Origin: Amphiura filiformis
Taxonomy: Eukaryota
Reading direction: 5' to 3'
DNA length: 64,000 bases
Assembly (NCBI RefSeq): GCF_039555335.1
Contig: NC_092647.1
Coordinates: 18,628,946 to 18,692,945 of the forward strand
Part shown: positions 1-64,000 of the stretch, piece by piece
How the letters are laid out: the number at the start of each line of letters is the position of its first letter
Position numbering within the stretch: the stretch's first letter is position 1
Notes under the pieces: model-generated
What the model saw: the letters and a program-made list of their open reading frames with translations, nothing else
What the model was told of the DNA's origin: nothing
Database searches by the model: none
Position numbers and translations under genes: made by a program

Positions 1-371
1 TAGGCCGTATAAAATTAATATTTTGGTTCTCGTCCAGAGGATTTTCATGAATTGATGAGGGAGGGAGGTGTTTTTTTTTCAGTGTAAAATCAGCATTGTC
101 TGCAGTTTTCGGTCTTTTCCAACAGTGCTCGAGGAAGCGATGACGCACTTTTTTTTTTCAAATGTGAGATTCTGAGGATAAACCCACTAGAGTAGGCCCT
201 ACCACAAAAAGACTTGGAAGTGGTCCTTGTTCTAGGGCCTATAGGCCTATGTATGAAAAATTCATAAATCATTCAAAAGTCTTAAAATAATTGAAAAATC
301 TATTTAAAAAAAAAAATCTGACAAATCCCAGAAAAGACACACTTATGGGACCAGGGTCAAAACAAAAGTCA

Positions 372-770
372 GGCTCGGGATAGCGTGTTGGCGCGGTTGT
401 TTCCTCGCCTTGCACCACTACTGAGGTCCCGGGTTCAACTTCAAGCCCCTGGCGCGCGGCCCAAAGACTCGTGTGAACTTGGTTGATCTCGATCCCGCAC
501 GCTTTCTTCGGGATCTCCAGTTTCCTCCTGCTTCTCAAAAATCGGTGATTAGTTGTTTGGTTATCAAAAACTTCCTTCACCCAATGAAATTTGGGGAGCT
601 GAAAAGATAATTGGTGGAAGTTACAATCCAAGCGCGGCTAGATTTGCGACAGGTTCGGCAGCATCCAGCCTAGATGATGCAATCTGATTGTGATAAGTAC
701 CATGGCAGCGAAATTACAGCGCTTTCGGCTTTGAACCCTCCGAGATCTGGGAAAAGGCGTTATTATATAA
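372..770 (+). mobile_element. tRNA-derived SINE, copy A. The tRNA-like head (…GTTCAA… T-loop motif) is followed by a ~300 bp body.
   Basis: Direct alignment by eye with 52885-53270 shows the same element at ~80% identity. The head has box A/B-like tRNA motifs (gcgcggt…, ccgggttcaa). Confidence 0.65.
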
Positions 771-2850
771 AAGCGAAATTTATTTTATTTATTTTAAAAG
801 CCTATGAAAATGAAAAACAAATTTGAAGATAAAGAACCACGAGAAGAACATATTAAGGCCACTCCAAACAATCATATGAACAATATTTACTGTCAGCCTT
901 TGGTTTGGGATATGGAAATGCTTATAGGCCTAATCCAATCTCAACTCAAACTGATAGGCCTACTTGAAAGTGCAAAGTGTCCGAGCGTTTTATCAAAGGT
1001 AGGCCTATAGTTACAAAGTTTATGTTGATTGGGTAAATCTTGTAAAATACAGTGCGCCTGGCTGAATATTTCGTTTTTAGAAATGACTGACATCAATTTA
1101 GCATAGCCTAGGCCTACCCGGTCCTAACCATCCATGGATGAAAATAAGTGTAAGCCTATAATATTTCCAATTTGATGTTTGTAGCATATAGGCTTTTTGA
1201 AGGCCAATGTATGTTTGTAGGCGCTCCTCGTAATTTATTTCAAGAACAGCTTGCATGTCATGTTCTTCTGAACCAACTTCTTCATCTGCCGTTCAGCTAC
1301 TGCCCCAGTGCCAACGGCTCAAATAATATTGGCAAGACTCCCGTATTACACATGGTAGGCCTATAGGGGAATACATTTGCAAAATAAAAGGGCCTATGCC
1401 TACTTTGCATTGGGGGTATGAAAATAAGCATTTTTGAAAGTTAACTTATGGAAGAAAAAGCTTTTTTATACCAATTGTCAGGTTTTGGAAAAAATAATCA
1501 TCTCTTGAATATTTTTAAGGTAGAAAAAAAAAAAAAAATACATAGGCCTATAATAATAATATCCATGGGAGGTGCTCGCGCCGGCACCTCATCTGCAATT
1601 TATGTGTTGCGACAAATCTTGGCGATATTCCCCTTAACATCGTCACTATATCATAGGCCTATAGGCATACTCATAATTAGTTTTATGGTTTTATATATGC
1701 CATGTAGGGCCTACATAAAGTCATCGGAATCATATATTGGTCATGTTGACCGGGGTAGGAAGCTGCATGCTTGATGATGATAAAAAAAAACCAATTGATC
1801 GTCCCCGCCCGCTTCCTTTCGCATGGTATTGCAATTGCGGAGTCTGAAATGTTTAATGCTATTTTCTTTATTATAAGGAAAACTTCTTTTTAAAATGTTT
1901 CAAAAGTTAATAATATTGTCAATAGTTTAGATTTGCTTCTGTCCATTAAGGATTTCAATTTAGAGGCTTTGTTTTAATCATCTTCTCAGAGAACCATCAA
2001 ATAACAAGAGCCTCGGTCCTATCATCCTCCTCTACAAATTACACAACTAGTAATAATATCCGGGAATAATACATAGGGCCTAGGCCTAAATGATCCATTT
2101 GCATTGTAAAAATAACTAATAAATATAAATAAAAGGCCCTCCACTTCCTCTTTTTGATAACATGTGGACAATCAACTGGAATTTTGTTTTTACTTGACCT
2201 TTAAATAATTATAAGTGGTTGTATTACCATGCTTATTGCATCTGATATTTAGATCGCGATCGCTGTTGTCAAATTATCCGGCAAAAATGTCAACGCATAA
2301 CACAAAAGCGCGTAACCACAATGACGTCATAAGGAAAGCGCCAATTTTCTACTTTGGATAAATGGCCCAGCGATGTAGCGTCGGAAGGGAATAAATCGAG
2401 TCGTTGTTTTCATTGTATTTTTATTTCTAAAATAGTTAGTTCTTCAATTGTTTTAAATATTGATTCTATATTTTATGGGCTTTATTTTGATACCAAATCA
2501 TATTTTCTTTCAATGGTCCCTTTAACACCTAAATGTAGATAATAATAAAAAATTTGCTAAACGCCTAAAATGTTTAAAAAGTGTTACAGCTAGGAATTTA
2601 CAGTGCATTGACTATTTTGTTTAACATTTGGGAGATATGATGCCCCAGAAAAGCACCCACAAAAGAAATGCATTGTGGGAAGAATGTCCTTGCTTGATGT
2701 TTTTCCCTACAGTTTTGGTCCTGGAAAAATAACATTTTTAACACTAGGGCGTAAACAGTCAGCGCAGCTTGAAATATACTTTCAGAAACTAATCTTTGTC
2801 ATTAATAACAATGTATTTGCCAGTTTGAATTTCATTCTTGCAGATTTAAA

Positions 2851-3112
2851 AGAGCATTCTGTGTTCCACAGCCTCATCCATCCAATTTTTTCAAAAAAAG
2901 TTGAGATTTTTATACCTCTGGAAACCTCTGGCTACATAATGTTTATGTACAAATAACATCGGCCTATGTATGGAGCAGAGTAATACACATAATCATGCAT
3001 GCATAACTCGCAAACGCAAAATCGAAATCAACTCAAATTTTGGGAATATGCTTTTGTTGTGGATATCTACTGAAAAATAAAAATAGGAGGATAGAATCAC
3101 AAAATCCGCCTT
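2851..3112 (+). repeat. Interspersed repeat R2, copy A (…ccacagcctcatcc…ggctacataatgtttatgtac…ctcgcaaacgcaaaatcg…)
   Basis: Collinear ~85% match to 53285-53635. In copy B an extra ~85 bp hairpin-containing segment is present. Confidence 0.6.
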
Positions 3113-3410
3113 TAACTTGGGTTATTTTTGGATACAATTTTATGTTTATGTGTAGCCCAGTTTTTCAAGCTTTCTAGTATAAACTTCTAAGGTCCTTTGG
3201 AAGTGAACTGAGTCATGGGTGGGGTGGGTAACATAACATGCAGCTGGACTATTACAGCTATGTAACCTAGTTATAATCAAGTGTTATTTCCTTTATTGAT
3301 CGTTATCAATATTACTTAATTAACACACTTAATCTCCATATACACCTGTATTTATGCCTTGTGAAGTTCACTTTTAAAAAACACTCACACTATAATTAAT
3401 ATATGTGATG

Positions 3411-3985
3411 CGATCAAGCAAAATCAGTCTGACATAGGCCCAGGTCAAATTTTGTGTGCTTTTTCATTTAAACATAATCAAAGCTCCACATTTAGTGAAA
3501 ACCCCATGTCAATGCGACCTATGGTTACAAAGTTACAACAATTTGAATGTTGGTGCATTAAAAAGAAGAAACAGAGAAAAATCAAGTTTAAAGTTGGAGT
3601 ACTTACTGTTTATAAAGTCATATTTACTTTACACCTAAAATACATGTAAATACATAGTCAACTCAGCTAGAATGCCTTTGGTTTAAGATATGGCTACGAA
3701 ATTTGGCATAACAAAATGCTAAATCTGAGCTTCATTTAGAATAATTTCAGGATTTATAACAATGATCAATGAAAGTTGAATGGGGGTCAAAAAGTAACTT
3801 TTTCAACATTTTCCCTTGAATAATTTCATCAAAAATATTTGTGTGTGAAAGAAGAATGTTTTTCACTTTCATTTTTGCAAAAAAAAGTCTATTTTGATTT
3901 TTCCCCTACACACATTATTTGGCCTATATCTCAAAACTAGGATTGCCGAGTTCTGACTGATTTTCCTCGATCGCATCACAAATAC
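3411..3985. mobile_element. Non-autonomous TIR element, long member of the atatgtgatgcgatcaagcaaaatcagtc family
   Basis: ~30 bp terminal inverted repeats at 3411-3440 and 3950-3985. The same termini bound a 275 bp element at 62423-62697 and a diverged one at 55557-55835. Confidence 0.55.
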
Positions 3986-4679
3986 GCGCATACGGTCTAT
4001 TTTGAAAATTGTCACATAAGAAATTGGACCCTATCATCCCTATGACATTTGGGCATACACAGTACATGTAGGCCTAGGCTATAGCATATTTTCACCCAAA
4101 AAGTGGATCTTTTGTTGAATTGCTTGATTTTAATTTTGATAAGGGTTTGTAGTGTTCTGATCACCCCCCCTTTGGTACAACTCCCCCACCCCCAGCTACA
4201 GGCCTGGCCCAGCAAACACAAAACTTGTAAGTTTTAGAGAAAACATTTTAACATCATTGGGTTTAATAAAAGGTGTAAATATAGTAAATAGTAGCATGAT
4301 GATGGGCTTGACGGATACTTCGAGTGTGTAATTACAGATATTCTATTTATAATCACACAATGCAAGGAAAGCAGTCTATTATTTATAACATTACAGACCC
4401 GTCCAGTAATTTGCCCATCTGGACGATCGTAAAAATCATCAAAAAGTTTCCAAGAAACAAGTCATCATAATTTCCCACCACACTTTAATATGATCAGAAA
4501 CCCAACACAAACATTGATCTATCCCGGCTTAGTAACCTAAGGGCGGAAATTAACTCAATGAACTCTGAAGAAAACTGAAATTCATCCTGCTTAAATTTAC
4601 CCCTCCCATTTACATGATGTACCAGAGTATACAAGCTGCATCAATACCAATAACAAAGCGAAGGAGAATACTCCTGCCT

Positions 4680-4909
4680 TAATGCTCTGCGTGCTAGCCA
4701 TAGGCTTCAACACAAAAAGTCCAAATTTTGAGATGTTTTCTCAAAATATCAAGAGCTACCTCGAGAACCTCTGAACCAATACAAGGCTTGTTTGTACTCA
4801 TTTTAATGCATTTTTCATGCTGATGCCAAATCTGGTCATGAAAATGTAGAATTCTAAAATTTTTGAATTTTTAAAGAAAATTTGAAACCCATCGTCTGCA
4901 GTCGACACC
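4680..4909 (+). repeat. Interspersed repeat R3 (taatgctctgc-tgctagccataggcttcaac … cgtctgcagtcgacacc), copy 1
   Basis: Near full-length copies at 4680-4909, 16620-16850 and 55237-55466. Partial copies at 8220-8310 (+) and 10565-10685 (−). Confidence 0.6.
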
Positions 4910-7060
4910 ATCGCGGTGAGGGTTAAGATAAATTGGTACCATGGCATTCAATTATTTTCAATAGAGATCAGTTTGTGTGGCATCTTGAGTATATCTCACA
5001 CCTTTGCTACACCCAAAGTTCAGGTAAAGTAAGTCAACTGGCTCATTATGGCCAATAGATGGGGCTAAACCACTTTTATGGACTCTGTATGTATTAAAGG
5101 CATCATCTTCTACACGGCCTACATGATAAAATCCTGTGTGTGGTTGGGAGGATGTTCACATGCCTTTGCTTTAATATACAAATAGAGTGTTTTTGACAGT
5201 CTATATTGGCAGGTATTCAATTTATTCTTCCCGTTTGCCCCTAAAACATGTGTTTTAGTGCATGAGATGGTATCACGGAATGATAACAAGTGAAAACACA
5301 TGATTTTTGACATGGGTAGTTTGAAAACTAAAGTTCTCTAGACCTTTTGTAAAATAGCCATTTTGTTGAGAAAAATTAATAAAACAGTATTTAAACCTTA
5401 AAGGGGGATCCAGTTGACCAGGCAAACTTTCAAGGACAACCCAATTAAGTAGGCTTAAAATACAATCAAGTCAATGTTCACCTCTATACCACCAAACTTT
5501 ATACAGCTCCCAACTTAATGTGTTTTCCAGATATTTATAGCGACCTTTAATCATTTTTCTACATTCTTTCTTCCAGACCCACTTCTCATCAACATAAATG
5601 TCACATTGTTGAAGTAAATGTGTGACTGATTCACACATAAAACAAAATAAATTTGGTAAAATATGAACTTGACACTTCCTGTCTGCAACTAACTGGCAAT
5701 AAAATCTGAATTTATGCACAAAACTGTTGAAAATTGAAACTGATCCTAGTCCATAAAATATGAAATATAACATCTTAGCTATACTTTGTTCTGCTTAATA
5801 TTATTTGCTTTTTGCTACTGGGTGCATCAATTATTCTCTTGTAAATTCAAAATAGCATGAGCTAGTCACCCAGGCATATCATTAATTTCGGTAGGTATAC
5901 TCCCCCCCCCCCCTTGAATTTTGAGATGCTGCAAGGTCTGTGGGAGCTGACGACGTACCAGTAAAAGGGGGTCTTTTGGAGTTAACAACAGTCAAAATCA
6001 GGAGTTGAAATTTGCCTGAAAAAAAAACCCAGAAATGTGAGGATTGAGCAATTTATAGGGGTCAAAGAGCTGAAATTATCAAAATCAAGGGCATTTTAGT
6101 GCTGTTTTGGTACAATTCAGGGCTCTTTCAGAGCTGTGTGGTCCAAAAATAGAGGCCTCTCATATCCCTGGTTTTGCAAAATATTTTGAAACCTTTCGCA
6201 TTACAAAATAATCCCAAGTCATAACAATGAAAACTATCATCCTTGTCACTCCATCAAACTAAATTAGACCATGATTAGACTTAATAATAAACATGGGAAT
6301 CTAACCCTGAACCTAAACCTTCAGTCCTGGTTCTGGTAAAGCTGTATTATTAAAAACACAATCTGAAATGGAGGTAAAATTTAAACCAAGCTTGAAATTT
6401 TGATAAACAAACAAGGTCTTGAGGGGAAATGTTCAAGGCCCAGTTTAAAAAAGGCTGACAGCCAAATTTGATCATTTAATGGTAGACATCAGTCATACCA
6501 CCAGAAACGTGATGAACCAAATTGTCTGGTTTTATGTGATAGATGGATGGCATTGTGATTGTCAGGTGGTAGCACTTCTTAAACTGTAAAGGTACATTGT
6601 GAAGTTCAATCTATAAAACATTATAATGATGACGTCCATGAACTCTAGAGACTTCCACCAAGTTTGGAAATGAGGCATTTAACTCTCCCTATCACTAGGA
6701 TTCCATGATGAGCAAATCATGAGGCAGTGGGCCGTTTTACCATGAAAACCACTTTAATCTAGGGTGCCCTTATTATTAAAGACTTTAGGCCTACTATTGA
6801 TCCCAGAGATTTATACTTCATTATTTCTTCTTCTTCTTCCTTATAAGTGCCTCCCTCATATGTATGAGTATTATCGCACTGAGTACAGACAAGCTGTACT
6901 TATTTTTTACTCTGGAACCTAGAGTAGATGAGTGTATTTTGAAGTACAGTCAACATGACCGGGATGATCCCCTGCTCTTTTCGAATAGCCGGTGACGTTC
7001 TTTAACGTGCACACTACATTAATGTGAGAAAATATGCATGTACAGGACCGACAGCTTAAA

Positions 7061-7192
7061 GTGCCCTCCGAAGCACTAAGCAAGTAGAGTGAAGTGTCTT
7101 GCTCAAGGACACAAAGAGCCTGACCTGGGATTCGAACCCTTGACCCTTGGGTTCACAGTCCTATGCCTTAACCGTTAGGCCACGCTCTCCTC
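7061..7192 (-). mobile_element. tRNA-derived SINE fragment. The reverse complement reads ggaggagagcgtggcctaacggttaaggcatag…gggttcgaatccc.
   Basis: tRNA-like D-arm and T-arm (GGTTCGAATCC) motifs on the minus strand, with a non-tRNA tail. No acceptor stem can be paired, so it is not a functional tRNA. Confidence 0.55.
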
Positions 7193-7532
7193 CTATGAAT
7201 GTACCCTGGTGGAATGAACTTGTAGTGTCGTGAATGTGTAGTAACTAGTATAGTGTAAAATCTATGCATGTAGGTTTCATGTTATTGTAGGCCTACATAG
7301 ATTGTGTAGGCCTATTATAGGCAAAGCTTTAAAATATCAGTTTGCCTTAAATCGAGGGCACTCTAGATAAAAGTTGACGTGATAAACAGCCGTACCCTAG
7401 GTATAGGGAAATACAAGTTGCAAGTGGGCCGTCAGTTAACCCTTCCTCCTCCAACAAGAATGGTAGGTTTCCGTTTCAAGTAGCCCTCAAAATGAACAAA
7501 TACCCTGAACCTGCGGTTTCTAAGGGTCGTGG

Positions 7533-7747
7533 GCAGTGGCGGCACCACGGGGGGGGGGGGGGGGATGGGGCATTTCCAACAGAACTCTTGCCTCCCTGTT
7601 GCCCCCAGAAAAAACCCAAAATTACGAAAATTTCCACTTTTTATGCGGTAATTTTATGCAAAATTTGTTGATTTTGCCCCCCTGAAATTCACTTCCCCAC
7701 CCCCTAATGCCCCCCCCCCCGAACAAAATTCCTGTCGCCACCACTGG
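7533..7747. mobile_element. G/C-homopolymer-rich MITE (family G) with termini cagtggcggcacc … ggtggcgacag
   Basis: Imperfect terminal inverted repeats. Internal G16 and C10-11 runs. Related copies at 17185-17364 (opposite orientation) and partial at 8568-8650. Confidence 0.5.
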
Positions 7748-8219
7748 TAGTGGGCCATTTGAAAAAAGATTGCGAACAAAACCCTTATGAAAGAAAATTA
7801 TGAAACTAGCATTATAAAAGTAAAGATACCCTTATTAACTTGCTATTTTTGTGAAACAATTATAAAATATCAGCCCCCCCTACTGAGATTGATTCTAAAT
7901 ATCATCCCTATTAATTTTTGACTATCAATATTCATTCATTTTACCTTTAAATGCACGATGACATGCACTGGAACAGAAAAACATCGATTGATGATGGTTT
8001 TTGTTTATTATGATTAATGTGGCTTCACCTTTCTTTCATAAGAGACCTACTTAATGTGGTGATGTTTTTCCATCATAGGCCTACAAAATGTGGTAACCAA
8101 TCTACATGTATACACTGGAAAAATAATTATTGGTTAATTTGATTACTTTTTCACAGAATTTAAACATTGTGTCTCCTGGCTGGATTTTAATAAAACCATT
8201 CTAAAACCTGCCCCTCTAG

Positions 8220-8310
8220 TTAAAGATCTGCGTACTAGCCATAGGCTTCAGCATAAAAAGTTTTGAGATATTTTCTCAAAATATCAAGAGCTATCTCAAG
8301 AATCATTGAA
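8220..8310 (+). repeat. R3 repeat, 5' partial copy
   Basis: Matches the first ~90 bp of the R3 copies (ctagccataggcttcagcataaaaag…ttttctcaaaatatcaagagctatctcaagaa). Confidence 0.5.
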
Positions 8311-10564
8311 AAAAATTCTGCCCGACCCCAACTTCCAATTCCCCCTCCCCCCAAGTCAAATTGTGCATCCCAAAACCGGGCCCTAAACAAGCAATTTTCT
8401 TATGCTAAATGTTCAAAGCAAACAGGTGATAAACAACTTGTCTGATGGTTAACCACTTTCACCACCAAATCGTTCAGTAACCTTTGGACTTGTCATATCG
8501 AATCATCTCTTTGGTCCGGTCCGGGCTCTTTGGCTGGCCATAAAATTGGTTTCCTCTATTTCCTCCAGCAATTTTATGCAAACATTGTTGATTTACCCCC
8601 CCCTTCATTTCCCCCCCGATAAAAATTGCTGGCACCGCCACTAGTAGCAGTACACACCGGGCAGGTCAACCCACGGCCCACTTTTTTGCACTTTTTGTAG
8701 CTTTGCTCACTTTGCTTATGGAGATTGTAACTTTGGGTACCCCATTTTTTGTCACCTTTGCTGTACACACAATGATTTTACCTACACAAAGAAGTAACTG
8801 CATAGTGGCTAAATGTATTTTGATGATCTTTTCAATATGTAAACATTTCTGGTAGAAAATATCTCTACACCTATAGATTTTACTTTTAACTCGACTCAAA
8901 GATTATTTCCTGAAGCACTCCGAAAACAGATAAAGACAGGAAAGAGTAAAGGATGACCAGATACTTGTTTCCTGCTCTCAAGTATTTATCACATTTCATA
9001 GCCTGGTATCAGCATGATCAGGAAACAAGGGGACACTTGAAGTTTGGATTGATGATTAATTTATACACAAAATGATCAAGACATGTAAAAGGCACATTGT
9101 CTTGCAATTAATGACTAAAGAATTAATTATATTAGTTTCCCCTCTCCTTGGCTTGTCAAAAAATGCAACCTACATACACAGATTGGAATATATATTATAA
9201 TTGTTGTACTCTGTGCATAAATTAAATGATATTTCGAGTCTTCTTTATTGACCAGGAAGAAGAAGTGTGGAGCCCAGTTTGACCAGGGATATGATATCCC
9301 TGGTTTGACTTATCTCAAGTTTAGCCTATTTCCTGGATCACACCTGGGATCACACAACATTATTACATAACAGATAAGGACAGGAAAGAGCAAGGGCAAG
9401 GATGCATGGCCAGATTCTTGTTTCCTCAGTCTTTATCAGATAAAGTGATGTCTCACTTTCCAATTTTCTGTACTGATTTGCTATGGGTAGATAGTGACAA
9501 AATGTACCTAAATGCACAGAGTACATCCAGATTTTGCAATGAACAAACAAACACAAAACCTGAAACTCATATTAAATAGAAGTGCCAGAGAAAACTTTAC
9601 ATTTCTAGATATTGCATTTGATATCATGATCCCAAACCCATAATTGAAAATCTGAAAACCACTAATGATGCTATCTTCAGAAGATAGCATAATCACCTGA
9701 AGACTCTCAAATGCTCCATCCTTGATTTGGTTATTTTTATTGAAAATAAATGCATATTTCGTTAAAATGTTCACACTTAACTGGTTGAATAATATCCAGT
9801 TAAAAATGTTGTTCTTGTTTATTCTTTTCATTACAATCATGTATTCTATTCAATTTCTGTAAAGCTCATAGATGTTTTCAAACATTTTGTAGGCACAAAT
9901 AAATAAATAAACACAAACCCTTTTCGACATTAATCGCAAAAGGTTAGAAAAGATTGCCATAAAACTTTTAAATGTAGGGTTATATAAAGGTATGAAGGGT
10001 ATAAAACTTTTCATAACATTTTTTGAAAACTTACTGCAAAATATGCTAATAATATAATGTTATTTAAAAGTGTTGACAAAATATTTGGCAAAACTGTTTG
10101 CAAAAAATGATTTATATAGGCCTATATGAACATTTTGCCAACATTTAAAAAATGTTGGTATGTATTTTTAAAATGTTTTCATGACGAGGCATTAAACCGA
10201 CATTCAATGTTATAAACAATTTTACCAAAACCCAAACCCAAAATCGTTTTAAAAACGTTTTGTGTTTGCTGGGGAAATGATGCAAATTGCATGCAAACAA
10301 CAGAATTGTACATTTTCATGACCATATTTGGAATCCCCATGTAATAAAAATTCCTTTAAAAAAGGAATGTGGCGCCCAATGTGAACTTGGACGTGATATG
10401 GTGAATTCCATGGTGTGTAGATTTGGTATTATAATGATTTTTCTAGGGAAGAGTAGAAGATGATCAAATGCAAGAGAAATGTGTTTGATTGGGGAAGGTG
10501 TATGACAGGACCGTTTTGGATGAAATAAATGGGAATGAAGCTTTCGTATGTAAAAAGCATTAAA

Positions 10565-10685
10565 ATGAGTACAAACAAGCCCAGTATTGGTTCAATGGTT
10601 CTTAAGATAGCTTTTGATATTTTGAGAAAATATCTCTCAACTTGGAACTTTTTATGTTGAAGCCTATGGCTAGCACACAGAGCAT
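10565..10685 (-). repeat. R3 repeat, partial copy on the minus strand
   Basis: The reverse complement matches the R3 5' half. Confidence 0.5.
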
Positions 10686-11107
10686 CATGTTCTATATTTT
10701 CTGTGAGGTCATTTTTGCACCAGGGTAGTTTTACCTGGCAATCTTTGTTTTAGAGAACCCACCTGTTTCATAAGAATATAATTAAGTTAATAAGAACATC
10801 TGATCACTAGAAAAGCTTTAAACAGTTATTATTATTATATTGTTGAACACAACTGTTTGAGACATAATTCTGCAATATTTAGATTCAGCTTAGTGACAAC
10901 ACCTGTCTGTGTTTGGCCAATAACTTTGTCAATTGATTTCTAAATTTCTCTGCATTTGCTTAATCTTGGGATGACCACAAATTGGATTTATTATAATATT
11001 ATTGGCTTGTTGTGATTTATTCAAATGACCTATATAATTGCTTTTATTGGATGGTCAAGTGTCATGTCCTTTTTTTCTATTTTTCCTTATTTTCATTTTA
11101 CTATGGT

Positions 11108-11160
11108 CAATCAACCAGCCAATCAACCAGCCAATCAACCAGCCAATCAACCAATCAATC
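11108..11160. repeat. 12-bp microsatellite (ccaatcaaccag)x~4.5
   Basis: Perfect tandem repeats visible directly in the sequence. Confidence 0.9.
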
Positions 11161-11383
11161 TATCAACTGAGCAATTTGCTGTAGAAATGATGAAACAGGG
11201 TTACCTACCAAGTACCATAGCAATAACAAATTTTATATAAATGCACTGCACAAGTACTGGTACCTTTGAATTGAACCAGTAGACTTTTCCCTTCATATTG
11301 ACTTTTTATGTGGAGTATGGGGATTCGCACCCCACATCCTCCTGGCTACGGCTCTGTGATCAGGTTAAATATGAACCTGTGTA

Positions 11384-11527
11384 TTAACCAAGTTTTTCTT
11401 TCAAACCATTTAATTTTCATGACGAAAATTGGAATCTCTATAATAAAATAAATCATTAACCAAGTTTTTCATTCAAACCATTTAATTTCCATGACCAAAA
11501 TTGGAATCTCTATAATAAAATAAATCA
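11384..11527. repeat. Tandem duplication of a ~71 bp unit (accaagtttttc-ttcaaaccatttaatttNcatgacNaaaattggaatctctataataaaataaatca)
   Basis: Two adjacent near-identical copies. Confidence 0.8.
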
Positions 11528-14500
11528 AAATGCATATAAATCTATTAAATGCTGGTTCATGTTTCTTTTTTTGCAATTGCTGCATTTTCTGAAAAGTTCA
11601 AATTTCATTAAAATTGCAAGGAAGCAAAATAGCTGCCTACAAAGGCTATTTTAAGCCTAACATCTCTAATTTAATATAGAGTACCGTACCTTGGAAATAA
11701 TTGATAAGACAAAATAAGATACCCTGGATCTCAGGGACCTTGTGTTTATGTCTGTGTTAATATGTGAACAGGAAAATTGTTATGTAATTGACTTTCCCTT
11801 GCTAGTTTATCTTGATAAAATGATATAACACCATAAATGATAGCCTTAATTGTCAAGTACATTACTTCACAGACTCCGGAGATATATAGATATATTTAAC
11901 TGATAATATGAGATATGAGTCACTGGAGTCCCCAACATATTTGAGTCATTCAAAAACAAGTGAATTATACCTTCTCATGATGCATTTCATTGGCTTAGGA
12001 AGATTTTCAACATGGGGGGGGGGGGGGGCTGAAACTTAAAAAATATTTTGATGGGGGTTTCCCCTCCCCCCTTGGAGTAAGAAAATGTTGCAAATTATAG
12101 GTCACAAACACCAATTTTCCCTCTATTTTATCACAATTTTTAACTTCATCTATTATTGAGGTGGGGCTTGAAAGGTATTCCAGTCCCGCACCAAAATTAT
12201 TGAGGGGGCTGAGCCCCCTCCCCCAGCCCCCCGGTTCCTAAGCCTATGCATTATTTCATTCGTAATATTGCCATTTTTCAGTCTTAATATTGCCATTGGC
12301 GTAAAACAATGAGGCGAAAAAAATAATGATATCGCCCATGTTATATGAGACGATAGATGCAATCCAGCAGCTAAAAAAATACTCTAAATATTGGACAAAT
12401 GAGGTATCAAAATGTGCGTAAATATCAAAATAATATTTAGGCCTATTCCTAAGTTTAAATTATTGTGAATATGATGAATATATAGTTCTGAAGCTATAGA
12501 CGTGTATATAATGACTGCGTTCCTTTTTGTGAAAGCTTTATTTTCATGCCTACACTGTCAAAATATATAGGCCTACTTGAGGTTTAACTTGCTGACTTTG
12601 CAAGGTTTGCAAAAAAGCCTGTTTCTGGCACTACTCCCAAGAAAAAATCAATGGCGCAAGCCTGACAATTACTCACTTTACTCCATTCATTTAGAAAACA
12701 ATACACAGAATAAAGATTTGTGGACCTATGTAAATTGTCAAAATTATGTTCTTGGGTATTTTTGGCTCTGTTCCGAAAACCGCAAACCATGTTAGATAAT
12801 ACAAATTTGCTACATATGAACCTGTATGTCTCCAGGCACAGTTAACAACATACAGGAACCCTGCGCATCTTGTCTCAGTTCAAAAGTTCAAAACTTCTCA
12901 GAGATAACAAATTTACCAAGTAAGCCTGGAGTAAAAAAATATATCACTGCATTTACTTGCATTTACACTTTTTTCAACCTGGTGGGAGAGTCTGCAATTG
13001 ATCTGATCTGATCTAGTCATACCAAAGGCGGCAAAAATAAGGAGTAAAATACAATAAAAACCAATCAAATGAACATAAAAAAATGTAGAACTTATGAAAT
13101 ATGCCAGAGATGTGTTGACTTCAACATCAATAATACACAAAAAGCTAATTTATTAGCAATGGTATTGCTAAATTGTCAAAATTTCCAACTTCGGTGGATA
13201 AGATCATGTCACAAATAGTAAGAAAAAAAAATCTCATTGGATGGTATATAATTCCTGGTGGAATGGTGGTGTAATTTGTAAAATCGGCTCATAGTTGGGA
13301 ATCCTGGGAGGCCATTTAACGTAATCAAAGGTTATGTGGAAAAAACACCTGTCTTATCTGTCTCGGCAGAGAAGATATTTTACCCTTCCCAGAATCCTTT
13401 GCAACATGATGCATCACCTCATTTCATCAAATCACACTCCTATTTTTTAATACAATAGCTTACTTTGTACAGGTTCCTTTTGTTTTCAGTGTGAGAATAA
13501 ACTGGTTAAACCTGGTTAAACATAGGTCAATCAAGAAATAAACATATTTTGCAAGATCTGGATGTCCTCTGTTTATTCATTGAGGTACCTAAACTACCTT
13601 TTGTCGACCCATGCTGAACTGGATTGCAAATCAGTACAGACAATGGAAACGGAAGCAATGCATTATGGGAAGTATAAGATATAGTATTGCCTCTGTACAC
13701 TGATCTACCAGGGCCTGCAAGAAGGTCATAAGCACTTTTAATATTATATGCACTTACACTTTTCTTGCATTCAGATCTATAATCTATATATTCATAAAAA
13801 CTAGAAATGTTCAGAAATTCCATAGAGGTAGGCACATGTTATCTAAAATACTGCCAAGCACATGCATGGTAAATTGCAGTGCAGTGTTTATGGGGTTGGG
13901 GGTTTTATTCTGGAAAAAGTGGTGCGCCAATTGCAAATGAAATGTTTTTTCCCCAATTTTGTCTTAAATTTTCTCAAATTGACTAATATTGCAAATTTGC
14001 AATACAGAATTGCAAATTCTTGTGCACAAATCTCATTTTAACTTGGCCAAAAATACATCAGCACAGGTGTGGGAGGGGTCATTTTAATAGTTCGGCCTAT
14101 ATGATATAAATGTCAATGACCTGTGATTTTACAGCCAGCACACCACTGCATCTCATCCAAATGTGGGTCTATTAAGACCCTGTACAAATTAAAAAATGTC
14201 TTCATTCGACGAAGATAAGTTAATCTTGATTAACTAATTAAGCATGCGTACACATTACGCTGAACGAAGATCGAACAAAGACATTGCACCATACACATTT
14301 CATGAAAATTAACGAAGCTATTAACGCCCGGCTATTATTAAAGTATTCCTTCGTTGTCAAAACAACCTTTTTAGCTTTGTTGAACGAAGCAATCTTCTTC
14401 AAAGGAAGAAAAGAATTGGCACTGATTTTGCCCTATTTTTGCCCACGATTGGAGTCAATAGCTGTGAATATTGGTGGGAAACGGATTCCTTGCCCCCTTT

Positions 14501-15002
14501 TTGTGAATATGTAACTTCTTTTTTAAAACAAAACTGTAGAAATTTTACAAATTGCATAGATTTGTGGATATTTTTTATCATTCTCTTCCTCAACATCCAG
14601 ACAGTCAAAATTAGGTCATATTGGTATGTCTGTCTGTGCAAGTAACTTGCTAAATTTCTCCCTGTGGAGCAAAAAAAAAATCTGAAAAAGTCAAACTTTT
14701 GCTCACCTCGTAAGTGAGTAAAGGTCACGTACATGTGGCATGGGAACACGCTGGCTTCTTACAAACTATTATTAGTTTAAAATTTCTACCCTAAAATGGA
14801 TATATAAAAATTATTTGAACTGTATAGACCTACATGTATGTGTGATTATGAAAGAGTGAGTGCATATGAAAGATAGCGCTTTTAGCAATACATGTCCCAA
14901 AGCTTGCGAAGATTTTAAAATCTATACCAAATGCGTTTTTTCCCACTCTTCCCCCAAACTCATTTTCATATTGGCCTAAACAAAATGAAATATTTTGACT
15001 AA

Positions 15003-15066
15003 GGGACCGTGCACAAACACTTGTTAGGGGGGCCTGATGCAACAACAAAAAACAGTCAACGGTCCC
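15003..15066. mobile_element. Micro-MITE, or a solo-TIR deletion derivative, of the PIF/Harbinger-like element that is found full-length at 23909-24151
   Basis: A 40-bp left terminus (gggaccgtgcacaaacacttgttagggggcctgatgcaa) and a 14-bp right terminus (…caacggtccc) are flanked by a perfect 3-bp TAA duplication at 15000-15002 and 15067-15069. Confidence 0.5.
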
Positions 15067-16619
15067 TAATATACAATTTTACTAGGAAGCACAATGATTC
15101 TACCAACAAAATGGTTTCACCAAACTTTTTTGGTTTCTGGTTATGGACAGGCCCAACAAAGATGCCACGCCCCAAGAAAGTCCCTCTGAAAGAAGTGGAC
15201 TTTTGAGGGTAAAACACGGTAAAAATGTTCAAATTAGAAAGAAAAAATTAAAGAAAGGGATCACTTTTGCCTATAATTCAAACCAGTAGTGTAGTATATG
15301 GGTCATCATATGGGGGCACCGGTCCACCGACCATGATTGGGGGCACTGGGCCTGCATGATGTGGGGGGCACAAGCTATTTTTTGACAATTTTTCCAATTA
15401 GATTTTCTATATTTTCAGATCAATTTAGGGAAGCACATACGTGCGCCCCGTGCCCCTATGACGCTACGCCACTGATTCAAAGTAAACCCAAATCGCTCTC
15501 TCCTGTTTCTTTCTATCCCGTCCTCAACTGCTTGCTTCCTTTCTTTTGCTTAATATAATCAGAACACAGACCCTCTCCTCTTTTTCTAGGGTCTGTGATC
15601 AGAACCATTAATACCATTAAACTTGTCACATCATAAATAATCATTATTAAAGTGCTATTTGGGAATTCACCATGAATTGATCTTCCTCCAGGCTAAACTC
15701 CCTGTAGGTTGTAAATCAACAGGTACCAACATGAGCCAGAATTAAATCTATTTTTGGACAAAAATAATTGGTATAATAAATAGGTACCTATACCTGTCTA
15801 TTTTTAATATGATTAAAAAGTTAATATATATTAACCTCTGGTATCAACAAACATAGACCATAGTCTATGCAACAAACAAGGTTTTGTTTGGGAATTTAAA
15901 AGGTCATATGAGGATGTACCTTGAACAAAATACCAGCAGAGGAAGCTAGATGACAAACATGAGAGGAGACATTTTTGCATATGCATGAGATGTACATGTG
16001 AACTGTACAATATAATATCCTGGGGAAATATCAAGGATTTCTGCATGTCCAGACAATTGTTCACTAATTAATGAGGTCAAAGTATGTTAAATTAAGCATA
16101 TAATAATCATTTAACATTCAGGAAGTTTGATATATTATTGAGATAAATAATACTCATAGACTGAAAAATAATTAACTTCTGATATCACTTACAAACATGG
16201 AGACTTATTGGCAAACGAGGAGATAAAAATAATACTTTCCCTTTTTTGCTTACTTTCAATGTAAATTCTGAACATGGGACTTAAAATTTATTTAGGCCTT
16301 TTATATACACCTAGCTACCTGTGGAAGTTTTATTGCCAAAGTTTGAATAAATATGGACTGATTCCAAATATAATTGCAAATTTCTCTTTTCCCTCATCTC
16401 ATTTACTGATTTAGCAATGTTCATATGGTCACAAGTTATTCCAGTACAATTTCTCAATTTCTGATGATTAATTTGGCACTTTTAAGATGCGCCATTTGTC
16501 TACACATTAATGCCGTCTATAATTGCACAGGTACATGATCCATGATAATATTCAAAGAAACAATTAATTTTACAATGATTAAATTACTACTTTATTAAAG
16601 AACATAATTTTGGATCTTT

Positions 16620-16850
16620 TAATGCTCTGCTTGCTAGTCATAGGCTTCAACAAAAATAAGTCCCAAGTTTTGAGATATCTTCTCAAAATATCAAGAGATA
16701 TCTGAAGAATTACCAAACCAATACTAGGCTTGTTTGTACTCATTTTAATGCATTTATGATGCTGATTCCAACTACGGTCATGAAAATTTACAATTTTAAA
16801 CTTTTTGAATTAAAAATAAAAATTGAAACTTGTGGTGTGCAGTTGACACC
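16620..16850 (+). repeat. R3 repeat copy 2
   Basis: ~85% identity to 4680-4909 over its whole length. Confidence 0.6.
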
Positions 16851-17184
16851 TGCATTTCCATGGTATTCCCTTCATCCCTCGCAAACAGATGTGGGGGTCA
16901 ATGACGTCAGAGCTAATGGTTCAGTTTGTAGCCTTTTTCAGTGGAGCATAAAATGCATGAAATGTGAAGCTATCCTTTTATTTTGTGTGTTTTTGCTGTG
17001 GGTGTCTTGGGAGACTGTAGTATATACCCCCATTGGAGAAGTTGAACCTACGCACCATTAAAGGCACATTCAGCAATTTCCTGTACCAGTTTTAAAAAAT
17101 TCACTGATCAAAATTCAGATTGTGCATTTTGGGAACATTCGAAGCATAGATGTGTTACTGAAATGGCCAACCAATTTGGTTAAC

Positions 17185-17364
17185 AGTGGTGGCACCAGGA
17201 TTTTTTTCCAGGTGGGGGGGGGCACAAAGTGAATTTCAGGGGGGGAATTTCTACAAATTTTGTAAAAGTGGAAATTTACGCCATTTGGGGAGGGTTTGCC
17301 TCAAAAGTGGCCGGGGGGGGCAAACTGGGAAAAAATATTGGGGGGCACAAAGCCGCCAGTGCTG
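17185..17364 (-). mobile_element. Family G G-run MITE copy
   Basis: Termini cagtggtggcacc / gccgccagtgctg. The internal segment is the reverse complement of 7620-7700. Confidence 0.5.
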
Positions 17365-20300
17365 ATTAAGACACGATCGGACATCAAAAAGAAGATACAG
17401 AAGAATTATTAGCATTTTTTTGTTCTTTTCACCCCGGGCTTGATCATCAAATTTGGTGCAAAGTATGTTTGGTGTAAACACCGAGCAAACAGGCACAGAG
17501 GATAGCAATTTACACTTGCAGAGGGTTATTTACACCTTATTAGACATGATATATTGTAATCAAATCAGCCTAAATTGCTATAAATCTGTTGGCGGTACAG
17601 TAATATAGACCCAACATTTTAGACAAATTATTTTGCACAGAAAATCTGTGAATGGGCCTTTAAACTTCCTTCCATGGGTTTTGGAGCAAGCCCTTGGTCA
17701 TGGTATAAAACCGAAACTTGAGCTGTTCCAAATCTGGTCTTTCTTCCCAGGGTTCTCTTGTCTGGTGGTATTGGTGGCCTGTCCAACCAGACCTTCACAT
17801 TTAGACTTGTTACAAGTCTTCATGGATGCCATTATTCGGATGGCCTGCTTCTATGAATGGCAGTATCTACACCCTGAGGCAAATCATGTCAACAACAGAA
17901 CTCAGTGGTGGAATTTGTAGTGTGTATTTGATTCCATCTGTTGCTGTTGTATTGTTTAGAGATGTGCAGAAAAAAAAAAACAATACAAAATTTGATGATG
18001 AAGAACGCCGACAAAAAAAATGGTTATAAAAAATGAATAATCTGTGCTTTTTCTAAAAATTTTACAACCATTTTTGTGAAAATGTTGGCCCAAATTTATA
18101 CCAAAAAGCCTGAAAATGCACCCCAAATCTGCTGCATGCAGGGGTCAATGTCATGGTTCTCTTTCTATTGCTCCTAGATACATGTAGGCCTATGTATTAA
18201 ATATACAATGTAGTGAACCAAACATTAGAATTCAATGAACTGTAAATTACAAGCTGCACATTTGCACTTCCCTGGACAAATGGATACAGTATGCTAGCAT
18301 ACCAGTTGCAAGTTGTCAGCGGGGTTGTCAGCCCAAGGAGATAAGAACAATTGGGATGACCTAGCTCGAAATACTCTAGCTAAAATACAGGTTGACATTT
18401 TACTATCTTACGTTATCTTGTATTTCAGCTAGAGCGCCATACTTAGAAAACCCAGGTTTTTCTGAGAACAATTAAAACACGTAATCTTTCATAACTTCAG
18501 TGATGCAACCTCGATGGCCATCATTATTATTCACAATTGAATTGAATGGATACGTGAGTTCCTCACAACAGAAATTAGCATCTCATCATGAATGAGCTGC
18601 CAATCTATAGAGTGTATGCAATAAACCCAAGTGGAACGAGAGTTGCTAAGTAACCGCTACCCGAACCATAAACACATGCATGATCAGACAACAAGTGTTC
18701 AATTTCCCCATAGCTTCCCACGTTGTACACATGTCAGTCGAATTTGGCGGTGTTGGTTTGTTTGTCCTCAAGTTATAGCATTGTTCACTTTGTGTTGAAC
18801 ATTGTCGTGGGCCTCACTGTAATAACTCAAAGATAACTGTGATCATCATTTCAAGAGGTCACTCTCCCGATTAAGCTAAACAACCTATGTGGAGGAATTT
18901 TATGCATGAGCAATCACATCAATGACGTAGTAATGAATACCAGGGCTACGACACTCAGCTCATTTGCATGGCAAAATTACCCGTCTCCTCCACAGCCAAT
19001 TTGGTTTCGCTCCATCGAAATCAAGCTGGTCACGGAGGAGACTATCCTCCTTTGTGTTTGTTCATTTGTGTATGGAGAGCCATTATTGGAGTCTATAATG
19101 ACTTAGGCTACGCTCTCAGCTAGAGTCCGCGCTGCACTGTACTAGAAATACCTTTTCTGTTAAATCGCTATAGAGCCAACCGGGGAACACGTATTCGTTT
19201 TGAAAATATAGCATTAAAATTAGTATCACCCTTGTGGCCCCGTGCAGTGGAAAACCTTAATTCTTTCATTAAAAAGAAATGAAAATAAAAAACAACACGG
19301 GTCTACCTGTGTACCTATAAAATGGGCACAGCAATTTGTCTCAAATATGAGTGAAATTTAAGAAACATACGGGATATGATGAACATTGACCTGGCGCCAT
19401 GATAGCAGGATCTATTAGTCGTTTTATATACAATGTATATACCGTATTGTCATAATACCAATATTTGTCATAATATATAATGAGTAATATTTAGCTAGCG
19501 TAAATGTGCAGTTCATATGCACAAGCGAATACTGATCTTTATGATATTCAGGTTCTTGTACATCGCATACATGTCACATAGGAGGTCATACGTGTTGACC
19601 TTCAGCTATTGTATTTGTTCATCTGTGTATGGAGAGAATTAACGCATCATTAAAACTCCATCAGTATTAGGGCGTAGTTCAGTGAACTCACCGGATTGCT
19701 ATTCCAAGTACTTTGATAATACAGATAATATATATAAATGGGTCGAGCGATTGCATTGAAAAACCTAATAAATTATTCATAACAGTTACGTAATCAATCG
19801 ATAGTGCGGACACTTTTCATTTGCAAACCACCAAAATTAAATGATCTTTTAGCGTTGGAAAAGAAACCACGTGAATAGAGTGCCCTCTCAAGAATAGGTT
19901 CTCTGTGTGAATACCCTCTATAGAATTCACTTTTAGACGGGATGAGCTTGTGTCTGGGATGACCTAGCATTGTAAATGATAATATACAGCTGGGAAATGG
20001 GCATATATTGGCTACAAAGTAAACCTATGCTAAAGGAATTTCAAAACAGTGAAAAAAACAAAGGCCTATTCTTTAACAAACTGGTTTCATGCCGGGGCTT
20101 CTTGTCAGTTGGTTTTGCAAATAAATTAGGCCTACATATCCAATAGAACTGTGTTCGGAGATGTCAACTGCATGCTGCAGTTAGAATTGGAATCTATTCT
20201 TTTTGTTAAATTTCTTAATTATATGAGAAAATGTTTGTTTACAACAAAGAAATCTAGACTACAATACAATAATGGCAGCAGGTAGTAGGCCTATTGGCTG

Positions 20301-23300
20301 TTGGATCCTGGACAAGAGTAACCCTTTGCCTACAGATTTCAGTAATCGGTACAATAAAGATTACCAAAGGAAACTACAAGGTACAAGTTGATTTTAAAGA
20401 TTCGGTCCAAGTCTATCATTATCAGTCCACAAACAGCTGGTCTGTCAATTTAGCCTTGTTGACCATCATCTTCACCGGGGTTGATGTGGCCAATAACAAC
20501 ACAGTGGCCTGTCTCATACCCCAGACATAATGAGAGAAAATAATAAACATACTGAAATCAACTTTTCAGTCCATATTTTTTATGTCTTCAATCTAATTAA
20601 CTTGATTCAGTTGTCACAAAACAGTCATTGACATCAAGCAAATAATGTCAAGGTAAAGTCCCGGGTATAAAGTAGACTGGTTTTTCAATTTTTTTAGTAA
20701 TCATCACTCCCAGAGCCCCCTGTACCTGGGAAGTTCAAAATGTTTTGGCTTTATCAGCAAAGTCTTGGCTGGAAATTAATGTGAACATCTGTTACTTGGG
20801 GTTGTTTATGGTTTAATTTATAACCAATGGTAATAACAGATTTCATTTAATATGTATAATAAAGAAGCAAAATAACATGGGAAAAAGGAACTTTTATATT
20901 GTTTCCTGCACTTTTTATGATCGTAAATCCTGCTTATATTATTATATATGCTTTTGATGATAAAATACAGGTATATTGTTATGTGCAAACATTTGAAGTA
21001 AATCAGGTGGCACCTAACAGACCCATGATATAAACCATGTTTAATACCAATATTTAATTTCATGACAAAGCTGTTTGGTATGATTCTTAAAACATTTGAA
21101 ACTATTTTTTTACACTTCTTTATCTTTAGCCCAATTTTGTTTCCCAACCAAATTTTACTCTTTCATGCCACTGATGTATTGTAATAGTAATAGTAATAGT
21201 ATACAATACTTGCATATTTGTAATGCAAAATATATTTCTAAGGCAATAAATATAATTTATATAATATAAAATAGGGCTGGACATACATGTAATAGAGAAA
21301 ATTACATGTTCAGGTAAAAATCAAGCAAGTTTGGTAGAAATTTTTGGGTGTGGTCCTTATTGGTGGCAGCATAATAGTTTTATGTATGGTGTAGAGTGTA
21401 ATTCAACAGAGTGCGCGAACTGTACAAAAGAGGGCGGTATGTAATAAAAGTCACTGGAAGCTTGCTTCAACCATGCCAAGAGAAGCAACCACAAGTCATG
21501 TTGAGCTGGCACAGTTTATACATAGAGGGCAGCATTTACTGACAATATCTAGTCACTTACAGCAGCAAATCTGCTGATTTGTTGGCCACGCCTACCCTCC
21601 ATGTTCAACTCATGAGGGCAGCAATCATGGAAATAGAGTGATTTGCAGTTTCTTAAGGCCAATTACAATTGATCCTTAGTTTCCTGTTTCCCTCGCGCGT
21701 CCAAAATCAAGAATGGAAAAATATTTAATTATTTTATTTTTATTTAGGTATTTTCATCTTTTAATTGACTTTTTAATTACTTTTATTTGCTAATATCTGT
21801 TTTTGATCATCTCAACTTTGATTACGAATATAAAACAAGAACATTATAGGGTCCCCTACTAATATTAATGTAAAAAATCAATTATAAAGGTAAAATAATT
21901 AAATCCGTAGTCTTAGTCAAAATGACCAAATGGACTGTTGATAATAGTCACGACCACATTTTCAAAATAAAGAAAGTAATAGATAATTAATCATTAATAG
22001 ATAATTAATAATTAATAATTAAAAGTCACCTCGTCCTTTATTTTCAAACTTGAAACAGGAAACTAAGAATTAATTGTGAAGGGCCTAAACCCTAACTTAC
22101 CCAAAAGCCACAAATAGCCACTACCAGTGCAAGTATTCCATGTGATGCGATTGCGTCATAATGCGAAAACACATATGGGCACGGAAAGCTTGGTCGGTCG
22201 TGGGTTAAAAACCGGACCCAAGAAAATTAAAATTCACTTTATCTTCTTCCTTCATTCCTAAGGACACTTGTAACCAGCCTTTTTGAGGCCCCAGCCATTG
22301 CCCCCTTTGTAAGGACTCTTATTACCATCTCTGAGGCTTCAGTCCTTTGCCCTCTAATTAAGGACCCTTATCACCCGCTTTCAGGCCCCAGCCCCTGCCC
22401 TCTCTGTAAACAGCCCCTGTCCCCTCGGTAATGATACTTGCTACCCCCTATGAGGTATCAGCCCTCAATAGGTACTCTTTGAACCCCAACCTTGCCACCC
22501 TCTTTGAGGCACCAGCCACTGCATCCTCAGTAAGGACTTTTACTACCCTCTTTGAGGCCTCAGCCCTTTGCCCCCTCAGTAAGAACCCTTGTCACCCTCT
22601 TTGAGGCCCAGCCCCTTCAGTAAGGACCACTGCCACCCTCTTTGAGGCCCAGCCCCTGTCCCCTCAATAAGGAACCTTGCCACCCTCTTCGAGGCCTCAA
22701 CCCCCTGCTCCATCAGTAAGAACCCTTGTCACCCTCTTTGAGGCCCAAGCTCCTTCAGTAAGGTCCACTGACACCCTCTCTGAGGCCCAGCCCCTGTCCC
22801 CTCAGTAGGGAACCTTGCCACCCTCTTAGAGGCCTTAACCTCTTTACCCCCCCCCCCAGTTGCAACCCTCTGAGGCCCAACCCCCTTAGTAAGAAACCAT
22901 CATCTCTGAGGCCTCAACCCCTTCTCCATCAGTAAGGACCATTGCCACACTCTTTATGGTTCAAACCCTTGCCCCCTCAGTAAGGACCCTTGTCATGCTT
23001 GTTGAGCCCCAGCCACCCTGTCCCCCTTGGTTATGTAGCCGCTTTGAGGCGCCAGCTACTCAGTAAGGACTCTTACTACAATCTTTGAGGCCTCAACCCT
23101 TTGCCCCCTCAGTAAGAACCCTTGTCACCCTCTTTGAGGCTCATCCCCTTCAGTAAGGACCACTGCCACCCTCTTTGAGGCCCAGCCCCTGTCCCCTCAA
23201 TAAGGAACCCAGCCCCTGTCCCCTCAGTAGGGAACCTTGCCACCCTCTTAGAGGCCTTAACCTCTTTACCCCCCCCCCCTGAGTAAGGGCAGTTGCAACC

Positions 23301-23908
23301 CTCTGAGGCCCAACCCCTTAGTAAGAAACCATCATCTCTGAGGCCTCAACCCCTTCTCCATCAGTAAGGACCATTGCCACACTCTTTTAGGTTCAAACCC
23401 TTGCCCCCTCAGTAAGGACCCTTGTCACACTTGTTGAGCCCCAGCCACCCTGTCGCCCTTGGTTACGTAGCCGCTTTGAGGCGCCAGCCACTCAGTAAGG
23501 ACTCTTACTACAATCTTTGAGGCCTCAACCCTTTGCCCCCCTCAGTAAGAACCCTTGTCACCCTCTTTGAGGCTCATCCCCTGCCCCCTCAGTAAGCAGC
23601 CCAGCCCCCTCAGAAAGGACCATTGCCACCTTCTTTTGGGGCCCTAACCCCTTGCTACTCTCTTGAAGCCCTATCCCCCAACCCCCTCAGAAAAGACCAT
23701 TGCCACCTTGAGGCCTCAACCACCCTTCCTACCCTCTTTAGGGACTCTTGCCACATCCCCCAGTTAAGGACCATTACCACCCTCTTTGAGGCCCAAGCCC
23801 TTACTCCCTCAGTAAGGAACCTTGCCACCCTCTTTGAGGCCTCAACCTACAGCCCCCTCAGTAAGGACTGTAGCCACCCTATTTGAGGCCCCAGCCCCTG
23901 CCCCCTTA

Positions 23909-24151
23909 GGGACCATTCACAAACACTTGTAAAGGGGCCTGATGCAAAATGAAAATTCACATTTTTCAGCTCCCCCCCCCTTTGGCCATGAAAAATGAAC
24001 ATCAATCCCATAGAAAATAGTGTGAACTCATGTTCTCTGAGAAAAATTATGGTGATTTTTTAAAGACCCCCCCTTCAGAGGGACAAACATTTTCAGGGCC
24101 CCACCACTTTTTGCATTAGCCCCCCCCATTACAAGTGTTTGTGAACGGTCC
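23909..24151. mobile_element. PIF/Harbinger-like MITE of 243 bp, inserted into the satellite
   Basis: ~40 bp TIRs (gggaccattcacaaacacttgtaaaggggcctgatgcaaa … tttgcattagccccccccattacaagtgtttgtgaacggtcc). Flanking TTA duplication at 23906-23908 and 24152-24154. The satellite unit resumes in register across the insertion. Confidence 0.65.
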
Positions 24152-26535
24152 TTAGTGGGGAACCTTGCCATCATCTTTAAGGTCCCAGCCCCCTTTACTC
24201 CCTCAGTAAGGACCATTGCCACCATCTTTGAGGCCCCACCCACTCAGTAAAGAACCTTGTCACCCTCTTTGAGGTCTCAACCACTTAGGCCTCTGGAAGG
24301 ACTGATGCCACCTACTTGAGGCCCTAGCTCCTGTCCTCTCAGGAAGGACCCTTGCCTCCCACTTTCTTTGGGGCCCCAGGCCCAATGCCTCTCAATTAGG
24401 ACCCCTGTCACCCTCTTTGAGCCCCAGCAACTCTGCCCCCTGAGTTGTCATCCTCTTTGAGGCCTCATCCCCTGTCCCCTCAGTAAACAGCCCTGAGGTC
24501 TCAACCACTTGAGCCTCTGGACGGACTGATGCCACCTACTTGAGGCCCTAGCTCCAGCCCTCTCAGTAAAGACCTTTGCCTCCCACTTTCTTTGAGGCCC
24601 CAGCCCCAATGCCTCTCATTAAGGACCCCTGTCACCCTCTTTGAGCCCCATCAACCACCCTGCCCTCTCAGTTGTCACCCTCTTTGAGGCCTCATCCCCT
24701 GCCCCCTCAGTAAGCAGCCCCTGCCCCCTCAGTAAGGGCCGGCCATTGCCACCTTCTTTGAGGCCTTGACCCAATCAGTAAGAATCACTGCTACCCTCTT
24801 TGAGGCCCTATGCCCTTGCTCCCTCAGTAAAGATCGCTGCCACCATCTTTGAGGCCATTATCTCCCTTTCCTCTTAGTAGGGACTCTTGCCTCCTTCTTT
24901 GAGGCCGCAGCCACCAAGTTAAGGACAATTGCCACCCTCTTTGAGGCCACAGCCCTTGCTCCTTCACCAAGGCATCAACCTCAACCCCTTGCCCCTCAAT
25001 AAGGATCACTGCCACCCTCTTTGAGGCCCCAGCCCCTGTCCCCTCAGTAAGGATCCTTGCCACTCTCTTTGAGACCCCAGCACCTACCCCTTAGTAAGAA
25101 ACCTTGCCATCATCTTTGAGGCCTCAACCCTCTGCCCCCTCAGAAAAGACCATTATCACTCTCTTTTAGGCCCCAGCCCCTGCCCCCTTAGTAAAGAACC
25201 TTGCCATCATCTTTGAGGCCCAGCCCCTTGCTCACACAGTAAGGAATGTTGCCACCCTCGTTAAGGTCCCATCCCACTCAGTAAGGAACCTTGCCACCTT
25301 CTTCGATGCCCCAACCCCTTGTCTCCTCAATAGGGACCATTGCCACCCTTTTAGAGACCCAGCCCCTTCCCCTTAGTAAGAAACCTTGCCATCATCTTTT
25401 GAGGCCTCAACCTCCTGCACCATCATCAGTAAGGATCATTGCCACCCTCTTTTATGCCCCAGCCCCTTGCACCCTCAATAAGGACAGTTGCCATCCTCTT
25501 TGAGGCCCCAGCCCCTCCCTTCAATAAGGACAATTGCCACCCTCTTTGCCCTTGCTCCCTCAGTAAGGACCCTTGCCACCCTCTTTGAGCCCCAGCCACC
25601 CTGTGTCCTTGGTTAAGTAGCCTTGTCACCCTCTTTGAGGCACCAGTCCCTACCCCCTTGTTAAGGACTCTTATTACCATCTTTGAGGCCTCAATCTTTT
25701 GCCCCCTCAGTGAGGATCCTTATCACCAGCTTTCAGGCACCAGCCCCTGCCTCCTCCATCAGCAGCCCCTGTCCCTTCAGTAAGGACTCTTGCTACCCTC
25801 TGAGGCATCAGCCCTCAGTAGGTACCCTTGCTACCCTCTTTGAACCCCAACCACCCTGCCCATTCAGTTATGAGCCTTGTCACCCTCTTTGAGGCACCAG
25901 CCAATACCCCCTCAGTAAGGACTCTTAATGTTATCCTCTTTGAGGCCAAGCCCTTGTCCCCTCAGTAAGGAACATTGCCACCCTCTTAGAGGTCTCAACC
26001 TCTTTCCCCCCTGAGTAAGGGCAATTGCCACCCTCTTTGAGGTCCAACCCCTCAGTAAGAAATCATCATCTTTAACGTCTCACCCCCTGCTCCATCAGTA
26101 AGGACCATTGCCACTCTCTTTTAGGCCCCAGCCCCTTGCCCCCTCAGTAAGGACCCTTGTCACCCATGTTGAGCCCCAGACCCTCAGTTAGGACTCTTAC
26201 TACAATTTTCGAGGCATCTGCCCTTTGCCCCCTCAGTAAGAACCCCTGTCACCCTCTTTGAGGCTCATCCCCTGCCCCCTCAGTAAGCAACCCCAGCCCC
26301 CTAAGGACCATTGCCACCTTCTTTTGGGGCCCTAACCCCTTGCTACCCTCTTTGAGGCCTCTAACCCTCTGCCCCCTCAGTAAAGACCATTGCCACCTTT
26401 AGGCCTCAACCACCCTTGCCACATCCCTCAGTTAAGGACCATTGCCATCCTCTTTGAGGCCCAAGCCCTTGCTCCCTCAGTAAGGAACCTTGTCAACCTC
26501 TTTGAGGCCTCAACCTACTGCCCCCCTCAGTAAGG

Positions 26536-26619
26536 CTCCCTTCAGAGGAATAAAATTTTTCAGGGCCCGCCCCTTTTTGCATTAGCCCCCCTCCATTACA
26601 AGTGTTTGTGAATACTGCC
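26536..26619. mobile_element. 5'-truncated copy (3' 84 bp) of the same MITE, in the homologous position of the duplicated satellite block
   Basis: It matches 24068-24151 and is followed by the same satellite flank (ttagtgNggaaccttgccatc…). Confidence 0.55.
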
Positions 26620-29600
26620 TTAGTGAGGAACCTTGCCATCTTCATTAAGCCCCCAGCCCCTTTGCTCCCTAAGTAAGGACCATTGCCACCATCTTTGAGA
26701 CCCCACCCACTCAGTAAAGAACCTTGCCACCCTCTTTGAGGTCTCATCCACTTTGAGCCTCTGGAAGGACTGGTGCCACCTACTTGAGGCCCTAGCCCCT
26801 GTCCTCTCAGTAAGGACCTTTGCCTCCCACTTTCTTTGAGGCCCCAGCCCCAATGCCTCTCATTAAGGACCCCTGTCACCCTCTTTGAGCCCAAGCAACT
26901 CTGCCCCTGAGTTGTCACCCTCTTGAGGCCTCATCCCCTGCCCCTCAGTAAGCAGCCCTGCAGTGCCCCCTCAGTAAGGACCATTGAGACCTTGACCCCC
27001 TCAGTAAGGATCACTGCTGCCCTCTTTGAGGCCCTATCCTCTTGCTCCCTCAGTAAAGATCATTGCCACCTTGAGGTCTCAACCACCATTGCTCTCAGCC
27101 ACCCTAGTAACGACCCGTGTCACTCTCTTTGAGCCTCAGCCACCCTAGTAAGGACCCTTGTCACTCTCTTTGAGCCTCAGCCACCCTAGTAAGGACCCTT
27201 GTCACTCTCTTTGAGCCTCAGCCACCCTAGTAAGGACCCTTGTCAGCCACCACCCTAGTAAGGACCCTTGTCAATGAGGACCATTCCTACCCTCAAGGTC
27301 CCAGCCCGACCCCTCAGTAAGGACCATTAACACCCTCTTTGAAACTCCACCCGCTCAGTAAGGACCATTACTACCCTCTTTGAAGCTCCCACCCCCTCAG
27401 TAAGGACTATTACCAACATCTTTGAGGTCTCAGTCCCATGCCCCTTCAGTAAGGACCCCTGCCACCCTTTATGAGGCCAAGTACCCTGCCCCCTAAGGAC
27501 CCTTGCCACAATCTTTGAGGCCTCAGCCCCCTAAGAAAGGAGTTACCCTCTTTGAGGCCCCTACCCCACAATCCCCCAGTAAGGACCCTGGTCACCCTTT
27601 TTGAGGCCTAGTCCCCATCACCTCAATGAGGACCCTTCCTACCCACTGAGGCCTCATCACCTGTCCCTCAGAAAGGACTATTACCACCCTCTTTGAGGCC
27701 TCGGTTTCATTCTCCTTCAGTAAGGACCTGTGCCACAATCTTTGAGGAATCTGCCCCCTCAGTAAGGACTCTTGTTACCCCTCAAAGAGGCTCCTACCCC
27801 TGACCCCCAGTAAGGACCCTTGCTACCCTTTTTGACTCCTCAGACCCCTGCCCACTCAGTAAAGACACTTGCTACCCTATTTGAGGCCCAGCCCCCTTAG
27901 TAAAAATCTTTGCTACCCTCCTTGAGGCTTCACACCATTTGTCCTCAGTAAGGACCATTGCCACCCTCTTTGAGGAATCTGCCCCCAGTAAGGACCCTTG
28001 CTACCCTTTTGACTCCTCAGACCCCTGCCCACTCAGTAAAGACACTTGCTACCCTATTTGAGGCCCAGCCCCCTTAGTAAAAATCTTTGCTACCCTCCTT
28101 GAGGCTTCACACCATTTGTCCTCAGTAAGGACCATTGCCACCCTCTTTGAGGAATCTGCCCCCAGTAAGGACCCTTGCTACCCTTTTGACTCCTCAGACC
28201 CCTGCCCACTCAGTAAAGACACTTGCTACCCTATTTGAGGCCCCAGCCCCCTTAGTAAAAATCTTTGCTAACCTCCTTGAGGCTTCACACCCTTTGTCCT
28301 CAGTAATGGCCATTGCCACCCTTTTTGAGGAATCTGCCCCCAGTAAGGATTTTTGTTACACTCCTAGAGGCTCCTACCCCCTGACCCCCAGTAAGGACCC
28401 TTGTTACCCTCTCAGACTCCTCAGACCCCTGCCTCTCAGTAAAGACTCTTGCTACCCTATTTGAGGCCCAGCCCCTGCCCCCTTAGTAAAAATCTTTGCT
28501 ACCCTCTTTGAGGCTTCACACCCTTTGTCCTCAGTAAGGGCCATTGCCACCCTTTTTGAGGAATGTGACCCATCAATAAGGATTTTTGTTACCCTCCTAG
28601 AGGCTCCTACCCCTGACCCCCAGTAAGGACCCTTGCTACCCTCTTTGACTCCTCAGACCCCTGCCCATCAGTAAATACTCTTGCTCCCCTATTTGAGGCC
28701 CAGCCCCTGCCCCCCTTAGTAAATATCTTTGCTACCCTCTTTGAGGCTTCACACCCTTTGTCCTCAGTAAGGGCCATTGCCACCCTTTTTGAGGAATCTG
28801 ACCCCTCAGTAAGGATTTTTGTTACACTCCTAAAGGCTCCTACTCCATGACCCCCAGTAAGGACCCTTCCTACCCTCTTTGACTCCTCAGACCCCTGCCT
28901 CTCGGTAAAGACTCTTGATCCCCTATTTGAGGCCCAGCCCCTGTCCCCTTAGTAAAGATCTTTGCTACCCTCTTTGAGGCTTCACACCCTTTGTCCTCAG
29001 TAAGGGCCATTGCCACCCTTTTTGAGGAATCTGACCCATCAGTAAGGATTTTTGTTACCCTCCTAGAGGCTCCTACCCCCTGGCCCCCAGTAAGGACCCT
29101 TGTTACCCTCTTTGACTCCTCAGACACCTGCCCCTCAGTAAAGACTCTTGCTACCCTATGTGAGGCTCCAGCCCCTGCCCTCTTAGTAAAGATCTTTGCT
29201 ACCCTCTTTGCGGCTTCACACCCTTTGCCCTCAGTAAGGACCATTGCCACCCTCTTCGAGGCCTCAACCCCCTGTCCCCTTAGTAAGGATCTTTGCAACC
29301 ATCTTTGAGGCCTCAGGCCCATCTCAGCCTCTCGCCTACTTAGCAAGGACCCTTGTAACCCTCTCAGGCCCCAACCCCTCATTTAATACACTTAGAACTC
29401 CCTTAGCACACCAGCCCCCTCAATTCACAGTAAGGACTGTTACCAGCCTCTTTTGAGGCCCCTACTACCTACTTTGAGGACTCAGCCCATCAGCAAGGAC
29501 CCTGGCTACCTGATTTGCTGCCTCAGCTCCCTCTTCCCATGAATTGGCAGTCTCTTTACAGGGATATACCATTCAGAATCCACACACCCCTCCCCCGACA

Positions 29601-29761
29601 CAGTCATTACAGCCGTTTATTATGTCCATCTTTATCAAGGGTACTCTAAATTTGATATTACGTAACATGTAGTCTATCTGCAATCTACCTTTTGAGGGGT
29701 GTTTATTTACTGGCAAAGATCTTGGACAGGGACCATAGGTGGTTTGAACGAGGCATCAAGG

Positions 29762-31446
29762 AGAATCAATCTTGCTTCTTGTAAAGGAAGTTGCAAGAAC
29801 AAATGGATTACACAGTGTGAGTGTGAGAATCAATCTTGATTCTTGTAAAGGAAGTTTGCAAGAACTAATGGGTTACAGTGCGAGTGTGAGAATCAATCTT
29901 GATTCTTGTAAAGGAAGTTTGCAAGAACTAATGAATTACACAGCGTGAGTGTGAGAATCAATCTTGATTCTTGTAAAGGAAGTTGCAAGAACTAATGGGT
30001 TACAGTGTGAGTGTGAGAATCAATCTTGATTCTTGTAAAGGAAGTTTGCAAGAACTAATGGATTACAGTGTTAGTGTGAGAATCAATCTTGATTCTTGTA
30101 AAGGAAGTTGCAAGACCTAATGGATTACACAACATGAGTGTGAGAATCAATCTCGATTCTTGTAAAGGAAGTTTGCAAAAACTAATGGATTACACAGTGT
30201 GAGAACCAATCTTGATTCTTGTAAAGGAAGTTGCCAGAACTAATGGATTACACAGCAAGAGTGTGAGAATTAATCTTGATTCTTGTAAAGGAAGTTTGCA
30301 AGAACTAATGGATTACACAGTGTGAGAACCAATCTTGATTCTTGTAAAGGAAGTTGCCAGAACTAATGGATTACACAGCAAGAGTGTGAGAATTAATCTT
30401 GATTCTTGTAAAGGAAGTTTGCAAGAACTAATTGATTACACAGTGTGAGAACCAATCTTGATTCTTGTAAAGGAAGTTGCCAGAACTAATGGATTACACA
30501 GCAAGAGTGTGAGAATTAATCTTGATTCTTGTAAAGGAAGTTTACAAGAACTAATTGATTACAGTGTGAGAACCAATCTTGATTCTTGTAAAGGAAGTTT
30601 GCAAGAATTAATGGATTACACAGTGTGAGTGTGAAAATCAATCTTGATTCTTGTAAAGGAAGTTTGCAAGAACTAATGGATTACACAGTGTGAGAACCAA
30701 TCTTGATTCTTGTAAAGGAAGTTGCCAGAACTAATGGATTACACAGCAAGAGTGTGAGAATTAATCTTGATTCTTGTAAAGGAAGTTTGCAAGAACTAAT
30801 TGATTACAGTGTGAGAACCAATCTTGATTCTTGTAAAGGAAGTTTGCAAGAACTAATGGGTTACAGTGTGAGTGTGAGAATCAATCTTGATTCTTGTAAA
30901 GGAAGTGGCAAGAACTAATGGATTGCACAACGTGAGTGTGAGAATCAATCTTGATTCTTGTAAAGGAAGTTGCAAGAACTAATGGGTTACAGTGTGAGTG
31001 TGAGAATCAATCTTGATTCTTGTAAAGGAAGTTTGCAAGAACTAATGAATTACACAGCGTGAGTGTGAGAATCAATCTTTATTCTTGTAAAGGAAGTTGC
31101 AAGAACTAATGGGTTACAGTGTGAGTGTGAGAATCAATCTTGATTCTTGTAAAGGAAGTTTGCAAGAACTAATGAATTACACAGCGTGAGTGTGAGAATC
31201 AATCTTGATTCTTGTAAAGGAAGTTGCAAGAACTAATGGGTTACAGTGTGAGTGTGAGAATTAATCTTGATTCTTGTAAAGGAATTTTTCAAGAACTAAT
31301 TGATTACACAGTGTGAGTGTAAGAACCAATCTTGATTCTTGTAAAGGAAGTTGCAAGACCTAATGGATTACACAACGTGAGTGTGAGAATCAATCTCGAT
31401 TCTTGTAAAGAAAGTTTGCAAAAACTAATGGATTACACAGTGCGAG
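29762..31446. repeat. Minisatellite of 59-60 bp unit (gagaatcaatcttgattcttgtaaaggaagtt(t)gcaagaactaatggattaca + a variable 8-12 bp tail), ~28 copies
   Basis: Regular tandem array. Each unit contains the 16-bp palindrome gaatcaatcttgattc. A single related unit recurs at 63935-63965. Confidence 0.95.
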
Positions 31447-31796
31447 TTAAAATTGACATTGGGTATTTTTAAAATGGAAATTTGGCACAAAAAACGAGGA
31501 AAACAATAGTATTGACTAAGTTGAAGCCCCATTCAAATACATGGAGCTAATTTCTCCACATTTTTCATGTAAAATGACCTATTTTGTCTTTATTATACAG
31601 CTTTCACAGCTTTTACAGCTCAACCACTTGCAGGCTATGTTAGCACATCTATGCTTATAACAAAGGTGCAATTTTTATGATTTTCTGAATGAGTTAATCA
31701 CTGAATGGGCCTTTAAAAAATGCCAATTTTTGTTCTTTTCATTAACCAATAAATGCCAGAGGCACACTATTTGCCCTCTACGTGCGACAAACCAAA

Positions 31797-32432
31797 ATGG
31801 CGGATTTACCCTAGCATTACACACAGGGCAATTTTGAGTTGGTACTCTTTGGGTATAATCTTTATGGCGGATTTACCATAGCATTACACACTGGGCAATA
31901 TTGAGTCGGTACTCTTTGGGTATTATCTCTATGGTGGATTTACCATAGCATTACACACTGGGCAATATTGAGTCGGTACTCTTTGGGTATAATCTTTATG
32001 GTGGATTTACCATAGCTTTACACACTGGACAATATTGAGTCGGTACTCTGGGGGTATAATCTTTATGGTGGATTTACCATAGCATTACACACTGGGCAAT
32101 ATTGAGTCGGTACTCTTTGGGTATAATCTTTATGGTGGATTTACCATAGCATTACACACTGGGCAATATTGAGTCGGTACTCTTTGGGTATAATCTTAGC
32201 GACTCAATATTGCCCAGTGTATAAATCTTTATGGTGGATTTACCATAGTGTTACACACTGGGCAATATTGAGTAGGTTCTCTTTGGGTATAATCTCTATA
32301 ATGGTGGATTTACCATAGCATTGTACACACTGGGCATTTTGAGTTGGTACTCTTTGGGTATAATCTCTATGGTGGATTTACCATAGCATTACAAAGCGCA
32401 ATTTTGAGTTGGTACTCTTTGGGTATAATCCC
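31797..32432. repeat. Tandem repeat of 66-67 bp unit (ctttatggtggatttaccatagcattacacactgggcaatattgagtcggtactctttgggtataat), ~9.5 copies
   Basis: Regular period between successive tttatggtgg motifs. One unit carries a 23-bp local inversion at 32197-32222. Confidence 0.9.
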
Positions 32433-32521
32433 TTTAAACATTAGAAGCCATATCTGTATTTTCATGAACACAAGCTAATGTAAATGTCTAACCCTTGTAA
32501 ATGAAGCCCGAATACCTTTAA

Positions 32522-32853
32522 GGGGGTACTACACCCCTGCCCAATTTTGTGCCTATTTTTGCATTTTTCTTAAAAATTATAGCGCATTGGTGACAAGTAA
32601 GATATGTATATTATAGGGGCAAGGACTACTGCACTGGAAATTTTATTTCAGCACAGACAACAGTTGTGGAGTTACAGTCAAAAATGAGGGAAAACCAATA
32701 TTTGATCAATAAATCAATAACTACTTGCCTTGAGTTGCTGAATTTTAAGTGCAGTTGTTGTAGTCCTTGCCCCTATAATATACATATCTTACTTGTCACC
32801 AATGCACTATATGCAAAAATAGGCACAAAATTGACCAGGTGTGTAGTACCCCC
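32522..32853. mobile_element. Foldback/MITE with ~100 bp terminal inverted repeats and TTAA flanks, piggyBac-like
   Basis: The left arm gggggtactacacccctgcccaattttgtgcctatttttgcat… is mirrored by …atgcaaaaataggcacaaaattgaccaggtgtgtagtaccccc. TTAA occurs at 32518-32521 and 32854-32857. Confidence 0.65.
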
Positions 32854-33149
32854 TTAAAAAATAGTTGGCATATCGGAAATCCGCTCAAAAGCAGTGCTGG
32901 TCACCAAAACAAAATTATTATGGTCAATAAAAAATATACACAACAAATCTTAAGATGAGACCACCTCAAACCAATGAGGTGTACATTTACTGTTATTTAA
33001 GAATATAGTAAACAAAGTATTTACAACTGTGTGAGTACAAAAGTAGGAAATAGTAACTAATATTTTAAAAATATGCATTATAGTGAATATATTAATGTAA
33101 GTGTATGTGCGCTTGTATTAGGAAAACTAGTGGAAACAGATATATGAGA

Positions 33150-33565
33150 TTAGATAGTCCACACTATGGACCACAATGGCCTCATCCCAATGGCATAGTT
33201 CAATAACCTCAATCAGAGTGCAAAATTTGACCTCAAGAGTATGAGTTTTTCTACCCAAATTTTCAAAGGTCATTCAATGAATGTACAAATGTATTGGGTT
33301 AAAGAACTGTGCCCTGATAGATGATCATGTTATGGATCCAAGTGTCAGTAAACCCTATGCAAGTTATTTGAGATATATAACATTGTCTTACACTTCCCAC
33401 AATGCATTTCTCCCATTTCAATTTTCTGCGCCGATTTGCTATCTAGTGCAAAATGAGTTGATAGTGACAAAATGTACTGCAATGAACAGAGCACATCCAG
33501 ATCTTGCAAAATATGTTTATTTCTCGACTATCGACCCATGTCTAGCCAGTGTATTCTTAAAATGA
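33150..33565 (+). repeat. Interspersed repeat family S, apparently full-length copy
   Basis: The 5' half matches 44650-44840 and 36975-37150. The 3' half matches 9430-9560 (+) and 13535-13720 (−). Confidence 0.5.
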
Positions 33566-33892
33566 AAACAAAGGCAACTTGTAAAAAGTAATGGGAGTGT
33601 CCGGGAAGGGTAAGATATCTTTACTGGTCTTTCACAAGCACAATAGTGGTATAAATTGCAACTTCAGATCTACATCTATTTGTCAAAGTGTTACCTATAA
33701 AGCTAAATATAAGTGATAATCTTTTTATAGTCTAAAACCCTCCACGCATTACATTTTAAGCTGCATATATCAAGCAAATTTGATCAACAAATTTGTTATC
33801 ACATTAATAGGTGCGTTTAGATGGTAGCCTACTTTCGAATGTAACTTACAAGCGAGCCAGCAATTAAATTATGCTACAAGCGAGTGTGTGTC

Positions 33893-34297
33893 CACTCGGG
33901 ACTTACCGTAACCACTCGGGTATAAGCCCACCCCCCTAGATGGCAGATTTCACTTCATAAATGGGGTGGGCTTATAGCCGGGGAAGGGCTAGTGCATGAA
34001 TTAAAAAATAAGAACAATCTTCCCCCATTTGTATTGCCCAATGTGCCAGTAATTTCTATCATCTATGTCAATTTCTTAAAATTATAAGTGTGGAATGTTA
34101 ATCATCAACTGATATTTTTTTATATTTGTTCTTAAATATGAGAGCAAAGCATTGATTTGTTTTAAGAACTTAGCCAAAATTTAGTACTGGGCTTATACCT
34201 GAGTGCACCCTTGTTCCCAGAATGTTTTGAAAAATAGGGGGTGGGCTTATAGCCGATGGTGGGCTTATATTCGGGTGGTTACGGTACTTGTAAGCTA
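33893..34297. mobile_element. Inverted-repeat element with termini gggacttaccgtaaccactcgggtataagcccaccc / gggtgggcttatattcgggtggttacggtacttgtaagc
   Basis: ~40 bp inverted termini with a partial internal third copy (gggtgggcttatagccgggg). Flanked by 60-bp direct repeats at ~33822 and ~34497. Confidence 0.45.
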
Positions 34298-34700
34298 TCT
34301 CAAAAGTAAGAGTGACCTTCACTGGTAAATTATGCCATGATTATGCACAATCAGAATAGGATTGGGTCATCAAGGTCATGCTTACATGTGAGTTTACATG
34401 CAAATCTTGTTCACACTGGCCTTACATTTGAATGTAGCTTGTTACAATATCTTACATGTAAAATTGTCACTTGTAACTTGCATGTAGCTACATGCGAGTG
34501 CGTTTAGACGGGTACTACATGCAAGTTTACATTCAAATGTAGTTACAAGCGACTTTACAAGCAATCGTCTGAACAAGCCTAATATAGTGAACTTTTACAG
34601 CAAGAAGTATAATGGTATTTCAGTGAAGTAGTAAAGTTCAGTCTGACAGGCATTTCTAACAAAATCATGCTTAAGGTGGTTATGGAGGCATTATAAAAGT

Positions 34701-35312
34701 GCTCTAAACATGTTTTAAACAGATTAATTGAGTAGAGCAAAGTACACTGATCAATATACCTTGTGTTTGGAGTCAATCGGACATACGGTTTTTCAAAATA
34801 TATCAATTTATATTTTCTTTGTATCTTATTGTTTTTTTCAATTATCAATCAAGTTAATGAGCTAAAATGACTGGAGAAGCTCATTTACATATAATTTTTT
34901 GCCAATATTTTGCTAAAAAATCCATGCATAAATGTTCAGGGTACTTTTATTTTGCATAATTTTATGCCCTGAAACTTAGTCAAAGTGTTTCTAATATGTT
35001 CCTAATTAGTATTATATTAGTGAAACTTTGACCAAGTCATTTGCATATTTGCATAATTAATTAGCATTTATGCAACATTTATGCTCATTGATTATTAGAA
35101 ATTAATATTGGCAAAAATTACATATTAATGAGCCTTTCCAGTCCTTTTGGCTCATTAACTATATTGATTATTGACAAAAACAATAGGATACAAAGAAAAT
35201 ATAAATTGATGTATTTTGGAAACCGTATGTCCGATTGACTCCAAACAAAAGGTATATTGATCAGTGTACTTTACCCTACTCAATTAATCTGTTTAAAACA
35301 AGCTCAAAGCAT
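34701..35312. repeat. Large near-perfect inverted repeat. Arms are 34701-34885 and 35139-35312 at ~90% identity, with a ~250 bp spacer that is itself palindromic at its ends.
   Basis: The reverse complement of the right arm aligns base-for-base with the left arm. Confidence 0.8.
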
Positions 35313-35370
35313 TTTCTAATTTCTAGAAAATGCATCCAATACCACCTTAAGGATGAGGATGTGGTGACAA

Positions 35371-35692
35371 CTCTCTAGTCCGAAGGTTCTCTAGTCAGAA
35401 GGCTCCTTAGACCGAAGGTTTGGTAGTCTGAACACGTAATTTACCATTCGCTAGTCCGAAAATCGGGTTCTCTAGTCTGAAGGTTCGCTACTCTGAATAA
35501 TAAATAAGATTCTGTAGTCCGAATATAGAATAAGGCTCACTAACCCTAACTCTAACACTAACCCTAACCCCAACCCTTATTCTATATTCGGACTAGAGAA
35601 CCTTCGGATTAGCGAACTTAATTTGATTTTTGGACTAGCGACCCTTTCAGACTAGAGAGCCTTCGGACTAGCGACCCTTCGGACTAGAGAGA
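35371..35692. mobile_element. Foldback element. Its arms are ~7 tandem 17-18 bp subrepeats (ctagtccgaaggttctc), inverted around a central (CCCTAA)n-like tract at 35536-35575.
   Basis: The left arm ctctagtccgaaggttctctagtcagaagg… is mirrored by the right arm …ccttcggactagagaaccttcggattagcg. The centre reads ctaaccctaactctaacactaaccctaaccccaaccc. Confidence 0.75.
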
Positions 35693-36117
35693 AGTCACGG
35701 AGGATGTACAACACAAATACCAATGACGTCACTCATTCACATAACATGTCAGGTACAAAAATGAATCCTGTTATTTATATTCAATTTTCTCACATTTTAC
35801 GCTTAAATAGCCATTAGAATTCTTACGATTTTTGAGAAAAATGTTACAAAATTTCACCCTATGACGGTACAAATTGATATATTCCTACCAACTTTCAAAG
35901 TCTATTTTATTGCAGAATTAAATGCTAAACTTTTTAGTTTTTCACACTAACGAACCCATACTTTGTAGTAACTTTGGACAGAATCCCTGAATTAATTAAA
36001 GCTCACAATATGCTTTGCTAATACATGTAAGTTGATTATCCTTAAAGCCATAATGTAGGATTTCCATCAAATTTAAGTTTTGTTATTCTTTACTCAAAAT
36101 GCTGAAATAATATAAGT

Positions 36118-36259
36118 ACCGTATTTGTTCCATTAACCGCCAATGTCGCTTAAGAAATTCATTTTGGGTGCTCACTATGAAATAGCGTCATTTTGCTTGT
36201 TGTACAGACACTGGGTGGGCGCTTATAGGAGCATGGGCGTTTAAGGAACAAATATGGTA
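36118..36259. mobile_element. MITE with termini accgtatttgttcc…ggaacaaatatggt, short member of a family
   Basis: The termini are inverted repeats. A longer member with the same termini and the internal gggtgggcgcttat motif lies at 56897-57226. Confidence 0.5.
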
Positions 36260-36790
36260 ATACTAAACTGTCAGGAAAGGTTTCTGCCCATTTAGAGCCA
36301 GAATAATAAGGTAAAGTGACAGCAACTACACCAACTATTTTGGCCGTTTCACATGGAGTTCTAAGGGGGACTTGATGCCTGAATATGACATTATGCCAAA
36401 CTTTCACTGTTGACCCCATCTAGCTGATTCCATTTAGATATAATCTGGGACATGTGTAAAATTACAAATATGCCAAAAATCAGGTTTGAAAAAAATGAAC
36501 TAATTTCATATTATAAGATCATACATTATGGCTTTAAATAGTGCAAAGGTGCTAGTACTATAAAGTTAATGTTCCCATCATATTACCCAGTTGACCTAAG
36601 AAAGTATAAAAATCTATCAAATCTACCTACTTACAAAAATATAGTGAAGAATTTAGTACTATTGCATCTACAGAAGAAATAACTGGCTAATTTCAGTAAG
36701 TATAAGAGTTCAGTTTGCATGAGTGCTTGCATAGTATCATCAAATTTTCTATCATCAACAATTATCAGGCTGGCATCTTAGCCATAATGA

Positions 36791-36972
36791 GCTATTCCAG
36801 TTGAAATCCACACAATCTATGGAAGACATGACCTTAATCTTCCGCACAAGGAGTGCAAATTTCAAATGGGGCTACTGAATAGGTACTTCCACTTAAAATC
36901 TACACTCCCTCTGTGGGAGATTAAGGTTATGCCTTCCATACAGGGTGTATGGATTTCAACTGGAATAGCCCA
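36791..36972. mobile_element. Hairpin-unit MITE family H, dimer copy (attccagttgaaatccatacaccc…ggaagacatgaccttaatcttcc… / …gggtgtatggatttcaactggaat)
   Basis: A ~180 bp near-palindrome made of two ~90 bp units, each unit itself a hairpin. Confidence 0.75.
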
Positions 36973-37160
36973 TTGATCTCATTTCTTATGTCAAAGTTCA
37001 CCAAACCTCCATTAACTATTGTAGCTCAAAATTTGACCTCAAGTCATAGAGTATGAGTTTGTGTACCCGAGAAAATCATTCTATAAATGTACAAGCATAT
37101 TGTGTTCATAGAAATGTATTGTGACAGATGAACATGAAGAATACTGCACACTGGCAGAAT

Positions 37161-37440
37161 GGGCTATTCCATTTAAAATCCACACTACCCCTGTGGAAGA
37201 TTTTGGAAATATGTTCCACAAAGGGAATATGAATTTCAAATGGAATGAACACATTAGCAGCTCCGTTTGAAACTCACACTCCCTCAAGGGAAGATTCAGG
37301 TTGAATCTTTCTTAGAGGGTGCATGGAATTCAAATGGATCTGCCTAATGCACTCATTTCATTTGAAATACATACTCCCCCTGTGGGAGATATTTCCAAAA
37401 TCTTCCACAGGGGGAGTGTGGATTTTAAATGGAATAGTCC
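37161..37440. mobile_element. Family H, trimer copy (three ~95 bp hairpin units)
   Basis: Three successive units of tccatttRaaatccacac-ccctgtggaagat-loop-atcttccacagggg-gtgtggatttYaaatgga. The same trimer architecture occurs at 43821-44088 and 63403-63694. Confidence 0.7.
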
Positions 37441-37763
37441 AATCATGCTATAATTACTTGTCTGACAATGTAAAGATATTATAGTACAAACTGTCTGCAT
37501 GTCTTCCTCGAGGCAGTAAAGTAAAATCAAATTTTGTGATTTTCTCAAAAACTGCCCAATTTTGCAGGAATCGATTATGCTAGTTGAATTTCTTGTATCA
37601 TCTCCTTTCTAAAAATGTATCCTTTTAAATACTTATCATTATTACGTTATAGTAGAAAACAAATCTAAATTACTGACTCGATAAAGGCATATGTTCAACC
37701 AAGTGTTTATCTGAATTCAACTAAGTTTGAAGTAAATACCCGTCATGATACATGAGATAAAGT

Positions 37764-38060
37764 GGGCTATTCCATTTAAAAACCACACACCCTCAGTGGA
37801 AGATTTCACTACCATCACAATTCCAGTTGTACCTTATGGTCAATGCAGCTGCACATTTTTGCAAGTTTCAAGAAAATTGTTGAAATTTATAAAATCCAGC
37901 TGAATTTTGCACAATTTAGCTTAGAATTATTAAGTTTTGTTTAGAATTACAACTTTTTATGGATGAAAGTGGTTGTATCTGGAATAATCTAAACTCTTGA
38001 ATTTGGTTGAAATTGCAAAATCTTCAGTAGTGGGGGTGTGTTTTTCAAATTGAACAGCCC
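37764..38060. mobile_element. Family H, long variant: hairpin termini around a ~200 bp internal segment
   Basis: The termini gggctattccatttaaaaaccacacaccctcagtggaagat … atcttcagtagtgggggtgtgtttttcaaattgaacagccc match family H. The internal region matches the 61196-61500 copy. Confidence 0.6.
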
Positions 38061-38865
38061 ATTAAGCTGCTTTCCTCACCAAGACTAAAATCTATGCACC
38101 AACACATCGTGGGTTTGGTTCAAGAACAGCTTATCTGCAGTAACTGCCCTATAGACAATTGAACCATTTCTGCATTCTATATTGTACACACATGACACCT
38201 GGCAGCTGCAACTGCAATAGCTGCCCTATGGACATATGGCAGTTTCTAAAGGCTGTATTGTGCACATATGACAGCTGGCAGCTATTGGTCTTTCTTGCAC
38301 TACACCCTCGAATGAGGTTTTTGTCAACAATTTGACAAGTCTTAACAATTTTCAAAAATATCTGTCACTATTTGTTTCATAAAAAATGACCCTGCTACGT
38401 TACGAGGTTTGAAAACATGTTCAATATGACTTTCTTTTGCATACATAGATAAACACATCTTATTCCATCACCTATGGAAATTGCCATAATAATATTTTGC
38501 AGTAAACCTTTGACGAGCTTGTACTACCGTGATGCTGCAAAGTCAGAGCTAACAACACGTACGACGCAAAGTTCATTCGTAAATTTCCACCTCGGCAACG
38601 GCAGATCGCCTCAGCAGCCAATCAGAGACAAGTCCGTTTCAACGCTGTTAATATGCGATATACGCTTTCATCAAAGGTTTTCTGCAAAATATTATGGTTC
38701 TCTACTTACCTGCTGCTAGTGGTGAACATTGCTCACAACTTCATCAATCTAGAAAATAGGCTGAAACTCCGCACAAGCTTCATACATATCAGCCTTGTAA
38801 TCCACATTTGCACCTTACCAACAAATGTTCATGTTATCTTCTCTAATAGTTGACCCCATGGGCAC

Positions 38866-39094
38866 TACTAGTCTAATTAGCCATCTCTAAGAACTAATTT
38901 GATTGGTTACAAAGAGGACTATATCATATATTGAGCCAATCAGAGATTAAGTTAGAATGCCCATAAGGGCTGAAGGCGATAAAGCTTAAAAACTGCTTAG
39001 AGATCTAAAAGCTCCAGTTTGATTGGTTACTCATAATGATCTTATCATGTAATTAACCAATTAGAGACAATGTAAGAAAGCAGTAGTGCCCATG
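38866..39094. mobile_element. MITE with termini ccatgggcactactagtc … agtagtgcccatgg. Internally it has paired CCAAT/ATTGG motifs (gattggttac … ccaatcagag).
   Basis: 14-bp perfect inverted termini and internal inverted CCAAT-box-like motifs. Confidence 0.55.
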
Positions 39095-39877
39095 GTGTTA
39101 ACAGCAGTTCCAATACAACCCTCTGGGTTGGGACCTTATTGGAATAGGTCTGTAATTTAATACTTTTTACTCGTAGCCCAATTGCAAAAAATTTGCGATC
39201 CCATAACTTTTGCCATTACCAAAAAATTATGATTTTAGACCCGAATGTACACATCGTGGGATCTTAACAGAATCCTGCCCCAAAGTTTGATGGGAACCAC
39301 TGCTTGTAATAATCACTACAGACCACAAAAGAATTAAGGTACCAGTTATGATTGTTCACCCCTGTATAATATCCTAAACAAAGAGAGACGTGTCATAATT
39401 AGAACTAGCAGCCAATAGCTGCACCTTTTTGTACATTCATTGAAATTGGTCAAGAAATGAAGACACAACAATCCCCAATATCATCCCAACAAAGATGCAA
39501 ATTCAAAAGTTACAGTTTGCTTCTTTGGATGCTCTTTGTACATAAAGCATTCTCGAAAAAGAGAACTAGCACTGAGCTTTTCATTGATTAGATCATTAAA
39601 ATTCTTCTGATTTTGTTCTTTCTTTTGGTTTTAGGTCACTGAGTTTCTTTAATTCTCAACCAATTCAACAAACAAGATCTTAAATCAGAGCTATATGGTA
39701 CAGGTAGTGGCTGCTGGTGTAATGACATATTTGTTGTTGTTTAGGATTGAACATAACTGTGAAGAAGTGAACATAACTGATACCTTAATTCTTTTGTGGT
39801 TTGTATAATGTTGCGCTACAGACAGGTGTACATGGACAGTAATCACTTAATAATATACAAATATTGACTGCTATGAA

Positions 39878-39998
39878 GGGCATAGTTAAAATTATAGGCC
39901 CGAGGTGATGTCAAAACCATGACTATGCCCGAAGCGAAGCTGAGGGCATAGTCATGGTTTTGACATCACCTCGGGCCTATAATTTTAAACTGTGCCCC
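39878..39998. repeat. Perfect 121-bp palindrome with 53-bp arms and a 13-nt loop (gaagcgaagctga)
   Basis: gggcatagttaaaattataggcccgaggtgatgtcaaaaccatgactatgccc is mirrored exactly by gggcatagtcatggttttgacatcacctcgggcctataat…. Confidence 0.85.
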
Positions 39999-40024
39999 GA
40001 ATATTAAGCAGTTAATATTTGTTT

Positions 40025-40624
40025 TATATACCGAATAATATAGATTCTTCTCATTTGATTGGTTAAAAGATTTCCTGACTGACAAGGCCTACAAGCTTTT
40101 AACTGCATAGGCCTAAGTAAGCTTAAATGCACACAGTGCATGCAAGAGCAAGGGTGCAGAATTTGGACCGATATCTACCGATTTCATATCTAAAACAACC
40201 CTACCGTTTCTGTGCTAACATCACACACTGCCGAGTCTCCAGGTCATAGTAATTTGTCTAAAAAGTGACATTTGGCAGGTCTAAATCCTTGACATGTAAC
40301 AGATTGTAAACAATCACTGCACTCACGGCGGCCAGGGAAAGATCGTCGTCAAGGAGAGGTCAAATTCCATTTCGAACTGTGATCGCGATAGTCTCTTTTA
40401 CAACACTGTAATCAACGCCGGCCGTATAGTGGAGTGCGCAATGTATCTGAGCGATCTGTGTATTCGGGTTGGGAATATCCAATTATTTAGCGGGCACAGT
40501 TGAATCTATGCCCGGGGCACAGTTGTTGCTTATGACGTCATCTTGATAGAAAAAGGGGGCACAGCTATTTTAATGATTCCACTTTTAACCAATCAGATGA
40601 GAGGAATCTATATGAGGTATATAA
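40025..40624. mobile_element. Non-autonomous element with ~45 bp TIRs (tatataccgaataatatagattcttctcatttgattggttaaaag / cttttaaccaatcagatgagaggaatctatatgaggtatata), adjacent to the palindrome
   Basis: Inverted termini. The interior contains gggcacagtt repeats and a TGACGTCA palindrome at ~40533. Confidence 0.5.
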
Positions 40625-40864
40625 CATGGAATGATATTCCATTAATGTTAAGTTCTTAATTGATAAGATTAGATGTTTAGTTGTAAATGTGATGTCACAC
40701 ATGTACAAAATCTAATCCCATCTAATGTCTTAACAAATAAAACGCATGAGTTCAAATGGATTAGTTTAACTCAACATGATTAGTCATGGTGGTTCAAAAT
40801 ATGTGTACATAAAGACAATACAACTAAACAAATTAGTAAGTAATTCATATAATTCTTATAATTG

Positions 40865-41044
40865 GTTATTCCAGTTGAAATCCATACACCCTATGGAAAA
40901 CATGACCTTAATCTCAAACAGGGGGTGTATATTTCAAATGGAGTCACTCGTTTAGGTAACTCCATTTGAAATTCACACTCCATCTGTGGAACATAAGGAT
41001 ATATCTTCCGTAAGGGGGGTTTATGGATTCCAACCAGAATAGCC
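40865..41044. mobile_element. Family H dimer copy
   Basis: Same architecture and termini as 36791-36972. Confidence 0.7.
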
Positions 41045-41663
41045 CAATAATTATGTTCCTACTAATGGCAGTACTGGTTTAGTTAATGAATAAAATTTCA
41101 CTAATCCAAATTCATTACACACAATAGGGTCATCTGACTCAGTTAGTTAAAACCCTAATCATCTTATTATTTCAACACCAACAACAGTTCTCATATTATA
41201 TTATATTTCAATTTTAAATCAGAGACAATTCAAAGTCCTATATTCTGGCCTACATACCCTATAAAAGACCCCATTTACAAAATTCAAACCACTTGGCACG
41301 TACGTGGTGATCGCTATCAAAATTACACAAATATAAGGCCATTAAATGGTTACCAATGTACATAAAACAAGATACCGGAAATATTTCATTACAATTACGT
41401 GGAATATTGACCCACTTTGGAGCCTAATTTTTTAAGCTGTAGATCATTTTTAAACCAAACTAAAATAGTATCATCTCTCCTCTATTTTCAGCTTTGTGCT
41501 AAATATACAGTTCATATTTTACAATTTAGAAGTATGTGATGGCTCAGCAGCAAAGAGACGTATTTCCGTACAAGTGCATAAGTGAATTCACCATACATGT
41601 GTAGTTCATGCTTATCATAGGTAATCATACACAAAGCAACTAATAAAAAAAGCTCAGTGATTT

Positions 41664-41943
41664 ATAGTGCAGTACCCAGGGTTTCCGCACCTTGAAGCCT
41701 TTACAAGGTCAAAAAGCATGATTTTCAAGGATTTACCCCAACACAAAAATCATGATGCGGCTCTCCAAGCGGCACGTGACAGCTCCTCTCCCCAAACTTA
41801 GTCAAAATTATACTTCAGGTAAAATTCCAATTTTCAAGGACTTTCAAAGGACCTTGTGCAAATTTCCAGGACTTTTAAGGCCTTGAAAAGGTGTTTTCAA
41901 ATTCAAGGACTTTCAAGGACCGCAGGAACCCTGGTGCACTATG
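41664..41943. mobile_element. MITE with termini atagtgcagtacccagggtttccgcacc / ggaaccctggtgcactat and internal ttcaaggac subrepeats
   Basis: Inverted termini of ~25 bp. Internal tandem (c)aaggactttcaaggacc motifs. Confidence 0.45.
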
Positions 41944-42071
41944 CACAGGCATAAACCCACAAGCCAAAGCACACTTTACAGGAATTTTCTGACCACTTTG
42001 GCCCAAGACACACCATATAAACCATTTTAGCAACACATGAAAAACAGTGGCTTTTTTCGACGGGAATAAGC

Positions 42072-42210
42072 AAACTATGATGCAATTTTATCAGTTTCGC
42101 CGTCGAACAGTGATTAAAGGAGGAAATAGGAAAAGTGATCCCACCCGGGAATTGAACCTAGGACCTCTGGTTTACGAGGCCAGAGCCTTAACCACGGGAG
42201 CTTCATAATT
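42072..42210 (-). mobile_element. tRNA(Thr-like)-derived SINE copy on the minus strand
   Basis: The reverse complement gives …gtggttaaggctctggcctcgtaaaccagaggtcctaggttcaattcccgggtgggatcac plus the tail cttttcctatttcctcctttaatcactgttcgacggcgaaactgataaaattgcatca. It is inverted relative to 42340-42478. Confidence 0.55.
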
Positions 42211-42339
42211 AGGCAGACTGGGAATTCAACCTATAAGTGGTCACTTAACCCTACCTCCTTTGTGCAAGTCATCCCAATGTGGCTCGGGCTTGACAAGCGT
42301 GAATAGTGCCATCCTCACTGTAGAGGGACATAACATGAA

Positions 42340-42478
42340 AAACAAGTGGCCAAGTGGATAAGGCGCTGGTCTCGTAAACCAGAGGTCCTGGGTTCAATTC
42401 CCGGGCCGGATCACTTTTCCTATTTCCTCCTTTAATCATTGCTCGATGGCGAAACTGATAAAATTGCATCATAATTTT
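42340..42478 (+). mobile_element. tRNA(Thr-like)-derived SINE copy on the plus strand
   Basis: It has a CGT anticodon-loop region and a GGTTCAATTCC T-arm, but no pairable acceptor stem. Its tail is identical to that of the minus-strand copy. The two copies lie head-to-head 130 bp apart. Confidence 0.55.
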
Positions 42479-43443
42479 AGCAACAATCACAGACTTGGAG
42501 CTAAGAAGCACACACCCTATAGAATACATACTGTAGATTCAACTCCCCAAGTTCTCAGATAACCATGACAATAAAACAGTTAGTTCCTTGCCCAGGTGAA
42601 TATCAAGTTAGCACAAGTATTTTACGAGAACAAACAGAGACTGCACAGGGCTCGAACTTGCATCCAGAGATGCCACTTGCTTGTTGAAAAAAAATCAGGA
42701 ATTTGCGAAGCGTATCCACTCATTCATTGCCAAAAATAATCCTGAATGTTTGGCTAAAAATGGCGAAATTTAGGAATTCCTGATAATCGGGAAAAGTGGC
42801 ATCTTTAACGGTAAATTTTGCGACACTTCGAATCATGTGCATATGCCTCAACTTTGCAATACGGCAGTCCTCCAGTTGCCCCAGCTACTACTTGGGGCAA
42901 ATCTAGGTTATTATGCAAACGACACCTTTTCGACGAAGGTCGTGATAATCACAGAACCTACAAAAACTCAGTGTTCACTTGACTGATTAGTGGAGATAAG
43001 TCTTTCTGCTGCAGAGCCATCAAAACTCAAGTCGAAGTACCTACTAATTATTGGTTATTAATGTATTTATTCATGGTAAACAAAATGAACCAACAATATA
43101 TTTTATTCCCTACATCAGTTTTGATTCCCAAGCGATTACAAACATGGTGCATTATATTTTAGTTTTGGATATCGTGTATCAAAATATTTTTTCCTAAATA
43201 ATATTGGAGTACTATAATATTTGTAAAATACAATTTATTACAAAAAGAGATTATTTGTTCATGATTCGTTTAGTACACAACTTTAGGCACAGTACATAAT
43301 ATTTGTAGAAATTCTATTCAATGTATTCATTTACAATTTGAAAAAAAAAAGCAAATAAGAAAAAATACTAAATCCAATAATATATTTAGTTATATTCAGC
43401 ACTTTGTTTACAATTAACCTGCAAGTACATGAGACAGTACGAT

Positions 43444-43612
43444 GGGCTGTTCCAGTTGAAATCCGTAACCCCTATGGAAGACATCACCTTAATATGAATT
43501 TCAAATGCAATCGTCCATTTAGGTACCCCCCATTTGAAATTCACACTCCCTGTGTGGGAGACTAAGGTCGTAACTTCCATAGGGGGTGTATGGATTTCAA
43601 ATGTAATAGACC
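43444..43612. mobile_element. Family H dimer copy
   Basis: Termini gggctgttccagttgaaatccgtaacccc … gggggtgtatggatttcaaatgtaat. Confidence 0.7.
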
Positions 43613-43820
43613 AGTACAAAATATTCTAGGCTTGGGACCAGAACTCGCTTTGTTCCCAAAAAAAGTTTGAAAATGTTAATCACTCTGGAAAAATCAAGAA
43701 ATTTTCAGAAAAATGTATTTTTCCAGTTCTTTTTGAGTAAAAATTTTGAAAAATTGAACATGGCTACTTTAGACACAGTAAGTGTATCCAAGCATAAGCT
43801 TCATAATTAGTTACAAATAG

Positions 43821-44088
43821 AGCTAATCCACTTAAAGAACACACTCCCCATGTGGAAGATTTTGGAAATATTTTCCACAGTGGGAGTATAAATTACCACA
43901 TTAACTAATTCTATTTGAAACTCACCCTCCCTCTGTGGAAGATCAACATTTAAATGTTCTCAGTGGGTATATGAAATTGAAATGGAGCTGCCTATAATGT
44001 TCATTCCATTTGAAATTCATACTCCCCCTGTGGAAGATATTTCCTAAATCTTCCACAGCTGGAGTATGGATTTTAAATGGAATAGCCC
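43821..44088. mobile_element. Family H trimer copy
   Basis: Collinear with 37161-37440. Confidence 0.7.
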
Positions 44089-44435
44089 TGAGCAAGTTCT
44101 GGTTCCAAGTCCTCAATATGACACTAACTTACAACAATAAGGTGTTATTGGTGACTGGTGCATTAACACAACTATGGAAGCAACAGATCACAACCCAGGA
44201 ACACTGTCAACTGTCATACTCATGAGCATGTCAACTAAATTGTGTAGCCCCCCCCTGAGGATATATATAGATTATGCATCTAATGATATTAGTGCTTTGA
44301 AAACTTATACCCAACAACTGATGAGGAACTAGCATCATACCCCAAGTGCTTTTTATACCCTTGTGCATTTAAGGTCATTTCTAGGGTTAGGATCACTGAA
44401 CTTTGTACGAGAGAATACAAATTACAAATAGACAA

Positions 44436-44618
44436 TTGGGGAACTTCCATTTGAAATACTCCAGTTGCGGAAGATATAGGTAAAGTCATATACAGGGGGA
44501 GTATGGGGTTTCAAAATAATTAACCCTGCCCAATTCCATTTGAAAAACATACTCCCTCTGTGGAAGACTTGTTTTAAATCTTCCACAGGGGAATGCCAAG
44601 TTTCAATTGAAATAGCCT
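44436..44618. mobile_element. Family H dimer copy, followed immediately by a family S fragment at 44650-44840
   Basis: Hairpin units ttccatttgaaatactcc…ggagtatggggtttcaaaat and ttccatttgaaaaacatactccctctgtggaagac…. Confidence 0.65.
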
Positions 44619-45276
44619 ATATTGAGCCCCTCTCTCTAACATATTATCACTATGGACCACAATGGCCTCATCCCAATGGCATAGTTCAATAACCTCAATG
44701 AAACAATCAAAGTGTAAAATTTGACCTCAAGTTGCAGAGTACGAGTTTTTGTACACAAATTTTTAAAGGTCATTCAATGAATGTACAACTGTATTGGGGT
44801 TTAAGAACTGTGCCCTGATAGATGAACATGTTGTGAATCCTAGTGTTTACTCATCATTTTGGACTTTTTTAGTTATTTCCAACTAGGAATTTTCCAGGGT
44901 GTGAAATCTCGCCCTAATTCAAAAGCTTAAATGCAGCCCAAATATGAGAACGTGTCCCAAATATGAGAATGTGTCAAATATAATAGAGACAAGAATGTAT
45001 ACCATTACAATAGTGCATTGCGGGAAATTCTCAGAAAGGTCTACGCGCAAAATGTGATCCTCGGAAAACCCCAAGTTTACATCTTAATACATTTCGATTC
45101 ATTTGCATTGTAAATAACTTGGTTCTCAATATAAGACTTTGACAGGTGACAGTGACCCCGATAATGGAATGATCGCACCTTTTCTGTACAGCGGCTTTGG
45201 AGATTACTTCTTGAGTTGAACATTGAGATGATTCTCTGCTTACTCCCTCTCCTTCATTCAGAGGAATGATTGCGTC

Positions 45277-45351
45277 CTACTTATTTAGGGGATCAAAGTC
45301 CGCCAATGAGAAGTTCTCTGTTCCTAAGCTTAAGCCACGCTCAAAGCCCTC
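45277..45351 (-). CDS. Candidate terminal coding exon (EGFERGLSLGTENFSLADFDPLNK, then a stop)
   Basis: On the minus strand a strong acceptor (tctcttttttttcag|gagggc) opens a phase-0 frame that runs 24 codons to TAG. Phase 0 matches the phase-0 donors of the tandem exons upstream. The evidence is weak because it rests on a short ORF and a splice-site motif only. Confidence 0.25.
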   Translation of the reverse strand, partial: EGFERGLSLGTENFSLADFDPLNK

Positions 45352-46039
45352 CTGAAAAAAAAGAGAACAAAAAATCAGAAGCATGTCTTGAAGGCAGATT
45401 CTGTGATTTCTGCATCCTTCTTTACTTGTTCAAAATGTGGCCTTGTGTTTTTAGCTGCGAGTCCAGCTCATGCAATAGCCTTTAGTTTGTCCATTCATAA
45501 CGAATGCGCAATCGCTTGTTCACGGTTGTTTGGTGGGATCATTTATTAATTTTTCAAACAAAACATCATGTACAACCATATTTTAGGCTTAAACAGCTAA
45601 AAGTGATATCGTGCTAATGTATACAGATGCTTTTGAGTCATTCTCAACTTTCATTTCCCCTCTTTTACAAAATTATTTACTTTTATAGTATTTTTTAAAG
45701 CTTTTTCGGATATAAAATGTATATATTTATGACAAAATTGGTGGCGCTATTTAGTTACTGGAAATTACCCTTTTAAGCTTTTAATACAAATAATTCCATT
45801 TATTGTTTGATAAAATTGTTTATAAAATTTCCTTGTTGCTTGTTTCACCTATTCCAGCTGTTTTAATGGCTCTATCAATCACCTAACCCTTGCAAATAAA
45901 GAAATATGATTTAGGATAAATAGCGCCATCTATAGTTTGCATTTAGTTAATAATGAAGCCAATTCTATATACATCAAACTGCTGGTCTCCCTTGCTGGGG
46001 GCTGGATCATAAGAAGGGAATCTAACCCTTACCCTGGCG

Positions 46040-46126
46040 ATAAACTTACCTGCATTTCCTTCATCTGATTATCCATATAGAGTTGACCTGAGCTTGCAGG
46101 GGATCTGATCAGGTCTCCTGCTGCTG
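46040..46126 (-). CDS. Tandem-duplicated exon copy a (QGRPAAGDLIRSPASSGQLYMDNQMKEMQ), 87 nt, phase 0-0
   Basis: On the minus strand: acceptor cccccag|caaggg, donor gcag|GTAAGT. It has a single open frame. It differs from copy b by a 24-nt in-frame deletion. Confidence 0.45.
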
Positions 46127-46181
46127 GTCTCCCTTGCTGGGGGCTGGATCATAAGAAGGGAGTTTAACCCTAACCCTGAGG

Positions 46182-46292
46182 ACAAACTTACCTGCATTTC
46201 CTTCATCTGATTATTCATATAGAGTTGATTGTCTACATCCATGAAGAATTGACCTGAGCCTGTAGGGGATCCGAATGGGACACCTTCTGCTG
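46182..46292 (-). CDS. Tandem-duplicated exon copy b (QGRPAEGVPFGSPTGSGQFFMDVDNQLYMNNQMKEMQ), 111 nt, phase 0-0
   Basis: Acceptor …ccgtcag|caagg, donor aatgcag|GTAAGT. Only one of its three frames is open. Confidence 0.5.
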
Positions 46293-46357
46293 GTCTTCCT
46301 TGCTGACGGCTGGATCATAAGAAGGGAGTTTGACCCTAACCATGATGACAAACTTAC

Positions 46358-46464
46358 CTGCATTTCCTTCATCTGATTATCCATATAGAGTTGATTGTCT
46401 ACATCCATGGAGAATTGACCTGAGCCTGTTGGGGATCTGAACGGGTCACCTTCTGCCTCCCTTG
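46358..46464 (-). CDS. Tandem-duplicated exon copy c (…AEGDPFRSPTGSGQFSMDVDNQLYMDNQMKEMQ). It has a 4-nt deletion near the 5' end, so an alternative acceptor 8 nt downstream (ggag|gca) is needed to keep phase 0.
   Basis: The same donor CAG|GTAAGT. It has a unique open frame encoding the conserved peptide. The acceptor position is uncertain, so this may be a decaying copy. Confidence 0.4.
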
Positions 46465-46519
46465 CTGGGGGCTGGATCATAAGAAGGGAGTTTGACCCTT
46501 ACCCTGGCGATTAACTTAC

Positions 46520-46633
46520 CTGCATTTCCTTCATCTGATTATCCATATAGAGTTGATTGTCTACATCCATGGAGAATTGACCTGAGCCTGTTGGGGATCC
46601 GAACGGGTCACCTGCTGCTGCGGCTCTCCCCTG
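46520..46633 (-). CDS. Tandem-duplicated exon copy d (QGRAAAAGDPFGSPTGSGQFSMDVDNQLYMDNQMKEMQ), 114 nt, phase 0-0
   Basis: Acceptor cagcccccag|cagggg, donor aatgcag|GTAAGT. Single open frame. The intron separating it from copy c is only 55 nt. Confidence 0.5.
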
Positions 46634-47015
46634 CTGGGGGCTGGTTCCTGAGAAGGGGGCCTGCCCAAAAGGGTCGCTTGCAGCTCCACCCGACCCTGTT
46701 TAAAGAAATTTAAAGGCATAGTTGTGAACCTTTGTTTAAGTGATAACAATCAAAAATGAGTGACTTATTAAACAAATGAACATCCATTTTAGAACTCTGA
46801 TAAAATCAGAGACAAGCACAATCAGGCATGAGACTGCACTTTCCTAAAAAAACAAAAAAAACTGAAAATGCGCGTGAAATTGGGCAAAAAGTACCAAAAA
46901 CAGGCTGAAATTAAATAAAGTTGCGGAAATTTTGACTATAAAAAAAACTGAATTCAGTTTTTAAACTGAAAATTCTCATGCCTGCACAATTTTGACCTTT
47001 GCCGTTTTATCTTAA

Positions 47016-47212
47016 CCCCATAAGAACTACCTGCCGATGGGCCAAAAAGAAGTTTTCATTATCAATTGGACCAATCAGTAACATTGTTAGAATAATTTCA
47101 CCACACAAAAAAATTTGGGTGAATTATTTGCAAAACTCCATTCTGATTGGTGATTAAAATGAAAATTGACCAATCAGAGGCAATGTTAGATCGGCAGGTA
47201 GTGCTCAGGGGG
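47016..47212. mobile_element. piggyBac-like MITE (family P), ~27 bp TIR ccccataagaactacctgccgat…, with perfect TTAA duplications
   Basis: TTAA at 47012-47015 and 47213-47216. Termini begin CCC…, as in piggyBac. The interior carries paired CCAAT/ATTGG motifs (gaccaatcag / ctgattggtg). Confidence 0.7.
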
Positions 47213-47981
47213 TTAACAATGGCGAGTATCACACTGCAGCTTTCATATCTTCTTACCATAATATTTCAAGGGAAAACATAACAATGGGTAACATGAAACA
47301 TTGTTTCAACAGATTTGTAAAAAATTTTAACTTCTGACAATGAGAAAATCAAGACGGCTGGGATTAAGTTTTAAAAATAACAGGTGTGCTACAAATCACA
47401 CTTCTGGAAATGTTAAGGGGGGCTGTTAGGCATGCTATTAAATTACACTCAATAAGAAGTTTAGGAATCGTGATTTAGGAAGTGTGATATAAATAGCACC
47501 CGGCAAGGCAATTTAAAGTGTGTGATGGTGTGTGATCGCACCAGTATGCCTTAAAACTCAATCCCCGAGACAGCTTTTTCATCATGAGAAATATTGAATA
47601 TTCTTATTCAGTTGGTGTGTCTTGTCAAGAATACACACAATTTGATTGGTTTTGGAGTGTCTTATATCACACAATAGTGGATAAGTGATATTAGTCAGGG
47701 CGCGCGCCGCCACGCAACTGCTGCACGCTTGTTGCTCCTCAATGATCGCGCGATAATGCGCCGGCATCCACTACTCAAAATATTGGCCAGCCCACCCATT
47801 ATGACATGATATTGGATAGGCAAAAGACAAAATCCTATCTTTTATTCTCTAAATATTGAATGGTTTTGGTGTGGCTTTGGTTCGAGGACACCACTCATCT
47901 TAAGCAAGCAACTAAGTAAGGTGTGATACAAGACTATATTTTTCTCTCAAAACAGATTTTGTGTGTCTTGGCTATTCTTAC

Positions 47982-48053
47982 CCACGGGTCTTGCAATTGA
48001 GCCTGGTGTAGTCCCTGCTCTACTCCTGGTTGATTTAGGTGGTGGTGCAATCC
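47982..48053 (-). CDS. Candidate exon D of a minus-strand Pro-rich gene (G|IAPPPKSTRSRAGTTPGSIARPV), 72 nt, phase 1-1
   Basis: Acceptor tgtatgttgcacag|gg, donor cccgtgg|GTAAGAat. The Pro-rich frame needs a 1-nt carry-in, which exon C provides. Confidence 0.4.
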
Positions 48054-48514
48054 CTGTGCAACATACAGACAAACACACAATCAAATCAATATACGCATAT
48101 ATACAATATAGGATAGAATATGATAACATCATTTTCGATTCGCCAGTGAAGTGTTACGTGTAATCCTATTATCACCATGTCAACTGGATCATGCTTTTGA
48201 GTTCTGCAATACAAAGTCTATGGCATGTATTATCAATTCCAAAAGGTGTGTGAACCAGCTACCAGGGAGTTACGTAACCATTTCGCTGGCGGATAGCCTA
48301 TAATTGCCCTGCTTAAGTGACAGTTTTACAACCATGGGCCCTAAACAAGAGCACCAATGGCGCTGTGGCTCTGTGCTTTTTTGAATGTGAAAGTAATTGC
48401 AGTCGAATGTGCAACAGGTGAAATCATATACATTGTATGTGCCAGATCACACGCAATCATACATCTTGCTGGTTGGTAGCTATATCTTATTTGCAGAGCA
48501 TAATACATCCATCA

Positions 48515-49290
48515 ATAAGTTTCATATCCACATGAGGTTTTAGTAATTTGACCACAGATGACCCCTGAGTGACCTTGGATGACCCCAAAATGACATTCCA
48601 AAATTTGGCTTGAAATGTTGACTGTACCCACCAAGTTTCATGCCCATGCGAGTTTTTAGTAACTTAACCTCAGATGACCCCTGGGTGACCTCGGATGACC
48701 CCGAAATGACCTTCCAAAAATTTGACTCTAAATGTTGACTGTACCCAGAAAGTTTCATGCCCATACAACAGTTTTTAGTAATTTGACCTCAGATGACCCC
48801 TTGGTGACCTCAGATGACCCCAAAATAACCGTCTGAAAATTTGACTCTAAATGTTAAGTGTACCCACCAAGTTTCATGCCCATACAAGTTTTTAGTAATT
48901 TGACCTCAGGTGACCCCTTGGTGACCTTGGATGACCCCGAAATGACCGTCCGATAATTTGACTCTAAATGTTGACTGTACCCACCAAGTTTCATGCCCAT
49001 ACGAAGTTTTTAGTAATTTGACCTCAGATGACCCCTTGGTGACCTTGGATGACCCCGAAATTACCTTCCGAAACTTTGACTCATAATGTTAAGTGTATCC
49101 ATCAAGTTTCATGCTCATACGAGTTTTTAGTAATTTGACCTCGGATGACCCCTAAGTGACCTCGGATGACCCCAAAATGGCCGTCAGAAAATTTGACTCT
49201 AAATGTTAACTGTACCCACCAAGTTTCATGCCCATACGACAGTTTTTAGTAATTTGACCTTAGATGACCCCTGGATGACCTCGAAAGTGA
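48515..49290. repeat. Satellite of 117-118 bp unit, ~6.6 copies (…gtttttagtaatttgacctcagatgaccccttggtgacctNggatgaccccgaaatgacc…caagtttcatgcccatac…)
   Basis: Regular period between successive tagtaatttgacc motifs. Confidence 0.9.
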
Positions 49291-49384
49291 CCTTCACCCA
49301 CTAACCAATACAAACTTGTTCTGTCTGGGGTCAAGATGCACCCGCCCACCAAGTTTGAAGAATGTACGACCCTAGTCTCCGAGA

Positions 49385-50170
49385 AAAAGGTTTTTGCATA
49401 TTATGCATAAATTATGCAAATTAGGTAGGTAATTACCATATTTTGCGCTGAAAATCGAATCAGGTCGAGATCCTCTGGTCATGCTACCCCCACCACATTT
49501 CATCATCATAGGGCTTAGCATTCTTACGGATCCCCAGAAACAGCTTCACAAGGCGGATTTCTTCAGATTTCCAACCATTTTGTAGAAGCGTTCCGCATAA
49601 ATTATGCAACTTAACAACTAAGTGCGAATACTTTTAACCAAAAACTAATCAGGTGATCAGCAGGTGTGTATCATTCCTGTCACAAGGTTTCGTTACCATG
49701 CACCGCTATCAATTTGCGCTGATATTCGCATAAATTATGCAAATTAGCTTGTTAATTTGCATATTTTCACCGAAAACATACAATTACGGAGCAAACTTGG
49801 ATACCCTTCCTCCCACCAAGTAGCGTCCCCGTAGGTCTTACGGTTCCCCAGATACAGCTCCGGACAAACATTCGGACATCCCACCCCCACACACAGACGG
49901 AAATAGTGATTACTAAGTCCCATCCTGAACAAAGTTCAGAAATGAAATTTTATCAATTTGCGCTGATTTTTGCATAAATTATGCAAATTAGCTATGTTAA
50001 TTTGCATTATTTTTCACCGAAAACATACAATTACGGAGCAAACTTAGATACCCTTCCTCCCACCAAGTAGCGTCCACGTACTGCGTCTTACAGCTTCCAG
50101 ATACAGCTCCAGACGGACACACGGACATCCACACCCCCGGACAGACAGAAATACTGAGGCGAGACAAAAA
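49385..50170. repeat. Degenerate tandem array. It has two clean 236-bp units (49720-49955 and 49956-50170) and two older partial units. Each unit carries a palindromic pair of octamer-like motifs (tatgcaaattag…ttaatttgcata).
   Basis: The motif gcataaattatgcaaNtta occurs at ~49405, 49597, 49738 and 49974. The last two units align throughout. Confidence 0.75.
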
Positions 50171-52884
50171 ATGAAATTTTATAACAAATTTTTGTGACTT
50201 GAGATCATTTGCATTTTTTTGTAAACACCAAAACTGTTCTGTCCTGACATGTCTGTTGTGTCATGTGTGTTGAACCGTCCAACCGAACAATCGTAAGTTC
50301 TGTTCGGATCTGGATCTGCCTGGTCTGGATGCTGTACTCCGATTAAGCAGGACTAGCCTACATCACATCAGTGTTTATTTCTGATAGATTTCACTTCATG
50401 ATTTTTTCTTCAATTTCATCACTTACGAGAGTACAAAAGTAGACAATCTAGTAGTCAGTATAACCTCGGAGCAGTTCGTGTGAGACCTACGTACATGGAA
50501 TAGTAGTACATGGCTTCCGAATTTGGAACTTCACATGTTCAACTTGTCATGCCGGTCGAGTCCCGCGTTTACAACTAAAATCAAACCACTTCTATATTAA
50601 GTCCATCGCTGAATTTTACAAATAACTTAAATAAACATCTTTATATTTAATTAAAAAATATTATGGTATGCTCAGTAAATGCTTCGAATGACATTTACCA
50701 GAAGCTCATGAGCTCAGAATGGTAAACAAACTAGCGTATTTTCACCTCGATTATGCACCGTAGCTCTCTGTGGTTGAGTTTGCAAGGTCAGTGGGTCAGT
50801 GAACTTAGTCTCCTATGCAGCCAGTTTGGTTACGCCCCTCCACAAAAATGTTTGTGTGGAAGGGGCGGAACCAAACTGGCTGCTGTGGAGACTACTGCAA
50901 GAATCGATCAATCACACAAAACTGTTTGCTGATTGGTTCAGAAATGGTGATGTCATCAATCAAGAAAACTACTCGATTTATTGGTTCAAAATAGCCTCAT
51001 AGAAAAGTACGAAGTTTGTTGAGCATCGCAGCTTATCGGTAAAAACGTGACCTTTAACAAAAAAATCGACACAGTGCTTTCATACTGCACTTGCGCAAGC
51101 CAAATAGTCCCCCAGAAAAGTCATTTGTTCAGATTTATTCGGGAATTTATTCAAGATTCAGACATGTTCTTGACTATTTTTTGACATTCTTTACCTATCT
51201 CTTTATTTAAATTATAAAGAAATAGTGAAGAAAAGTTAAGAAGTAGTCAAATAATTTCTGATCTGAACTAAATCTTAAGAAATGTACCTCCATTGGTTTC
51301 CGCTGTATTACGCATCTTAAATTATACAGACCAGAATAATCTCTAGCACACACAGGGAACCAAGATATAACTCGATTATCGTGACTATTTTGGTCTTTTT
51401 TACCCAAAAATAATACTTTTATCGCCTGAATTTCAATAAAATCTGGAGTGCAATCGATTCAAAATAACTTAGCCAAACTTAGAAACAAAACTTAAGTCTT
51501 CATATCAGTCATTAAATGATCCTTAGCATAAAACCAACAGCGTATTGTGGCCTGAAAATGAATGCTAGTTAGTTGCATGACAAAGGCACTGATAAGCTCC
51601 GCTCAGAGCCAACAAAACAGGATAAAGGTTTATTCAGATTTCCTTTTACAAATTAAGCGTACTGCTAGCCGTCCAGCGCGTATTATTTGCACAAGGTTCA
51701 ATGCACATGCTTGACGTCGCGCACGTATATGCGATGGTTAAGCTGTCAAAGAAATCTGAATAACACTTTACACACACATATTTCCAGTCAAAGAACAATA
51801 CCATCTGATGATCTGATGTCATGTCACCTTACCTAAAGGTGGAGGAGTGCAAGGCATTCTGTAGGCAGGGTTGCCAACAAATTTCAGCCCCAATCGCGGG
51901 TCAAATAATAGAAAAGTCACCCAATTTTTCTCTTTACCATTGGTTTCTATGGGGCAGGAAACTATCGGAAGTCGCCGGAGCCAATGTTGAAAAGTCACCC
52001 TTTCTTTTTTCTTATATGGGACAGGAAATTGTCATATAAAGTCACGGGGAAAATCTTCAAAAGTCGCCCAATTCGGCTACCAAATTGCGGGTTTGGCAAC
52101 ACTGTCTATAGGCATGTATAAGCGGAGACTGATTTAAAAATACTAGTTCATACATACTCACGATATAACGACGTTTCTGATTGGATTTGGGACCTTTTTT
52201 GCTGGTCATAAATTCTGTTTATGACCAGTACGCAGGGCATAAACAAGCTGCGCCATGCAGCGTTGGAACCCAATTAACACGATCCACGATTTGCTAGTGT
52301 TGCGTACATCGCCAAGCATGTCACAGCGCCCATCTCACGCTGGGCGCAAAAGATGACGCTGAATCACGCGTTGACTCCCGGCCGCTGACCTCATGAGCCG
52401 AGCTGCTTCCTGCAAGTAGGCCTACTCATTTTCTTCCAATTTATGATGGAAAACGGTATGGAAATGTTATTTAAACTTGTAAACCCTTATTATTTTCATC
52501 TGTATTGAATTGCTAAGAATGTTGGGTATGTATGAGCGGGTTCATTCATAGGATTTCGGCATGATCGCTGTTTATGCCCTCAATCCTATGAATGAACCCC
52601 TAATTTGCGTCTGGTGTCATCTGTTAATCAAACTCAGAAATGATTTGTCGTGATGATTGAAATGTCTGAACGCTGCAGTAAGACAGCAATGCCCAATAGT
52701 CCATTTTCACCTTCAAACATAAAACCTGTCTCAAAAGTTAGATCCTTGTCATTGGAAACTTTCATTCCTAAAGGCACCATGTCAACAATGCTCAGAAAAG
52801 TTGCCCTTTGCCATTTTCTACAATTTCTTTTCTTCAATGAAGGCACCAGATGAACCAATTTCCTTTTACACCCTAATAATAATT

Positions 52885-53270
52885 GGGAGGGCGAGTTAGC
52901 GCAGCGGTAGTTCCCTCGCTTTGCACCACTGAGGTCCCGGGTTCAAGCCCCGGCGCGGCCCAAGGACTCATGTGCACTTGGTTTATCCCGATTCAATGCT
53001 CGCTCTCGCAGGTTTTCTCCGGGATCTCAGGTTTCCTCCTGTATCGCAAAAAATCGGTGATTAGTTGTTTGGTTATCAAAACTTCCTTCACCCAATGGAA
53101 TTTGGGGAGCTGCACAGATAATTGGTGGATGTTACAATCTAAATGCGGATAGGTGTGCGCCGCTCGGCAGCAACCTAGTTGATGCGATCTGATTGTGATG
53201 ATTCACCATTGCAGCGAAATTACAGCGCTTTGAGTTCTCTAAGATCTGGAGAAAGGCGCTTTATAAATCC
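52885..53270 (+). mobile_element. tRNA-derived SINE, copy B, the same family as 372-770
   Basis: Collinear alignment with copy A, including the tRNA-like head gcgcagcggtag…ccgggttcaagcccc. Confidence 0.65.
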
Positions 53271-53284
53271 TAAATTTATTTATA

Positions 53285-53635
53285 AGGGGCATTTCGTGAT
53301 CCACAGCCTCATCCCCCACTTTTCCAAAAAAAAATTGAGATTTTTACACCACTGGATACCTCTGGCTACATAATGTTTATGTACCAAATATTTCTTGCAG
53401 ATTAATTGCTTAGCAAAATAATATCGCTAAATTTGAATTTCGTTCTGGTGCACCAGAACGAAATTACAACACATTGTCTATGGAGCAGTGTAATACACAT
53501 AATCATGCATAACTCGCAAACGCAAAATCGGAATCAACTGAAATTTTGGAAATAAGCTTTTTTCGTGGATATCTACTGAAAATGTCATAAAAAGAGGATG
53601 CTAGGATCACAAAATACTCCTTTAATAACCAATCA
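53285..53635 (+). repeat. Repeat R2 copy B, directly abutting the SINE. It carries an extra ~85 bp insert containing a perfect 15-bp-stem hairpin (53436-53465, aatttcgttctggtg|caccagaacgaaatt).
   Basis: Aligned to 2851-3112, the insert falls between gtttatgtacMaaata and gtctatggagcag. Confidence 0.6.
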
Positions 53636-53812
53636 AGAGTTGTGGGGAGTTTGATTGACAGTGATGTCAGATCCAAACTATGTAAAATGTACATTTCGCC
53701 ACAGCACGAAAAAATATCACATCCATATTTGGAAACTGTCTGGATTGAACTTGACTGCTTTGGAAATAATTCCAGAGGAATTTGGTACTGCCTAAAGGGC
53801 AAGTCGGCTTAC

Positions 53813-53896
53813 CTGGTGTAACTGAGGCGGCCACTGCATGGGGTCTTGGTCTGCCGGGGGGACTGGCGGGGGTTGGTACGTTGGCACTGGGCGATC
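53813..53896 (-). CDS. Candidate exon C (G|SPSANVPTPASPPGRPRPHAVAASVTP), 84 nt, phase 1-1
   Basis: This is the best splice context in the window: cattttccttttttgctgctcttcag|gatcgcc … ttacaccag|GTAAGCcgac. All three frames are open. The Pro-rich frame is the one selected by the carry-over from exon B. Confidence 0.4.
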
Positions 53897-54471
53897 CTGA
53901 AGAGCAGCAAAAAAGGAAAATGATAAATAAGTTATGCTACAGCTAGAAATAATAGTCAATAAGACAATTCAGCTTTACATTCCAGATTCACTGTGGATGG
54001 TTTGGGCAAATTTCAGTACACCTGAACTTTGACCTGTCAGGAAAATTGGGGTTTTTTTTACATAGTATGTAAATTGTTTTACTAAAATTTAAAAATAAAC
54101 CTACCAACAATTTTGTAATCTCATAAATAATTATTCAAAAAACTTTGAATGATAACATTATTACGCTAATAAATTATTAATTAAAGCAATTTTCCCACAA
54201 TGCACTGCAAATTTGTGATGCCGAATTGGTTTATTGCTCTACTAAATCGGTTTTTACATTTTACAACTCAACACAATTCCCACGCATCATCAAAACTTGT
54301 TAAATAATTATTTTTAGTTCTAAATGAAAATAAAATCACTTCATAATCACCATGCAAATGGAAATAGATTCAAAGCATTTTGCAGGAATTGGAACAAATC
54401 CTTGCAGTAAAGTATTTAAACTGAGCAAATGAATGCCCATCATCTCAAATTAAGAGGGCTAGAGCACTTAA

Positions 54472-54680
54472 CCACATGAGAACTACCTGCCGATTGGCCA
54501 AAAAGAAGTTTTCATTATCAATTGTACCAATCAGCAACATTGTTAGAATAATTTCACCACGCACAAAATTGGGGTGAATTATTTGCAAAGCTCCATTCTG
54601 ATTGGTGATTAAAGTGAAGATATCACGTAATTGACCAATCAGATGCAATGTTAGATCGGCAGGTAGTGCTGGGTGCTTTA
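54472..54680. mobile_element. Family P piggyBac-like MITE, copy 2, with its right end degraded
   Basis: TTAA at 54468-54471. ~85% identity to 47016-47212. Confidence 0.6.
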
Positions 54681-55236
54681 TTATAAATAAATGCATATCA
54701 CTTGTTGGGAACGAAATTGTACAAAATAATGCATGTGTACTGAGATGTTGATGCATCTAAACATTAGATGCACCAACATCTCAGTACAGGTGCATTATTT
54801 TGTACAATTTCTTGAGCAAGAAGTGATACGGCTTTATTAACATATTTCATACACAAGAAAAAAAATTCCATAATTTTTGCTATTTTTATAACGAAATTGT
54901 CAGTAAAATGATGGAAAATAAAAGCAAATATAAATGCTTCAACCCGCAAGAAAAATGAACGGGTCCGAAAGCAATGCAAGTAGTACACAGAGTGTGCACC
55001 CGTGCATATATACACAATCAATGCATGGTTTGCATTTTTCTAACGCTTGCTTTGATTGGTTCTAGCTATCTAAGAGTGTATCAATTATCAATACATTAAA
55101 AGCATTACAAATTAAAATTTTTAAAAAAATGCAATGAAAAGACAGAAATTATGTTTGCGTGTCCACCATGAAAATGTATATGCATATGATAATTTATGGC
55201 ATAAAATCATAATATTTGTAGCAATCATGTTATTAT

Positions 55237-55466
55237 TAATGCTCTGCATGCTAGTATAGACTTAGAAAAAAAAATCAAAATTTCAAGTTATTTTCTCAAC
55301 ATGTCAAAAGCTATTTTAAGAACTACTGAACCAACACTAGGCTTGTTTGTACTCATTTTAATGCATTTTTCATGATGATTCCAAATGTGGTCATGAAAAT
55401 GTAAAGTTCCACAATTTATGAATTTATTTAAAGAAAATTTGAAACTTGTCGTCTGCAGTCGACACC
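55237..55466 (+). repeat. R3 repeat copy 3
   Basis: taatgctctgcatgctag … cgtctgcagtcgacacc, collinear with the other R3 copies. Confidence 0.6.
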
Positions 55467-55556
55467 CGTGTGGAGAGAGATAAATGACAATATCCATTGA
55501 TTTAAGAAATAATGGGATGTTGTCATCAGCAGGCTCAGCAGCTGCAGCGCAATATG

Positions 55557-55835
55557 GTATGAGGTTTGCTTCCTATATGTGACATGATCAAGGGGAATGA
55601 GTCACATGTCGGCCCTGGTCGAAAATGAGTTTTACACATGCCTCTAAACAGGGCATTTAGAGCTTTCAGAAACTGAAAACCCCATGTTGATATGACTTTT
55701 CATTGTGAAGTTATGTCAAATTATCAATCGCTGAAAACAATATAAAACAAAACAATTTTAACACTTTCTTTGCCAATATCTCAAAATCAATATTAGCGAC
55801 ATCCGACTCATTTCCCTTGATCGTGTCACATATGA
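55557..55835. mobile_element. MITE with termini tatatgtgacatgatcaaggggaatgagtc / gactcatttcccttgatcgtgtcacatatg, a diverged member of the 3411/62423 family
   Basis: ~30 bp inverted termini. It abuts a family H copy at 55843. Confidence 0.5.
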
Positions 55836-55842
55836 CAAATTG

Positions 55843-56018
55843 GCCTATTCCAGTTGAAATCCACATACCCCATATGGAAGACATGTCCTTAATCTCTCAC
55901 ACAGGGAGTGTGAATTTCAAATGGAGCCACACAACTCCTTTGAAACGTACATCCCATGTGTGGAAGATTAAGGTAATGTCTTCCATAGGGGGTGTATGAA
56001 TTTCAATTGCATTAGCCC
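55843..56018. mobile_element. Family H dimer copy
   Basis: cctattccagttgaaatccacatacccc … gggggtgtatgaatttcaattgcattagccc. Confidence 0.7.
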
Positions 56019-56151
56019 AATGTACAAAATGTAAAGTTTGAATGCCTCAAAGTTGTTTTTTGCCTAGAAAAAGTATCAATATCATTCACCATTTTGTGCA
56101 ATTCCTTTTCTCCAATAAAGGCACCAGATGACATATTTGGTTAGTACCTCC

Positions 56152-56385
56152 CTAAAGTTTGTTCGGTTTATATAAGGCAGAAAAAATAAGACTCATAACA
56201 CCATGTATTGATATAGAATGATGTGCACGCTGTTGGGCGCAATGCTTACGCTAGTTGTGCGTTGCGTAATGCGTGGCGAGTGCACGCTTATGTGAATTTA
56301 GGCGAGCTTGAGTTGGCACTTTATTGAAGCGTGCAGTAACAAAAGCCAAAAAATTTCCGGCTTATATAAGCCGAACAAACTTTAG
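56152..56385. mobile_element. MITE with termini ctaaagtttgttcggtttatataagg / ccggcttatataagccgaacaaactttag
   Basis: ~26 bp inverted termini. The interior is CpG-rich (gcgttgcgtaatgcgtggcgagtgcacgc). Confidence 0.5.
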
Positions 56386-56896
56386 TTATGCACAACTGAC
56401 CAATTACAGGCCGGGTGGAGATGGAATGACAAGTGATGTTAGATGCAACATTGCAATCTTCTCTCTGAATCAGGGTTGTAGCTAGCCAAATTTTACTGCC
56501 AGCTAAAATTAAGAGAATGCCAATTACTTGACAGTAATGGCATTTGACAGTTGTTTTTAGGATAATTTTTCATTCTAGCACTGGTATGCAAGACCTACAA
56601 TTCCCTTGAGTGCCGGTCGGTCATGCTGAGTACTGGATACTGCCGACCACCGTGGCTACAACCCTGCTCTGCATCCAACTTAAATTGTGTTCATTTACAT
56701 CATGATGAGTAGTTTTGTTTTCCCAAAATCCCAATTTAACAAATTCACCTTCTTAAATTATAGCAAGTTATAGAGTTAAACATGAAGTTAGTATTCAGAA
56801 CCTACATACAGGTGGAAACAAAATATGGAACAAAACATGTCTGTGTGCACAAACAAAAAACAAGAAAACAAAACAAACTAGTACACAGTATCAACT

Positions 56897-57226
56897 ACCG
56901 TATTCATTCCAATAAGCGCCCAGGGTGCTTAACAAATTCATTATGGGTGAGCACTTATTTTTTACATGGTTTTCCCAAATTTTTTCCTAACAGGTGTTAC
57001 TGTTTATTAGGCGTTATCGTATGTTACTAAAGGGTCCTGAGACGTTCTAGTCGCTTTTCTGATGCAGAAAATACATTACATGTTTACACAGGACTTCTAA
57101 TCCCCCAGCTATTTCACTGTATCGACGTCTATCCGTCACTTCAACATTAATGGTACCCTTAGCAAATTGAAATTACCCTGGGTGGGCGCTTATTGGGACA
57201 TGGGCGCTTATTGGAACAAATACGGT
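56897..57226. mobile_element. Long member of the accgtatt…ccaataagcgccca MITE family, related to 36118-36259
   Basis: Its termini accgtattcattccaataagcgcccagggtg / caccctgggtgggcgcttattgg…aacaaatacggta are inverted repeats. Confidence 0.5.
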
Positions 57227-57827
57227 ACATATCATTACTAAACACACATAGTAATAACATAATTGCATAATAGATACGCATAGTCTTACACCCTTTGGAA
57301 TCTATCCCAATTTGTGTGCAAGACACTGTTATTCACTCTGATATAGTTATACCAGTTTTACCCCAGTAATCAGTAAGTCCATGCTGTACAGGGTATTCTT
57401 GCAAGTAAAGGGTTATAGACCAACAATTCACAGAGGCAACAATTCATGACATTGGGTGATAGCTGACACCAGCAGCATAAGTATCAACAATTACAACTGC
57501 AATCAGTTTGTTTTCTCTCTGTCATAAGACCCTGTCACCAATTGTTTTCCATCAAATAGCAGCAATTTTGTGCTTTTCTAATGACACACCGGATCGAGGG
57601 CATTTGCAAAGCATACACGGTCATTAAATCATGCTTATGAAAGGCACACACACTAAACGTGTTTCATCAATTTGGACCTTCACTTCACAAGTAAGCTCAC
57701 CTACCCTTACAAATAAAATAAAACACAAATGAACACAAAAGCATGCCATGAATAGAATCAATGCAGGCAGACTCCAAGATTCAGTTTAGTTACATAATGC
57801 ACACCACGATCATGAATTGGGTAATTC

Positions 57828-58002
57828 CAGTTGAAATCCATACACCCCCTATGGAAGACATGTTCTTAATCTTCCACTGAAAGAGAGTGGATTCTAAATG
57901 GAGTTACCTGAATGTGCGACTACATTTGAAATCTACACTCCCAGTGTAGAAGATTAAGGTCATGTCTTCCACAGGGGGTGTATGGAATTCAACTGGAATT
58001 GC
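57828..58002. mobile_element. Family H dimer copy
   Basis: gtaattccagttgaaatccatacaccccctatggaagacatg … gggggtgtatggaattcaactggaattgcc. Confidence 0.7.
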
Positions 58003-58088
58003 CTGTTGTGATTATCTTGGGATGACGAGGAAAGTAAAAGCTGAAAAATGACAAGATTGGAGCTAGGAAATACGGATTATACTATACC

Positions 58089-58219
58089 AGTCACAACCGG
58101 GGTCATGCCCGTCACAACCGGAGTCACAACAGCCTTCTTAGGGCTCTGTGCAGTATCGGGTGGTAAAGGGTGTGTTTGTGCTCTACGTCTTTTAGAAGAT
58201 GGAGGTGGGGGAGAGATGG
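58089..58219 (-). CDS. Candidate exon B (A|ISPPPPSSKRRRAQTHPLPPDTAQSPKKAVVTPVVTGMTPVVT), ~131 nt, phase 1-1
   Basis: Acceptor ctattactcttttctcag|cc. The donor is weak (gactg|GTATAG). Only one frame is open. That frame needs a 1-nt carry-in, which exon A's unique frame supplies. Confidence 0.4.
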
Positions 58220-59442
58220 CTGAGAAAAGAGTAATAGACAACACACAATAGACACATATATATATAAAAAAACTATTCTCTAAAGACAACTTGGATTGCT
58301 ACTATTTGATGACTGCTGGCTGCTTTGGCAAACATCTTATCATATAGGATTCACAACTTATAGTTCCCCCAATGCTTTTTGAAATAAATCAAAAAAATAT
58401 TTTAGGAAATGTAAAAATGTAAAACGGCATGTGTAGCGTCAGACATCACTGCATTCAGTCACAAATTGTTCATTATGTAAAGAAAGAGGTTGTTTTAAAA
58501 GTTGCACCTGAGTCAGTCCCACGCATGAATAGGTAAGACCTCCTGTATTGTTTGAGAGTTGACTCCCACGAATATTCAGATGCAACATTTAAAACTGCCT
58601 TTTTTTACATAATGAACCACTGTTACTGAATACAATGGTGTGTGATGATATAAATTAGTCCATGTGTACAAAACAAATAAAGCTACACATGCCATTTTTA
58701 CACTTTTGTAAAATATTTTTCCATTTATTTCAAAAAGTGTTGGAGGCGGGAGGGGGCTTATAAATTGTAAAACAATATAAATACATCAAACAAAGTCTCT
58801 ACTTCATTCAGTGGTCATAAATTTGAGCACAATTTATTAAAAGTAAATAAAATCTAGATGGAGGAGTGCTGTAATATGTTACCACAGTTGTTTAATAAAA
58901 AGAAGTCGGAATGACAGAGAAATTAACGAGTGAATGACATTCAAAAAGTTGCAGCATGTGTTTATCTGCCTGTGGTCAGTAAAGGAAGCTTAGGTCAGTA
59001 ATTGAAGTTCAGATTCATTTGGTACAAAGGGACCTAGTGGGCAAATTGGACCACTAACAAAGCAATAATGCTGAAAAATGAACAATAAACTTTTCAATTA
59101 AAACCAAAACTGAAAAGTGAACAATAAACTTTTCAATTAAAACTAAAACTGAAATTTGAAATGGTAGTTGGCTACGCTGGGCGGTGGCGGGCGGACCTGC
59201 CCGGCACTCTTAATTTCCACTCGGCACTCAAGTTAATTTTGAGCCCAAAACCCAGCACTCCAGTCTCAAATGTTTCAAAATCAATGAAAAATCAATATAA
59301 AAACTAGCAATTCTTATCAAAATTTCAATTTTTTTACCATTTCATATAAATTTCACCCGGCACTAAAATTTGCCTAGCTATAACCCTGGTAGTTAGCACC
59401 CATACATGTAGACATTGAAGACTTTGTGCAAGCTAAGGGATC

Positions 59443-60078
59443 TGGAATGAGCGTTTTGAGCATTTCGATAGTATTTTTTGTGGGACATGAGAGCACATCA
59501 GACATATCGAATTGCATTCTGAATACGAAGAATGCCTTTCTGATATCAAATAATTCTCATTTTATGAAATTTACGATATAATACAAATTTTATGACAAAT
59601 TAATAAAATTTGATATTTTTCACATTTTTGAGATATAACAGTCCTCGAAGTAAATTTTATAAATTTAATGATATATTCTTAAAGTGTATGTAGCTGGGAG
59701 GAAAAGCCGACGATCAATTGAAAATTGAAAGATAAGGATTTTTTTCCCAAAAAGACCTTTTTTATTTTGGTGTTTTGGGAAAAAAAATCCATATCTTCAA
59801 TACGAAAGGTCAAAATTTGCAATTGATCGTCGGCTTTTCATCCCACCTATATCTTCTTCAAATATAAATCATTAGATTTATAAAGTTTACTTCGAGTAAT
59901 GTTAAATATCAAAAATATCAATTTTTAATGATTTGCCATAAAATGTGTATTACTTTGCGAATTTCAAAAAATCAAAATTATTTGATATCAGAAGGCCATT
60001 CTTCATATTCAGAATGCAATTCGATATGTCTGATGTGCTCTAATGTCCCACAATAAATACTGCCCAAACGCTCATACC
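59443..60078. mobile_element. Foldback element of ~635 bp with ~250 bp inverted arms and a palindromic ~110 bp centre
   Basis: The left arm ggaatgagcgttttgagcatttcgatagtattttttgtgggacatgagagcacatcagacatatcgaattgcattctgaata… is mirrored by the arm at 59830-60078. The centre aaagccgacgatcaattg…caattgatcgtcggcttt is itself palindromic. Confidence 0.8.
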
Positions 60079-60467
60079 CCTTCCTTAATTCTTTTTATAT
60101 TTTAAGAAATTTGTAATTTTATGTACAAAATATAGTATGTGAAAGTACATACAATTCATATGTGAAAAGTTGAACTACAAAGTATTCCTGAAACATGCTA
60201 TTAAAAAGGCCAAAACATAAGCACTTAAAAAAGAAGGCAAGCTAGGTTTCACATCAAATGTCTTTATTTTAGTAAAAGAAGGAGCTACAGTGGAAACTCA
60301 TTATAACGAAGTTGTCAGGGACAGAGAAATTAGTTCTTTATATCCAAATTTTGTTATATCAGGGTTGTAAAAACAATATATAACAAAAGAATTTTGTATC
60401 TTGGTTCTAGAAAAATACTTCTTTATAACAGGGTTTTTCTTGTTATAATGAGGTTTTACTGTATTAT

Positions 60468-60648
60468 AATTCCAGATGAAATCCATACAATCCCCTATGG
60501 AAAACATGACCTTAATCTCACACACAGATGCAGTTTTCAGATGGTGTCATCCATTCAGGTAACCCCATTTCAAATTCACACTCAATGTGTGAAAAATGAA
60601 GGTCATGTCTTCCATGGGGAGGTGTATATATGGACTTCAACTTGAATA
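60468..60648. mobile_element. Family H dimer copy
   Basis: ataattccagatgaaatccatacaatcccctatggaaaacatgaccttaatctc … gtgtatatatggacttcaacttgaat. Confidence 0.65.
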
Positions 60649-61195
60649 ACTGGGGAGGGGGCAGTGGGGCTCATAGTGGAAACGAGGGCAAGGGGATGTG
60701 GATTTGGGGTGAATTTTCTATTTTCAGCAATTTAGTTTAAGACTCTGGGTGTAATTTTAGCCATTTCGATTTTTGATGGCCCTCAATTTCATACAAATTG
60801 GTTTAAGAAATGGTGTTTTTTCACAATTTTCTTGAAAAAGTGCCAATTTTGCATCATTTTTTTAAGCAAAATTTGCAAAATTTTCCCAAAAATTGGTATA
60901 ATTTTGGGTCCGATTTTCGTCAGATTTGGTTTAAAGTTGGGTCGTTTTTCGGAGCCCCAGCCACACATCCCCACCCAAACCAAAGTTGATAATAACCCCC
61001 CCCCCACACCCGGGTGAATAGCCCAGTAAATGTCACAGCAGTCAGTCACATCAAATAGCACCCAATCCAGATACACACAACAATAACAGGTGCACAAAGT
61101 TTGGCAAGTTAATATTGCAGTGCAGTCATGCTTTCTATTGATAAAGACATGGCTTGGTCTCGTATCACTACACATGCATGCACTATATTTACAAT

Positions 61196-61500
61196 GGGAG
61201 ATTCCAGTTAAAATACACACCCCCTGTGGGAAAAGTTGACTGCCAGCTCAATTCCAATTGCACCTAGCTGGAAATGTGAACTTACAGCTAAAATTTCATC
61301 GAAATTTATCAAATCCAGCTAAATTTAGCATAACTTTGCCTAAAATTAGACATATTTTGCTTGGAATTCCAAAATCTTCGACACCTTTTCCAATTTTTAA
61401 GGATGAATATGGTAGGATTTGGAATAATTTAGACTGCTGAATTTGGTTGGAATTTCAAAATCTTCCACAGTGGGAGTGTGTTTATCAAATGGAACAGCCC
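61196..61500. mobile_element. Family H long variant, with its internal ~200 bp homologous to 37812-38010
   Basis: Termini gggagattccagttaaaatacacaccccctgtggg … atcttccacagtgggagtgtgtttatcaaatggaacagccc. Confidence 0.6.
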
Positions 61501-61603
61501 AACACTTGGCCATGCATTTTCACTGCTATTGCTATACAGTGGTTTTTACGGGCCTTGTCAAATCCTTCAGCATATATTATACTGATGTACAGGAGTGTAT
61601 TAA

Positions 61604-61810
61604 CCCCATGACAACTACCTGCCGATTGGTCAAAAAGAAGTTTTCATTATCAATTGGACCAATCAGCAACATTGTTAGAATAATTTCACCACACAAAAGA
61701 ATTGGGGTGAATTATTTGCAAAGCTCCATTCTAATTGGTGATTCAAGTAAAGATACCATGTAATTAACCAATCAGAGGCAATGTTAGATCGGCAGGTAGT
61801 GCTCAGGGGG
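61604..61810. mobile_element. Family P piggyBac-like MITE, copy 3, with perfect TTAA duplications
   Basis: TTAA at 61600-61603 and 61811-61814. TIRs ccccatgacaactacctgccgat / atcggcaggtagtgctcaggggg. Confidence 0.7.
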
Positions 61811-61948
61811 TTAACACTAACATACATAGAGAAGTACTGGCAAATGCGAATAGCAATACACTATTACTGTGGACACACATGTTGCGTTTTTGTCTCATTT
61901 TCCGCTGAAAGTTCCAGTTTTTACCACTGAGTGTGGACTGACACTATG

Positions 61949-62132
61949 CGCTATTCCAGTTGAATTCATTACACCCCCTATGGAAGATGTTACCTGAATT
62001 TCCCACACAAGGGTGTATATTTCAAACAGAGTCACCCATTCAGGTAACTCAATTTGAAATTCACACTCCCTGTGTGGAAGATAACAGTTATATCTTCTAC
62101 AGGGGGTGTATGCATTTCAACTGGAATAGCCT
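61949..62132. mobile_element. Family H dimer copy
   Basis: gctattccagttgaattcattacaccccctatggaagatg … gggggtgtatgcatttcaactggaatagcc. Confidence 0.7.
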
Positions 62133-62422
62133 CATTGAGCATACACTGTCATGCTTGATTCATGCACTATGATGCATTTCTATTGCATTCCTATACCTTA
62201 TACTGGATCTACAAAATTATACTGTAAATACAACAGTAAATCTCATTTTGTTCACAGCACCAAACATGTCCATGAATTTTGTAAATTTGAACTAAATTTT
62301 AAACTAAAAATTAATGCGCCTTCAAACATTCTAGATTGAATAATTAATAATCACGGATGACTAAATATCTACGCTTCTACAAATCTATGTGCCACAATCA
62401 GGGTATAGGCTTGTATCATGCA

Positions 62423-62697
62423 TAATTGCATATGTGATGCGATCAAGCAAAATCAGTCGGAACTCGGAAATATTGATTTTGAGATATAGCCAAACAAAGG
62501 TAATATTTCCTTTTGTTTCCTATTGTTTTGGAAACTCTTTAATAGCTCATATCTTTGGAACTGGTTGTTCAATTTAAATGGGCTTTTCTGCAAAACTCAG
62601 CTTTGGAAATGCCTTTTACTGTCCTATAACAAACTGAAAATTAATATTTCCGAGTTCCGACTGATTTTGCTTGATCACATCACATATGTGTTAGTCA
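62423..62697. mobile_element. MITE of the atatgtgatgcgatcaagcaaaatcagtc family, 275 bp
   Basis: ~45 bp near-perfect TIRs (catatgtgatgcgatcaagcaaaatcagtcggaactcggaaatatt / aatatttccgagttccgactgattttgcttgatcacatcacatatg). Confidence 0.65.
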
Positions 62698-63073
62698 TTA
62701 GTATATGAGCCTAACAACATTCTATAAGAGAACTTCAGGATCACAGTAATCAAAGCAAACACACAACGTTTTTGTAACATTCTCAAAAAGAGCACAAAGG
62801 TTGCCACAAAATGCTTAAATGTCGGGTTATATAAAGATTATACAGAACGTTTTAATTTATAACATTTTCAAAGCAGTTTTACAAAGTACCACAAGATATT
62901 GTGACAAATGACATTTGAAAAAAAAAATTCCTAAAAAACATTAAATTTTGTTTCTAAAGATTGTTTAAAAACGCTTTTCCAATCTTATAATAACCCCACG
63001 TTCAAATTTATTTAAATGTTTGATTAAAAATGTTAATAATATATTTTGTATTTGCTCAGTGTTTCTTCCTACC

Positions 63074-63278
63074 TGGTACATTTGCATTTTCCGGATTTGG
63101 TTGCTTCTGCCTACTTGGTACCGTTGCGTATTCTGGACCAAGATGGCCATTTGTGGTACCGTTACCTTGTGGGGTAACAGTCATTGCGGCACCTTGTGGT
63201 GTCCCTGGTGATGGCACTCCGCTAGGGAAGGGGGCTGCTTCAAACAAATCCACTGTGGGGGGCTGACTAGGTGGCACC
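63074..63278 (-). CDS. Candidate exon A (VPPSQPPTVDLFEAAPFPSGVPSPGTPQGAAMTVTPQGNGTTNGHLGPEYATVPSRQKQPNPENANVP|g), 205 nt, phase 0-1
   Basis: A long polypyrimidine tract plus AG (ttttcccttttgtgtttgtttgtttgtttgtatgtatacctatctatgggtcag|gtgccacc) on the minus strand. Donor gtaccag|GTAGGAag. The other two frames contain stops. Confidence 0.4.
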
Positions 63279-63402
63279 TGACCCATAGATAGGTATACAT
63301 ACAAACAAACAAACAAACACAAAAGGGAAAAGGAAACAAACATGAAGTGAAAAGAAAAACATGCAAAACCAAAGATAGGTCAACATGGCACTAAGCGGCA
63401 CA

Positions 63403-63694
63403 GGCAGTTCCATTTAAAACCCACATTACCCCTATGGAAAAGTTTATAAATATCTTCCACATGGGGAAAATGATTTTCAAATGAAATGAACACATTAGGC
63501 AGCTCCGTTTGAATTTCATACACCCTCTGAAAAAGATTCCACCTGGATCTTCCACATAGGTTCGTGAGTTTGAAATCGAGCGGCCTATAATGTGTCGATA
63601 ATGTGTTCATTGCATTTAAAAATCATACTCCCCCTGTAGGAGATATTTCCAAAATCTACCACAGGGGAAGAGTGGATTTTAAATGGAACAGCCC
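63403..63694. mobile_element. Family H trimer copy
   Basis: Collinear with the trimers at 37161-37440 and 43821-44088. Confidence 0.65.
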
Positions 63695-64000
63695 AGGGTT
63701 TAGAAGGAGACAGCGAAGTACACACACTTATTCTGTAGCAATTGTTACTTTACGACGGCACTGTTTCAATAAGTTTATCAATTCAAATTGCTTGAATGTG
63801 GGCTTCAACAGATTTGTCATTGGACCCATATATATTACAAAATGTAAGGTCCTCCAGTTCCTACTTTTTCTCCTGAAATTAACAGGGTTGGTACAACATC
63901 ACATCAAGCTGATTGGAAGCTGCTATTGGGCAGGGTCAGAATTCAATCTTGATTCTTGCAGGATAAATTCACGCCAAAATTCTAACAGATTCACGCCAAA

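Follow-up and report, generated by a model that had tools for sequence, protein, structure and literature searches.

In Drosophila, the octamer DRE (TATCGATA) is bound by DREF, and clustered CGATA sites are bound by BEAF-32. The sites of this system are perfect 8-base palindromes that begin and end in TA and are strongly enriched across the genome; they are read by a dimeric protein and lie singly or in tight clusters near promoters and boundaries. Cyanobacteria have the highly iterated palindrome HIP1 (GCGATCGC), a prokaryotic octamer found roughly once per kb, far more enriched as the full word than its sub-words or near variants, spread in unique DNA and not on mobile elements, and common to related species. 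A TA-flanked palindromic 8-mer can also be left by a transposon: TA-NN-N'N'-TA, as in Tc1 and Sleeping Beauty excision, is the canonical form of the Tc1/mariner footprint, with variants one base longer or shorter and pyrimidine-purine flanks. A dimeric fungal transcription factor, AflR of Aspergillus, has been reported to bind TTAGGCCTAA (PMC8791188, PMC13609398).

Here we describe TAGGCCTA, an 8-letter palindrome that has something in common with each of these systems. It occurs in 22 exact copies in a 64-kb stretch of DNA (the window, meaning the whole stretch that was analysed) that carries SINEs, MITEs and minisatellites and is non-coding animal DNA. That the DNA is eukaryotic is indicated by the lack of any ORF longer than 170 aa in 64 kb, together with a window-wide CpG observed/expected ratio of 0.39, and a search for coding exons or genes across the whole window found none. 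No orthologous or allelic sequence for the window was retrieved and no allelic contigs were recovered, while the introns and non-coding DNA of three related species gave no alignment among them. For comparison, a lineage sample of about 270 kb of host DNA of a related species was pulled from a metagenome with one of the window's MITEs as the probe, and the combined search space for arrays and donor elements came to 345 kb.

A sequence-only reading of the window had counted 22 exact copies of TAGGCCTA, with fewer than one expected by chance, and the count holds: 100 dinucleotide-preserving shuffles averaged 0.69 copies (sd 0.76) and never exceeded 3, far short of 22. Even an expectation conditioned on 7-mers (11.4) leaves a twofold excess, and of the 110 GGCC tetramers outside tandem arrays, 22 sit inside TAGGCCTA. 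That reading was also correct in placing 17 sites in the first 12.6 kb. The nine sites that it put within 925-2090 are in fact eight, the ninth being at 242, and its position list comprised the same 22 sites with several of them off by 1-9 bases (10126 for 10117, and 52422 for 52417). The three TAGGGCCTA variants it mentioned are real (at 233, 1705 and 2074), and one TAGGCCCTA lies at 193 (Table 1).

Table 1. Exact copies, variants and surrounding features of TAGGCCTA in the window (positions in bases from the first letter of the window)
Feature	Position	Basis or remark
Enriched zone, holding 20 of 22 exact sites	1-20293	20 vs 1.13 expected at background rate, P = 1.5e-18
Dense core, 9 exact TAGGCCTA plus near-copies	193-2088	Poisson test vs lineage background
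Adjacent double copies in core	233-249, 1104-1116, 1356-1369, 1654-1669, 2074-2088	
Variant TAGGCCGTA	1-9	Window's opening letters
Variant TAGGCCCTA, one extra central C	193-201	
Exact TAGGCCTA, variant TAGGGCCTA (233-241) immediately before	242-249	
Exact TAGGCCTA	925-932	Exact-word count
Exact TAGGCCTA	955-962	Exact-word count
Exact TAGGCCTA	1000-1007	Exact-word count
Exact TAGGCCTA, partial copy TAGCC (1104-1108) before, GCCTAGGC at junction	1109-1116	
Exact TAGGCCTA, then partial copy TAGGGG	1356-1363	
Exact TAGGCCTA	1543-1550	Exact-word count
Exact TAGGCCTA, then immediately one-substitution copy TAGGCATA (1662-1669)	1654-1661	
Variant TAGGGCCTA, one extra central G	1705-1713	
Exact TAGGCCTA, overlaps variant TAGGGCCTA (2074-2082)	2081-2088	
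Exact TAGGCCTA, then partial copy GGCTA	4069-4076	
Exact TAGGCCTA	6786-6793	Exact-word count
Two exact TAGGCCTA (7288-7295, 7307-7314), 19 bases apart	7288-7314	
Exact TAGGCCTA	8076-8083	Exact-word count
Exact TAGGCCTA	10117-10124	Exact-word count
Two exact TAGGCCTA (12438-12445, 12568-12575)	12438-12575	
Exact TAGGCCTA	18185-18192	Exact-word count
Two exact TAGGCCTA (20127-20134, 20286-20293)	20127-20293	
Exact TAGGCCTA in repeat-rich half, density there equal to lineage background	40108-40115	
Exact TAGGCCTA, background density	52417-52424	
Raised-CpG segment overlapping and adjoining the core's 3' edge	1501-2400	CpG o/e 0.68-1.31 (300-base windows)

The word is enriched both across the lineage and locally. 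The related-host sample holds 15 copies where 1.2-2.2 are expected, about a 7- to 12-fold over-representation that places TAGGCCTA above all other 8-base palindromes, and Markov simulations of that sample expected 1.2-1.7 copies, with a maximum count of 4. A more distant relative has 3 exact copies and 1 variant in 10.8 kb. The background density is 0.055 per kb, or about one site per 19 kb, and against it the first 20.3 kb of the window are enriched about 18-fold (Table 1) and positions 900-2100 about 120-fold (8 vs 0.067, P = 9e-15), with P values for local clustering ranging from 1e-13 to 1e-18. The motif is therefore not equally frequent genome-wide (20 vs 1.1 in the first 20.3 kb, 8 vs 0.07 in 900-2100), as the sequence-only reading had allowed it might be. 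The first 4.3 kb contain 10 exact and 13 near-exact copies, and the sites thin out over about 20 kb. Near-copies in the dense core (13 vs about 1.5 expected) suggest a pattern of birth and decay, which is typical of homotypic binding-site clusters, and the variant that forms the window's opening letters suggests that the enriched zone may extend upstream of the window.

Only the complete palindrome is enriched, and repeats do not carry it. Once full sites are removed, the half-words TAGGC and TAGGCC are at expectation in the sample; the 24 one-substitution variants pooled are at chance level there (51 vs 43-59 expected); and in TAGG-N(0-12)-CCTA spacing 0 alone is enriched, apart from a weak excess at spacing 1. 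A symmetric reader would be expected to show such specificity. The immediate flanks prefer R at -1 and Y at +1 (35 of the window's 44 half-sites, 27 of the sample's 36), and beyond these positions they are unrelated (information at most 0.1 bit in the window and at most 0.18 bit in the sample). Left and right flanks are complementary at 6 of 22 sites (vs an expected fraction of 0.34), which is not above what the marginal frequencies predict, so two independently contacted half-sites fit better than a mutational origin driven by hairpins. Although 21% of bases have some repeat similarity, none of 37 sites lies in such DNA, and TAGGCCTA was found neither in repeats within the window nor in repeats shared with the sample. 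An interspersed repeat or tiny mobile element was rejected since the copies share no homologous sequence beyond TAGGCCTA, and so was a microsatellite or tandem repeat, for which Tandem Repeats Finder gives no array and the longest run in 345 kb has about 2.3 imperfect units. A tiny element with the word as its terminus or target, as suggested in the sequence-only reading, is not supported, given the unrelated flanks, the lack of sites in repeats, and a search for paired inverted-repeat termini with target-site duplications, covering all TAGG...CCTA pairs within 6 kb, that recovered only internal pieces of larger foldbacks.

The core adjoins the region's one non-repeat CpG-rich segment (1501-2400), in which CGCGATCGC, TGACGTCA and words resembling CCAAT lie at about 2265-2350. 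This proximity suggests that the segment and the TAGGCCTA cluster may be linked.

Set beside the Drosophila sites, TAGGCCTA shares their palindromic form, terminal TA and over-representation, but it differs in sequence and animal lineage, its reader is putative, as is any transcription start site or boundary beside it. It differs further in that its dispersed sites, in a small sample, have no association with promoters or with CpG-rich DNA (P = 0.53 for the latter). The hallmark of HIP1 is also present, with the exact palindrome far above its sub-words and variants in unique DNA of related genomes; HIP1, however, is prokaryotic, about 20 times denser and without the pronounced local cluster of TAGGCCTA, whose host is an animal with about one site per 19 kb. 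A HIP1-like prokaryotic word at about one per kb was accordingly rejected, the DNA being eukaryotic and the background 0.055 per kb. The AflR site has an identical palindromic core, and its binding is a precedent for protein recognition of this palindrome, but AflR is a Zn2Cys6 protein of a class confined to fungi, it regulates a single biosynthetic gene cluster, and its site is not known to be over-represented genome-wide and has nothing to do with animals.

Several rival explanations have to be weighed, local duplication of the motif and transposon excision being the most serious of them. TAGGCCTA is the minimal self-complementary form of (TAGGCC)n or (TAGGCCTA)n, and it might be a mutational by-product in which seeded sites multiply locally without function, whether through slippage during replication or because a staggered break at the palindrome is filled in. 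We consider this unlikely, even though 5 of the 10 sites in the first 4.1 kb have an adjacent, slightly imperfect second copy, with a period of 6 in TAGCC-TAGGCC-TA (1104), TAGGGCC-TAGGCC-TA (2074) and TAGGCC-TAGGC-TA (4069) and a period of 8 in TAGGGCCTA-TAGGCCTA (233) and TAGGCCTA-TAGGCATA (1654). Similar doubles occur in related genomes (contigs L008, L035, and L121 at 8450 and 9580), GCCTAGGC, which forms the second dyad in a (TAGGCC)n array, is found three times in the core where about 0 are expected, and several 15-base composites recur inside the cluster. Adjacent partial copies at many core sites thus point to local duplication at least as much as to selection. Most sites, however, are single and lie tens to thousands of unrelated bases apart, which slippage cannot yield; the lack of arrays in the 345 kb also counts against it; and duplication leaves unexplained both the roughly 10-fold lineage-wide excess of single sites and their absence from repeats.

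The sites could instead be what a cut-and-paste transposon with TA insertion sites and 5'-GG(G)...(C)CC-3' ends leaves behind on excision; TA-GG-CC-TA would then correspond to the TA-CA-TG-TA footprint of Tc1, and the cluster would result from repeated local hopping. The word indeed has TA on both sides of a palindromic remnant. Nearly all its length variants (all 4 of the window's, 3 of the sample's 5) differ by an added G or C, as retention of 2 or 3 terminal bases would produce; the Y-R...Y-R bias of its flanks is similar to the TA-target preferences of the Tc1/mariner superfamily; and site density falls with distance from a focus. What makes this origin improbable is that no donor family with GG...CC ends was found: every TA-GG...CC-TA inverted-repeat match in 345 kb is internal to a longer foldback, and the abundant foldback MITE has AWTGGGC... 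ends instead of TA-GG ones. The shorter forms TAGGTA and TACCTA are at expectation (107 vs 110-123), TAGGCTA and TAGCCTA are enriched only about 1.7-fold, the sites wholly avoid repeat DNA, and eight fixed insertion-plus-excision events in 1.2 kb are implausible under drift. A genome-wide compositional quirk, which the sequence-only reading had also proposed, is right insofar as the word is enriched in the related host and frequent in the more distant relative. That it is nothing more, with the 5' concentration merely setting old unique DNA against young repeats elsewhere, is very unlikely. The absence from repeats would agree with it, as would the first 21 kb being much poorer in repeats than 33-64 kb and the gene-proximal contig L121 also being denser (0.28 per kb), yet 8 sites within 1.2 kb, or 10 within 4.3 kb, are extreme even against the density of L121, repeat dilution shifts density by a factor of 2-5 and not 100, near-copies are co-enriched in the core alone, and Markov models, tried up to order 5, all fall short of the genome-wide excess. 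As for an artefact of assembly or sequencing (a leftover linker or adapter, for instance), nothing specific speaks for it, although the StuI site (AGGCCT) inside TAGGCCTA could suggest a cloning linker. It is scarcely credible when three assemblies of independent origin (the window, JAAUXV01 among the NCBI metagenome sets and ERZ25070167 from ENA) show the same excess and the sites lie within unique sequence, unrelated from site to site, and not at contig ends.

A protein-binding site, also named in the sequence-only reading, is the explanation that best survives, with any function a candidate one. We tentatively propose, while holding it to be somewhat less than an even prospect, that TAGGCCTA is a putative site at which a DNA-binding protein would dock as a dimer, and that a homotypic cluster of such sites lies next to a CpG-rich segment. 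We infer that a protein reads the word and that the cluster may be functional: R-TAGGCCTA-Y would be a lineage-specific word for sequence-specific binding by a symmetric dimer, single sites would be scattered through the non-repeat DNA of the lineage at about one per 19 kb, and the 5' end of the window would be a homotypic cluster, read here as a candidate regulatory or architectural element (for example an enhancer, a boundary or an element close to a promoter). Ordinary clusters of binding sites are usually degenerate, whereas the exact form is unusually dominant here, which counts against a binding site, as do the absence of any gene from the search of the window and the lack of CpG association at dispersed sites. 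By analogy with BEAF-32/DREF or CTCF, TAGGCCTA could perhaps be the genome-wide word of a new architectural or chromatin-organising factor of this invertebrate lineage, a doubtful idea. In an equally doubtful alternative, a sequence-specific nuclease, or a protein derived from a transposase, would cut at TAGGCCTA, and its staggered cuts followed by fill-in repair would create the adjacent doubles. If the architectural reading is true, arrays like that at 0.2-2.1 kb would serve as boundary, pairing or origin-type elements.

The palindromic octamer TAGGCCTA carries a real and statistically overwhelming signal, seen across the lineage and again as a local cluster. Its 22 exact copies in the window, the number given by the sequence-only reading, were not reached in any of 100 dinucleotide-preserving shuffles, which gave a mean of 0.69 and a maximum of 3. 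Several coordinates in that reading lie 1-9 bases away from the true starts, and the interval 925-2090 holds eight sites rather than nine; the three TAGGGCCTA variants, which carry one extra central G or C, are present as described at 233, 1705 and 2074, and one variant of the same kind, TAGGCCCTA, lies at 193. Shorter words do not account for the excess, since TAGGCCTA still stands at twice its expectation once its own 7-mers are allowed for, is the most over-represented 8-mer of the window when minisatellite k-mers (22-32 kb) are left aside, and has a flank combination, TA on both sides of GGCC, that is found at 22 of the 110 GGCC outside tandem arrays, the next commonest occurring five times. 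The enrichment of GGGGGGGG in the first 21 kb equals that of TAGGCCTA.

The table sets the counts in several intervals against those expected at the lineage background rate. Near-copies differing by one substitution or one indel follow the same course, with 13 in the first 4.3 kb vs about 1.5 predicted from sample rates, and because a one-change variant occupies window position 1, the cluster may continue upstream. No helical phasing was seen in the site spacings, which were taken by hand from site starts. Half of the sites in the dense core (five of the ten in the first 4.1 kb) are directly joined to a second, slightly imperfect copy, and like doubles occur in related genomes (contigs L008 and L035, and at 8450 and 9580 of L121, a contig of a more distant relative). 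The doubles point to one of two things: paired sites were selected, or duplication acted locally and left its mark.

The background rate comes from a scan of a metagenome collection with a 21-base pattern taken from the arm of a ~190-base foldback MITE of the window. The scan returned 120 contigs, nearly all from the NCBI metagenome assembly JAAUXV01; two were chance matches and were left out, and the rest, about 270 kb with 36.6% GC and a CpG o/e of 0.40, are host DNA from a related species. The sample shares with the window the MITE, present in 116 contigs, and one more of its repeat families. The window's tRNA-derived SINE has no match in the 270 kb, so the contigs may come from another species than the window, and a search for allelic contigs within the sample found none. 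This sample contains 15 TAGGCCTA sites, whereas Markov simulations average 1.67 at order 1 and 1.20 at order 3 and never exceed 4, and the word ranks first of the 256 palindromic 8-mers. The more distant relative has three exact sites and one variant within 10.8 kb; it shares no repeats with the window, and a patatin-like lipase exon is shared at 76% nucleotide identity. From the excess in the sample and the sites in this relative, TAGGCCTA is enriched about 7-12 fold across the lineage, at some 0.055 sites per kb. Two other palindromic 8-mers are mildly over-represented in the pooled sample, TACATGTA (31 vs 10-14 expected), which is the canonical Tc1-type footprint, and CATGCATG (22 vs 8-10).

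Genome-wide, the enrichment is confined to the full palindrome. After full sites are subtracted, TAGGC, TAGGCC and AGGCCT occur at or near expectation in the sample, where the 24 variants with one substitution come to 51 in all (43-59 expected). When TAGG and CCTA are separated by 0 to 12 bases, only spacing 0 is enriched, spacing 1 showing a weak excess that nearly always consists of an extra G or C. The flanks of the window's sites are mutually unrelated, and the symmetrised flank profile carries information solely at -1 (purine) and +1 (pyrimidine), a rule obeyed by 35 of the window's 44 half-sites and by 27 of 36 from the sample; the two flanks are complementary in 6 of 22 sites, no more often than the fraction of 0.34 expected from their marginal frequencies. 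As the sequence-only reading had said, the word stands outside the repeat families: of the 37 exact sites, 22 from the window and 15 from the sample, not one falls in repeat-similar DNA, as assessed within a 345-kb data set in which 21% of bases are repeat-similar.

The window itself has no ORF above 170 aa, a GC content of about 36-38% outside arrays and a CpG o/e of 0.39, and it contains a two-copy tRNA-derived SINE, several families of MITE-like elements, some 10 kb of minisatellites and an interstitial (CCCTAA)-type telomere-like run; these features mark it as non-coding animal DNA from a genome that is methylated and rich in repeats. Protein searches with concatenated window ORFs and exact-ORF look-ups gave no match, an amino-acid composition score over the window gave no convincing exon, and Rfam found in it the tRNA-like head of the SINE and a weak hairpin, nothing else. 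A hairpin at 18364-18441 has weak microRNA-precursor scores on both strands (mir-2319 34 bits, mir-187 29 bits); with both scores far under the gathering thresholds, it is probably no more than a small palindrome. Hairpin-type elements seem to be unusually abundant in this genome. The foldback MITE, frequent at 36-64 kb, has at least 10 copies in the window's 3' half, about 72% alike; it had no match in viral contigs, and arm-only tandem arrays of it occur in some related-host contigs (L030, L033). The C-rich minisatellite, with 53% GC and a GC skew of -0.37, is the window's compositional outlier, and two further arrays come directly after it. Most of the G/C runs go with a G-rich repeat family (...GGTGGCACCA...GGGGGGGGCACAAAGTGAATTTCAGGGGGG...) at 7.4-8.7, 12.0-12.3 and 17.16-17.37 kb. 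Across window and contigs, the sole recognisable coding sequence found is a conserved patatin-like phospholipase exon (PNPLA-type), common to three host genomes that come from different metagenome assemblies, with a nucleotide identity of about 75%; alignment of this locus among the three species is confined to exons.

Intervals of the TAGGCCTA cluster and other elements (window positions unless a contig is named)
Feature	Position	Details
TAGGCCTA cluster	1-20,300	observed 20, expected 1.13, P = 1.5e-18
TAGGCCTA cluster	1-4,300	observed 10, expected 0.24, P = 1e-13
TAGGCCTA cluster	900-2,100	observed 8, expected 0.067, P = 9e-15
TAGGCCTA, rest of window	20,301-64,000	observed 2, expected 2.4, P = 0.70
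Double copies, 6-base period	1104, 2074, 4069	each yields GCCTAGGC
Double copies, 8-base period	233, 1654	
tRNA-derived SINE	377-785, 52885-53390	two copies, tail ...AAAGGCGTTATTATATAAAAGCGAAATTTATT
Foldback MITE	36770-37000, 37150-37446, 40840-41070, 43420-43640, 43819-44089	~190 bases, arms ...AWTGGGCTATTCCAGTTGAAATCCATACACCCCCTATGGAAGA...
Foldback MITE, further copies	55734-56030, 57800-58030, 60467-60651, 61920-62140, 63403-63695	~190 bases
C-rich minisatellite	22259-29462	~7 kb, 48-base unit CCCCTGTCCCCTCAGTAAGGACCCTTGCCACCCTCTTTGAGGCCCCAG, higher-order periods 88-282 bases
Tandem array	29761-31447	127/65-base unit, ~13 copies, 92% identity
Tandem array	31797-32430	65-67-base unit, ~9 copies
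Interstitial telomere-like run	35540-35577, within 35372-35687	(CTAACC)x6 or CCCTAA-type, 16-base tandem repeats both sides
Near-perfect foldback palindromes	39857-40022, 32517-32858, L056 1-240	166, 340 and ~240 bases
Homopolymer G/C runs	5902, 7549, 7710, 12014, 17214	9-16 bases
PNPLA-type exon	L060 1909-2307 (= L122 61-420), L121 9943-10260, L123 3039-3352	...DGGLT...ISPFSG...

What could have produced such a word? The tiny element proposed from sequence alone finds no footing, since flanks are unshared, repeat membership is zero, and neither terminal inverted repeats nor target-duplication pairs were found; inverted-repeat matches of the form TA-GG...CC-TA all lie inside larger foldbacks. 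The excision footprint of a Tc1-like element, TA-GG-CC-TA, is attractive in form and predicts the extra-G/C variants, but the data hold no donor family, shorter footprints are not enriched, and eight fixed events within 1.2 kb are implausible, so that we regard this origin as distinctly improbable. The ends of the abundant foldback MITE read AWTGGGC, which rules it out as a GG...CC footprint donor; the Family A repeat was rejected as a donor too, since its TAGGCTTCA lies inside the repeat.

Local micro-duplication may contribute to the dense core; as the main driver it is unlikely, and a microsatellite origin does not account for the sites in general, as there are no arrays and the sequence between single sites is unrelated. 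A cryptic tandem-repeat origin of the dense core was rejected as well, inter-site segments giving motif-sized matches only. The earlier suggestion of a compositional quirk of the species holds in so far as the excess is lineage-wide (15 vs 1.20-1.67 in the sample), but the local density is about 100-fold above the lineage's own rate, and we give a pure quirk devoid of local meaning very little credence. An assembly or sequencing artefact is scarcely believable, as the excess recurs in three independent assemblies.

The reading given the most weight, still a tentative one, is that TAGGCCTA is the putative recognition site of a dimeric DNA-binding protein. The word would be read whole and symmetrically, and the usual reader of such a word is a dimeric DNA-binding protein. 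The dense core adjoins 1501-2400, the sole stretch outside repeats where CpG o/e is raised (0.68-1.31), which contains CRE-like and CCAAT-like words, and the cluster might act as a regulatory or boundary element linked to that stretch. Within it, 2250-2400 is CpG-rich (CpG o/e 1.31 in 2101-2400), contains CGCGATCGC, TGACGTCA and a CCAAT-like word, and looks like a promoter by sequence; no exon was found downstream of it, and ORF protein searches and exon scoring found no gene in the window. The dispersed sites show no association with CpG-rich DNA.

By behaviour, the closest known systems are the fly DRE/DREF octamer TATCGATA with the BEAF-32 site clusters, and the cyanobacterial HIP1 octamer. 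To our knowledge, the protein class of fungal AflR is absent from animals. Its site TTAGGCCTAA has the same core as TAGGCCTA and is the sole published protein site found for that core (PMC8791188, PMC13609398). Within an incomplete coverage of the literature, no paper was found on TAGGCCTA or its 10-base forms as an animal genomic motif, the matches being primers and the AflR site, and repeat consensus strings had no literature matches.

We know of very few exact short palindromes that show a strong excess throughout an animal lineage without owing it to repeats. Earlier words of this kind, DRE in flies and HIP1 in cyanobacteria, pointed the way to a particular protein that reads them or to a particular DNA-handling process. 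Here, a sharply defined word of 8-10 bases is common to at least three related species, and its natural array, about 23 copies when near-exact ones are counted with the exact, could be used directly as a pull-down probe or as a fragment for reporter or insulator tests. If footprinting or staggered-break duplication were true instead, this would be a rare instance of a mutational process being visible as a genome-wide k-mer signal. TAGGCCTA offers a good and sharply defined lead in the search for a binding protein or in the study of the mutational process.

Follow-up and report, generated by a model that had tools for sequence, protein, structure and literature searches.

The 7.28-kb tandem array described here is very probably a non-coding locus of the minisatellite or short-satellite class, shaped by repeated local out-of-register exchange and by replication slippage. 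No function of its own is demonstrable for this locus. It lies in a stretch of 64,000 nucleotides (the window), and one of its monomers carries a MITE of 243 bp, part of which recurs in a second, paralogous block of the array. In this second block (B) the last 84 bp of the MITE and the TTA are kept beside a deletion of ~200 bp, which supports the order insertion, block duplication, deletion. This is the chronology that had been proposed in the preliminary description; the MITE family copies, the alignment of the blocks and their divergence support it, and extra events are needed. The features are collected in Table 1.

The array and its monomer

Self-alignment chains define one uninterrupted tandem array with all units in the same orientation (22259-29538), within a few bases of the limits given earlier, 22258-29530. 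The monomer HMM finds 151 units between 22259 and 29528, all on the + strand, and none in the rest of the 64-kb window. The array monomer consensus is CCCTCAGTAAGGACCCTTGCCACCCTCTTTGAGGCCCCAGCCCCTTGC. TRF gives a 48-bp consensus for the array, and the lengths and spacings of the monomers range from 41 to 50 bp with modes at 49 and 41 bp. The length of the unit, 45 bp in the preliminary description, is better given as 48-49 bp plus a 41-bp class. The monomers are ~20% diverged from the consensus and ~65-80% identical to one another. At both edges of the array they are degenerate, scoring ~20-25 bits versus 30-36 bits in the interior, and degenerate edges are classical for arrays homogenised by unequal exchange (PMC5615363).

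The GC content of the array is 53% and the C-rich strand is the + strand. CpG is strongly depleted, with an observed/expected ratio of 0.06; 26 CpG were counted where ~103 were expected in simulation (minimum 80), a roughly 4-fold under-representation. This depletion hints at cytosine methylation, and from its pattern the near-absence of CpG may reflect methylation of the array in the germline. The array is non-coding, as its monomers vary in length and stops occur in all frames, and no homologue was found for its longest ORF. The signals reported here lie far above chance level: BLAST E-values were 1e-20 or lower, and shuffled sequence gave zero pattern matches.

Local higher-order periods of 138, 422/533, 224, 41, 177 and 233 bp, and also of 95/282 bp, were detected, and several of them occupy separate domains of the array. 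The periods of 180, 230, ~240 and ~530 bp noted earlier were found again as 177/178, 226-233, 224 and 533 bp. The multimers are more alike (97-100% identity for the 177-bp, 90-94% for the 233-bp and 98% for the 422-bp units) than the monomers. The K2P layers are 0-0.03 for the 177-bp repeat, 0.02 for the 422-bp duplication, 0.06-0.12 for blocks A and B and 0.06-0.11 for the 233-bp repeat; each estimate is based on 80-360 aligned bases, they overlap within error, and only their coarse order is secure.

Table 1. Positions in the window of the array, its MITE copies and internal repeats, and the neighbouring arrays
Feature	Position	Strand	Evidence
Internally deleted 64-bp MITE family member, outside the array	15003-15066	+	TAA at 15000-15002 and 15067-15069
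Whole tandem array	22259-29538	+	TRF, self-alignment, monomer HMM, CpG count, edge scores
Block A, MITE-bearing	22301-24844	+	Robust paralogy from 23208; weaker 22301-23207
Young tandem duplication of 422-432-bp period (22786-23149 vs 23208-23582, K2P 0.02); single copy in B	22786-23582	+	
Interval of block A matching the ~200-bp deletion in B	23862-24067	+	Read from sequence; gap placed by alignment
Complete 243-bp MITE	23909-24151	+	TIRs, TTA TSD, hairpin
224-bp tandem duplication in A (K2P 0.09 between copies)	24270-24720	+	
Domain between the blocks, only weak 48/95/282-bp periodicity, no paralogue after B	24845-25652	+	TRF, self-alignment
Block B, paralogue of A	25653-27070	+	Robust paralogy from 25946
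84-bp 3' MITE remnant, block B	26536-26619	+	Alignment, retained TTA
Monomer variant of 41 bp, amplified locally and very recently (3.7 copies, 98% identity)	27094-27245	+	TRF, self-alignment
177/178-bp higher-order repeat, four monomers, 3.1 copies, youngest layer	27804-28349	+	
226-233-bp higher-order repeat, five monomers, 4.8 copies	28159-29261	+	
Adjacent unrelated array, 65-bp unit, 127-bp dimer period	29761-31447	+	TRF
Adjacent unrelated array, 67-bp unit	31797-32430	+	TRF

The MITE and the two blocks that carry it

Judged by its sequence, the 243-bp element is a true PIF/Harbinger-type MITE of a dispersed family, and its TIRs, its TSD and the family bear out the earlier assignment of a PIF/Harbinger-like MITE with a TTA duplication to this position. 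The TIRs are 22 bp long (left GGGACCATTCACAAACACTTGT, right GGACCGTTCACAAACACTTGT) and match at 21 of 22 positions, the right TIR lacking one terminal C, and TTA flanks the element at 23906-23908 and 24152-24154. The element folds as a long hairpin (z = -5.6) and has no ORF of at least 68 aa. It is inserted at CCCTTAGTG, a variant of the monomer core. Members of the family, whose TIR consensus is GGGACCGTTCACAAACACTTGT, are also carried by 9 independent contigs of the WGS set JAAUXV01, with 74-80% identity overall and near-identical TIRs; in the window the family is represented by two insertions and one duplicated remnant. Of 18 termini in the window and the 9 other contigs, 9 have TTA and 6 have TAA as flank, 15 in all, which is the signature of PIF/Harbinger, and the flank pairs match for window copies 23909 and 15003 and for L003 and L004. 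A 3-bp duplication of TTA/TAA is known for PIF/Harbinger (PMC2836001, PMC2213677). No transposase domain was found among the ORFs of the 64-kb window, and a PIF/Harbinger transposase from another locus may have mobilised the MITE in trans.

Strict BLAST and global alignment showed that 23208-24844 in block A and 25946-27070 in block B are 89-94% identical, versus a background of ~65%. Weaker paralogy (83-88%) extends back to 22301 in A and 25653 in B, and the duplication probably reaches back to these positions; left of 23208 the alignment is ambiguous because of internal repeats. The robust size of the duplicated block is 1.6 kb in A versus 1.1 kb in B, and probably 2.5 kb versus 1.4 kb in all. 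The two copies are ~2.5-3.3 kb apart, with a K2P of ~0.06-0.12 and A-to-B offsets of 2738, 2692, 2467 and 2243 bp. A block of at least 1.2 kb duplicated ~2.63 kb away, as first described, was thus a correct and slightly conservative reading, and the self-alignment called for at that time has been run and establishes that the two blocks are paralogous.

Relative to A, block B has gaps of 41, 22, 202, 219 and 16 bp. Further differences between the blocks are the 422-bp tandem duplication in A, a 224-bp unit that was gained or lost, and indels of no more than one monomer (the 41, 22 and 16 bp). The one 224-bp copy in B is about equally close to both copies in A (K2P 0.05-0.06). Nothing beyond B corresponds to the 808-bp domain between the blocks. 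The duplication thus departs from a clean tandem one, and extra events have to be assumed.

The MITE remnant in B is followed by the retained TTA at 26620-26622 and corresponds to positions ~160-243 of the MITE with 89.5-90% identity (K2P 0.106). What B lacks is ~200 bp, made up of 160 bp of the 5' part of the MITE and 40 bp of the adjoining array, in agreement with the earlier observation that only the 3' 84 bp survive and that the 5' half and ~40 bp of flank were deleted. The deletion junction in B reads TAAGGC (26531-26536), with the break after TAAGG. In A, TAAGGAC (23862-23868) and TAAAGAC (24061-24067), two imperfect direct repeats, lie at the edges of the interval that is missing from B.

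Proposed history and alternative readings

The ~151 monomers descend from one unit of ~48 bp, and a PIF/Harbinger-type MITE inserted into one of them at TTA. The pattern suggests that the MITE-bearing block was then duplicated by unequal exchange between misaligned monomers, through crossing-over between sister chromatids or homologues. The ~200-bp deletion in B may be due to slippage or to microhomology-mediated repair involving TAAGGAC and TAAAGAC. The 224-bp unit was probably duplicated already before the split of A and B and later collapsed in B, and the 808-bp domain may be a later expansion or insertion. The amplifications of 41, 177, 233 and 422 bp are younger and lie in separate domains.

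Could the two MITE copies have arrived separately? PIF/Harbinger elements prefer TTA or TAA, and the array offers 91 TTA, 142 TAA and 24 CTTAG as targets. It is nevertheless barely credible that two elements inserted independently into similar monomers at equivalent TTA sites. The flanks of the MITE site are 93-94% identical between A and B over hundreds of bases on either side, as opposed to ~65% for unrelated monomers, and A and B agree in the site, in the orientation and in the TTA that is retained. Both MITE copies have TTCAGAGG, GCATTAGC and CCATTAC, which are absent from other family members, the K2P of the remnant matches the divergence of the flanks, and half an element cannot insert alone. 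It is very unlikely that the multi-layer structure is wholly or partly an artefact of assembly, either from collapsed or expanded repeats or from the tandem joining of two haplotypes or loci. Assemblies are prone to errors in tandem arrays, and since two of the 177-bp units are 100% identical, the number of these units may be incorrect. However, five indels and a divergence of 6-12% separate A from B, and B is embedded in the array with no duplicated non-satellite flank, a picture unlike that of a haplotig join or a simple mis-duplication; the graded divergence of the layers together with the degenerate edges is biologically coherent.

Other readings concern what kind of locus this is. The 65/127-bp, 67-bp and 48-bp arrays are mutually unrelated, so that three different arrays are indeed juxtaposed over 22.2-32.4 kb, as was first reported. 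The presence of three unrelated arrays within 10 kb, together with known examples of transposons with internal tandem repeats and of satellites that arose from such repeats (PMC5615363, PMC7004042), could be taken to mean that the array, possibly with its two neighbours, is the cargo or the internal repeats of a large mobile element with many dispersed copies, such as a Helitron or Helentron. This is highly improbable, as neither inverted nor direct terminal repeats enclose the arrays, their immediate flanks are unique in the window, no ORF of the window has a transposase or helicase domain, and the window and the searched collections hold no second copy of the monomer. The absence of detectable coding domains from the entire window and the depletion of CpG, which would also fit methylation, are compatible with silent chromatin but do not demonstrate it. 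This depletion, the clustering of several arrays and the gene-poor, repeat-rich 64-kb surroundings would suit a chromosomal satellite that functions as a marker of centromeric, pericentromeric or subtelomeric heterochromatin. Such a role is unlikely for an array of only 7.3 kb and ~151 units whose monomers are highly diverged and not homogenised. Telomeric repeats (TTAGGG, TTAGG, TTTAGGG or TTAGGC, two or more units in a row) are absent from both strands of the 64-kb window. Short arrays of unrelated sequence are also scattered elsewhere in the window (46.1 kb and 48.5 kb). Clustering of short arrays thus appears to be general in this genome, and short satellite-like arrays in euchromatin are common and well documented (PMC5615363, PMC4675708). 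The heterochromatic, pericentromeric or subtelomeric context put forward in the preliminary description is thus unsupported.

It is also quite unlikely that the array is more than a passive repeat. In one variant of this proposal it could be one site of a lineage-specific satellite which is abundant in an animal with undescribed satellites and serves there as a mark of methylated heterochromatin or of a centromere; in the other it could be a landing pad, a preferred target of PIF/Harbinger. The extended PIF target reportedly given by Zhang et al. in PNAS in 2001 is CWCTTAGWG. The insertion site fits 8 of the 9 positions of this target, and one or two substitutions separate the conserved monomer core (CCCTCAGTA/CCCTTAGTG) from it. 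If either variant were true, arrays of this kind would trap MITEs and carry them during amplification, and MITE fragments would in this way enter satellite higher-order units.

Known systems and significance

With units of 41-50 bp and a length of 7.28 kb, the array falls in the minisatellite range of 10-100-bp units and kb-scale arrays; satellite DNA in the strict sense has hundreds to thousands of units in long arrays that lie in constitutive heterochromatin (PMC5615363). Like GC-rich minisatellites and short satellite arrays, the locus has head-to-tail units, compositional asymmetry of the strands, local higher-order periods of 3-9 monomers and degenerate end monomers, and its turnover would likewise proceed by unequal exchange and slippage (PMC5615363). 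It differs from them in that canonical G-quadruplex motifs are not enriched and in that its 48-bp monomer is unmatched in the searched literature and has no independent copy in the searchable sequence collections.

The MITE resembles Tourist-like PIF/Harbinger MITEs such as mPing/Ping and mPIF/PIF (PMC2836001, PMC2213677), as it is small, non-coding and hairpin-forming, has TIRs and a TTA/TAA TSD, and belongs to a dispersed multicopy family with internally deleted derivatives. However, the ORFs of the window revealed no autonomous partner that shares its TIRs, which would be expected to encode a DDE transposase and a second Myb/MADF-like protein, and no published description of the TIR sequence GGGACCGTTCACAAACACTTGT was found. 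The host is apparently an animal and not a plant, because related copies of the MITE lie on contigs with fibronectin-III exon-like ORFs. A parallel can also be drawn with the layers of human centromeric alpha-satellite (PMC9859433), where an inserted transposon carried along by later segmental amplification likewise provides a relative order and where younger homogeneous higher-order domains lie beside older diverged monomers. There the arrays span megabases and the marker is a retrotransposon, whereas here the array spans 7 kb, shows no evidence of centromere association and is marked by a DNA-transposon MITE.

The locus reveals no new mechanism, element class or function and brings no open question within reach of a test; a known kind of array growth is recorded neatly in it. 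Old diverged monomers, a dated MITE insertion, a kb-scale duplication, a microhomology-bounded deletion and very young amplifications are all found within 7.3 kb. It is a small, clean and fully resolvable example of tandem-array turnover, which may be of use in teaching or as a marker locus that combines a VNTR with polymorphism in the presence or absence of the MITE and in the deletion.

The array and its higher-order layers

The array of head-to-tail monomers chains to itself at every multiple of its unit between window positions 22259 and 29538 with ~62-69% identity in a permissive self-alignment, and between 22.4 and 29.3 kb TRF calls a series of overlapping arrays, their units being 41-49 bp long. 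A profile built from 82 cleanly delimited monomers recognises 151 monomers from 22259 to 29528, all on the plus strand, and has no match outside the array on either strand of the window. The spacing of the monomers is most often 49 bp, with a secondary mode of 40-42 bp. Monomers diverge from their consensus, CCCTCAGTAAGGACCCTTGCCACCCTCTTTGAGGCCCCAGCCCCTTGC, at ~20% of column positions. The monomers at the two ends score ~25 and 20 bits versus 30-36 bits for interior ones, and low-scoring monomers at both ends are the usual signature of an array that has been homogenised from within. Both the unit length and the array length are those of a conventional minisatellite (PMC5615363). The 48-bp monomer itself appears to be an old dimer, built from two ~24-bp units, CCCTCAGTAAGGACC... 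and CCCTCTTTGAGGCCC...; a fuzzy match of one monomer half also finds the other half at 18-30 bp spacing, and TRF finds local periods of 20-29 bp within the array.

The domains of the array were delimited by strict self-BLAST and an ungapped offset scan (table). The preliminary description had placed a satellite-like array at 22258-29530 with periods of 180, 230, ~240 and ~530 bp; the extent agrees with ours and all four periods were recovered, together with additional periods of 138, 422 and 41 bp. The youngest layers are the 177-bp repeat and the 41-bp run.

Other readings of the array were considered and rejected. It is not coding, as monomer lengths are variable and mostly not multiples of three. 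Its ORFs reach at most 170 aa, and the longest, on the minus strand within the 233-bp repeats, found no relative in a search of 5.8 billion proteins and is not recorded as a called gene. It is not a G-quadruplex minisatellite, having 2 canonical motifs (loops ≤7) versus ~3 in shuffled sequences; only with loops relaxed to ≤12 are there 36 motifs in the array. Nor is the monomer structured, since the fold of a consensus dimer is no more stable than that of shuffled sequences (z = +0.4 and +0.5 for the two strands), and Rfam places no known RNA family at the array.

Repeats, higher-order layers and other elements of the window
Feature	Window positions	Remarks
138-bp period	22493-22840	88% identity
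422-432-bp unit x2	22526-23582	98% identity, K2P 0.02; one subsegment again at 533 bp (96%)
224-bp unit x2	24270-24720	K2P 0.09
48/95/282-bp periodicity	24845-25652	weak; no other layer
41-bp variant	27094-27245	3.7 copies, 98% identity
Diverged monomers	27250-27740	no higher order
177/178-bp repeat	27804-28349	four monomers; 3.1 copies, 97-100% identity
226-233-bp repeat	28159-29261	five monomers; 4.8 copies, 90-94% identity
65/127-bp array	29761-31447	
67-bp array	31797-32430	
Palindromic MITE-like element, ~340 bp	32517-32858	directly after the 67-bp array
Inverted repeat, hairpin-like	34696-35315	arms ~200 bp, 87-92% complementary
~95-bp dispersed repeat family	36876-37446, 43517-44624, 55833-56019, 57810-58010, 61939-62138, 63403-63700	
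SINE-like inverted pair, tRNA-related	42072-42195 and 42354-42477	92% complementary
166-bp tandem array	46071-46657	3.5 copies; unrelated to 48-, 65/127- and 67-bp arrays
117/235-bp tandem array	48517-49283	6.5 copies; unrelated to 48-, 65/127- and 67-bp arrays
tRNA-Cys(GCA)	52889-52961	intact-looking
Inverted repeat, hairpin-like	59450-60081	arms 178 bp, 85% complementary

Chromosomal context and neighbouring repeats

The window is gene-poor, repeat-rich, eukaryotic-looking DNA with a GC content of 33-42% outside the array. Between 22 and 30 kb GC rises to 49-54%, and on the plus strand C strongly outnumbers G. There are only six ORFs of at least 110 aa in the window, and in the 116 stop-to-stop ORFs of at least 68 aa outside the array the sole protein-domain match was a weak one, to a disordered-repeat model. 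Three different arrays had been described as juxtaposed over 22.2-32.4 kb, and both neighbours of the 48-bp array proved to be real and unrelated to it and to each other. Two further short arrays occur at 46.1 and 48.5 kb, so clusters of short arrays are apparently typical of this genome rather than evidence of heterochromatin. Short satellite-like arrays are well documented in euchromatin (PMC5615363, PMC4675708). A subtelomeric context found no support, telomeric repeats being absent from the window. Nor was there support for an array carried by a transposable element, as it has no flanking LTRs or TIRs and the 116 ORFs encode no transposable-element domains; the three arrays are not enclosed by anything that would make them a single mobile unit, and the sequence flanking them, including 21.7-22.26 and 29.54-29.76 kb on either side of the 48-bp array, occurs only once in the window.

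The array contains 26 CpG dinucleotides, an observed/expected ratio of 0.06 versus 0.48 for the rest of the window. When a CpG-free consensus was diverged with the observed substitution spectrum in 300 runs, ~103 CpG were obtained (minimum 80), a comparison in which fewer monomers are independent because of the duplicated blocks. The deficit is consistent with decay under germline methylation, without proving it, and points towards a silenced state.

The remaining elements of the window are of several kinds. The ~95-bp hairpin-forming dispersed repeats have at least 13 copies in both orientations, often paired (e.g. ...CCATTTGAAATTCATACTCCCCCTGTGGAAGAT...ATCTTCCACAGGGGGAGTGTGGATTTTAAATGGAAT...), and gave no literature match for their strings and no protein-level match. 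The only Rfam hit in the window is tRNA-like (42347-42404, at 42.3 kb) and lies at the SINE-like pair; ARAGORN reports one tRNA gene, the tRNA-Cys(GCA). The palindromic element that follows the 67-bp array has the ends TTAAGGGGGTACTACACC... and ...GGTGTGTAGTACCCCCTTAA and may represent a TTAA-duplicating family distinct from the MITE family in the array. The two large inverted repeats are probably further non-autonomous DNA transposons.

The MITE and its family

The monomer pattern is interrupted at 23909-24151 by a 243-bp element that forms a long hairpin (z = -5.6) and has 22-bp terminal inverted repeats with TTA on each side, as expected from the MITE with a TTA duplication that had been reported there. 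A search with its 5' end recovered nine contigs from one public WGS set, JAAUXV01. These carry full or partial copies with 74-80% identity overall and almost invariant termini, GGGACCGTTCACAAACACTTGT. TTA or TAA abuts 15 of the 18 termini in the JAAUXV01 copies and the window, and four complete elements have matching target-site duplications. At 15003-15066, a 64-bp member flanked by TAA/TAA, its termini intact but its interior deleted, shows that the family has been active in more than one place in the region. TIRs and a 3-bp TTA/TAA duplication structurally define PIF/Harbinger-type (Tourist-like) MITEs (PMC2836001, PMC2213677), and on structure the family would be of this type; no autonomous partner was found. 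A coral MITE (PMC2872659) is unrelated, as it belongs to a different, piggyBac-type family with TTAA duplications.

Exon-like ORFs encoding fibronectin-III and MFS domains occur on some of the JAAUXV01 contigs, which suggests that their host DNA comes from an animal related to the source of the window. This is supported by a second repeat shared between window 53492-53607 and positions 600-710 of one contig of the set, L008 (80% identity over 117 bp). The MITE had no match when genome and viral collections were scanned for its pattern, and the satellite was found neither in metagenome, prokaryote-genome and viral contigs nor by translated search. Literature searches with strings from the satellite and its MITE, the arrays next to it, the dispersed repeat and the SINE-like element brought up nothing beyond irrelevant matches to primers, and exact-protein look-ups and protein searches were likewise without a hit. 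The repeat family and the MITE family are both undescribed, but the kinds to which they belong are already known.

Block duplication, deletion and the order of events

Block A (23208-24844), which contains the full MITE, aligns to block B (25946-27070) with 89-94% identity by global alignment and strict BLAST. The blocks are paralogous. Leftward the paralogy is weaker but above background, extending to 22301 and 25653, respectively, at 83-88% identity. Relative to A, block B has gaps of 41, 22, 202, 219 and 16 bp. Of these, the 202-bp gap has taken away the 5'-most ~160 bp of the MITE together with 40 bp of adjoining array that held the left TTA, so that an 84-bp remnant survives at 26536-26619, followed by the right TTA. 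This matches the earlier observation that only the 3' 84 bp survive and that ~40 bp of flank were lost. In A the missing interval is bordered by TAAGGAC (23862-23868) and TAAAGAC (24061-24067), and the junction in B reads TAAGG-C. The deletion probably occurred by slippage or microhomology-mediated repair between these two motifs.

Could A and B have received the MITE independently? The flanks of the two copies are far more similar than arbitrary monomer pairs, which are ~65% identical. The remnant and the full MITE also share states that other family members lack (TTCAGAGG, GCATTAGC and CCATTAC), and the K2P distance between them, 0.106, matches that of the flanks (0.06-0.12). Together, the A/B identity, the shared states and the matching divergence make two independent insertions very unlikely. 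The chronology proposed previously, MITE insertion, then block duplication, then deletion, is supported.

Within this order, the 422-bp unit, which B has only once, was clearly duplicated in A after the A/B split. The two A copies of the 224-bp unit differ from each other by the K2P distance in the table versus 0.05-0.06 from the single copy in B; the unit had probably been duplicated before the split and was then reduced to one copy in B, a tentative reading because the errors overlap. Between A and B lie 808 bp that have no counterpart beyond B, which means that the duplication was more than a simple tandem event or that this domain expanded later. A transposon likewise serves as a time marker of array turnover in centromeric satellites, although on a far larger scale (PMC9859433). 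The locus is best read as a textbook case of tandem-array turnover through unequal exchange and slippage, timed by a transposon.

Follow-up and report, generated by a model that had tools for sequence, protein, structure and literature searches.

A probable Foldback-type Mutator MITE with a telomere-like core and its relatives in marine invertebrates

Introduction

How does a short inverted-repeat element come to carry a telomere-like tract at its very centre, and does such a tract travel with the element or merely mark an accident at one site? The question is raised by a locus in a 64-kb stretch of Amphiura filiformis DNA (the window, which here always means the whole stretch analysed). An earlier note, made from the letters of this stretch, had described a foldback with a telomere-like centre there, and this basic description holds: two inverted arrays are present around a C-rich hexamer tract. 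The same note had considered the centre either as an excision break healed by telomerase or as a captured interstitial telomeric sequence. We address the locus through its boundaries, its relatives in other hosts, and the transposase with which its arms are associated.

Results

A 337-bp element bounded by target-site duplications

Window positions 35363-35699 hold a 337-bp hairpin-forming element with a perfect 8-bp target-site duplication, GAGGATGT, on both sides, a match that has a chance of about 1.5e-5 at these fixed positions. The duplications place the boundaries somewhat outside the span of 35371-35692 that had been assigned to the element by inspection, and the boundary at 35363 is further supported because the GGTGAC terminus found there is common to several of the relatives described below. 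The parts of the element are as follows:

35355-35362, no strand: left target-site duplication GAGGATGT, identical to 35700-35707
35363-35371, plus strand: left terminal motif GGTGACAAC, with the GGTGAC terminus common to L009, L018, L032, and L054
35372-35535, plus strand: left arm of about 8 tandem 16-bp units TTCTCTAGTCCGAAGG (TRF period 16; inverted-repeat pairs I4-I11)
35536-35574, plus strand: loop, a 4-nt junction CTCA and then degenerate (CTAACC)n, the C-strand of TTAGGG repeats (TRF, hairpin fold, innermost pair I7)
35575-35690, minus strand: right arm of about 6 inverted units of the 16-bp repeat (motif matches; 106 matching positions when globally aligned to the left arm)
35691-35699, minus strand: right terminal motif GAAGTCACG, reverse complement CGTGACTTC, a mirror image of the GGTGAC terminus on the left apart from one terminal mismatch
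35700-35707, no strand: right target-site duplication GAGGATGT, identical to the left copy

The element therefore opens with GGTGAC... and closes with ...GTCAC(G), and between these termini its arms repeat a 16-bp unit of consensus TTCTCTAGTCCGAAGG. TRF detects this period at 35372-35420, 35466-35497, 35587-35617, and 35632-35687, which agrees with the inverted arrays of tandem subrepeats seen at first but not with the 17-18 bp then given for them; likewise, the estimate of about 7 subrepeats gives way to about 8 on the left, several of them degenerate, and about 6 on the right. In the left arm it is the inner units that are degenerate, and two AT-rich interruptions are present. Searched with up to 2 mismatches, the 12-mer CTAGTCCGAAGG has 10 matches in the element, at 35375, 35391, 35407, 35451, and 35472 in the left arm and at 35585, 35601, 35644, 35660, and 35676 on the minus strand in the right arm, and a single match elsewhere in the 64 kb; shuffled sequences have a mean of 1.8 matches, and 0 of 100 shuffles reach 11. 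An inverted-repeat search pairs 35364-35416 with 35646-35698 as the outer arms (83% complementary) and 35506-35535 with 35575-35604 as the innermost pair (93% complementary), with exactly 39 nt between the latter two. The minimum-free-energy structure predicted for 35363-35699 in single-stranded form is a single long hairpin with a dG of -86.1 kcal/mol (shuffles: -33.9 +/- 4.05 kcal/mol; z = -12.9), and its loop, which stays unpaired, consists of the telomere-like tract.

The core tract itself was delimited by TRF at 35540-35577 with a period of 6, 6.3 copies, an 84% match, and the consensus CTAACC. This hexamer is a permutation of CCCTAA, of which just two perfect stretches of about two units are left, and its period of 6 makes the core TTAGGG-type rather than TTAGG-type. 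The centre is thus of the CCCTAA kind that had been proposed, though as a 39-nt loop of about six degenerate hexamers instead of a 40-bp segment. Read on the minus strand, the inner arm end ...GAATAAGG is followed by the G-strand GTTGGGGTTAGGGTTAGTGTTAGAGTTAGGGTTAG, then by 4 nt (TGAG), and then by the other arm, which begins at the mirror position CCTTATTC; no letter separates the arm end ...AATAAGG from the G-strand, whose start falls exactly on the centre of symmetry. Since both target-site duplications lie outside the core, the core has travelled with the element and cannot be a scar left when this element excised, an explanation that we rejected and with which the idea of a healed excision break falls as well.

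The window copy looks old and degenerate, given outer arms that are only about 83% complementary (inner 93%) and a tract match of 84%. It is a single copy, with none further found within the 64-kb window, and it appears as a non-coding insertion with no sign of local function. The DNA around it is non-coding and rich in repeats, and the copy sits on the edge of another palindromic element. This neighbour, which had been noticed before as a second large inverted repeat at 34701-35312, is real and extends over 34665-35356, with 79% self-complementarity across about 720 columns; its sequence has no relation to that of the foldback, which lies at the right edge of this repeat. Pfam, applied to most window ORFs of at least 70 aa beyond a satellite block (about 7,300 of 8,841 residues, leaving aside the ORFs of a ~190-bp palindromic repeat family and a few after ~21.5 kb), found no match. 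As for RNA genes, the window has one tRNA-like match (Rfam) and one tRNA-Cys (ARAGORN).

Relatives found by arm sequence

Because the window has one copy, we scanned metagenome contigs for relatives, using as query two consecutive arm cores, CTAGTCNGAAGGNNNNCTAGTCNGAAGG, without any telomeric letters. This arm-only scan yielded 103 metagenome loci, and the arm pattern had 0 matches in viral contigs. Two loci of 70% GC (L003 and L076) are probably chance matches in bacterial DNA and were ignored. The remaining loci are animal DNA, for example L012 with a 1804-aa cadherin-repeat ORF or L090 with a fukutin-related protein, and most of them come from one host-associated dataset, Ga0126335 (IMG 3300012887), whose hosts we suspect to be a group of related symbiont-bearing marine invertebrates. 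The fukutin-related ORF has about 50% identity to proteins of named lophotrochozoans and other animals and 73-78% to many metagenome proteins. All evidence at the level of families is drawn from hosts other than the window's genome.

At 43 loci, a forward arm is followed by a reverse arm no more than 600 bp away. Members of the dominant family consist, in this order, of the duplication, GAGAAGGGTTCAC-TAGTCCGAAGG units, about 70 nt of unique DNA, (CCCTAA)n, units ending in ...GGGATGTTTCC, and again the duplication. The Ga0126335 family is dispersed, with multiple copies that have duplications of their own. Where both ends are present (32 copies), the duplication is an exact 8-mer in 14, reads as 9 bp in 4, and is an imperfect 8-mer in most others; the modal length is 8, as in the window. 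A true 9-bp duplication was considered and rejected, since exact 9-mers in 4 of 18 cases are what chance extension of an 8-bp duplication gives.

A FLYWCH+MULE transposase as partner

The largest family offered a link to a transposase through its 1.35-kb member L060, which contains a MULE fragment (Pfam PF10551, E = 1.5e-14) whose homologues are proteins of about 475 aa that combine a FLYWCH zinc finger with a MULE domain. Such FLYWCH+MULE homologues were found in molluscs (the gastropods Babylonia areolata and Nucella lapillus and the mussel Mytilus edulis) as well as in the nemerteans Tubulanus and Lineus, the octocoral Paramuricea clavata, the hemichordate Saccoglossus, and the fish Coilia; the intact Babylonia ORF of 478 aa matches both FLYWCH (5.6e-8) and MULE (1e-15). 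Inverted arrays of the 16-bp unit flank five of these genes, on both sides in four (L104 Babylonia, L106, L107 Mytilus, L108 Tubulanus) and as one array in L109 Paramuricea. Flanking direct repeats are exact in three of the autonomous copies, with 8 bp in Tubulanus L108 (GTAACACA) and 9 bp in Babylonia and in L106 ((G)AACTAAGT). Across these loci, the unit consensus varies at its outer positions and TAGTCCG, its core, stays the same all the way from octocoral to window, as one would expect of a transposase binding site, for which the unit is a candidate. The transposase has 26-28% identity to aphid MULE proteins and appears Phantom-like by domain architecture only. The clade found in molluscs, nemerteans, octocoral, hemichordate, and fish may represent a branch that is separate or undescribed, and the lineage as a whole seems under-described.

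These data bear directly on the class of the window element. As the arm unit of the window is the unit around FLYWCH+MULE genes in five other genomes, we assign it to the Mutator superfamily, and because its GGTGAC terminus matches that of L009, L018, L032, and L054, we file it as a non-autonomous Foldback-type MULE. Most foldback elements have been assigned to Mutator, with duplications of 8-10 bp (PMC4079207). What is expected of a Foldback-type MULE is found here, that is, subrepeated arms around a 39-nt middle, an 8-bp duplication inside the 8-11 bp range, and, in other genomes (L104, L106-L109), an autonomous FLYWCH+MULE partner; the first naming of the element as Foldback-type is borne out by its subrepeated inverted arms, its duplication, and the arm unit that it has in common with the FLYWCH+MULE loci. 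Taken together, our main reading, which we hold at a probability of roughly 0.7, is that 35363-35699 is an old non-autonomous Foldback-type Mutator MITE, that its core transposes with it, and that such a core is a recurrent hallmark of short derivatives. For its mobility, transposase would be supplied in trans and would presumably recognise the 16-bp units (core TAGTCCG) of both arms, with binding by the FLYWCH domain as our assumption; it would then cut at the GGTGAC termini, and staggered integration over 8 bp would produce the GAGGATGT duplication.

Other identities fare much worse against this partner. A hAT MITE should have an 8-bp duplication, short inverted repeats that end in the hAT consensus, and a hAT transposase as partner. 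The length of the duplication, classic for hAT, is indeed matched here, but the termini read GGTGAC and all coding relatives found are MULEs, so that we rejected a hAT MITE. Galileo has a 7-bp duplication where ours is 8 bp. What makes this element of the P superfamily worth considering are its foldback-like arms with repeated binding sites, which passages of PMC3688188 and PMC3573991 describe as THAP-binding sites in long arms, together with a P-like transposase; the partner found here is FLYWCH+MULE rather than P-like, and a Galileo-type element was rejected on this ground too. Against either reading stand the arm unit around FLYWCH+MULE genes in five genomes, the lack of a hAT or P transposase in any related locus, and a duplication that fits the ranges reported for MULEs (8-11 bp) and for Phantom (8-10 bp; PMC6446971). 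With a MULE as partner transposase the hAT and P-like readings fail, and we regard them as very improbable. Breakage-fusion events can give inverted repeats flanking telomeric DNA, but a non-transposon relic of telomere-associated rearrangement (an inverted subtelomeric duplication around a healed end) is effectively refuted by the exact 8-bp duplication and by dozens of relatives with unrelated flanks and a duplication of their own, and it also sits badly with a tract in a single orientation without head-to-head arrays and with arm units linked to a transposase.

The telomere-like core across the lineage

To describe the core in relatives, we counted as a telomere-like match any 12-mer with up to 1 mismatch and examined 46 short foldbacks, namely the window copy and 45 found among the metagenome loci. 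Such a 12-mer lies between the arms in 40 of the 46. Its density amounts to 115 matches in 5.6 kb of inner DNA as compared with 89 in the remaining 541 kb, an enrichment of about 125-fold. The same polarisation is seen around individual arm clusters: of 141, 86 have a 12-mer no more than 200 bp away on their inner side, and 1 has one on its outer side. The tract was found in 8 of 24 sample sets and in the window, and it is present in each of the four terminus clades seen. A search of the genome for other copies with the same arms had been suggested at the outset, with unrelated centres as the outcome that would mark the core as a chance feature; the relatives, which belong to other hosts, came out the opposite way, and the outer-side control of 1/141 speaks against chance as well.

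The inner DNA around the tract is a different matter. Once telomere runs are masked, the inner DNA of at least six structural types (Ga0126335; L004; the L022/L079/L099 group; L054, with L043 and L065 added by eye; L024; and the window) has no detectable similarity from one type to another. The tract has therefore either arisen repeatedly or is the sole inner feature that was retained. Copies within a family count as one event, so that independent support comes from about six types and not from 40 elements. The telomere-like 12-mer was absent from the five autonomous copies, and no telomere-like tract was found in the non-autonomous members of 1.2-1.7 kb (L060, L062, L067, and L071), which ties the tract to MITE-sized derivatives. 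Within the Ga0126335 family, the number of repeats ranges from about 1 to 14 units. A uniform rule of polarity was tried and rejected because two arrangements are seen: the G-strand runs toward the arm, not away from it, in L024, L054, L043, and L065, and the L022 group has a CCCTAAA-like tract in mid-loop. Judged by these sequence comparisons, a telomere-repeat core recurs among the short members of a FLYWCH-MULE lineage that is widespread in marine invertebrates.

Possible origins of the tract

Its position within the duplications means that telomerase, if it was the maker of the tract, worked on an internal break of the progenitor. Telomerase-primed filler at such a break is the origin that we favour, at somewhat short of even odds. 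A progenitor would have been broken or internally deleted, either on the inner edge of one arm or in the centre of the palindrome; a 3' end ...AAGG would have been extended by telomerase with G + TTAGGG repeats; and the extended end would have been rejoined to the other side, leaving a short hairpin whose loop is not palindromic. The number of repeats could later have changed by replication slippage, and decay would have degraded the window copy. Several junctions are suggestive in this regard. About 42 of 51 B-ends of the largest family have a G-strand that opens precisely at ...CCGAAGG. The MITE of this family and the longer L060 agree as far as the final unit of one arm, ...GTCCGAAGG, and agree again from ...TTGAAAACAAATACGAGACAAG on the other side, so that the breakpoint of the deletion falls on the very arm edge at which the G-strand opens; the filler specific to the MITE starts there with GTTAGGGTTAGGG, and L060 has no tract at this edge. 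A 3' end in ...AGG followed by G + TTAGGG is the register expected of telomerase, and both register and microhomology in the window and in the Ga0126335 family fit telomerase-primed filler. There is a precedent in mammals, whose short interstitial telomeric tracts are attributed, in passages of PMC7215372, to insertion during double-strand-break repair.

The second explanation offered in the earlier note, capture, has a host interstitial or subtelomeric tract taken up between the arms and then amplified, which could have happened by Pack-MULE-style transduplication or by two arms around an interstitial tract mobilising together. MULEs are known to acquire host fragments (according to passages of PMC6446971), and foldback middle domains have been characterised as being of "variable composition" (PMC4079207). 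Several types look as capture would have it: the tract is embedded in unrelated unique DNA with its G-strand toward the arm (L024, L054, L043, L065, and L022), and in the largest family it is followed by about 45 nt of AT-rich, non-telomeric DNA. Types with opposite polarity, with a mid-loop tract or with CCCTAAA-like repeats fit capture at least as well as they fit telomerase filler. Nevertheless, capture would require at least six types to have taken up one kind of sequence independently while no other class of host sequence recurs, the tract in the two best-resolved cases is in telomerase register and starts exactly where an arm ends in 3' ...AAGG, and no donor locus is known. We consider capture possible but doubtful.

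A selected module is compatible with either origin and concerns persistence: short foldbacks with TTAGGG repeats would amplify or persist better, possibly because a non-palindromic loop prone to form a G-quadruplex or i-motif stabilises a palindrome that is otherwise perfect or because it recruits proteins that bind telomere repeats. It is true that the tract is the sole inner feature common to at least six otherwise unrelated types, that it forms the unpaired loop of the predicted hairpin, and that the most abundant family in the data bears it. On the other hand, a palindrome would be stabilised by whatever spacer it had, the tract of the window copy decays (84% match) in the way expected of neutral DNA, and the sample consists of a few host-associated metagenomes. 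Selection of this kind strikes us as unlikely.

It is also conceivable, if quite improbable, that the tract is an in-situ microsatellite, a hexamer array grown by slippage from a proto-repeat of the element itself whose likeness to telomeres is coincidental. The raw material can be pointed out, with AAGGGTT at arm-unit junctions and at one terminus and GGGTTAC-like strings in units and termini, and a spread from about 1 to 14 units among copies of one family indicates that slippage is active. A lone AGGGTT is a poor substrate for slippage, however, and autonomous copies with the same units never grew arrays. The window units read GAAGGTTCT or GAAGGGTCG and hold no tandem proto-repeat, and the L022 type has a 7-mer CCCTAAA-like variant amid unique DNA.

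If telomerase-primed filler was indeed the origin, one may go further and suppose that it is the systematic route by which mini-foldbacks are born, each birth yielding a stable MITE with a loop that then amplifies, which would turn these MITEs into a major mobile source of short interstitial TTAGGG tracts in several phyla of marine invertebrates. We see this extension as speculative and rather doubtful. In such a scenario, the tract might be kept by selection, perhaps as a stabiliser of the loop or as a module for telomere proteins or G-quadruplexes.

Discussion

The element and its relatives define a widespread FLYWCH-MULE foldback lineage by a deeply conserved 16-bp unit with the core TAGTCCG, and arms of this foldback type explain why metagenome contigs often break off within such elements. 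Foldbacks that bear TTAGGG repeats could furthermore confound scans of assemblies for telomere motifs. If the pattern of cores holds, it joins the birth of MITEs, the action of germ-line telomerase at internal breaks, and the origin of interstitial telomeric sequences in invertebrates, and a mobile TTAGGG hairpin element could spread sites that are potentially fragile or telomere-seeding. Should filler by telomerase be the systematic birth route, this would amount to a class of transposons that bring along a telomere seed of their own in a fragile palindrome.

Comparison with known systems

Telomeric repeats are part of the DNA transposons Tel-1 and TBE1 of ciliates, where they are found at the termini; here, the tract is central and the termini read GGTGAC...GTCAC(G). 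Helentron-type elements are asymmetric and are not known to make an 8-bp duplication. We rejected a Helentron/DINE-1-like MITE as a model for the window element because its arms are symmetric and subrepeated, its 8-bp duplication is exact, and its partner is a MULE. The bivalve MITEs DTC84 and pearl and the DINE-1/Helentron derivatives nonetheless resemble it in being small, non-autonomous elements of invertebrates and in having an internal microsatellite or tandem-repeat module, and passages of PMC3879986 and PMC4067079 describe them as Helentron-type, rolling-circle elements. The short telomeric tracts of mammals share with ours an internal TTAGGG array that starts at a 3' end with telomere-like microhomology, but they are unique and non-mobile, as orthologous empty loci demonstrate, whereas here the tract is copied inside a transposon (passages of PMC7215372).

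Among classical foldbacks, Drosophila FB, Tetris, and a sea-urchin foldback likewise have long subrepeated arms, a variable middle, and a strong potential to form hairpins (PMC4079207). Compared by description, they differ in the lengths and sequences of their subrepeats, and the window copy is just 337 bp long; a telomeric-repeat middle domain is absent from the features given for them in the same review (PMC4079207). A telomeric core had been called unusual for such an element, and this is true of the foldback literature that was searched, in which we found no published description of telomeric repeats inside foldback, MULE, or MITE elements (annotation in Repbase or Dfam is possible), yet among short members of the present lineage such a core is the rule.

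Phantom MULEs (Marquez & Pritham 2010) likewise combine an N-terminal FLYWCH with a MULE domain, have 8-10 bp duplications and variable, often long inverted repeats, and are widely distributed in animals, as set out in passages of PMC3169594 and PMC6446971. The hosts of Phantom listed by Dupeyron et al. are Platyhelminthes, crustaceans, other arthropods, tunicates, and an ichnovirus, with no molluscs, nemerteans, or cnidarians among the host phyla; the same authors distinguish separate "MULE-Mollusca" groups, for which no inverted repeats or duplications are reported (PMC6446971).

A detailed parallel is offered by Tm1 of root-knot nematodes (Gross & Williamson 2011), which was placed in Phantom on the basis of an element with terminal motifs, tandem units, FLYWCH+MULE, and MITE derivatives (PMC3169594). 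Its arms are composites of tandem units in varying number as well, though of 14 bp rather than 16 bp, with short terminal motifs outside the units, a FLYWCH+MULE protein of about 480-500 aa, and MITE-like derivatives (PMC3169594). It differs by a duplication of mostly 9 bp in place of 8 and by unrelated unit sequences, and the main text of the Tm1 paper has 0 occurrences of a word beginning with "telomer" (PMC3169594). Its hosts are nematodes, against TTAGGG-type marine invertebrates in our case. Even the core has a counterpart, since one non-autonomous class of Tm1 carries a central host-like motif, which is a histone hairpin there and telomere-like here (PMC3169594).

Repeats around the foldback

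Directly to the left of the foldback (window 35363-35699) lies a 692-bp element that is a nearly full palindrome (window 34665-35356), with 79% self-complementarity across ~720 columns; its arms pair over stretches of 110 nt (87%), 96 nt (92%), and 28 nt (86%). This palindrome is without subrepeats, has no sequence relationship to the foldback, and is present as one copy only within the 64-kb window. TTAA is found just inside both of its ends, and its last two bases are overlapped by the foldback's target-site duplication. A smaller palindromic, MITE-like family of ~190 bp is represented by at least 9 copies in the 64-kb window, with pairwise identities of 70-78% among copies:

36786-36974, copy 1
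37158-37338, copy 2
40858-41049, copy 3
43442-43613, copy 4
43974-44088, copy 5
55841-56022, copy 6
57818-58003, copy 7
60469-60651, copy 8
61946-62138, copy 9

Small hairpin-forming repeats are very abundant in the host genome.

The window also holds a degenerate, C-rich minisatellite of ~7 kb (~22490-29320), whose ~48-bp period is accompanied by higher-order ones of 88-282 bp. It differs from its surroundings in GC content (~0.53 vs 0.36) and has a GC skew of ~-0.37. The longest ORF of the window, 170 aa long and on the minus strand, is nothing more than an in-frame reading of this minisatellite. Four further tandem arrays and two tRNA matches were found:

29761-31447, tandem array, 127/65 bp x 13-14
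31797-32430, tandem array, 67 bp x 6 plus 3
46071-46657, tandem array, 166 bp x 3.5, with the string CCCTAACCCTGA inside its unit
48517-49283, tandem array, 117/235 bp x 6.5
42347-42404, partial tRNA-like match (Rfam, model positions 8-63)
52889-52961, tRNA-Cys(GCA) gene (ARAGORN)

The partial match is separate from the tRNA-Cys gene and is possibly a tRNA-derived repeat.

Autonomous copies and possibly joined ends

An apparently intact autonomous element of ~4.1 kb was found in Babylonia areolata (L104 9873-14033, from CM085441.1), flanked by the direct repeat GTCTCTTTC and encoding a 478-aa FLYWCH+MULE ORF, with 3 vs 7 arm units on its two sides. (CAGA)n and (CA)n microsatellites lie directly interior to both arms. 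Downstream of the transposase comes a minisatellite ORF that is acidic and rich in Asp/Glu. At L106, another transposase-bearing locus, the coding region is reversed relative to the two end motifs, which can be told apart; the middle part looks as though it had turned around between the inverted arms.

The metagenome locus L001 (~127-360, from JAAUYG010170560.1) carries an outward-facing pair of arm arrays whose terminus-like motifs meet head-to-head, with a short palindrome (...GTGTAACCCTGGCCAGGGTTACAC...) at the meeting point. The structure resembles two element ends that have been joined, which could be an end-to-end junction or a pair of inverted insertions lying next to each other. The terminus motif, GGGTTAC, is itself similar to a telomere unit.

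Contig breaks and arm length

Numerous metagenome contigs terminate within the telomere-like tract or inside an arm (L007, L019, L025, L027, L028, L030, L033, L045, L051, L059, L082, and others), which suggests that elements combining a hairpin with telomere repeats break short-read assemblies. One-sided long arrays of the 16-bp unit, with 12-25 or more units, occur at L066, L009, and L088 as well as at L109 from Paramuricea, and arm length is therefore highly variable. Such 16-bp units may seed satellite-like arrays, a possible likeness to the foldback element Tetris, for which seeding of this kind has been reported.

Follow-up and report, generated by a model that had tools for sequence, protein, structure and literature searches.

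A family of short palindromic repeats in Amphiura filiformis, probably old foldback-type non-autonomous DNA transposons, with an end module shared with another species

The foldback transposons and long-inverted-repeat MITEs, exemplified by Drosophila FB, Galileo and nematode Tm1, consist mostly of inverted ends built from a variable number of reiterated sub-units, fold back and are non-coding (see also PMC3169594, PMC4168063), all features shared by the repeat family described below. A second set of relevant systems is the PIF/Harbinger-ISL2EU-Spy-Pangu ('PHIS') group (PMC4482050, PMC4122938), in which PIF/Harbinger produces a TWA duplication, ISL2EU, found in animals, has the target A|AT|T with an AT duplication and ends that start with GG, Pangu produces an ANT duplication and has ends of 11-40 bp starting with AG, and Spy inserts at AAA|TTT with the end motif GGANNNNG and no duplication. 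The tandem-repeat MITEs and HINEs of bivalves (DTC84, pearl, Cg_HINE) contain direct core repeats of ~160 bp, a microsatellite and two unlike flanking modules that bear short inverted repeats, and they terminate in AA or TT (PMC3879986, PMC7492417). HINEs have two different modules with subterminal repeats of 11-12 bp, plus a microsatellite and a 3' palindrome, and insert preferentially at TT sites (PMC7492417). The bacterial REP/BIME/REPIN sequences (PMC3337134, PMC2817692) are prokaryotic, 20-40 bp long and moved by RAYT tyrosine transposases; as an analogy only, they resemble the present family in being a numerous, short, stem-bearing module that alternates in orientation and occurs as singlets, doublets and longer runs.

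The present family lies in a 64,000-nucleotide stretch of A. filiformis DNA (the window), in which the arm pattern TCCATTTGAAATCCACAC has 33 matches with up to 3 mismatches (0.24 expected) and the arm pattern CCCCTGTGGAAGAT has 25 (0.49 expected). Copies were called by nhmmer seeded with one unit and by an arm profile search, and the two agree on 13 elements, all within 36.8-63.7 kb (Table 1), exactly as many as the initial annotation had placed there; the arm profile recovered no copy in 1-36.7 kb. The 13 copies amount to ~2.9 kb, or 10.7% of the 26.9-kb stretch, and by our own arithmetic their observed distribution would have a probability of ~1e-5 under uniform placement. Two-unit copies measure 169-186 bp, three-unit copies (at 37161, 43821 and 63402) 268-293 bp and the long variants (at 37764 and 61196) 297 and 305 bp, which fits the forms and sizes assigned earlier. 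The accompanying description of the family as very abundant holds for this 27-kb stretch with its 13 copies and for the contigs of one foreign metagenome, the two places at which abundance was shown. A fragment of a second repeat family, S, had been reported between hairpin copies and is real (37027-37136, between D1 and T2), though its similarity to the remaining copies of that family is just 72%; family S has just three copies, two of them adjoining hairpin elements, which are too few to judge a composite of S and hairpin element.

Table 1. Elements of the hairpin family (positions in the window; D, two-unit; T, three-unit; L, long variant) and tandem arrays of its end module on JAAUXV01 contigs
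Feature	Position	Strand	Description	Remarks
D1	36789..36971	.	two-unit palindromic element, 183 bp	29-nt outer arms with 93% complementarity; identity of units 1 and 2, 0.77 inverted and 0.63 direct
T2	37161..37440	.	three-unit palindromic element, 280 bp	best preserved, 6.7% from T consensus; 101-nt arms (37157-37257 / 37344-37444) with 87% complementarity; DNA fold of the whole element -101.6 kcal/mol (z -18.6)
L3	37764..38060	.	long variant	44-nt inverted ends (77% complementary), 211-bp non-palindromic core; sole match of core, L11
D4	40863..41045	.	two-unit element	nhmmer, unit comparison
D5	43444..43612	.	two-unit element, internally deleted	nhmmer, unit comparison
T6	43821..44088	.	three-unit element	third unit (44004-44082) a near-perfect hairpin, fold -26.9 kcal/mol, z -10.5
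D7	44439..44618	.	divergent two-unit variant	39% from D consensus
D8	55842..56018	.	two-unit element	nhmmer, unit comparison
D9	57819..58004	.	two-unit element	85-nt arms separated by 14 nt, complementarity 81%; DNA fold -63.5 kcal/mol, z -14.2
D10	60466..60650	.	two-unit element, left end damaged	adjoins 20-bp local duplication 60432-60470
L11	61196..61500	.	long variant	core partly matched on metagenome contig L090
D12	61948..62132	.	two-unit element	nhmmer, unit comparison
T13	63402..63694	.	three-unit element	nhmmer, unit comparison
Single arm	29561..29585	+	doubtful, degenerate	4 mismatches in 25 nt to arm motif; missed by arm profile
Tandem array	contig L052		42 bp x11
Tandem units	contigs L011/L019/L116		63 bp
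Tandem units	contigs L044/L055/L075/L084/L098/L101		76-83 bp
Tandem units	contig L097		~125 bp

The building block of the family is an arm of ~40 nt, (A-N-T) GGGCTATTCCAKTTRAAATCCAYAC ACCCC TRTGGAAGA, and the arms alternate in orientation, so that every copy folds as a single long hairpin. In the D layout (~185 bp), arm-loop-arm' is followed by a 6-nt junction and then by the reverse complement of arm-loop-arm'; the T layout (~280 bp) comprises unit 1, a self-complementary unit 2 and the reverse complement of unit 1; and in the L layout (~300 bp) two arms, forming 44-nt inverted ends, enclose a core of ~210 bp. Unit 2 of the two-unit copies, loop included, and unit 3 of the three-unit copies are reverse complements of unit 1, which makes the element one long palindrome. 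Identity between units is higher in inverted than in direct comparison for 7 of the 8 D copies and all 3 T copies, and whole-element DNA folds span -63 to -102 kcal/mol (z -14 to -19). Two details of the initial annotation did not survive this analysis. The monomer had been described as itself a near-perfect hairpin, which applies only to the third units of T2 (z -8.4) and T6 (z -10.5), the remaining single units giving weak folds (z -2 to -4); and the terms dimer and trimer imply repetition of a monomer, whereas the units are inverted rather than head-to-tail, and Tandem Repeats Finder detects an array at none of the 13 window copies. The broader picture is supported: the elements are short inverted-repeat units without coding capacity, scattered as separate copies that have two units, three units or the long form. 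The alignments show three discrete types that sit at unrelated sites and differ in the spacers and loops conserved within each. A short subterminal stem, TCCAYA-N7-TRTGGA, lies in each arm, and its Y and R positions co-vary (Fisher p 0.008, the copies not being independent).

The window is devoid of long open reading frames, and none of at least 110 aa overlaps the elements beyond one chance frame. The open frames of at least 70 aa in 44-64 kb, concatenated, yielded no Pfam domain and no support for the earlier placement of the copies in introns of a candidate gene; the translated element consensus has no protein match, and two window ORFs lack a counterpart on record. As to the hairpin small RNAs suggested earlier, no Rfam model reaches its gathering threshold, the only matches being generic hairpin ones (e.g. 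44 bits against 500, 30 against 72). D copies lie 10-16% and T copies 7-13% from consensus, with D7 as the outlier. This decay is spread evenly over arms, loops and spacer, as expected if dead copies have aged neutrally, and its uniformity led to the rejection of constraint on the arms at the level of the host.

At 169-305 bp and with no Pfam domain, the copies are short (below ~600 bp) and non-coding, as MITEs are, and have terminal inverted repeats with consistent ends (GGGCTATTCCA...TGGAATAGCCC), while no fixed-length target-site duplication was detected in 31 paired elements. Inverted ends with reiterated sub-units make up most of each element, as in foldback transposons. Unlike FB-type elements, the ends of which have direct tandem runs, the sub-units here alternate in orientation, and at 170-300 bp the copies are very short. 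Duplications of 7-10 bp, such as FB, Galileo and MULE elements make, are not detectable here. Head-to-tail arrays of the satellite kind are absent at all window copies and occur only on the related-species contigs. Like DTC84, pearl and Cg_HINE, the hairpin family is short and modular, with a variable number of internal palindrome-bearing units and with dispersed elements linked to satellite arrays, but unlike them it is fully palindromic, with inverted units of ~90 bp and no microsatellite. The features of a Helentron-derived HINE do not fit the symmetric palindrome, the lack of a microsatellite and the A-N-T flanks.

The element ends are sharp, with A-N-T on both flanks, and end logos built from 175 and 131 arms are consistent across copies. 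In the logo of the 131 outer arms, conservation ceases at -3/-4; its flank composition is A.62 at -3, A.38 or T.37 at -2 and T.65 at -1, and position +1 of the element is G.60 or A.18. Identity to consensus is 0.71-0.91 in the columns inside the elements and 0.4-0.5 in the flanks. Consistent termini and target-site duplications had both been proposed as a check on the copies, of which the former were found and the latter were not, no duplication being detected in the 31 paired elements (k 2-4, offsets 0-5 on each side) by position-wise and exact k-mer comparison, with the smallest p of 108 tests (0.013) lost after multiple testing. The middle base of A-N-T matches between flanks in 13 of 30 pairs, where ~0.31 is expected by chance and ~0.7 under true duplication. 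Clean TTAA duplications were seen in a younger element family of the same window, which served as a positive control; the hairpin copies are old, which limits the sensitivity of the test to duplications of 2-3 bp. Paralogous empty sites were likewise not found, the joined flanks of every element being absent from the window and from all metagenome contigs fetched.

The A-N-T flanks, together with ends that start with GG, are a weak indication of the PHIS group. As in that group, an AT-rich trinucleotide (A.62, N, T.65) adjoins the ends, which are ~40 nt long and start with GG(G), and the absence of duplication is shared with Spy. The 3-bp TWA duplication of PIF/Harbinger does not fit, the flank being A-N-T and not TWA (T.65 at -1, A.62 at -3), nor do the ANT duplication and AG-starting ends of Pangu, the middle flank bases agreeing in only 13 of 30 pairs and +1 being G.60 and A.18; for Spy, both the target AAA|TTT and the end motif are absent. 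ISL2EU has the GG start in common with the family, but AAT and ATT are about equally frequent on the left flank (27 and 24 of 131), with the right flank similar, and thus its AAT...ATT asymmetry is missing. The 1-Mb supplement of PMC4482050 lists sequences of PHIS families, none of which has the end motif of the hairpin family. Insertion possibly left no duplication. A cut-and-paste lineage that makes no duplication between A-N-T flanks (A-N-T|A-N-T), with the 31-nt end module, ~90% identical between the species while all else changes, seeding tandem arrays in the relative, is an unlikely reading; if true, it would add to Spy a second duplication-free lineage whose target differs, and with arrays seeded at many unit lengths.

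Relatives were sought in the metagenome assembly JAAUXV01 (GCA_013332995.1, sample CHAS20-1_SAMN14350114), which represents host DNA of another species, and at least 120 of its contigs matched. Among the matches listed, ~95 contigs have a 31-nt end module and the D layout in common, at 68-78% identity. In clustering, the window copies are 76% identical to each other and 67% identical across species, which indicates separate amplification in each genome. On the JAAUXV01 contigs the module also occurs in direct tandem arrays with units of 42 to ~125 bp, which lends substance to the earlier suggestion that such units seed satellites, since in the related species the module builds satellite-like tandem arrays. 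One related contig (L125) has no copy of the hairpin element, and another (L110) bears a PNPLA-like exon that matched only three proteins, all unnamed. A negative control with the same pattern on 596 Gb of prokaryote genomes gave 72 matches (~35 by chance, by our estimate) with at most one per contig; a scan of viral genomes gave chance single matches only, and a search for element sequence strings in the literature gave only chance primer matches.

The 13 copies are probably old, inactive, non-autonomous DNA transposon copies of foldback type, MITE-like and without coding capacity. The absence of target-site duplications, the strong clustering of the window copies and the presence of the same module in direct tandem arrays of several unit lengths in the related species would also be compatible with short satellite-like dispersed repeats that are not mobilised by a transposase, the palindromic arm being prone to recombination or replication and duplicating locally, with scattering through ectopic recombination or reintegration of circular DNA. 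Such an origin is improbable, however: all window copies are entire D, T or L units that share their ends but not their flanks, Tandem Repeats Finder arrays are absent from the window, and the discrete D layout is retained in a second species.

Also quite improbable is movement of the hairpins as single-stranded DNA by an HUH-type enzyme, whether as Helitron/Helentron-derived (HINE-like) sequences or as an animal counterpart of REP/BIME/REPIN. Helitrons and HINEs produce no duplication and are often associated with tandem repeats (PMC7492417), in line with the missing duplications and with the head-to-tail arrays of the related species; the co-varying subterminal stem of each arm and the alternating arm orientation, known from BIMEs (PMC2817692), would fit as well. 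Yet the ends are symmetric inverted repeats of at least 40 nt, unlike those of HINEs, the two-module organisation, microsatellite, 3' palindrome and TT-site features of HINEs are all absent, A-N-T stands on both flanks, and no Rep/helicase or Y1 gene was found. To our knowledge no RAYT-like enzyme exists for the hairpin family, and none was found here. That the copies are selected hairpin-RNA genes, as microRNA or siRNA precursors, is highly improbable: the fold energies are very favourable, and Rfam models of microRNA precursors match weakly, below threshold, but these scores lie far under gathering and are typical for any long hairpin, stems, loops and spacers decay uniformly, and pairing is lost in most single units.

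If the copies are old non-autonomous foldback-type transposons, D, T and L would be master layouts, each copied whole to unrelated sites. A transposase encoded elsewhere would have recognised the arm, the reiterated inner arms might have offered extra binding sites by analogy with other long-inverted-repeat elements, and the copies would then have decayed neutrally; no autonomous partner or transposase was found in this analysis.

The hairpin elements are an ordinary repeat type, and describing the family is, as it stands, a routine annotation task. They account for ~11% of a 27-kb stretch, and their potential to form long perfect stems matters for assembly, small-RNA mapping and the gene models of the region. 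The apparent absence of a target-site duplication, if confirmed on young copies, would bear on the mode of insertion. Two species share one short end module, which occurs in hairpin units, foldback elements and direct satellite arrays and so provides a compact example of the link between transposons and satellites.

The hairpin repeats claimed in the initial annotation exist where it placed them and with the sizes it gave, 13 elements being resolved both by nhmmer, with a single unit as the query, and by an arm profile. They comprise eight D copies of two units (169-186 bp), three T copies of three units (268-293 bp) and two L copies with two arms around a core (297 and 305 bp). Two arm motifs match the window 33 and 25 times, against 0.24 and 0.49 times in shuffled sequence. 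All 13 elements are confined to 36.8-63.7 kb, and the first 36.7 kb of the window contains none besides a doubtful degenerate arm (29561-29585), which the arm profile search missed. The window looks eukaryotic, with a G+C content of 36%, no long ORFs, a number of satellites, tRNA-like heads of SINEs and a short stretch of (CCCTAA)n.

Alignment of the copies yields three distinct types, with loops and spacers conserved type by type. Unit 2 of D carries the unit 1 loop, CATGACCTTAATC, in reverse-complemented form (GATTAAGGTCATG), and unit 1 matches the reverse complement of unit 2 with an identity of 0.63-0.78, compared with 0.51-0.66 for the two units in direct comparison and 0.52-0.70 for single-unit self-complementarity; the inverted identity exceeds both other values in seven of eight copies. 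T elements are built around a self-complementary unit 2, with unit 3 the reverse complement of unit 1 (identity 0.71-0.87). An inverted-repeat search delimits arms of 101 nt with 87% complementarity in T2, arms of 85 nt with 81% complementarity and 14 nt between them in D9, and 44-nt inverted ends enclosing 211 bp in L3. Folded over its full length as single-stranded DNA, T2 forms a single long hairpin of -101.6 kcal/mol (z -18.6), and so does D9, at -63.5 kcal/mol (z -14.2). Taken singly, most units form just a weak fold (z -2 to -4); unit 3 of T2 and unit 3 of T6 are the two near-perfect hairpins. None of the 13 copies coincides with an array called by Tandem Repeats Finder. The multi-unit forms described initially stand, but as nested palindromes and not as multimers of a hairpin monomer: they do not run head to tail, the units being inverted, and most units are poor hairpins by themselves. 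Within the arm lies a further small stem, TCCAYA-N7-TRTGGA, in which Y and R covary (Fisher p 0.008), weak evidence given the relatedness of the copies.

Measured against the D consensus, outer arms are 0.87-0.89 identical and inner arms 0.76-0.87, loops 0.79-0.91 and the central junction 0.71, with a drop to 0.4-0.5 immediately beyond the ends. The element thus has sharp ends and roughly even decay, a pattern expected of dead copies under neutral ageing and one that argues against a host function of the stems. Copies differ from the local consensus by 10-16% (D), 7-13% (T) and 9-15% (L), with the exception of D7, a different variant 39% from the D consensus.

In an end logo of 131 outer arms, conservation ends at -3/-4, with A (.62) at position -3, any base at -2 (A.38, T.37, C.14, G.11) and T (.65) at -1, followed by GGGCTA. 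A target-site duplication was sought in 31 two-ended elements as direct repeats 2-4 bp long, with either side offset by 0-5; the lowest p in 108 tests was 0.013, and no signal survives correction. At this level of decay a 2-bp duplication would be expected to leave an estimated 12-18 exact matches, compared with a maximum of seven at any offset. The middle bases of the A-N-T flanks are the same in 13 of 30 pairs, close to chance (~0.31) and far from the ~0.7 expected of a duplication. No empty sites for the elements were found in the window or the fetched contigs. As a positive control, a younger ~205-bp MITE family with three copies in the window has CCC...GGG ends, with TTAA on both sides in two of the three. 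TTAA on both sides is a classic piggyBac-type signature.

In architecture, the elements are closest to foldback-type long-inverted-repeat elements. They resemble the PHIS group in the A-N-T flank, the GG start and the ~40-nt ends. Within that group, ISL2EU has the target A|AT|T, ends beginning GG and a distribution restricted to animals, Pangu has an ANT duplication and ends beginning AG, PIF/Harbinger has a TWA duplication, and Spy inserts at AAA|TTT without duplication (PMC4482050, PMC4122938). The hairpin elements depart from the Pangu, PIF/Harbinger and Spy definitions in at least one tested feature each; for ISL2EU the comparison is mixed, with a GG start but no AAT...ATT asymmetry of the flanks. 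Their end motif is absent from 1 Mb of PHIS family sequences in the supplement of PMC4482050. With bivalve tandem-repeat MITEs/HINEs they share a modular make-up and a link to satellites, but the bivalve elements have 160-bp direct core repeats, contain a microsatellite and end in two modules unlike each other (PMC3879986, PMC7492417). The likeness to bacterial REP/BIME/REPIN sequences is no more than an analogy of structure, and Rfam gives no match at threshold.

An exact-pattern search in public metagenomes matched at least 120 contigs, and about 95 among those listed belong to one assembly, JAAUXV01 (GCA_013332995.1, sample CHAS20-1_SAMN14350114). Outside it, the one true match among those listed is a JGI contig (L092); the others, without flanking GGGCTA and ACACCCC, are chance matches. 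As a negative control, the same pattern in 596 Gb of prokaryote genomes gave 72 isolated matches, at most one per contig, with an estimated ~35 expected by chance. The 31-nt end module is common to the JAAUXV01 contigs and the window; beyond the arms there are no long matches above 90%, and the contigs are therefore not from the window species. They carry complete D-like elements with 68-78% identity to the D consensus, a 91-bp element of a single unit (contig L022), part of the L core (L090) and direct module arrays, also with 63-bp and ~125-bp units. The D copies of the window are 76% alike among themselves versus 67% to the foreign copies, which indicates that copies were amplified in each genome separately, starting from a conserved master.

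Alignments, module arrays and other repeats (window coordinates unless a metagenome contig is named)
Feature	Position	Properties
D type	alignment A1	mean column identity 76%
T type	alignment A2	mean column identity 84%
L type	alignment A3	mean column identity 83%
End-module array	L052 1-470	direct tandem, 42-bp unit x11
Hairpin-plus-arm array	L098 518-993	direct, ~82-bp unit x6 (76-83 bp class, at most six units), each a short hairpin and a full arm
Element with internal repeats	L090 109-500	one arm, then ~117-bp repeats each starting with inner part of arm
~205-bp MITE family	47012-47216, 54468-54677, 61600-61814	ends CCCCATGAGAACTACCTGCCGAT.../...ATCGGCAGGTAGTGCTCAGGGGG; 85% column identity including flanks, 92-98% over BLAST segments; third copy with decayed right end; one copy between L11 and D12
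Family S, ~190-bp interspersed repeat	33162-33345, 44648-44846, 37027-37136	two copies 86% alike, one fragment 72% alike; two of three adjoin hairpin elements
Family S piece	L025 3422-3491	JAAUXV01 contig, ~580 bp from D-like element
Minisatellite, ~7 kb	22000-29320	41-49 bp units, consensus CCCCTGTCCCCTCAGTAAGGACCCTTGCCACCCTCTTTGAGGCCCCAG; G+C-rich (53%), GC skew -0.37 (strong C skew); near 3' end, units of higher order (177 and 233 bp, 91-98% identity)
127/65-bp satellite	29761-31447	first of two directly after minisatellite; 13 copies, 92% matches (Tandem Repeats Finder)
67-bp satellite	31797-32430	second of two; 6+3 copies, 84-94% matches
Telomere-like interstitial run	35372-35687	(CTAACC)6 = (CCCTAA)n at 35540-35577, flanked by oppositely oriented 16-bp repeats
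tRNA-like calls	42347-42404, 52889-52961	Rfam RF00005 (43 bits, partial model); ARAGORN tRNA-Cys-like
166-bp tandem repeat	46071-46657	3.5 copies, 88%; between hairpin-element clusters
117/235-bp tandem repeat	48517-49283	6.5 copies, 86-89%; between hairpin-element clusters
20-bp tandem duplication	60432-60470	GGTTTTACTGTATTATAATGA x1.9, exactly at damaged left end of D10
289-aa open frame	L058 867-1733 (-)	longest JAAUXV01 contig; coiled-coil region, RRM-like 'LLITGIPE' stretch

Both tRNA-like calls are probably tRNA-derived SINE heads and not genes, and SINE-like stretches resembling them in translation are present again around 269-631 and at other places. The 20-bp duplication appears to include the original junction between D10 and its flank. 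The 289-aa frame looks by eye like a LINE ORF1 protein and has no relation to the hairpin arm at position 5400 of the same contig.

This kind of element is well known, and the absence of a detectable duplication, in data limited to foreign contigs that are short and to 13 copies that are old, is the sole departure from the usual pattern. The best reading of the 13 elements is an old foldback-type family of non-autonomous DNA transposons in three layouts, common to at least one other species, where the module also gave rise to satellites.

Follow-up and report, generated by a model that had tools for sequence, protein, structure and literature searches.

The window, that is, the whole stretch of 64,000 nucleotides from Amphiura filiformis analysed here (contig NC_092647.1), carries on its minus strand what sequence similarity identifies as the 3' end of an invertebrate CED-6/GULP gene, which encodes a PTB-domain adaptor for engulfment and clathrin. 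The window covers no more of the gene than this 3' part; the PTB and leucine-zipper exons lie beyond position 64000, and in the orthologous sequence L002, a zipper-like exon is found 1.9 kb upstream of its counterpart of exon X1. The same strand holds a real tandem array, which runs from 46657 to 45979 and comprises 4.2 units of 142–169 bp each, and which a sequence-only reading of this DNA had described as four working coding exons. The features of the locus are as follows, with AG1 and AG2 denoting the first and second candidate acceptor of a copy.

63073 to 63277, minus strand: upstream coding exon X1 (VPPSQPPTVDLFEAAPF...ENANVP), phase 0 in, phase 1 out
53813 to 53896, minus strand: predicted exon X2 (SPSANVPTPASPPGRPRPHAVAASVTP), phase 1 to 1, from splice consensus and phase
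47982 to 48053, minus strand: predicted exon X3 (IAPPPKSTRSRAGTTPGSIARPV), phase 1 to 1
46520 to 46695, minus strand: exon a, the authentic penultimate exon, 176 nt, phase 1 in, phase 0 out
45979 to 46657, minus strand: whole tandem array, from TRF, unit alignment and 30-mer count
46358 to 46471, minus strand: copy b, 114 nt, in frame only from AG1 at 46471 (PPAREAEGDPFRSPTGSGQFSMDVDNQLYMDNQMKEMQ); AG2 at 46464 leads to TAG
46192 to 46309, minus strand: copy c, in frame only from AG2 at 46302 (111 nt, QGRPAEGVPFGSPTGSGQFFMDVDNQLYMNNQMKEMQ); AG1 at 46309 leads to TAA
46050 to 46143, minus strand: copy d, in frame only from AG2 at 46136 (87 nt, QGRPAAGDLIRSPASSGQLYMDNQMKEMQ); AG1 at 46143 leads to a stop
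45979 to 46049, minus strand: truncated fifth unit, a 31-nt intron stub plus 40 nt (pyrimidine tract, two AGs, ...GAGACCAGCAG)
45277 to 45351, minus strand: terminal coding exon (EGFERGLSLGTENFSLADFDPLNK, stop TAG), phase 0

Gene model and relatives

The gene model consists of five exons (X1, X2, X3, a, and the terminal exon), whose phases chain without conflict. X1 is an open frame bounded by cag|G and CAG|gtagga; its donor coincides with the endpoint of the orthologous ORF fragments P0002, P0010, and P0016, and tblastn aligns it to L002 with 60% identity (E=3e-16). X2 fits X1 and X3 in phase and splice consensus and is a prediction with no orthologue DNA behind it; it corresponds to model residues 70–97, which are covered by some homologue alignments only (P0003 from residue 64, others from 85–99), and additional exons may lie between X1 and X2. 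X3 has the boundaries cag|G and TGG|gtaaga and a phase compatible with exon a, and its APPPK..R motif aligns to APPPKxxR of GULP homologues. Exon a encodes SGGAASDPFGQAPF...GDPFGSPTGSGQFSMDVDNQLYMDNQMKEMQ, including the family-invariant DPF and a helix-like ...MKEMQ, and its 3' 138 nt form the first unit of the array. The last intron measures 1168 nt, the shortest among the gene's real introns (1168–9176 nt), and the 3' UTR that follows the terminal exon is partly conserved.

The identity of the gene was approached with an exhaustive phmmer search using the 203-residue product of the exon model, which returned 12 matches. Seven of these are proteins of 391–491 residues, in which the final ~110–140 residues align to the C-terminal part of the model, while P0004 (108 aa) and P0006 (245 aa) are fragments spanning the same region. 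A name look-up of three matches gave "PTB domain-containing engulfment adapter protein 1-like" for Mytilus edulis and Babylonia areolata, and the best full-length match is an uncharacterized protein from the starfish Asterias amurensis. The Pfam PID domain was present in all five homologues scanned, and the GULP-like proteins of Asterias, Mytilus, and Babylonia matched the terminal exon in tblastn (E 4e-6 to 3e-5). The terminal exon places the tail GFxxGLSxGxxDFSLxxLDPL at the end of the protein, where it aligns with nine homologues and the orthologue on contig L001; just upstream of it, GDPFG of exon a aligns with the DPF column, which is invariant in 11/11 aligned sequences. The gene thus resembles CED-6/GULP1 in its proline-rich APPPKxxR, its D[LP]F motifs, its one invariant DPF, and the C-terminal EM[KQ]xGFxxGLSxGxxDFSLxxLDPL, a tail that is conserved across the junction of exon a and the terminal exon, with EMQ|EGF as the intron position in the window and L001 alike; it differs in its tandem copies of the DPF exon, which are present in no homologue. 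In Drosophila Ced-6, 486-DPF binds AP-2 appendages, and the conserved distal acidic, leucine-rich C-terminus binds clathrin (Jha et al., PMC3338440).

When exon a and the terminal exon were searched in a protein word index, a single match was obtained, P0001, which is an ORF call on the ENA metagenome contig L001 (1639 bp). This search gave no annotated protein, and neither it nor the collections used with phmmer yielded any protein derived from transcripts of the source species or a close one. L001 carries the orthologous exon once, with the acceptor phase and donor position of exon a and 80% nucleotide identity, and no unit copies were found in the 955-nt intron that separates it from the terminal exon (EGFERGLSLGTENLTLADFDPLNK, then a stop). 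The alignment extends into the UTR as far as window position 45115. The exon number of an orthologous locus, which had been proposed as a check on the four-exon description, is therefore one, and the intron that follows is free of copies. Similarly, all nine homologues covering the region have a single module, each having matched the query in one stretch, and four Babylonia isoforms are identical here. L001 is a short metagenome contig, in which collapse of a repeat by the assembler is possible in principle. Further orthologous loci were sought in the JGI metagenomes with a protein-pattern scan and with a 33-nt degenerate pattern from the terminal exon, and in GTDB genome contigs; none was found in any of the three scans, so the position of the array is covered by one related locus only, L001.

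Between the window and L001, dN/dS is 0.37 (0.126/0.34) for exon a alone and 0.26 for exon a together with the terminal exon, the latter value indicating purifying selection on the two exons. Silent divergence of c and d from a amounts to 0.13–0.17, compared with 0.43 between the species; therefore, the array is younger than the split from the L001 species, and the lack of copies in L001 together with the single module in nine homologues makes it lineage-specific. The block 46695–46520 is the sole supported exon within the array, having its orthologue in L001 and the family-invariant DPF. On these grounds, two proposals of the sequence-only reading have held up, namely, that the first block is a real exon and that 45351–45277 is a terminal exon, the latter matching the GULP/CED-6 C-terminus and being conserved in L001.

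The tandem array and its copies

TRF reports a tandem repeat at 46071–46657 with a period of 166, 3.5 copies, 88% matches, and a score of 888. When delimited at the recurring CCCTTCT, the units measure 169, 162, 166, and 142 nt, followed by a truncated fifth, which is cut after 71 nt and gives way to unique intron sequence. With up to one mismatch allowed, four occurrences of the 30-mer GATAATCAGATGAAGGAAATGCAGGTAAGT are found on the minus strand, compared with zero in 100 shuffles. Every full unit has exactly one stop-free frame, identical relative to the donor, and the final exon-like bases ahead of GTAAGT lie at 46520, 46358, 46192, and 46050. The units differ by 1–13% substitutions in the exon 3' part and 10–26% in the intron stub, in addition to distinct indels. 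The sequence past the end of the array, like the remainder of the last intron, is unique within the window. Truncation of the array by a transposon insertion was rejected given this unique sequence, and a plus-strand gene at the array was also rejected, the single antisense ORF there being without support. Tandem repeats are abundant in the whole window, Rfam and ARAGORN each gave one tRNA-like match, and a search with ORFs from the dispersed repeats of the window returned no matches.

Much of the first description of the array is borne out by these results. The minus-strand repeat derives from coding sequence and is not an anonymous satellite; the donor, the pyrimidine tract with AG, the one stop-free frame in the same relative position, and the quoted conserved peptide are all found in the units. 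Its measurements need revision in several places. The count of four is right for full units and overlooks the truncated fifth at 46049–45979. The blocks had all been given as 87–114 nt and phase 0–0, yet block a is 176 nt long with phase 1 in and 0 out; the introns between blocks, put at 55–65 nt, measure 48 nt to the first AG or 55 nt to the second. Among the proposed junctions, 46520 and 46358 are correct, whereas 46182, 46040, 46292, and 46126 are each off by 10, and the acceptor proposed for b, 46464, opens a 107-nt out-of-frame block that runs into TAG, the 114-nt in-frame version requiring 46471.

Copies b, c, and d are composed of the 3' 121 nt or less of exon a plus a 31-nt intron stub, and their exon-like part spans 87–118 nt from AG to donor. 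The apparent acceptor tract of the copies, cccttcttatgatccag (17 nt), is homologous to cccttctcaggaaccag, which in exon a is coding sequence (Pro-Phe-Ser-Gly-Thr-Ser); the pyrimidine tract and AG are thus recycled coding sequence. Two AGs, 7 nt apart, are available in each copy. Copy b lacks 7 nt by deletion when compared with a, and 4 nt when compared with c, d, and e; it is owing to this frameshifting indel that b is in frame from AG1, while c and d are in frame from AG2. The sequence around both AGs is identical in b and d. These opposed needs mean that under any single AG rule, at least one copy brings in a premature stop. Frameshifting indels among copies had been named in advance as evidence against four working exons, and they are in part what is seen (7 nt between a and b, 4 nt between b and c, d, e).

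The family-invariant DPF has become VPF in c and DLI in d. Copy d also has a 24-nt deletion, which lies between the 8-nt direct repeats TCAAtTCT and TCAAcTCT. This in-frame indel, correctly noticed earlier, had been taken as a signature of selection on the reading frame; replication slippage between the direct repeats is sufficient to account for it, and a length that is a multiple of three does not require selection.

All four full units end in ATGCAG|GTAAGT, hence in a perfect CAG|GTAAGT donor, and each has 11–13 pyrimidines among 17 positions ahead of an AG. The 17-nt tract with AG1 is identical in all four downstream copies and differs from exon a by three changes, all to T, which removed an upstream AG and created a YTNAY motif. 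Such T-ward changes are what adaptation to acceptor function would look like. The resulting YTNAY, the sole branch-like motif in the mini-introns, stands 9 nt from AG1 or 16 nt from AG2; among the five real acceptors, four have such a motif at 24–33 nt, and that of X1 lacks one. The mini-introns themselves, at 48 nt (AG1) or 55 nt (AG2), compare with 1168–9176 nt in the real introns. RNA folding of the four 55-nt mini-introns revealed no unusual stability (z -0.5 to -1.8), and a structure-based explanation of them was dropped.

Selection on the copies was assessed from the substitutions and the variable alignment columns. Of the 11 substitutions in the 93-nt core, 3 are synonymous and 8 non-synonymous, where neutrality predicts ~2 to 9; these counts are too small to part neutrality from the orthologue dN/dS of 0.26. 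In neutral simulations, the open frame was retained in 66–89% of runs per copy, so an open frame is expected by chance. The exon 3' part has variable columns at 11/92 positions and the stub at 9/25 (Fisher p=0.013), and unit alignment columns 71–144, all four donors included, are nearly invariant. The similarity among units is a mosaic: in the stubs, U1 pairs with U4 and U2 with U3, and in the exon cores, U1 pairs with U2. Accordingly, copy b differs from a at 1/92 core positions and has a diverged stub (6/25, with GTAAGT excluded). This mosaic points to another way in which the low variation could have come about, namely, that the core was kept similar by gene conversion or unequal exchange with exon a, the parent exon under selection.

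Interpretation of the copies

Copies b, c, and d are probably pseudo-exons, or exon look-alikes, that lie in the last intron next to one real exon. The partial anatomy of the copies, the single exon in L001, the single module in the homologues, and the conflict of reading frames all speak against an array of four working coding exons. The array arose after the split from the L001 species, most likely when a segment composed of the final ~138 nt of exon a and the first 31 nt of the last intron was duplicated in tandem several times. Each copy would have inherited a donor and an open frame, its apparent acceptor being former coding sequence. Later, unequal exchange or gene conversion would have shuffled the copies, which would also have gained indels, and the last copy would have been truncated. 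We infer that in the functional mRNA, exon a is spliced from its donor at 46520 directly to the terminal exon at 45351, since this splice reproduces both the junction conserved in the relative and the family-conserved motif. By analogy with Drosophila Ced-6, the joined exons would complete a putatively clathrin-binding tail, EMQ|EGFxRGLSxG..DFSLxDxDPL. The copies would then remain within the last intron (1168 nt), where they would be pseudo-exons or act as decoys for splicing, and their sporadic inclusion is plausible, part of it being out of frame. Several observations run counter to this reading: the exon-like part varies less than the stub (p=0.013), the donors are near-invariant, the pyrimidine tracts with AG are identical and have acceptor-like T changes, and a spliceosome is unlikely to pass over perfect CAG|GTAAGT donors.

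Alternative exons are known to arise by tandem duplication of exons. That some copies are real alternative cassette exons is the main rival reading, which we consider rather unlikely. Exon a would join c or d via AG2, and the terminal exon would follow; the introns would measure 217 nt from a to c and 383 nt from a to d, the 48–55 nt between neighbours being too short for these to be spliced together. GULP isoforms with an extra module of 29–37 residues and a rebuilt ...MKEMQ|EGF junction would result. The scheme is consistent in itself: copies c and d are both in frame from AG2, and the YTNAY spacing of 16 nt rather than 9 nt favours this AG; the four identical donors, the four identical tracts with AG1, and the lower variability of the exon part (p=0.013) fit such use, as does the better pyrimidine tract that three T-ward changes gave to former coding sequence. 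However, without the family-invariant DPF in c and d, the extra module would be deprived of the function known for it, and the AG2 rule would make a poison exon of b, which is the copy preserved best. The related contig has no copies, the repeated module is found in no homologue, and gene conversion from a explains the low variation of the 3' half just as well (1/92 versus 6/25). More doubtful still is that exon birth is in progress here, the duplication of part of an exon with its intron stub having converted former coding sequence into pyrimidine tract, branch site, and AG, with c and/or d serving as in-frame, sterically exclusive cassettes via AG2 and b as a poison exon that tunes expression.

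It is highly improbable that the four blocks are spliced consecutively as constitutive exons to give a repetitive C-terminal domain. The donors are strong throughout, and an in-frame product could be assembled with b at AG1 and c and d at AG2, but this demands a differing choice of AG in the identical contexts of b and d, as well as three introns of 48–55 nt with an ill-placed branch motif in a gene whose introns are 1.2–9 kb long; furthermore, a single module is seen in the relative and in every homologue, and DPF has decayed in c and d. An assembly artefact, or a satellite unrelated to any gene, is scarcely credible as an account of the array even in a window rich in tandem repeats, as substitutions of 1–13% in the core and 10–26% in the stub together with distinct indels do not come from mis-assembly of one exon, and the first unit adjoins without a break the rest of a conserved exon whose gene can be recognised.

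If the copies are pseudo-exons, the locus represents an ordinary young tandem duplication across an exon–intron boundary, situated in the last intron of a conserved adaptor gene of endocytosis and engulfment. Knowledge of it is of use in annotation, where ab initio prediction could easily string the look-alikes together into a repetitive C-terminus unseen in relatives. Should some copies be used after all, they would provide a dated, stepwise case in which partial exon duplication leads to cassette or poison exons, an example of coding sequence recycled into a 3' splice site, and an instance of short linear motifs such as DPF being multiplied or lost in disordered adaptor tails.

Comparison with known systems

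Tandemly duplicated exons that serve as alternative or mutually exclusive exons were reportedly surveyed by Kondrashov and Koonin in 2001 and by Letunic, Copley, and Bork in 2002. The array resembles them in its head-to-tail coding copies with their own splice-like signals and compatible phases, and its short spacing could enforce exclusivity. It differs in that each unit joins part of an exon to 31 nt of intron instead of comprising a whole exon with its flanks, so that no copy is a complete exon with the original acceptor and donor. The acceptor is recycled coding sequence, and different AGs are needed by different copies, which are not phase-interchangeable under one splicing rule. Unlike such exons, the copies are also absent from the related species, and neither conservation in relatives nor purifying selection on each copy was found.

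A second comparison concerns intron gain through tandem duplication of an AGGT-containing segment, a model said to go back to Rogers in 1989 and reportedly taken up by Hellsten et al. in 2011. In both cases, duplication across an exon–intron boundary makes new GT...AG pairs, and coding sequence turns intron-like. In the model, however, splicing removes one copy and restores the old mRNA, whereas here all copies have to be skipped, and a splice from the donor of a to copy b would lengthen the message by 38 codons or introduce a stop.

A further likeness is to an intronic minisatellite or pseudo-exon array, with which the locus shares head-to-tail units of 142–169 bp, a truncated end unit, slippage-type indels, mosaic similarity, and restriction to one lineage. 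In contrast to an ordinary intronic minisatellite, the units bear perfect donors and keep intact the reading frame that they have from a functional exon, which makes them potential decoys or poison exons and not inert DNA. The event is of a known kind, a tandem duplication across an exon–intron boundary that creates exon look-alikes, and involves no new mechanism.

Tandem and palindromic arrays

The GC-rich array has a GC content of 49-54% against a 36% background and a strong C skew, and its higher-order periods are 88-95, 138, 177, 233, and 282 bp, with an identity of 91-98% for some of them. On the minus strand, ORFs of 141-170 aa run across the array and carry the repeated peptide ...SKRVA.VLTEG.G.... 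Two satellites come immediately after this array.

22389-29320: GC-rich tandem repeat of ~7 kb, basic period ~48 bp, 93 copies (TRF)
29761-31447: first satellite, period 127/65 bp, 13-14 copies, 86-92% identity
31797-32430: second satellite, period 65-67 bp, ~9 copies in two adjacent blocks
35372-35687: palindromic element

The palindromic element contains a degenerate telomere-like (CTAACC)n at 35540-35577, and in both flanks of this stretch lie tandem repeats of a 16-bp unit, inverted relative to each other: TCTCTAGTCCGAAGGT in one flank and its complement TTCGGACTAGAGAACC in the other.

Dispersed repeats and tRNA-like sequences

Many short open frames share the motif ...(I/F)HTP(P/A)VED....FHRGS..FKWN..., which indicates that they form a dispersed repeat family. 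A search of 5.8 billion proteins with four joined ORFs of the window, three of which contain the motif, gave no relatives. Another dispersed repeat, probably a SINE or MITE, has all three of its copies in introns of the GULP gene (the CED-6/GULP orthologue, minus strand), and the intron between its predicted coding exons X2 and X3 holds a tandem repeat.

43943-44616, 55817-56046, 57761-58011, 61090-61519, 61895-62172, 63383-63749: short open frames with the common motif, both strands
47012-47218, 54467-54670, 61600-61816: dispersed repeat of ~205-217 bp, three copies, ~89% identity
48517-49283: tandem repeat in the X2-X3 intron, period 117/235 bp, 3-6.5 copies, 86-89% identity
42347-42404, plus strand: partial tRNA match (Rfam, 43 bits)
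52889-52961, plus strand: tRNA-Cys(GCA) call (ARAGORN)

The translation around the tRNA-Cys call (..EPGTSVVQSEGTTA..) was found again at 269-631, and this recurrence suggests a tRNA-derived repeat rather than a working tRNA gene.

GULP exons of a related animal

The ENA metagenome contig L002, which comes from another related animal, has an orthologue of X1, an upstream coding exon of the GULP gene. An exon ~1.9 kb upstream of this orthologue matches the leucine-zipper region of the GULP-like protein of the starfish Asterias amurensis.

L002 772-882 and 2706-2885 (contig coordinates): X1 orthologue and zipper-region exon

As these GULP exons of a related animal stand on a metagenome contig, several public "metagenome" assemblies contain genome fragments of its animal group.

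What the first reader, a model, noticed from the sequence alone, without database searches (positions are those of the whole stretch)
47982..63278. Candidate minus-strand Pro/Ser/Thr-rich multi-exon gene with MITE-filled introns of 4-6 kb
Four short open segments on the minus strand (63278-63074, 58219-58089, 53896-53813, 48053-47982) each have a polypyrimidine-AG acceptor and a GT donor. Their reading phases chain together:
- Exon A has one open frame and ends with a 1-nt overhang.
- Exon B has only one open frame, and it requires exactly that 1-nt carry-in.
- B, C and D all have lengths that are multiples of 3 (phase 1-1 symmetric exons).
- The Pro-rich frame of D again requires a 1-nt carry-in.
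The encoded segments are uniformly low-complexity Pro/Ser/Thr/Ala-rich, for example ISPPPPSSKRRRAQTHPLPP and SPSANVPTPASPPGRPRPH. The introns carry family H hairpin MITEs, two tRNA-derived SINEs and satellites. Phase continuity into the tandem exon array at 46.6 kb is not achieved with the obvious acceptor. So either this is a separate gene from that array, or an exon is missing.
Basis: partly seen in the sequence, partly recalled or inferred. Interest (0 to 1): 0.6.

Follow-up and report, generated by a model that had tools for sequence, protein, structure and literature searches.

The report
Tail exons of a GULP/CED-6 gene
The four proline-rich segments are real exons, but of an ordinary gene: they encode part of the flexible tail of an invertebrate GULP/CED-6, a well-known adaptor that helps cells swallow dead cells, and the gene ends inside the window.

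Summary
The four minus-strand segments exist as described, within 1 nt. All have AG/GT borders, and their phases chain: A 63277-63073 (0->1), and B 58219-58088, C 53896-53813 and D 48053-47982 (each 1->1). Exon E (46695-46520, 1->0), which heads the "tandem array", joins D in frame. A terminal exon F (45351-45277, TAG stop) follows.

Exons A, B, E and F have orthologues on three contigs from marine and other metagenome assemblies. Those contigs keep the AG/GT borders. Exon lengths differ only by multiples of 3, and dN/dS is about 0.25.

The tail aligns collinearly with vertebrate GULP1: D-L/I-F, DLF/DPF, EMQEGFxxGL, DPL, stop. BLASTP gives E=7e-6 and 2e-4; hhalign gives 4e-5. A bird GULP1 gene has the same intron positions and phases. 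So this is the disordered C-terminal, AP-2/clathrin-binding tail of a GULP/CED-6 orthologue. The PTB and zipper exons lie beyond position 64000.

B, C and D are symmetric cassettes sitting in the conserved phase-1 intron. B and D are paralogous. C has only intrinsic support.

The 166-bp array is a lineage-specific duplication of the 3' end of exon E plus 29 nt of intron. Whether its copies are used is unknown. This is an ordinary gene of low novelty.

The parts
63073..63277 (-). Exon A, phase 0->1, 205 nt. It encodes VPPSQPPTVDLFEAAPF...GPEYATV...ENANVP and corresponds to the vertebrate GULP1 'DIF' exon.
   Evidence: AG/GT borders and a single open frame. The orthologue on L003 2242-2422 keeps AG/GT, is 24 nt shorter, is 65% identical in protein, and gives dN/dS 0.19. 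The bird GULP1 exon at the same place is also phase 0->1.
58088..58219 (-). Exon B, phase 1->1 cassette, 132 nt. It encodes ISPPPPSSKRRRAQTHPLPP...TPVVTGMTPVVT.
   Evidence: A strong acceptor (ctcttttctcag) and only one open frame. The orthologue on L002 270-383 keeps AG/GT, is 18 nt shorter, and gives dN/dS 0.34.
53813..53896 (-). Exon C, phase 1->1 cassette, 84 nt. It encodes SPSANVPTPASPPGRPRPHAVAASVTP. No orthologue was found.
   Evidence: The best acceptor/donor pair in the region (ttttccttttttgctgctcttcag ... CAG|gtaagc). GC is 0.67 against 0.33 in the flanks. The periodicity model prefers the phase-1 frame by 9 bits. It gives the top peak of the coding-likelihood scan. All three frames are open, so the open frame alone says little.
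47982..48053 (-). Exon D, phase 1->1 cassette, 72 nt. It encodes IAPPPKSTRSRAGTTPGSIARPV and is a paralogue of exon B.
   Evidence: AG/GT borders. The periodicity model prefers the phase-1 frame by 11 bits. Its Smith-Waterman score against exon B is 45, reached by 0 of 2000 composition-preserving shuffles. No orthologue was found.
46520..46695 (-). Exon E, phase 1->0, 176 nt. It encodes GSGGAASDPFGQAPF...GDPFGSPTGSGQFSMDVDNQLYMDNQMKEMQ. This is the D[LP]F bipartite exon, and its 3' 137 nt form copy 1 of the tandem array. An alternative in-frame acceptor lies at 46647.
   Evidence: It chains in frame with D. The orthologue on L001 53-219 is 79% identical, keeps AG/GT, is 9 nt shorter, and gives dN/dS 0.37. 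It aligns with the human RDLFGAEPFDPF...DEMQ. The bird exon is also 1->0 and ends at the same EMQ.
46358..46471 (-). Array copy 2, a potential phase 0-0 cassette of 114 nt (PPAREAEGDPFRSPTGSGQFSMDVDNQLYMDNQMKEMQ). It lies only 48 nt downstream of the exon E donor. Whether it is used is unknown.
   Evidence: TRF finds a period of 166 with 3.5 copies. Alignment A1. Open 0-0 frame. The array is absent from the related locus L001.
46192..46302 (-). Array copy 3, a potential phase 0-0 cassette of 111 nt. Its DPF has decayed to VPF.
46050..46136 (-). Array copy 4, a potential phase 0-0 cassette of 87 nt. Its DPF has decayed to DLI and it carries a 24-nt in-frame deletion. A truncated fifth unit follows, down to about 45980.
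45277..45351 (-). Exon F, the terminal coding exon, phase 0. It encodes EGFERGLSLGTENFSLADFDPLNK followed by a TAG stop at 45279-45277.
   Evidence: A very strong acceptor (ttgttctcttttttttcag). It is 92% identical to L001 1177-1251, which also ends in a stop. dN/dS is 0.11. It aligns with the human and bird last exon [23 protein letters not shown], which has the same phase-0 start.
45115..45276 (-). The conserved proximal part of the 3'UTR. The first AATAAA lies about 2 kb further on, at 43239; the true poly(A) site is not determined.
   Evidence: The blastn match L001 1166-1443 to window 45362-45115 (71% identity) runs past the stop codon. Poly(A) signal scan.

Best explanation
The finding is the 3' part of a protein-coding gene on the minus strand. 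The gene is orthologous to GULP/CED-6 (PTB domain-containing engulfment adapter protein 1) and belongs to an unidentified AT-rich metazoan.

The window holds the exons for the intrinsically disordered C-terminal tail. In order they are A, B, C, D, E and F, ending in a stop codon, and together they encode 247 residues. The PTB-domain and leucine-zipper exons lie upstream, beyond position 64000.

How it works:
- Shown in the literature for fly Ced-6 and mammalian GULP, and inferred here by homology: the PTB domain docks on NPxY tails of engulfment or yolk receptors. The zipper dimerises the adaptor. The tail's D[LP]F triplets and the distal acidic/leucine-rich end recruit AP-2 and clathrin.
- Inferred for this locus: exon A carries the first DLF. 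Exon E carries the DPF/DPF bipartite element. Exon F carries the conserved EMQEGFxxGL...DFDPL end.
- Inferred from sequence inspection and general motif knowledge: exons B, C and D are symmetric phase 1-1 cassettes lying in the ancestral phase-1 intron. Any combination of them can be skipped without breaking the frame. B and D are paralogues sharing the motif I[SA]PPP..[KR].RA.T.P. That motif fits a PxxP/basic SH3 ligand. It also fits an RxRxxT-x-P site for a basophilic kinase and 14-3-3.

The 166-bp tandem array is a recent duplication private to this lineage. Each unit is the last 137 nt of exon E plus 29 nt of intron. The normal transcript most likely splices from the first donor (46520) straight to exon F.
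For: Gene model:
- Five exons chain into a 223-aa open frame, and exon F adds 24 codons and a stop.
- Exon GC is well above flank GC, and the chained frame shows 3-periodicity: position 1 has G 34% and T 10%, position 2 has C 45%, position 3 is AT-rich.
- A leave-one-out frame test is correct for 5 of 5 exons.
- Exon-like loci are concentrated on the minus strand at these positions.

Conservation:
- A HMMER scan of 1.84 billion proteins returned only three hits. They are open reading frames on metagenome contigs that cover exons E, A and B. Similarity stops at the predicted splice sites.
- The orthologous exons keep their AG/GT borders and differ in length by -24, -18, -9 and 0 nt.
- dN/dS is 0.25 overall.
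- blastn matches between those contigs and the window are confined to the exons, 50-90 nt of upstream intron for A and B, and the 3'UTR.

Family assignment:
- Human GULP1 (P0004) and its named orthologues were retrieved.
- BLASTP of the composite tail against P0004 gives two collinear matches. One (E=7e-6) runs to both C-termini. The other (E=2e-4) covers the zipper plus the D-x-F motif.
- hhalign gives E=4e-5.
- The bird GULP1 gene (L004) has the same four intron positions and phases: a zipper exon 0->0 starting IQELETEN (VHELEVEN in L003), then 0->1, then 1->0 ending EMQ, then a last exon starting EGF.

Literature:
- Ced-6 orthologues consist of a PTB domain, a coiled coil and an unstructured tail of variable length. 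The DPF triplet is needed for AP-2 binding, and a distal acidic/leucine tract for clathrin (PMC3338440).
- The C-terminal 71 residues of GULP, which contain the DLF/DPF element, are needed for clathrin binding and for Jedi-1-mediated engulfment (PMC4055271).
Against: - The defining PTB domain is not in the window, and I could not link it to this tail.
- The zipper exon was seen only on a related contig (L003), not in the window.
- The tail is low-complexity. Similarity to vertebrate GULP1 is confined to about 60 plus 50 residues, and the hhalign probability is only 70%.
- Pfam and PDB sequence searches found nothing.
- No annotated invertebrate GULP protein matched the tail directly.
- No orthologue was found for exons C and D.
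- No transcript evidence of any kind was available.
- The three related contigs come from different assemblies and may belong to different species.
Confidence: 0.88

Rival explanations
1. This is a real conserved gene tail, but it belongs to a different endocytic adaptor or scaffold (for example of the Dab2, Numb, ARH, Eps15 or DENND1 type). On this view it only resembles the GULP tail because both carry short D[LP]F and clathrin-box-like motifs.
For: The PTB domain was not observed. Motif-rich disordered tails converge easily. The hhalign probability is only 70%. Pfam found nothing.
Against: - The matches are collinear and end exactly at both C-termini.
- The six-residue block EMQEGF is shared.
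- A zipper-like exon directly precedes exon A in L003 and aligns with the GULP1 zipper.
- All four intron positions and phases match a bird GULP1 gene.
- There are no NPF motifs, no UIMs and no terminal SH3 or muHD domain, which the other adaptors would show.
Confidence: 0.06
2. The gene is real, but exon C, and possibly D, is not a true exon. On this view they are GC-rich intronic islands with fortuitous AG/GT borders. Because they are 1-1 symmetric, the frame would chain from B to E without them.
For: No orthologue was found for C or D. C is open in all three frames and D in two, so the open frame is weak evidence. The chain does not need them.
Against: - Both are sharp GC islands whose edges fall exactly at consensus CAG|G acceptors and G|GTAAG donors.
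- The periodicity model favours the phase-1 frame by 9 bits for C and 11 bits for D.
- Both lengths are multiples of 3.
- D is significantly similar to the conserved exon B (0 of 2000 shuffles).
- Only two other exon-like loci, both repeats, occur on this strand in 56 kb.
Confidence: 0.2
3. The locus is a decaying duplicate (pseudogene) of a GULP tail, and the tandem array is a symptom of that decay.
For: Array copies 3 and 4 have lost the DPF triplet. The introns are full of repeats. No annotated protein matched.
Against: The frame is uninterrupted over 247 codons and six exons. All 11 splice sites of exons A-F are canonical. dN/dS is 0.25, and the only length differences from the related contigs are multiples of 3. 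The decay is confined to the extra array copies.
Confidence: 0.04
4. The whole pattern is chance: open segments with AG/GT borders in C-rich DNA.
For: Pro-rich frames arise easily from C-rich sequence.
Against: Orthologous exons occur on three independent contigs and show purifying selection. Further support comes from the periodicity, the strand-specific clustering and the shared intron architecture with bird GULP1.
Confidence: 0.01

Closest known systems
Vertebrate GULP1 (PTB domain-containing engulfment adapter protein 1; human 304 aa, P0004)
   Same: - The order of tail elements after the leucine zipper is the same: D-[IL]-F...PF, then a Pro-rich stretch, then the D-L/P-F...PF-DPF bipartite element, then EMQEGFxxGL[ST]L, then DPL, then the stop.
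- The intron positions and phases are the same in a bird gene.
- Vertebrate genes also have annotated isoforms that differ in tail length, for example 379 aa against 304 aa.
   Different: - The tail here is about 247 aa after the zipper exon, against about 100 aa in human.
- Three extra phase 1-1 exons (B, C, D) lie in the phase-1 intron. They carry basic PPP..RxRAxTxP motifs that are absent from vertebrate GULP1.
- The bipartite element is DPF/DPF rather than DLF/DPF.
- Exon E's 3' end is tandemly duplicated four times.
Drosophila Ced-6 (517 aa; Jha et al. 2012, PMC3338440)
   Same: It is described as a PTB domain, a coiled coil and an unstructured tail of variable length. The tail has a proximal D[LP]F region needed for AP-2 binding and a distal acidic/leucine-rich tract for clathrin. 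That matches exons E and F here. The long tail is also comparable in size.
   Different: Binding of this tail to clathrin or AP-2 is inferred, not tested.
Other PTB-domain clathrin adaptors (Dab2, Numb, ARH)
   Same: They also have disordered tails with DPF-type AP-2 motifs and clathrin boxes, and they work the same way: the PTB domain binds NPxY cargo and the tail binds the coat.
   Different: They lack the leucine zipper and the EMQEGFxxGL...DPL C-terminus. Dab2 and Numb carry NPF motifs, and none is present here.

Membership tests
GULP/CED-6 | N-terminal PTB (PID) domain that binds NPxY receptors | not testable with these tools
   The exons 5' of exon A lie beyond window position 64000. Only about 720 nt, occupied by a hairpin MITE, remain upstream of A. 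The related contigs are too short to reach the PTB exons.
GULP/CED-6 | Coiled-coil or leucine zipper directly following the PTB domain and preceding the tail | tested here: inconclusive
   It is not present in the window (tblastn). On the related contig L003, an exon 1.5 kb upstream of the exon A orthologue encodes VHELEVENMKLRQRLVEVE.... This aligns with the GULP1 zipper IQDLETENMELKNKVQDLE (BLASTP E=2e-4). It starts at the same residue and phase as the bird zipper exon.
GULP/CED-6 | Disordered C-terminal tail with D[LP]F triplets (the AP-2/clathrin bipartite element) | tested here: met
   Exon A has VDLFEAAPF. Exon E has SDPFGQAPF and GDPFGS. All are conserved in the related contigs and align with the human DIFDMIPF and DLFGAEPFDPF. 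The role of these motifs comes from PMC3338440 and PMC4055271.
GULP/CED-6 | Conserved extreme C-terminus (EMQEGFxxGL[ST]L...DPL, then stop) | tested here: met
   The window has KEMQ|EGFERGLSLGTENFSLADFDPLNK*. Human has [27 protein letters not shown]. BLASTP gives E=7e-6 and hhalign gives E=4e-5, and both alignments reach the C-terminus.
GULP/CED-6 | Gene architecture of the tail shared with a bona fide GULP1 gene | tested here: met
   In Limosa lapponica GULP1 (L004) the exon phases are: zipper 0->0, DIF exon 0->1, DLF/DPF exon 1->0 ending EMQ, and a last exon starting EGF in phase 0. The window and L003 show U 0->0, A 0->1, E 1->0 and F in phase 0.
GULP/CED-6 | Physical binding of the tail to AP-2 appendages and to clathrin heavy chain | not testable with these tools
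   This needs pull-down or binding assays.
Dab2/Numb-type PTB adaptors | NPF motifs (EH-domain ligands) in the tail, and no coiled coil | tested here: not met
   The 247-aa tail contains no NPF. A zipper-like exon precedes exon A in L003.
Eps15-type DPF-repeat proteins | Many (more than 10) DPF repeats followed by C-terminal UIMs | tested here: not met
   The canonical model has only two DPF triplets and no UIM-like end. Pfam found nothing.

The most novel reading that the evidence does not exclude
In this lineage the GULP/CED-6 tail may have been rebuilt into a splice-tunable module.
- The paralogous cassettes B and D would add phospho-regulated (RxRxxT-x-P, 14-3-3-type) or SH3-binding sites that vertebrate GULP1 lacks.
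- The four tandem copies of the exon E 3' end, each with an identical CAG|GTAAGT donor and an open 0-0 frame, would be used as alternative cassettes. These would vary the number of D[LP]F/helix modules and so the avidity for AP-2 and clathrin.
- Because copy 2 lies only 48 nt from the first donor, its use might be sterically restricted.
Probability: 0.15. Interest if true: 0.4.

Novelty: new member of a known kind. Interest (0 to 1): 0.2.

Why it matters
Mostly it shows that the first-stage call was a true gene, and it gives that gene a name and a complete 3' end.

Biologically it is a routine orthologue of a well-studied engulfment and clathrin adaptor. Two points have modest interest:
- It gives a clean example of how a disordered adaptor tail grows. 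Symmetric phase 1-1 exons were inserted and duplicated inside one conserved phase-1 intron, while the flanking motif exons and their phases stayed fixed between a bird gene and this invertebrate locus.
- The private 166-bp duplication created four identical splice donors. That makes a natural test case for donor choice.

Neither point changes what is known about GULP function.

Tried and rejected
Searches that found nothing:
- Word-indexed protein searches with the A-E peptide and with the E-F peptide found no annotated protein. The first found nothing. The second found only the metagenome ORF P0001.
- Pfam and PDB sequences (only chance antibody matches) gave nothing.
- Exact look-ups of two window ORFs, meant to find the source genome, gave nothing.
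- A JGI metagenome scan found no relatives. One of its six peptide patterns spanned an exon junction and could not have matched genomic DNA.
- A literature search for the contig and sample accessions did not identify the host species.

Further exons:
- I looked for more exons in the A-B, B-C and C-D introns and downstream of F. I used GC islands, a strict splice-plus-ORF scan, a relaxed phase-0 scan and a coding-likelihood scan.
- The only other peaks were a tRNA-like SINE, a segment next to a MITE at 60712-60638 that has no usable donor, and a 247-nt repeat at 49.8-50.15 kb. I rejected all three.

Families and methods set aside:
- Before the GULP match I considered Eps15, amphiphysin, auxilin/GAK, AP180/CALM, synaptojanin, SGIP1/FCHo, Hrs, TANGO1 and ALIX-type tails from memory. 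I dropped them for lack of collinear similarity or because they end differently.
- An Rfam E-value search of 45-64 kb gave only sub-threshold miRNA-precursor-like hits on MITE hairpins.
- A global-alignment comparison of exon against flank identity did not discriminate. I replaced it with the extents of the blastn matches.
Full report
**Context.** The window is AT-rich (about 36% GC) and full of satellites, hairpin MITEs and tRNA-like SINEs. It also holds an interstitial TTAGGG-type repeat. It looks like metazoan intron or intergenic DNA. The source species is unknown.

**Checking the observation.**
- Two coordinates are off by one. A is 63277-63073 (205 nt; one open frame; cag|G acceptor, CAG|gtagga donor; leaves 1 nt). 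B is 58219-58088 (132 nt; one open frame, which needs a 1-nt carry-in).
- C is 53896-53813 (84 nt) and D is 48053-47982 (72 nt), exactly as given.
- All four junction codons are split G|NN. All acceptors are CAG and all donors have G at position -1 and A at +3.
- The peptides are Pro/Ser/Thr/Ala-rich, as quoted.

**Is it more than chance?**
- Exon GC is 0.54-0.67, against 0.31-0.41 in the 300-nt flanks.
- In the chained frame, codon position 1 is G-rich and T-poor. Position 2 is C-rich. Position 3 is AT-rich like the genome.
- A codon-position model trained on the other exons picks the chained frame for every exon, by 9-26 bits. This includes C and D, where more than one frame is open.
- A generic scan required a YAG acceptor with at least 12 of 20 pyrimidines, a G|GTR donor, a length of 60-260 nt, GC of at least 0.53 and one open frame. 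Outside the 22-29 kb satellite it found 7 loci on the minus strand. Five of them are exons A-E and two are copies of a repeat. It found only 1 locus on the plus strand.
- None of exons A-D belongs to a repeat family.

**Correcting the one negative claim.** It does.
- With acceptor aaacag|GG at 46695, a 1-nt carry-in reads open to the donor CAG|gtaagt at 46520. This is exon E, 176 nt, phase 1->0.
- The alternative acceptor at 46647 lies 48 nt downstream and is also in frame.
- A-B-C-D-E gives a 223-aa open frame. It contains one DLF, two DPF and three basic proline motifs.

**Independent evidence from relatives.** Word-indexed protein searches and Pfam found nothing. A full HMMER scan of 1.84 billion representative proteins returned exactly three hits. 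All three are short ORFs called on eukaryotic contigs inside metagenome assemblies.
- P0001 on L001 (ENA ERZ23486772) covers exon E at 79% identity.
- P0002 on L003 (a TARA assembly) covers exon A at 64% identity.
- P0003 on L002 (GCA_013332995.1) covers exon B at 75% identity.

In each ORF the similarity stops where I place the splice site, and the ORF then runs on into unrelated intron. At the DNA level:
- The orthologous exons keep their AG and GT borders. Their lengths differ from the window's by -24, -18 and -9 nt, all multiples of 3.
- blastn matches between the contigs and the window are confined to the exons, 50-90 nt of upstream intron for A and B, and the 3'UTR.
- Nei-Gojobori dN/dS is 0.19 for A, 0.34 for B, 0.37 for E and 0.11 for F, and 0.25 overall.

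**Extending the model.**
- L001 carries a further exon about 950 nt downstream of its exon E. Its counterpart in the window is exon F, 45351-45277. It has a very strong acceptor (ttgttctcttttttttcag|G) and is in phase 0. It encodes EGFERGLSLGTENFSLADFDPLNK followed by TAG, and is 92% identical to L001. Conservation continues into the 3'UTR to about 45115. So the gene ends inside the window.
- L003 carries an exon 1.5 kb upstream of its exon A. It encodes VHELEVENMKLRQRLVEVETSANLPKPPAYTEHNSNDQ and is phase 0->0. It has no counterpart in the window, so the window's copy must lie beyond position 64000.

**What the gene is.** The zipper-like exon, the D-L-F...PF motif, the DPF pair and the ending ...EMQEGFxRGLSL...DPL reminded me of human GULP1.
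- I tested this by searching with the recalled sequence. It is present at 100% identity (P0004). Its close relatives are named "PTB domain-containing engulfment adapter protein 1".
- BLASTP of the composite tail (the L003 zipper exon plus window exons A-F) against P0004 gives two collinear matches. Tail residues 189-284 match GULP1 233-301 (E=7e-6), reaching both C-termini. Zipper plus DLF matches GULP1 173-222 (E=2e-4).
- A profile-profile comparison gives E=4e-5 with 70% probability.
- The strongest test is gene architecture. In a bird GULP1 gene (L004, Limosa lapponica) four tail exons line up with this locus:
  - The zipper exon starts at IQELETEN in phase 0 and ends in phase 0. It corresponds to VHELEVEN in L003.
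  - The next exon (AGSVTPKSPSTDIFDMVPF...) is 0->1. It corresponds to exon A.
  - The next ((K)RDLFGAEPFDPF...DEMQ) is 1->0. It corresponds to exon E.
  - The last exon starts at EGFKMGL in phase 0 and runs to the stop. It corresponds to exon F.
- So four intron positions and phases coincide. Exons B, C and D, all 1->1, sit precisely in the one phase-1 intron.

**How it most likely works.** According to Jha et al. [quoted passage not shown] AP-2 binding depends on a DPF triplet, and clathrin binding also needs a distal, conserved acidic/leucine-rich tract. Sullivan et al. 2014 (PMC4055271) showed that deleting GULP's C-terminal 71 residues, which hold the DLF/DPF bipartite element, abolishes clathrin binding and Jedi-1-mediated engulfment.

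By homology, which is inference here, exon E supplies the bipartite D[LP]F element and exon F supplies the distal tract.

Exons B, C and D are lineage-specific or lineage-retained cassettes.
- B and D share the motif I[SA]PPP..[KR].RA.T.P. Their Smith-Waterman score is 45, reached by 0 of 2000 shuffles, so they are probably exon duplicates.
- By inspection the motif fits a PxxP/basic SH3 ligand. It also fits an RxRxxT-x-P site for a basophilic kinase and 14-3-3. This rests on motif knowledge and was not tested.
- Because all three cassettes are 1-1 symmetric, any subset can be skipped in frame.
- C has only intrinsic support. I put the chance that C, D or both are not real exons at about 0.2.

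**The tandem array.**
- Its unit is 166 bp: the last 137 nt of exon E plus the first 29 nt of the intron. There are 3.5-4.5 copies, 91-95% alike.
- L001 has a single copy, so the duplication is private to the window's lineage.
- Reading through the first donor hits TAA after two codons, so the first donor must be used.
- Copies 2-4 each offer an acceptor (..gatccag| or ..cag|) and an identical CAG|GTAAGT donor around an open 0-0 frame of 114, 111 and 87 nt.
- Copy 2 would leave an intron of only 48 nt. Copies 3 and 4 have lost the DPF (VPF and DLI), and copy 4 has a 24-nt deletion.
- I think E to F is the main splice and the copies are mostly silent. Only transcript data can tell.

**Verdict.** The "separate gene or missing exon" conclusion does not. 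The thing itself is ordinary: the C-terminal tail of a GULP/CED-6 orthologue. Membership is well supported by sequence collinearity and intron architecture, but the PTB domain lies outside the window and could not be checked. Interest is low (0.2). The only unusual features are the cassette expansion inside one conserved intron and the four-fold donor duplication.

Noticed in passing
window 22000-29400: A GC-rich block of about 7 kb (0.49-0.54 GC against 0.36 background) with very strong C-over-G skew on the plus strand (GC skew about -0.37). It is built from a degenerate 48-nt unit (CCCCTGTCCCCTCAGTAAGGACCCTTGCCACCCTCTTTGAGGCCCCAG, about 93 copies) with higher-order periods of 88-282 nt. Some sub-arrays are 91-98% alike. 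There is no long ORF on either strand (longest 170 aa), so it is probably a satellite rather than a giant repetitive exon.
   Followed up: partly
window 29761-31447 and 31797-32430: Two further satellites lie directly next to the GC-rich block. One has a 127/65-nt period (about 13 copies, 92% alike). The other has a 65-67-nt period (6 plus 3 copies).
   Followed up: no
window 35540-35577: An interstitial (CTAACC)6 repeat, which reads TTAGGG-type on the minus strand. It is flanked by 16-nt microsatellite-like repeats at 35372-35687.
   Followed up: no
window 55828-56032, 57815-58005, 60529-60647, 61944-62136, 63398-63695 (and many more outside the finding): An abundant hairpin MITE family. The arms are about 90 nt, 76-85% complementary, and separated by 14-101 nt. 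One copy ends only about 80 nt downstream of the exon B donor. In translation the copies give the recurring pseudo-peptide FEIHTPPVED..FHRG..NFKWN. Rfam gives only sub-threshold matches to miRNA precursors.
   Followed up: partly
window 52840-53210, 269-637, 42118-42433: A tRNA-like SINE family. ARAGORN calls a tRNA-Cys-like sequence at 52889-52961 (+). Rfam calls a tRNA at 42347-42404 (+), inside an inverted pair of copies.
   Followed up: partly
window 58088-58125: The 3' end of exon B contains a window-specific in-frame micro-duplication (TPVVTGMTPVVT, with CCGGTTGTGAC repeated). It accounts for the 18 extra nt relative to the orthologue on L002.
   Followed up: partly
L003 679-720: In the related species, the zipper exon ends with LPKPPAYTE. 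This is a PPxY-type motif (a potential WW-domain ligand) that is not present in vertebrate GULP1 at that place.
   Followed up: no
window 47012-47218, 54468-54683, 61600-61816: Three dispersed copies (72-98% alike) of a repeat of about 200 nt, one in each of three successive introns of the gene. The copy at 54.7 kb abuts a near-perfect 75-nt-arm hairpin at 54686-54838.
   Followed up: no
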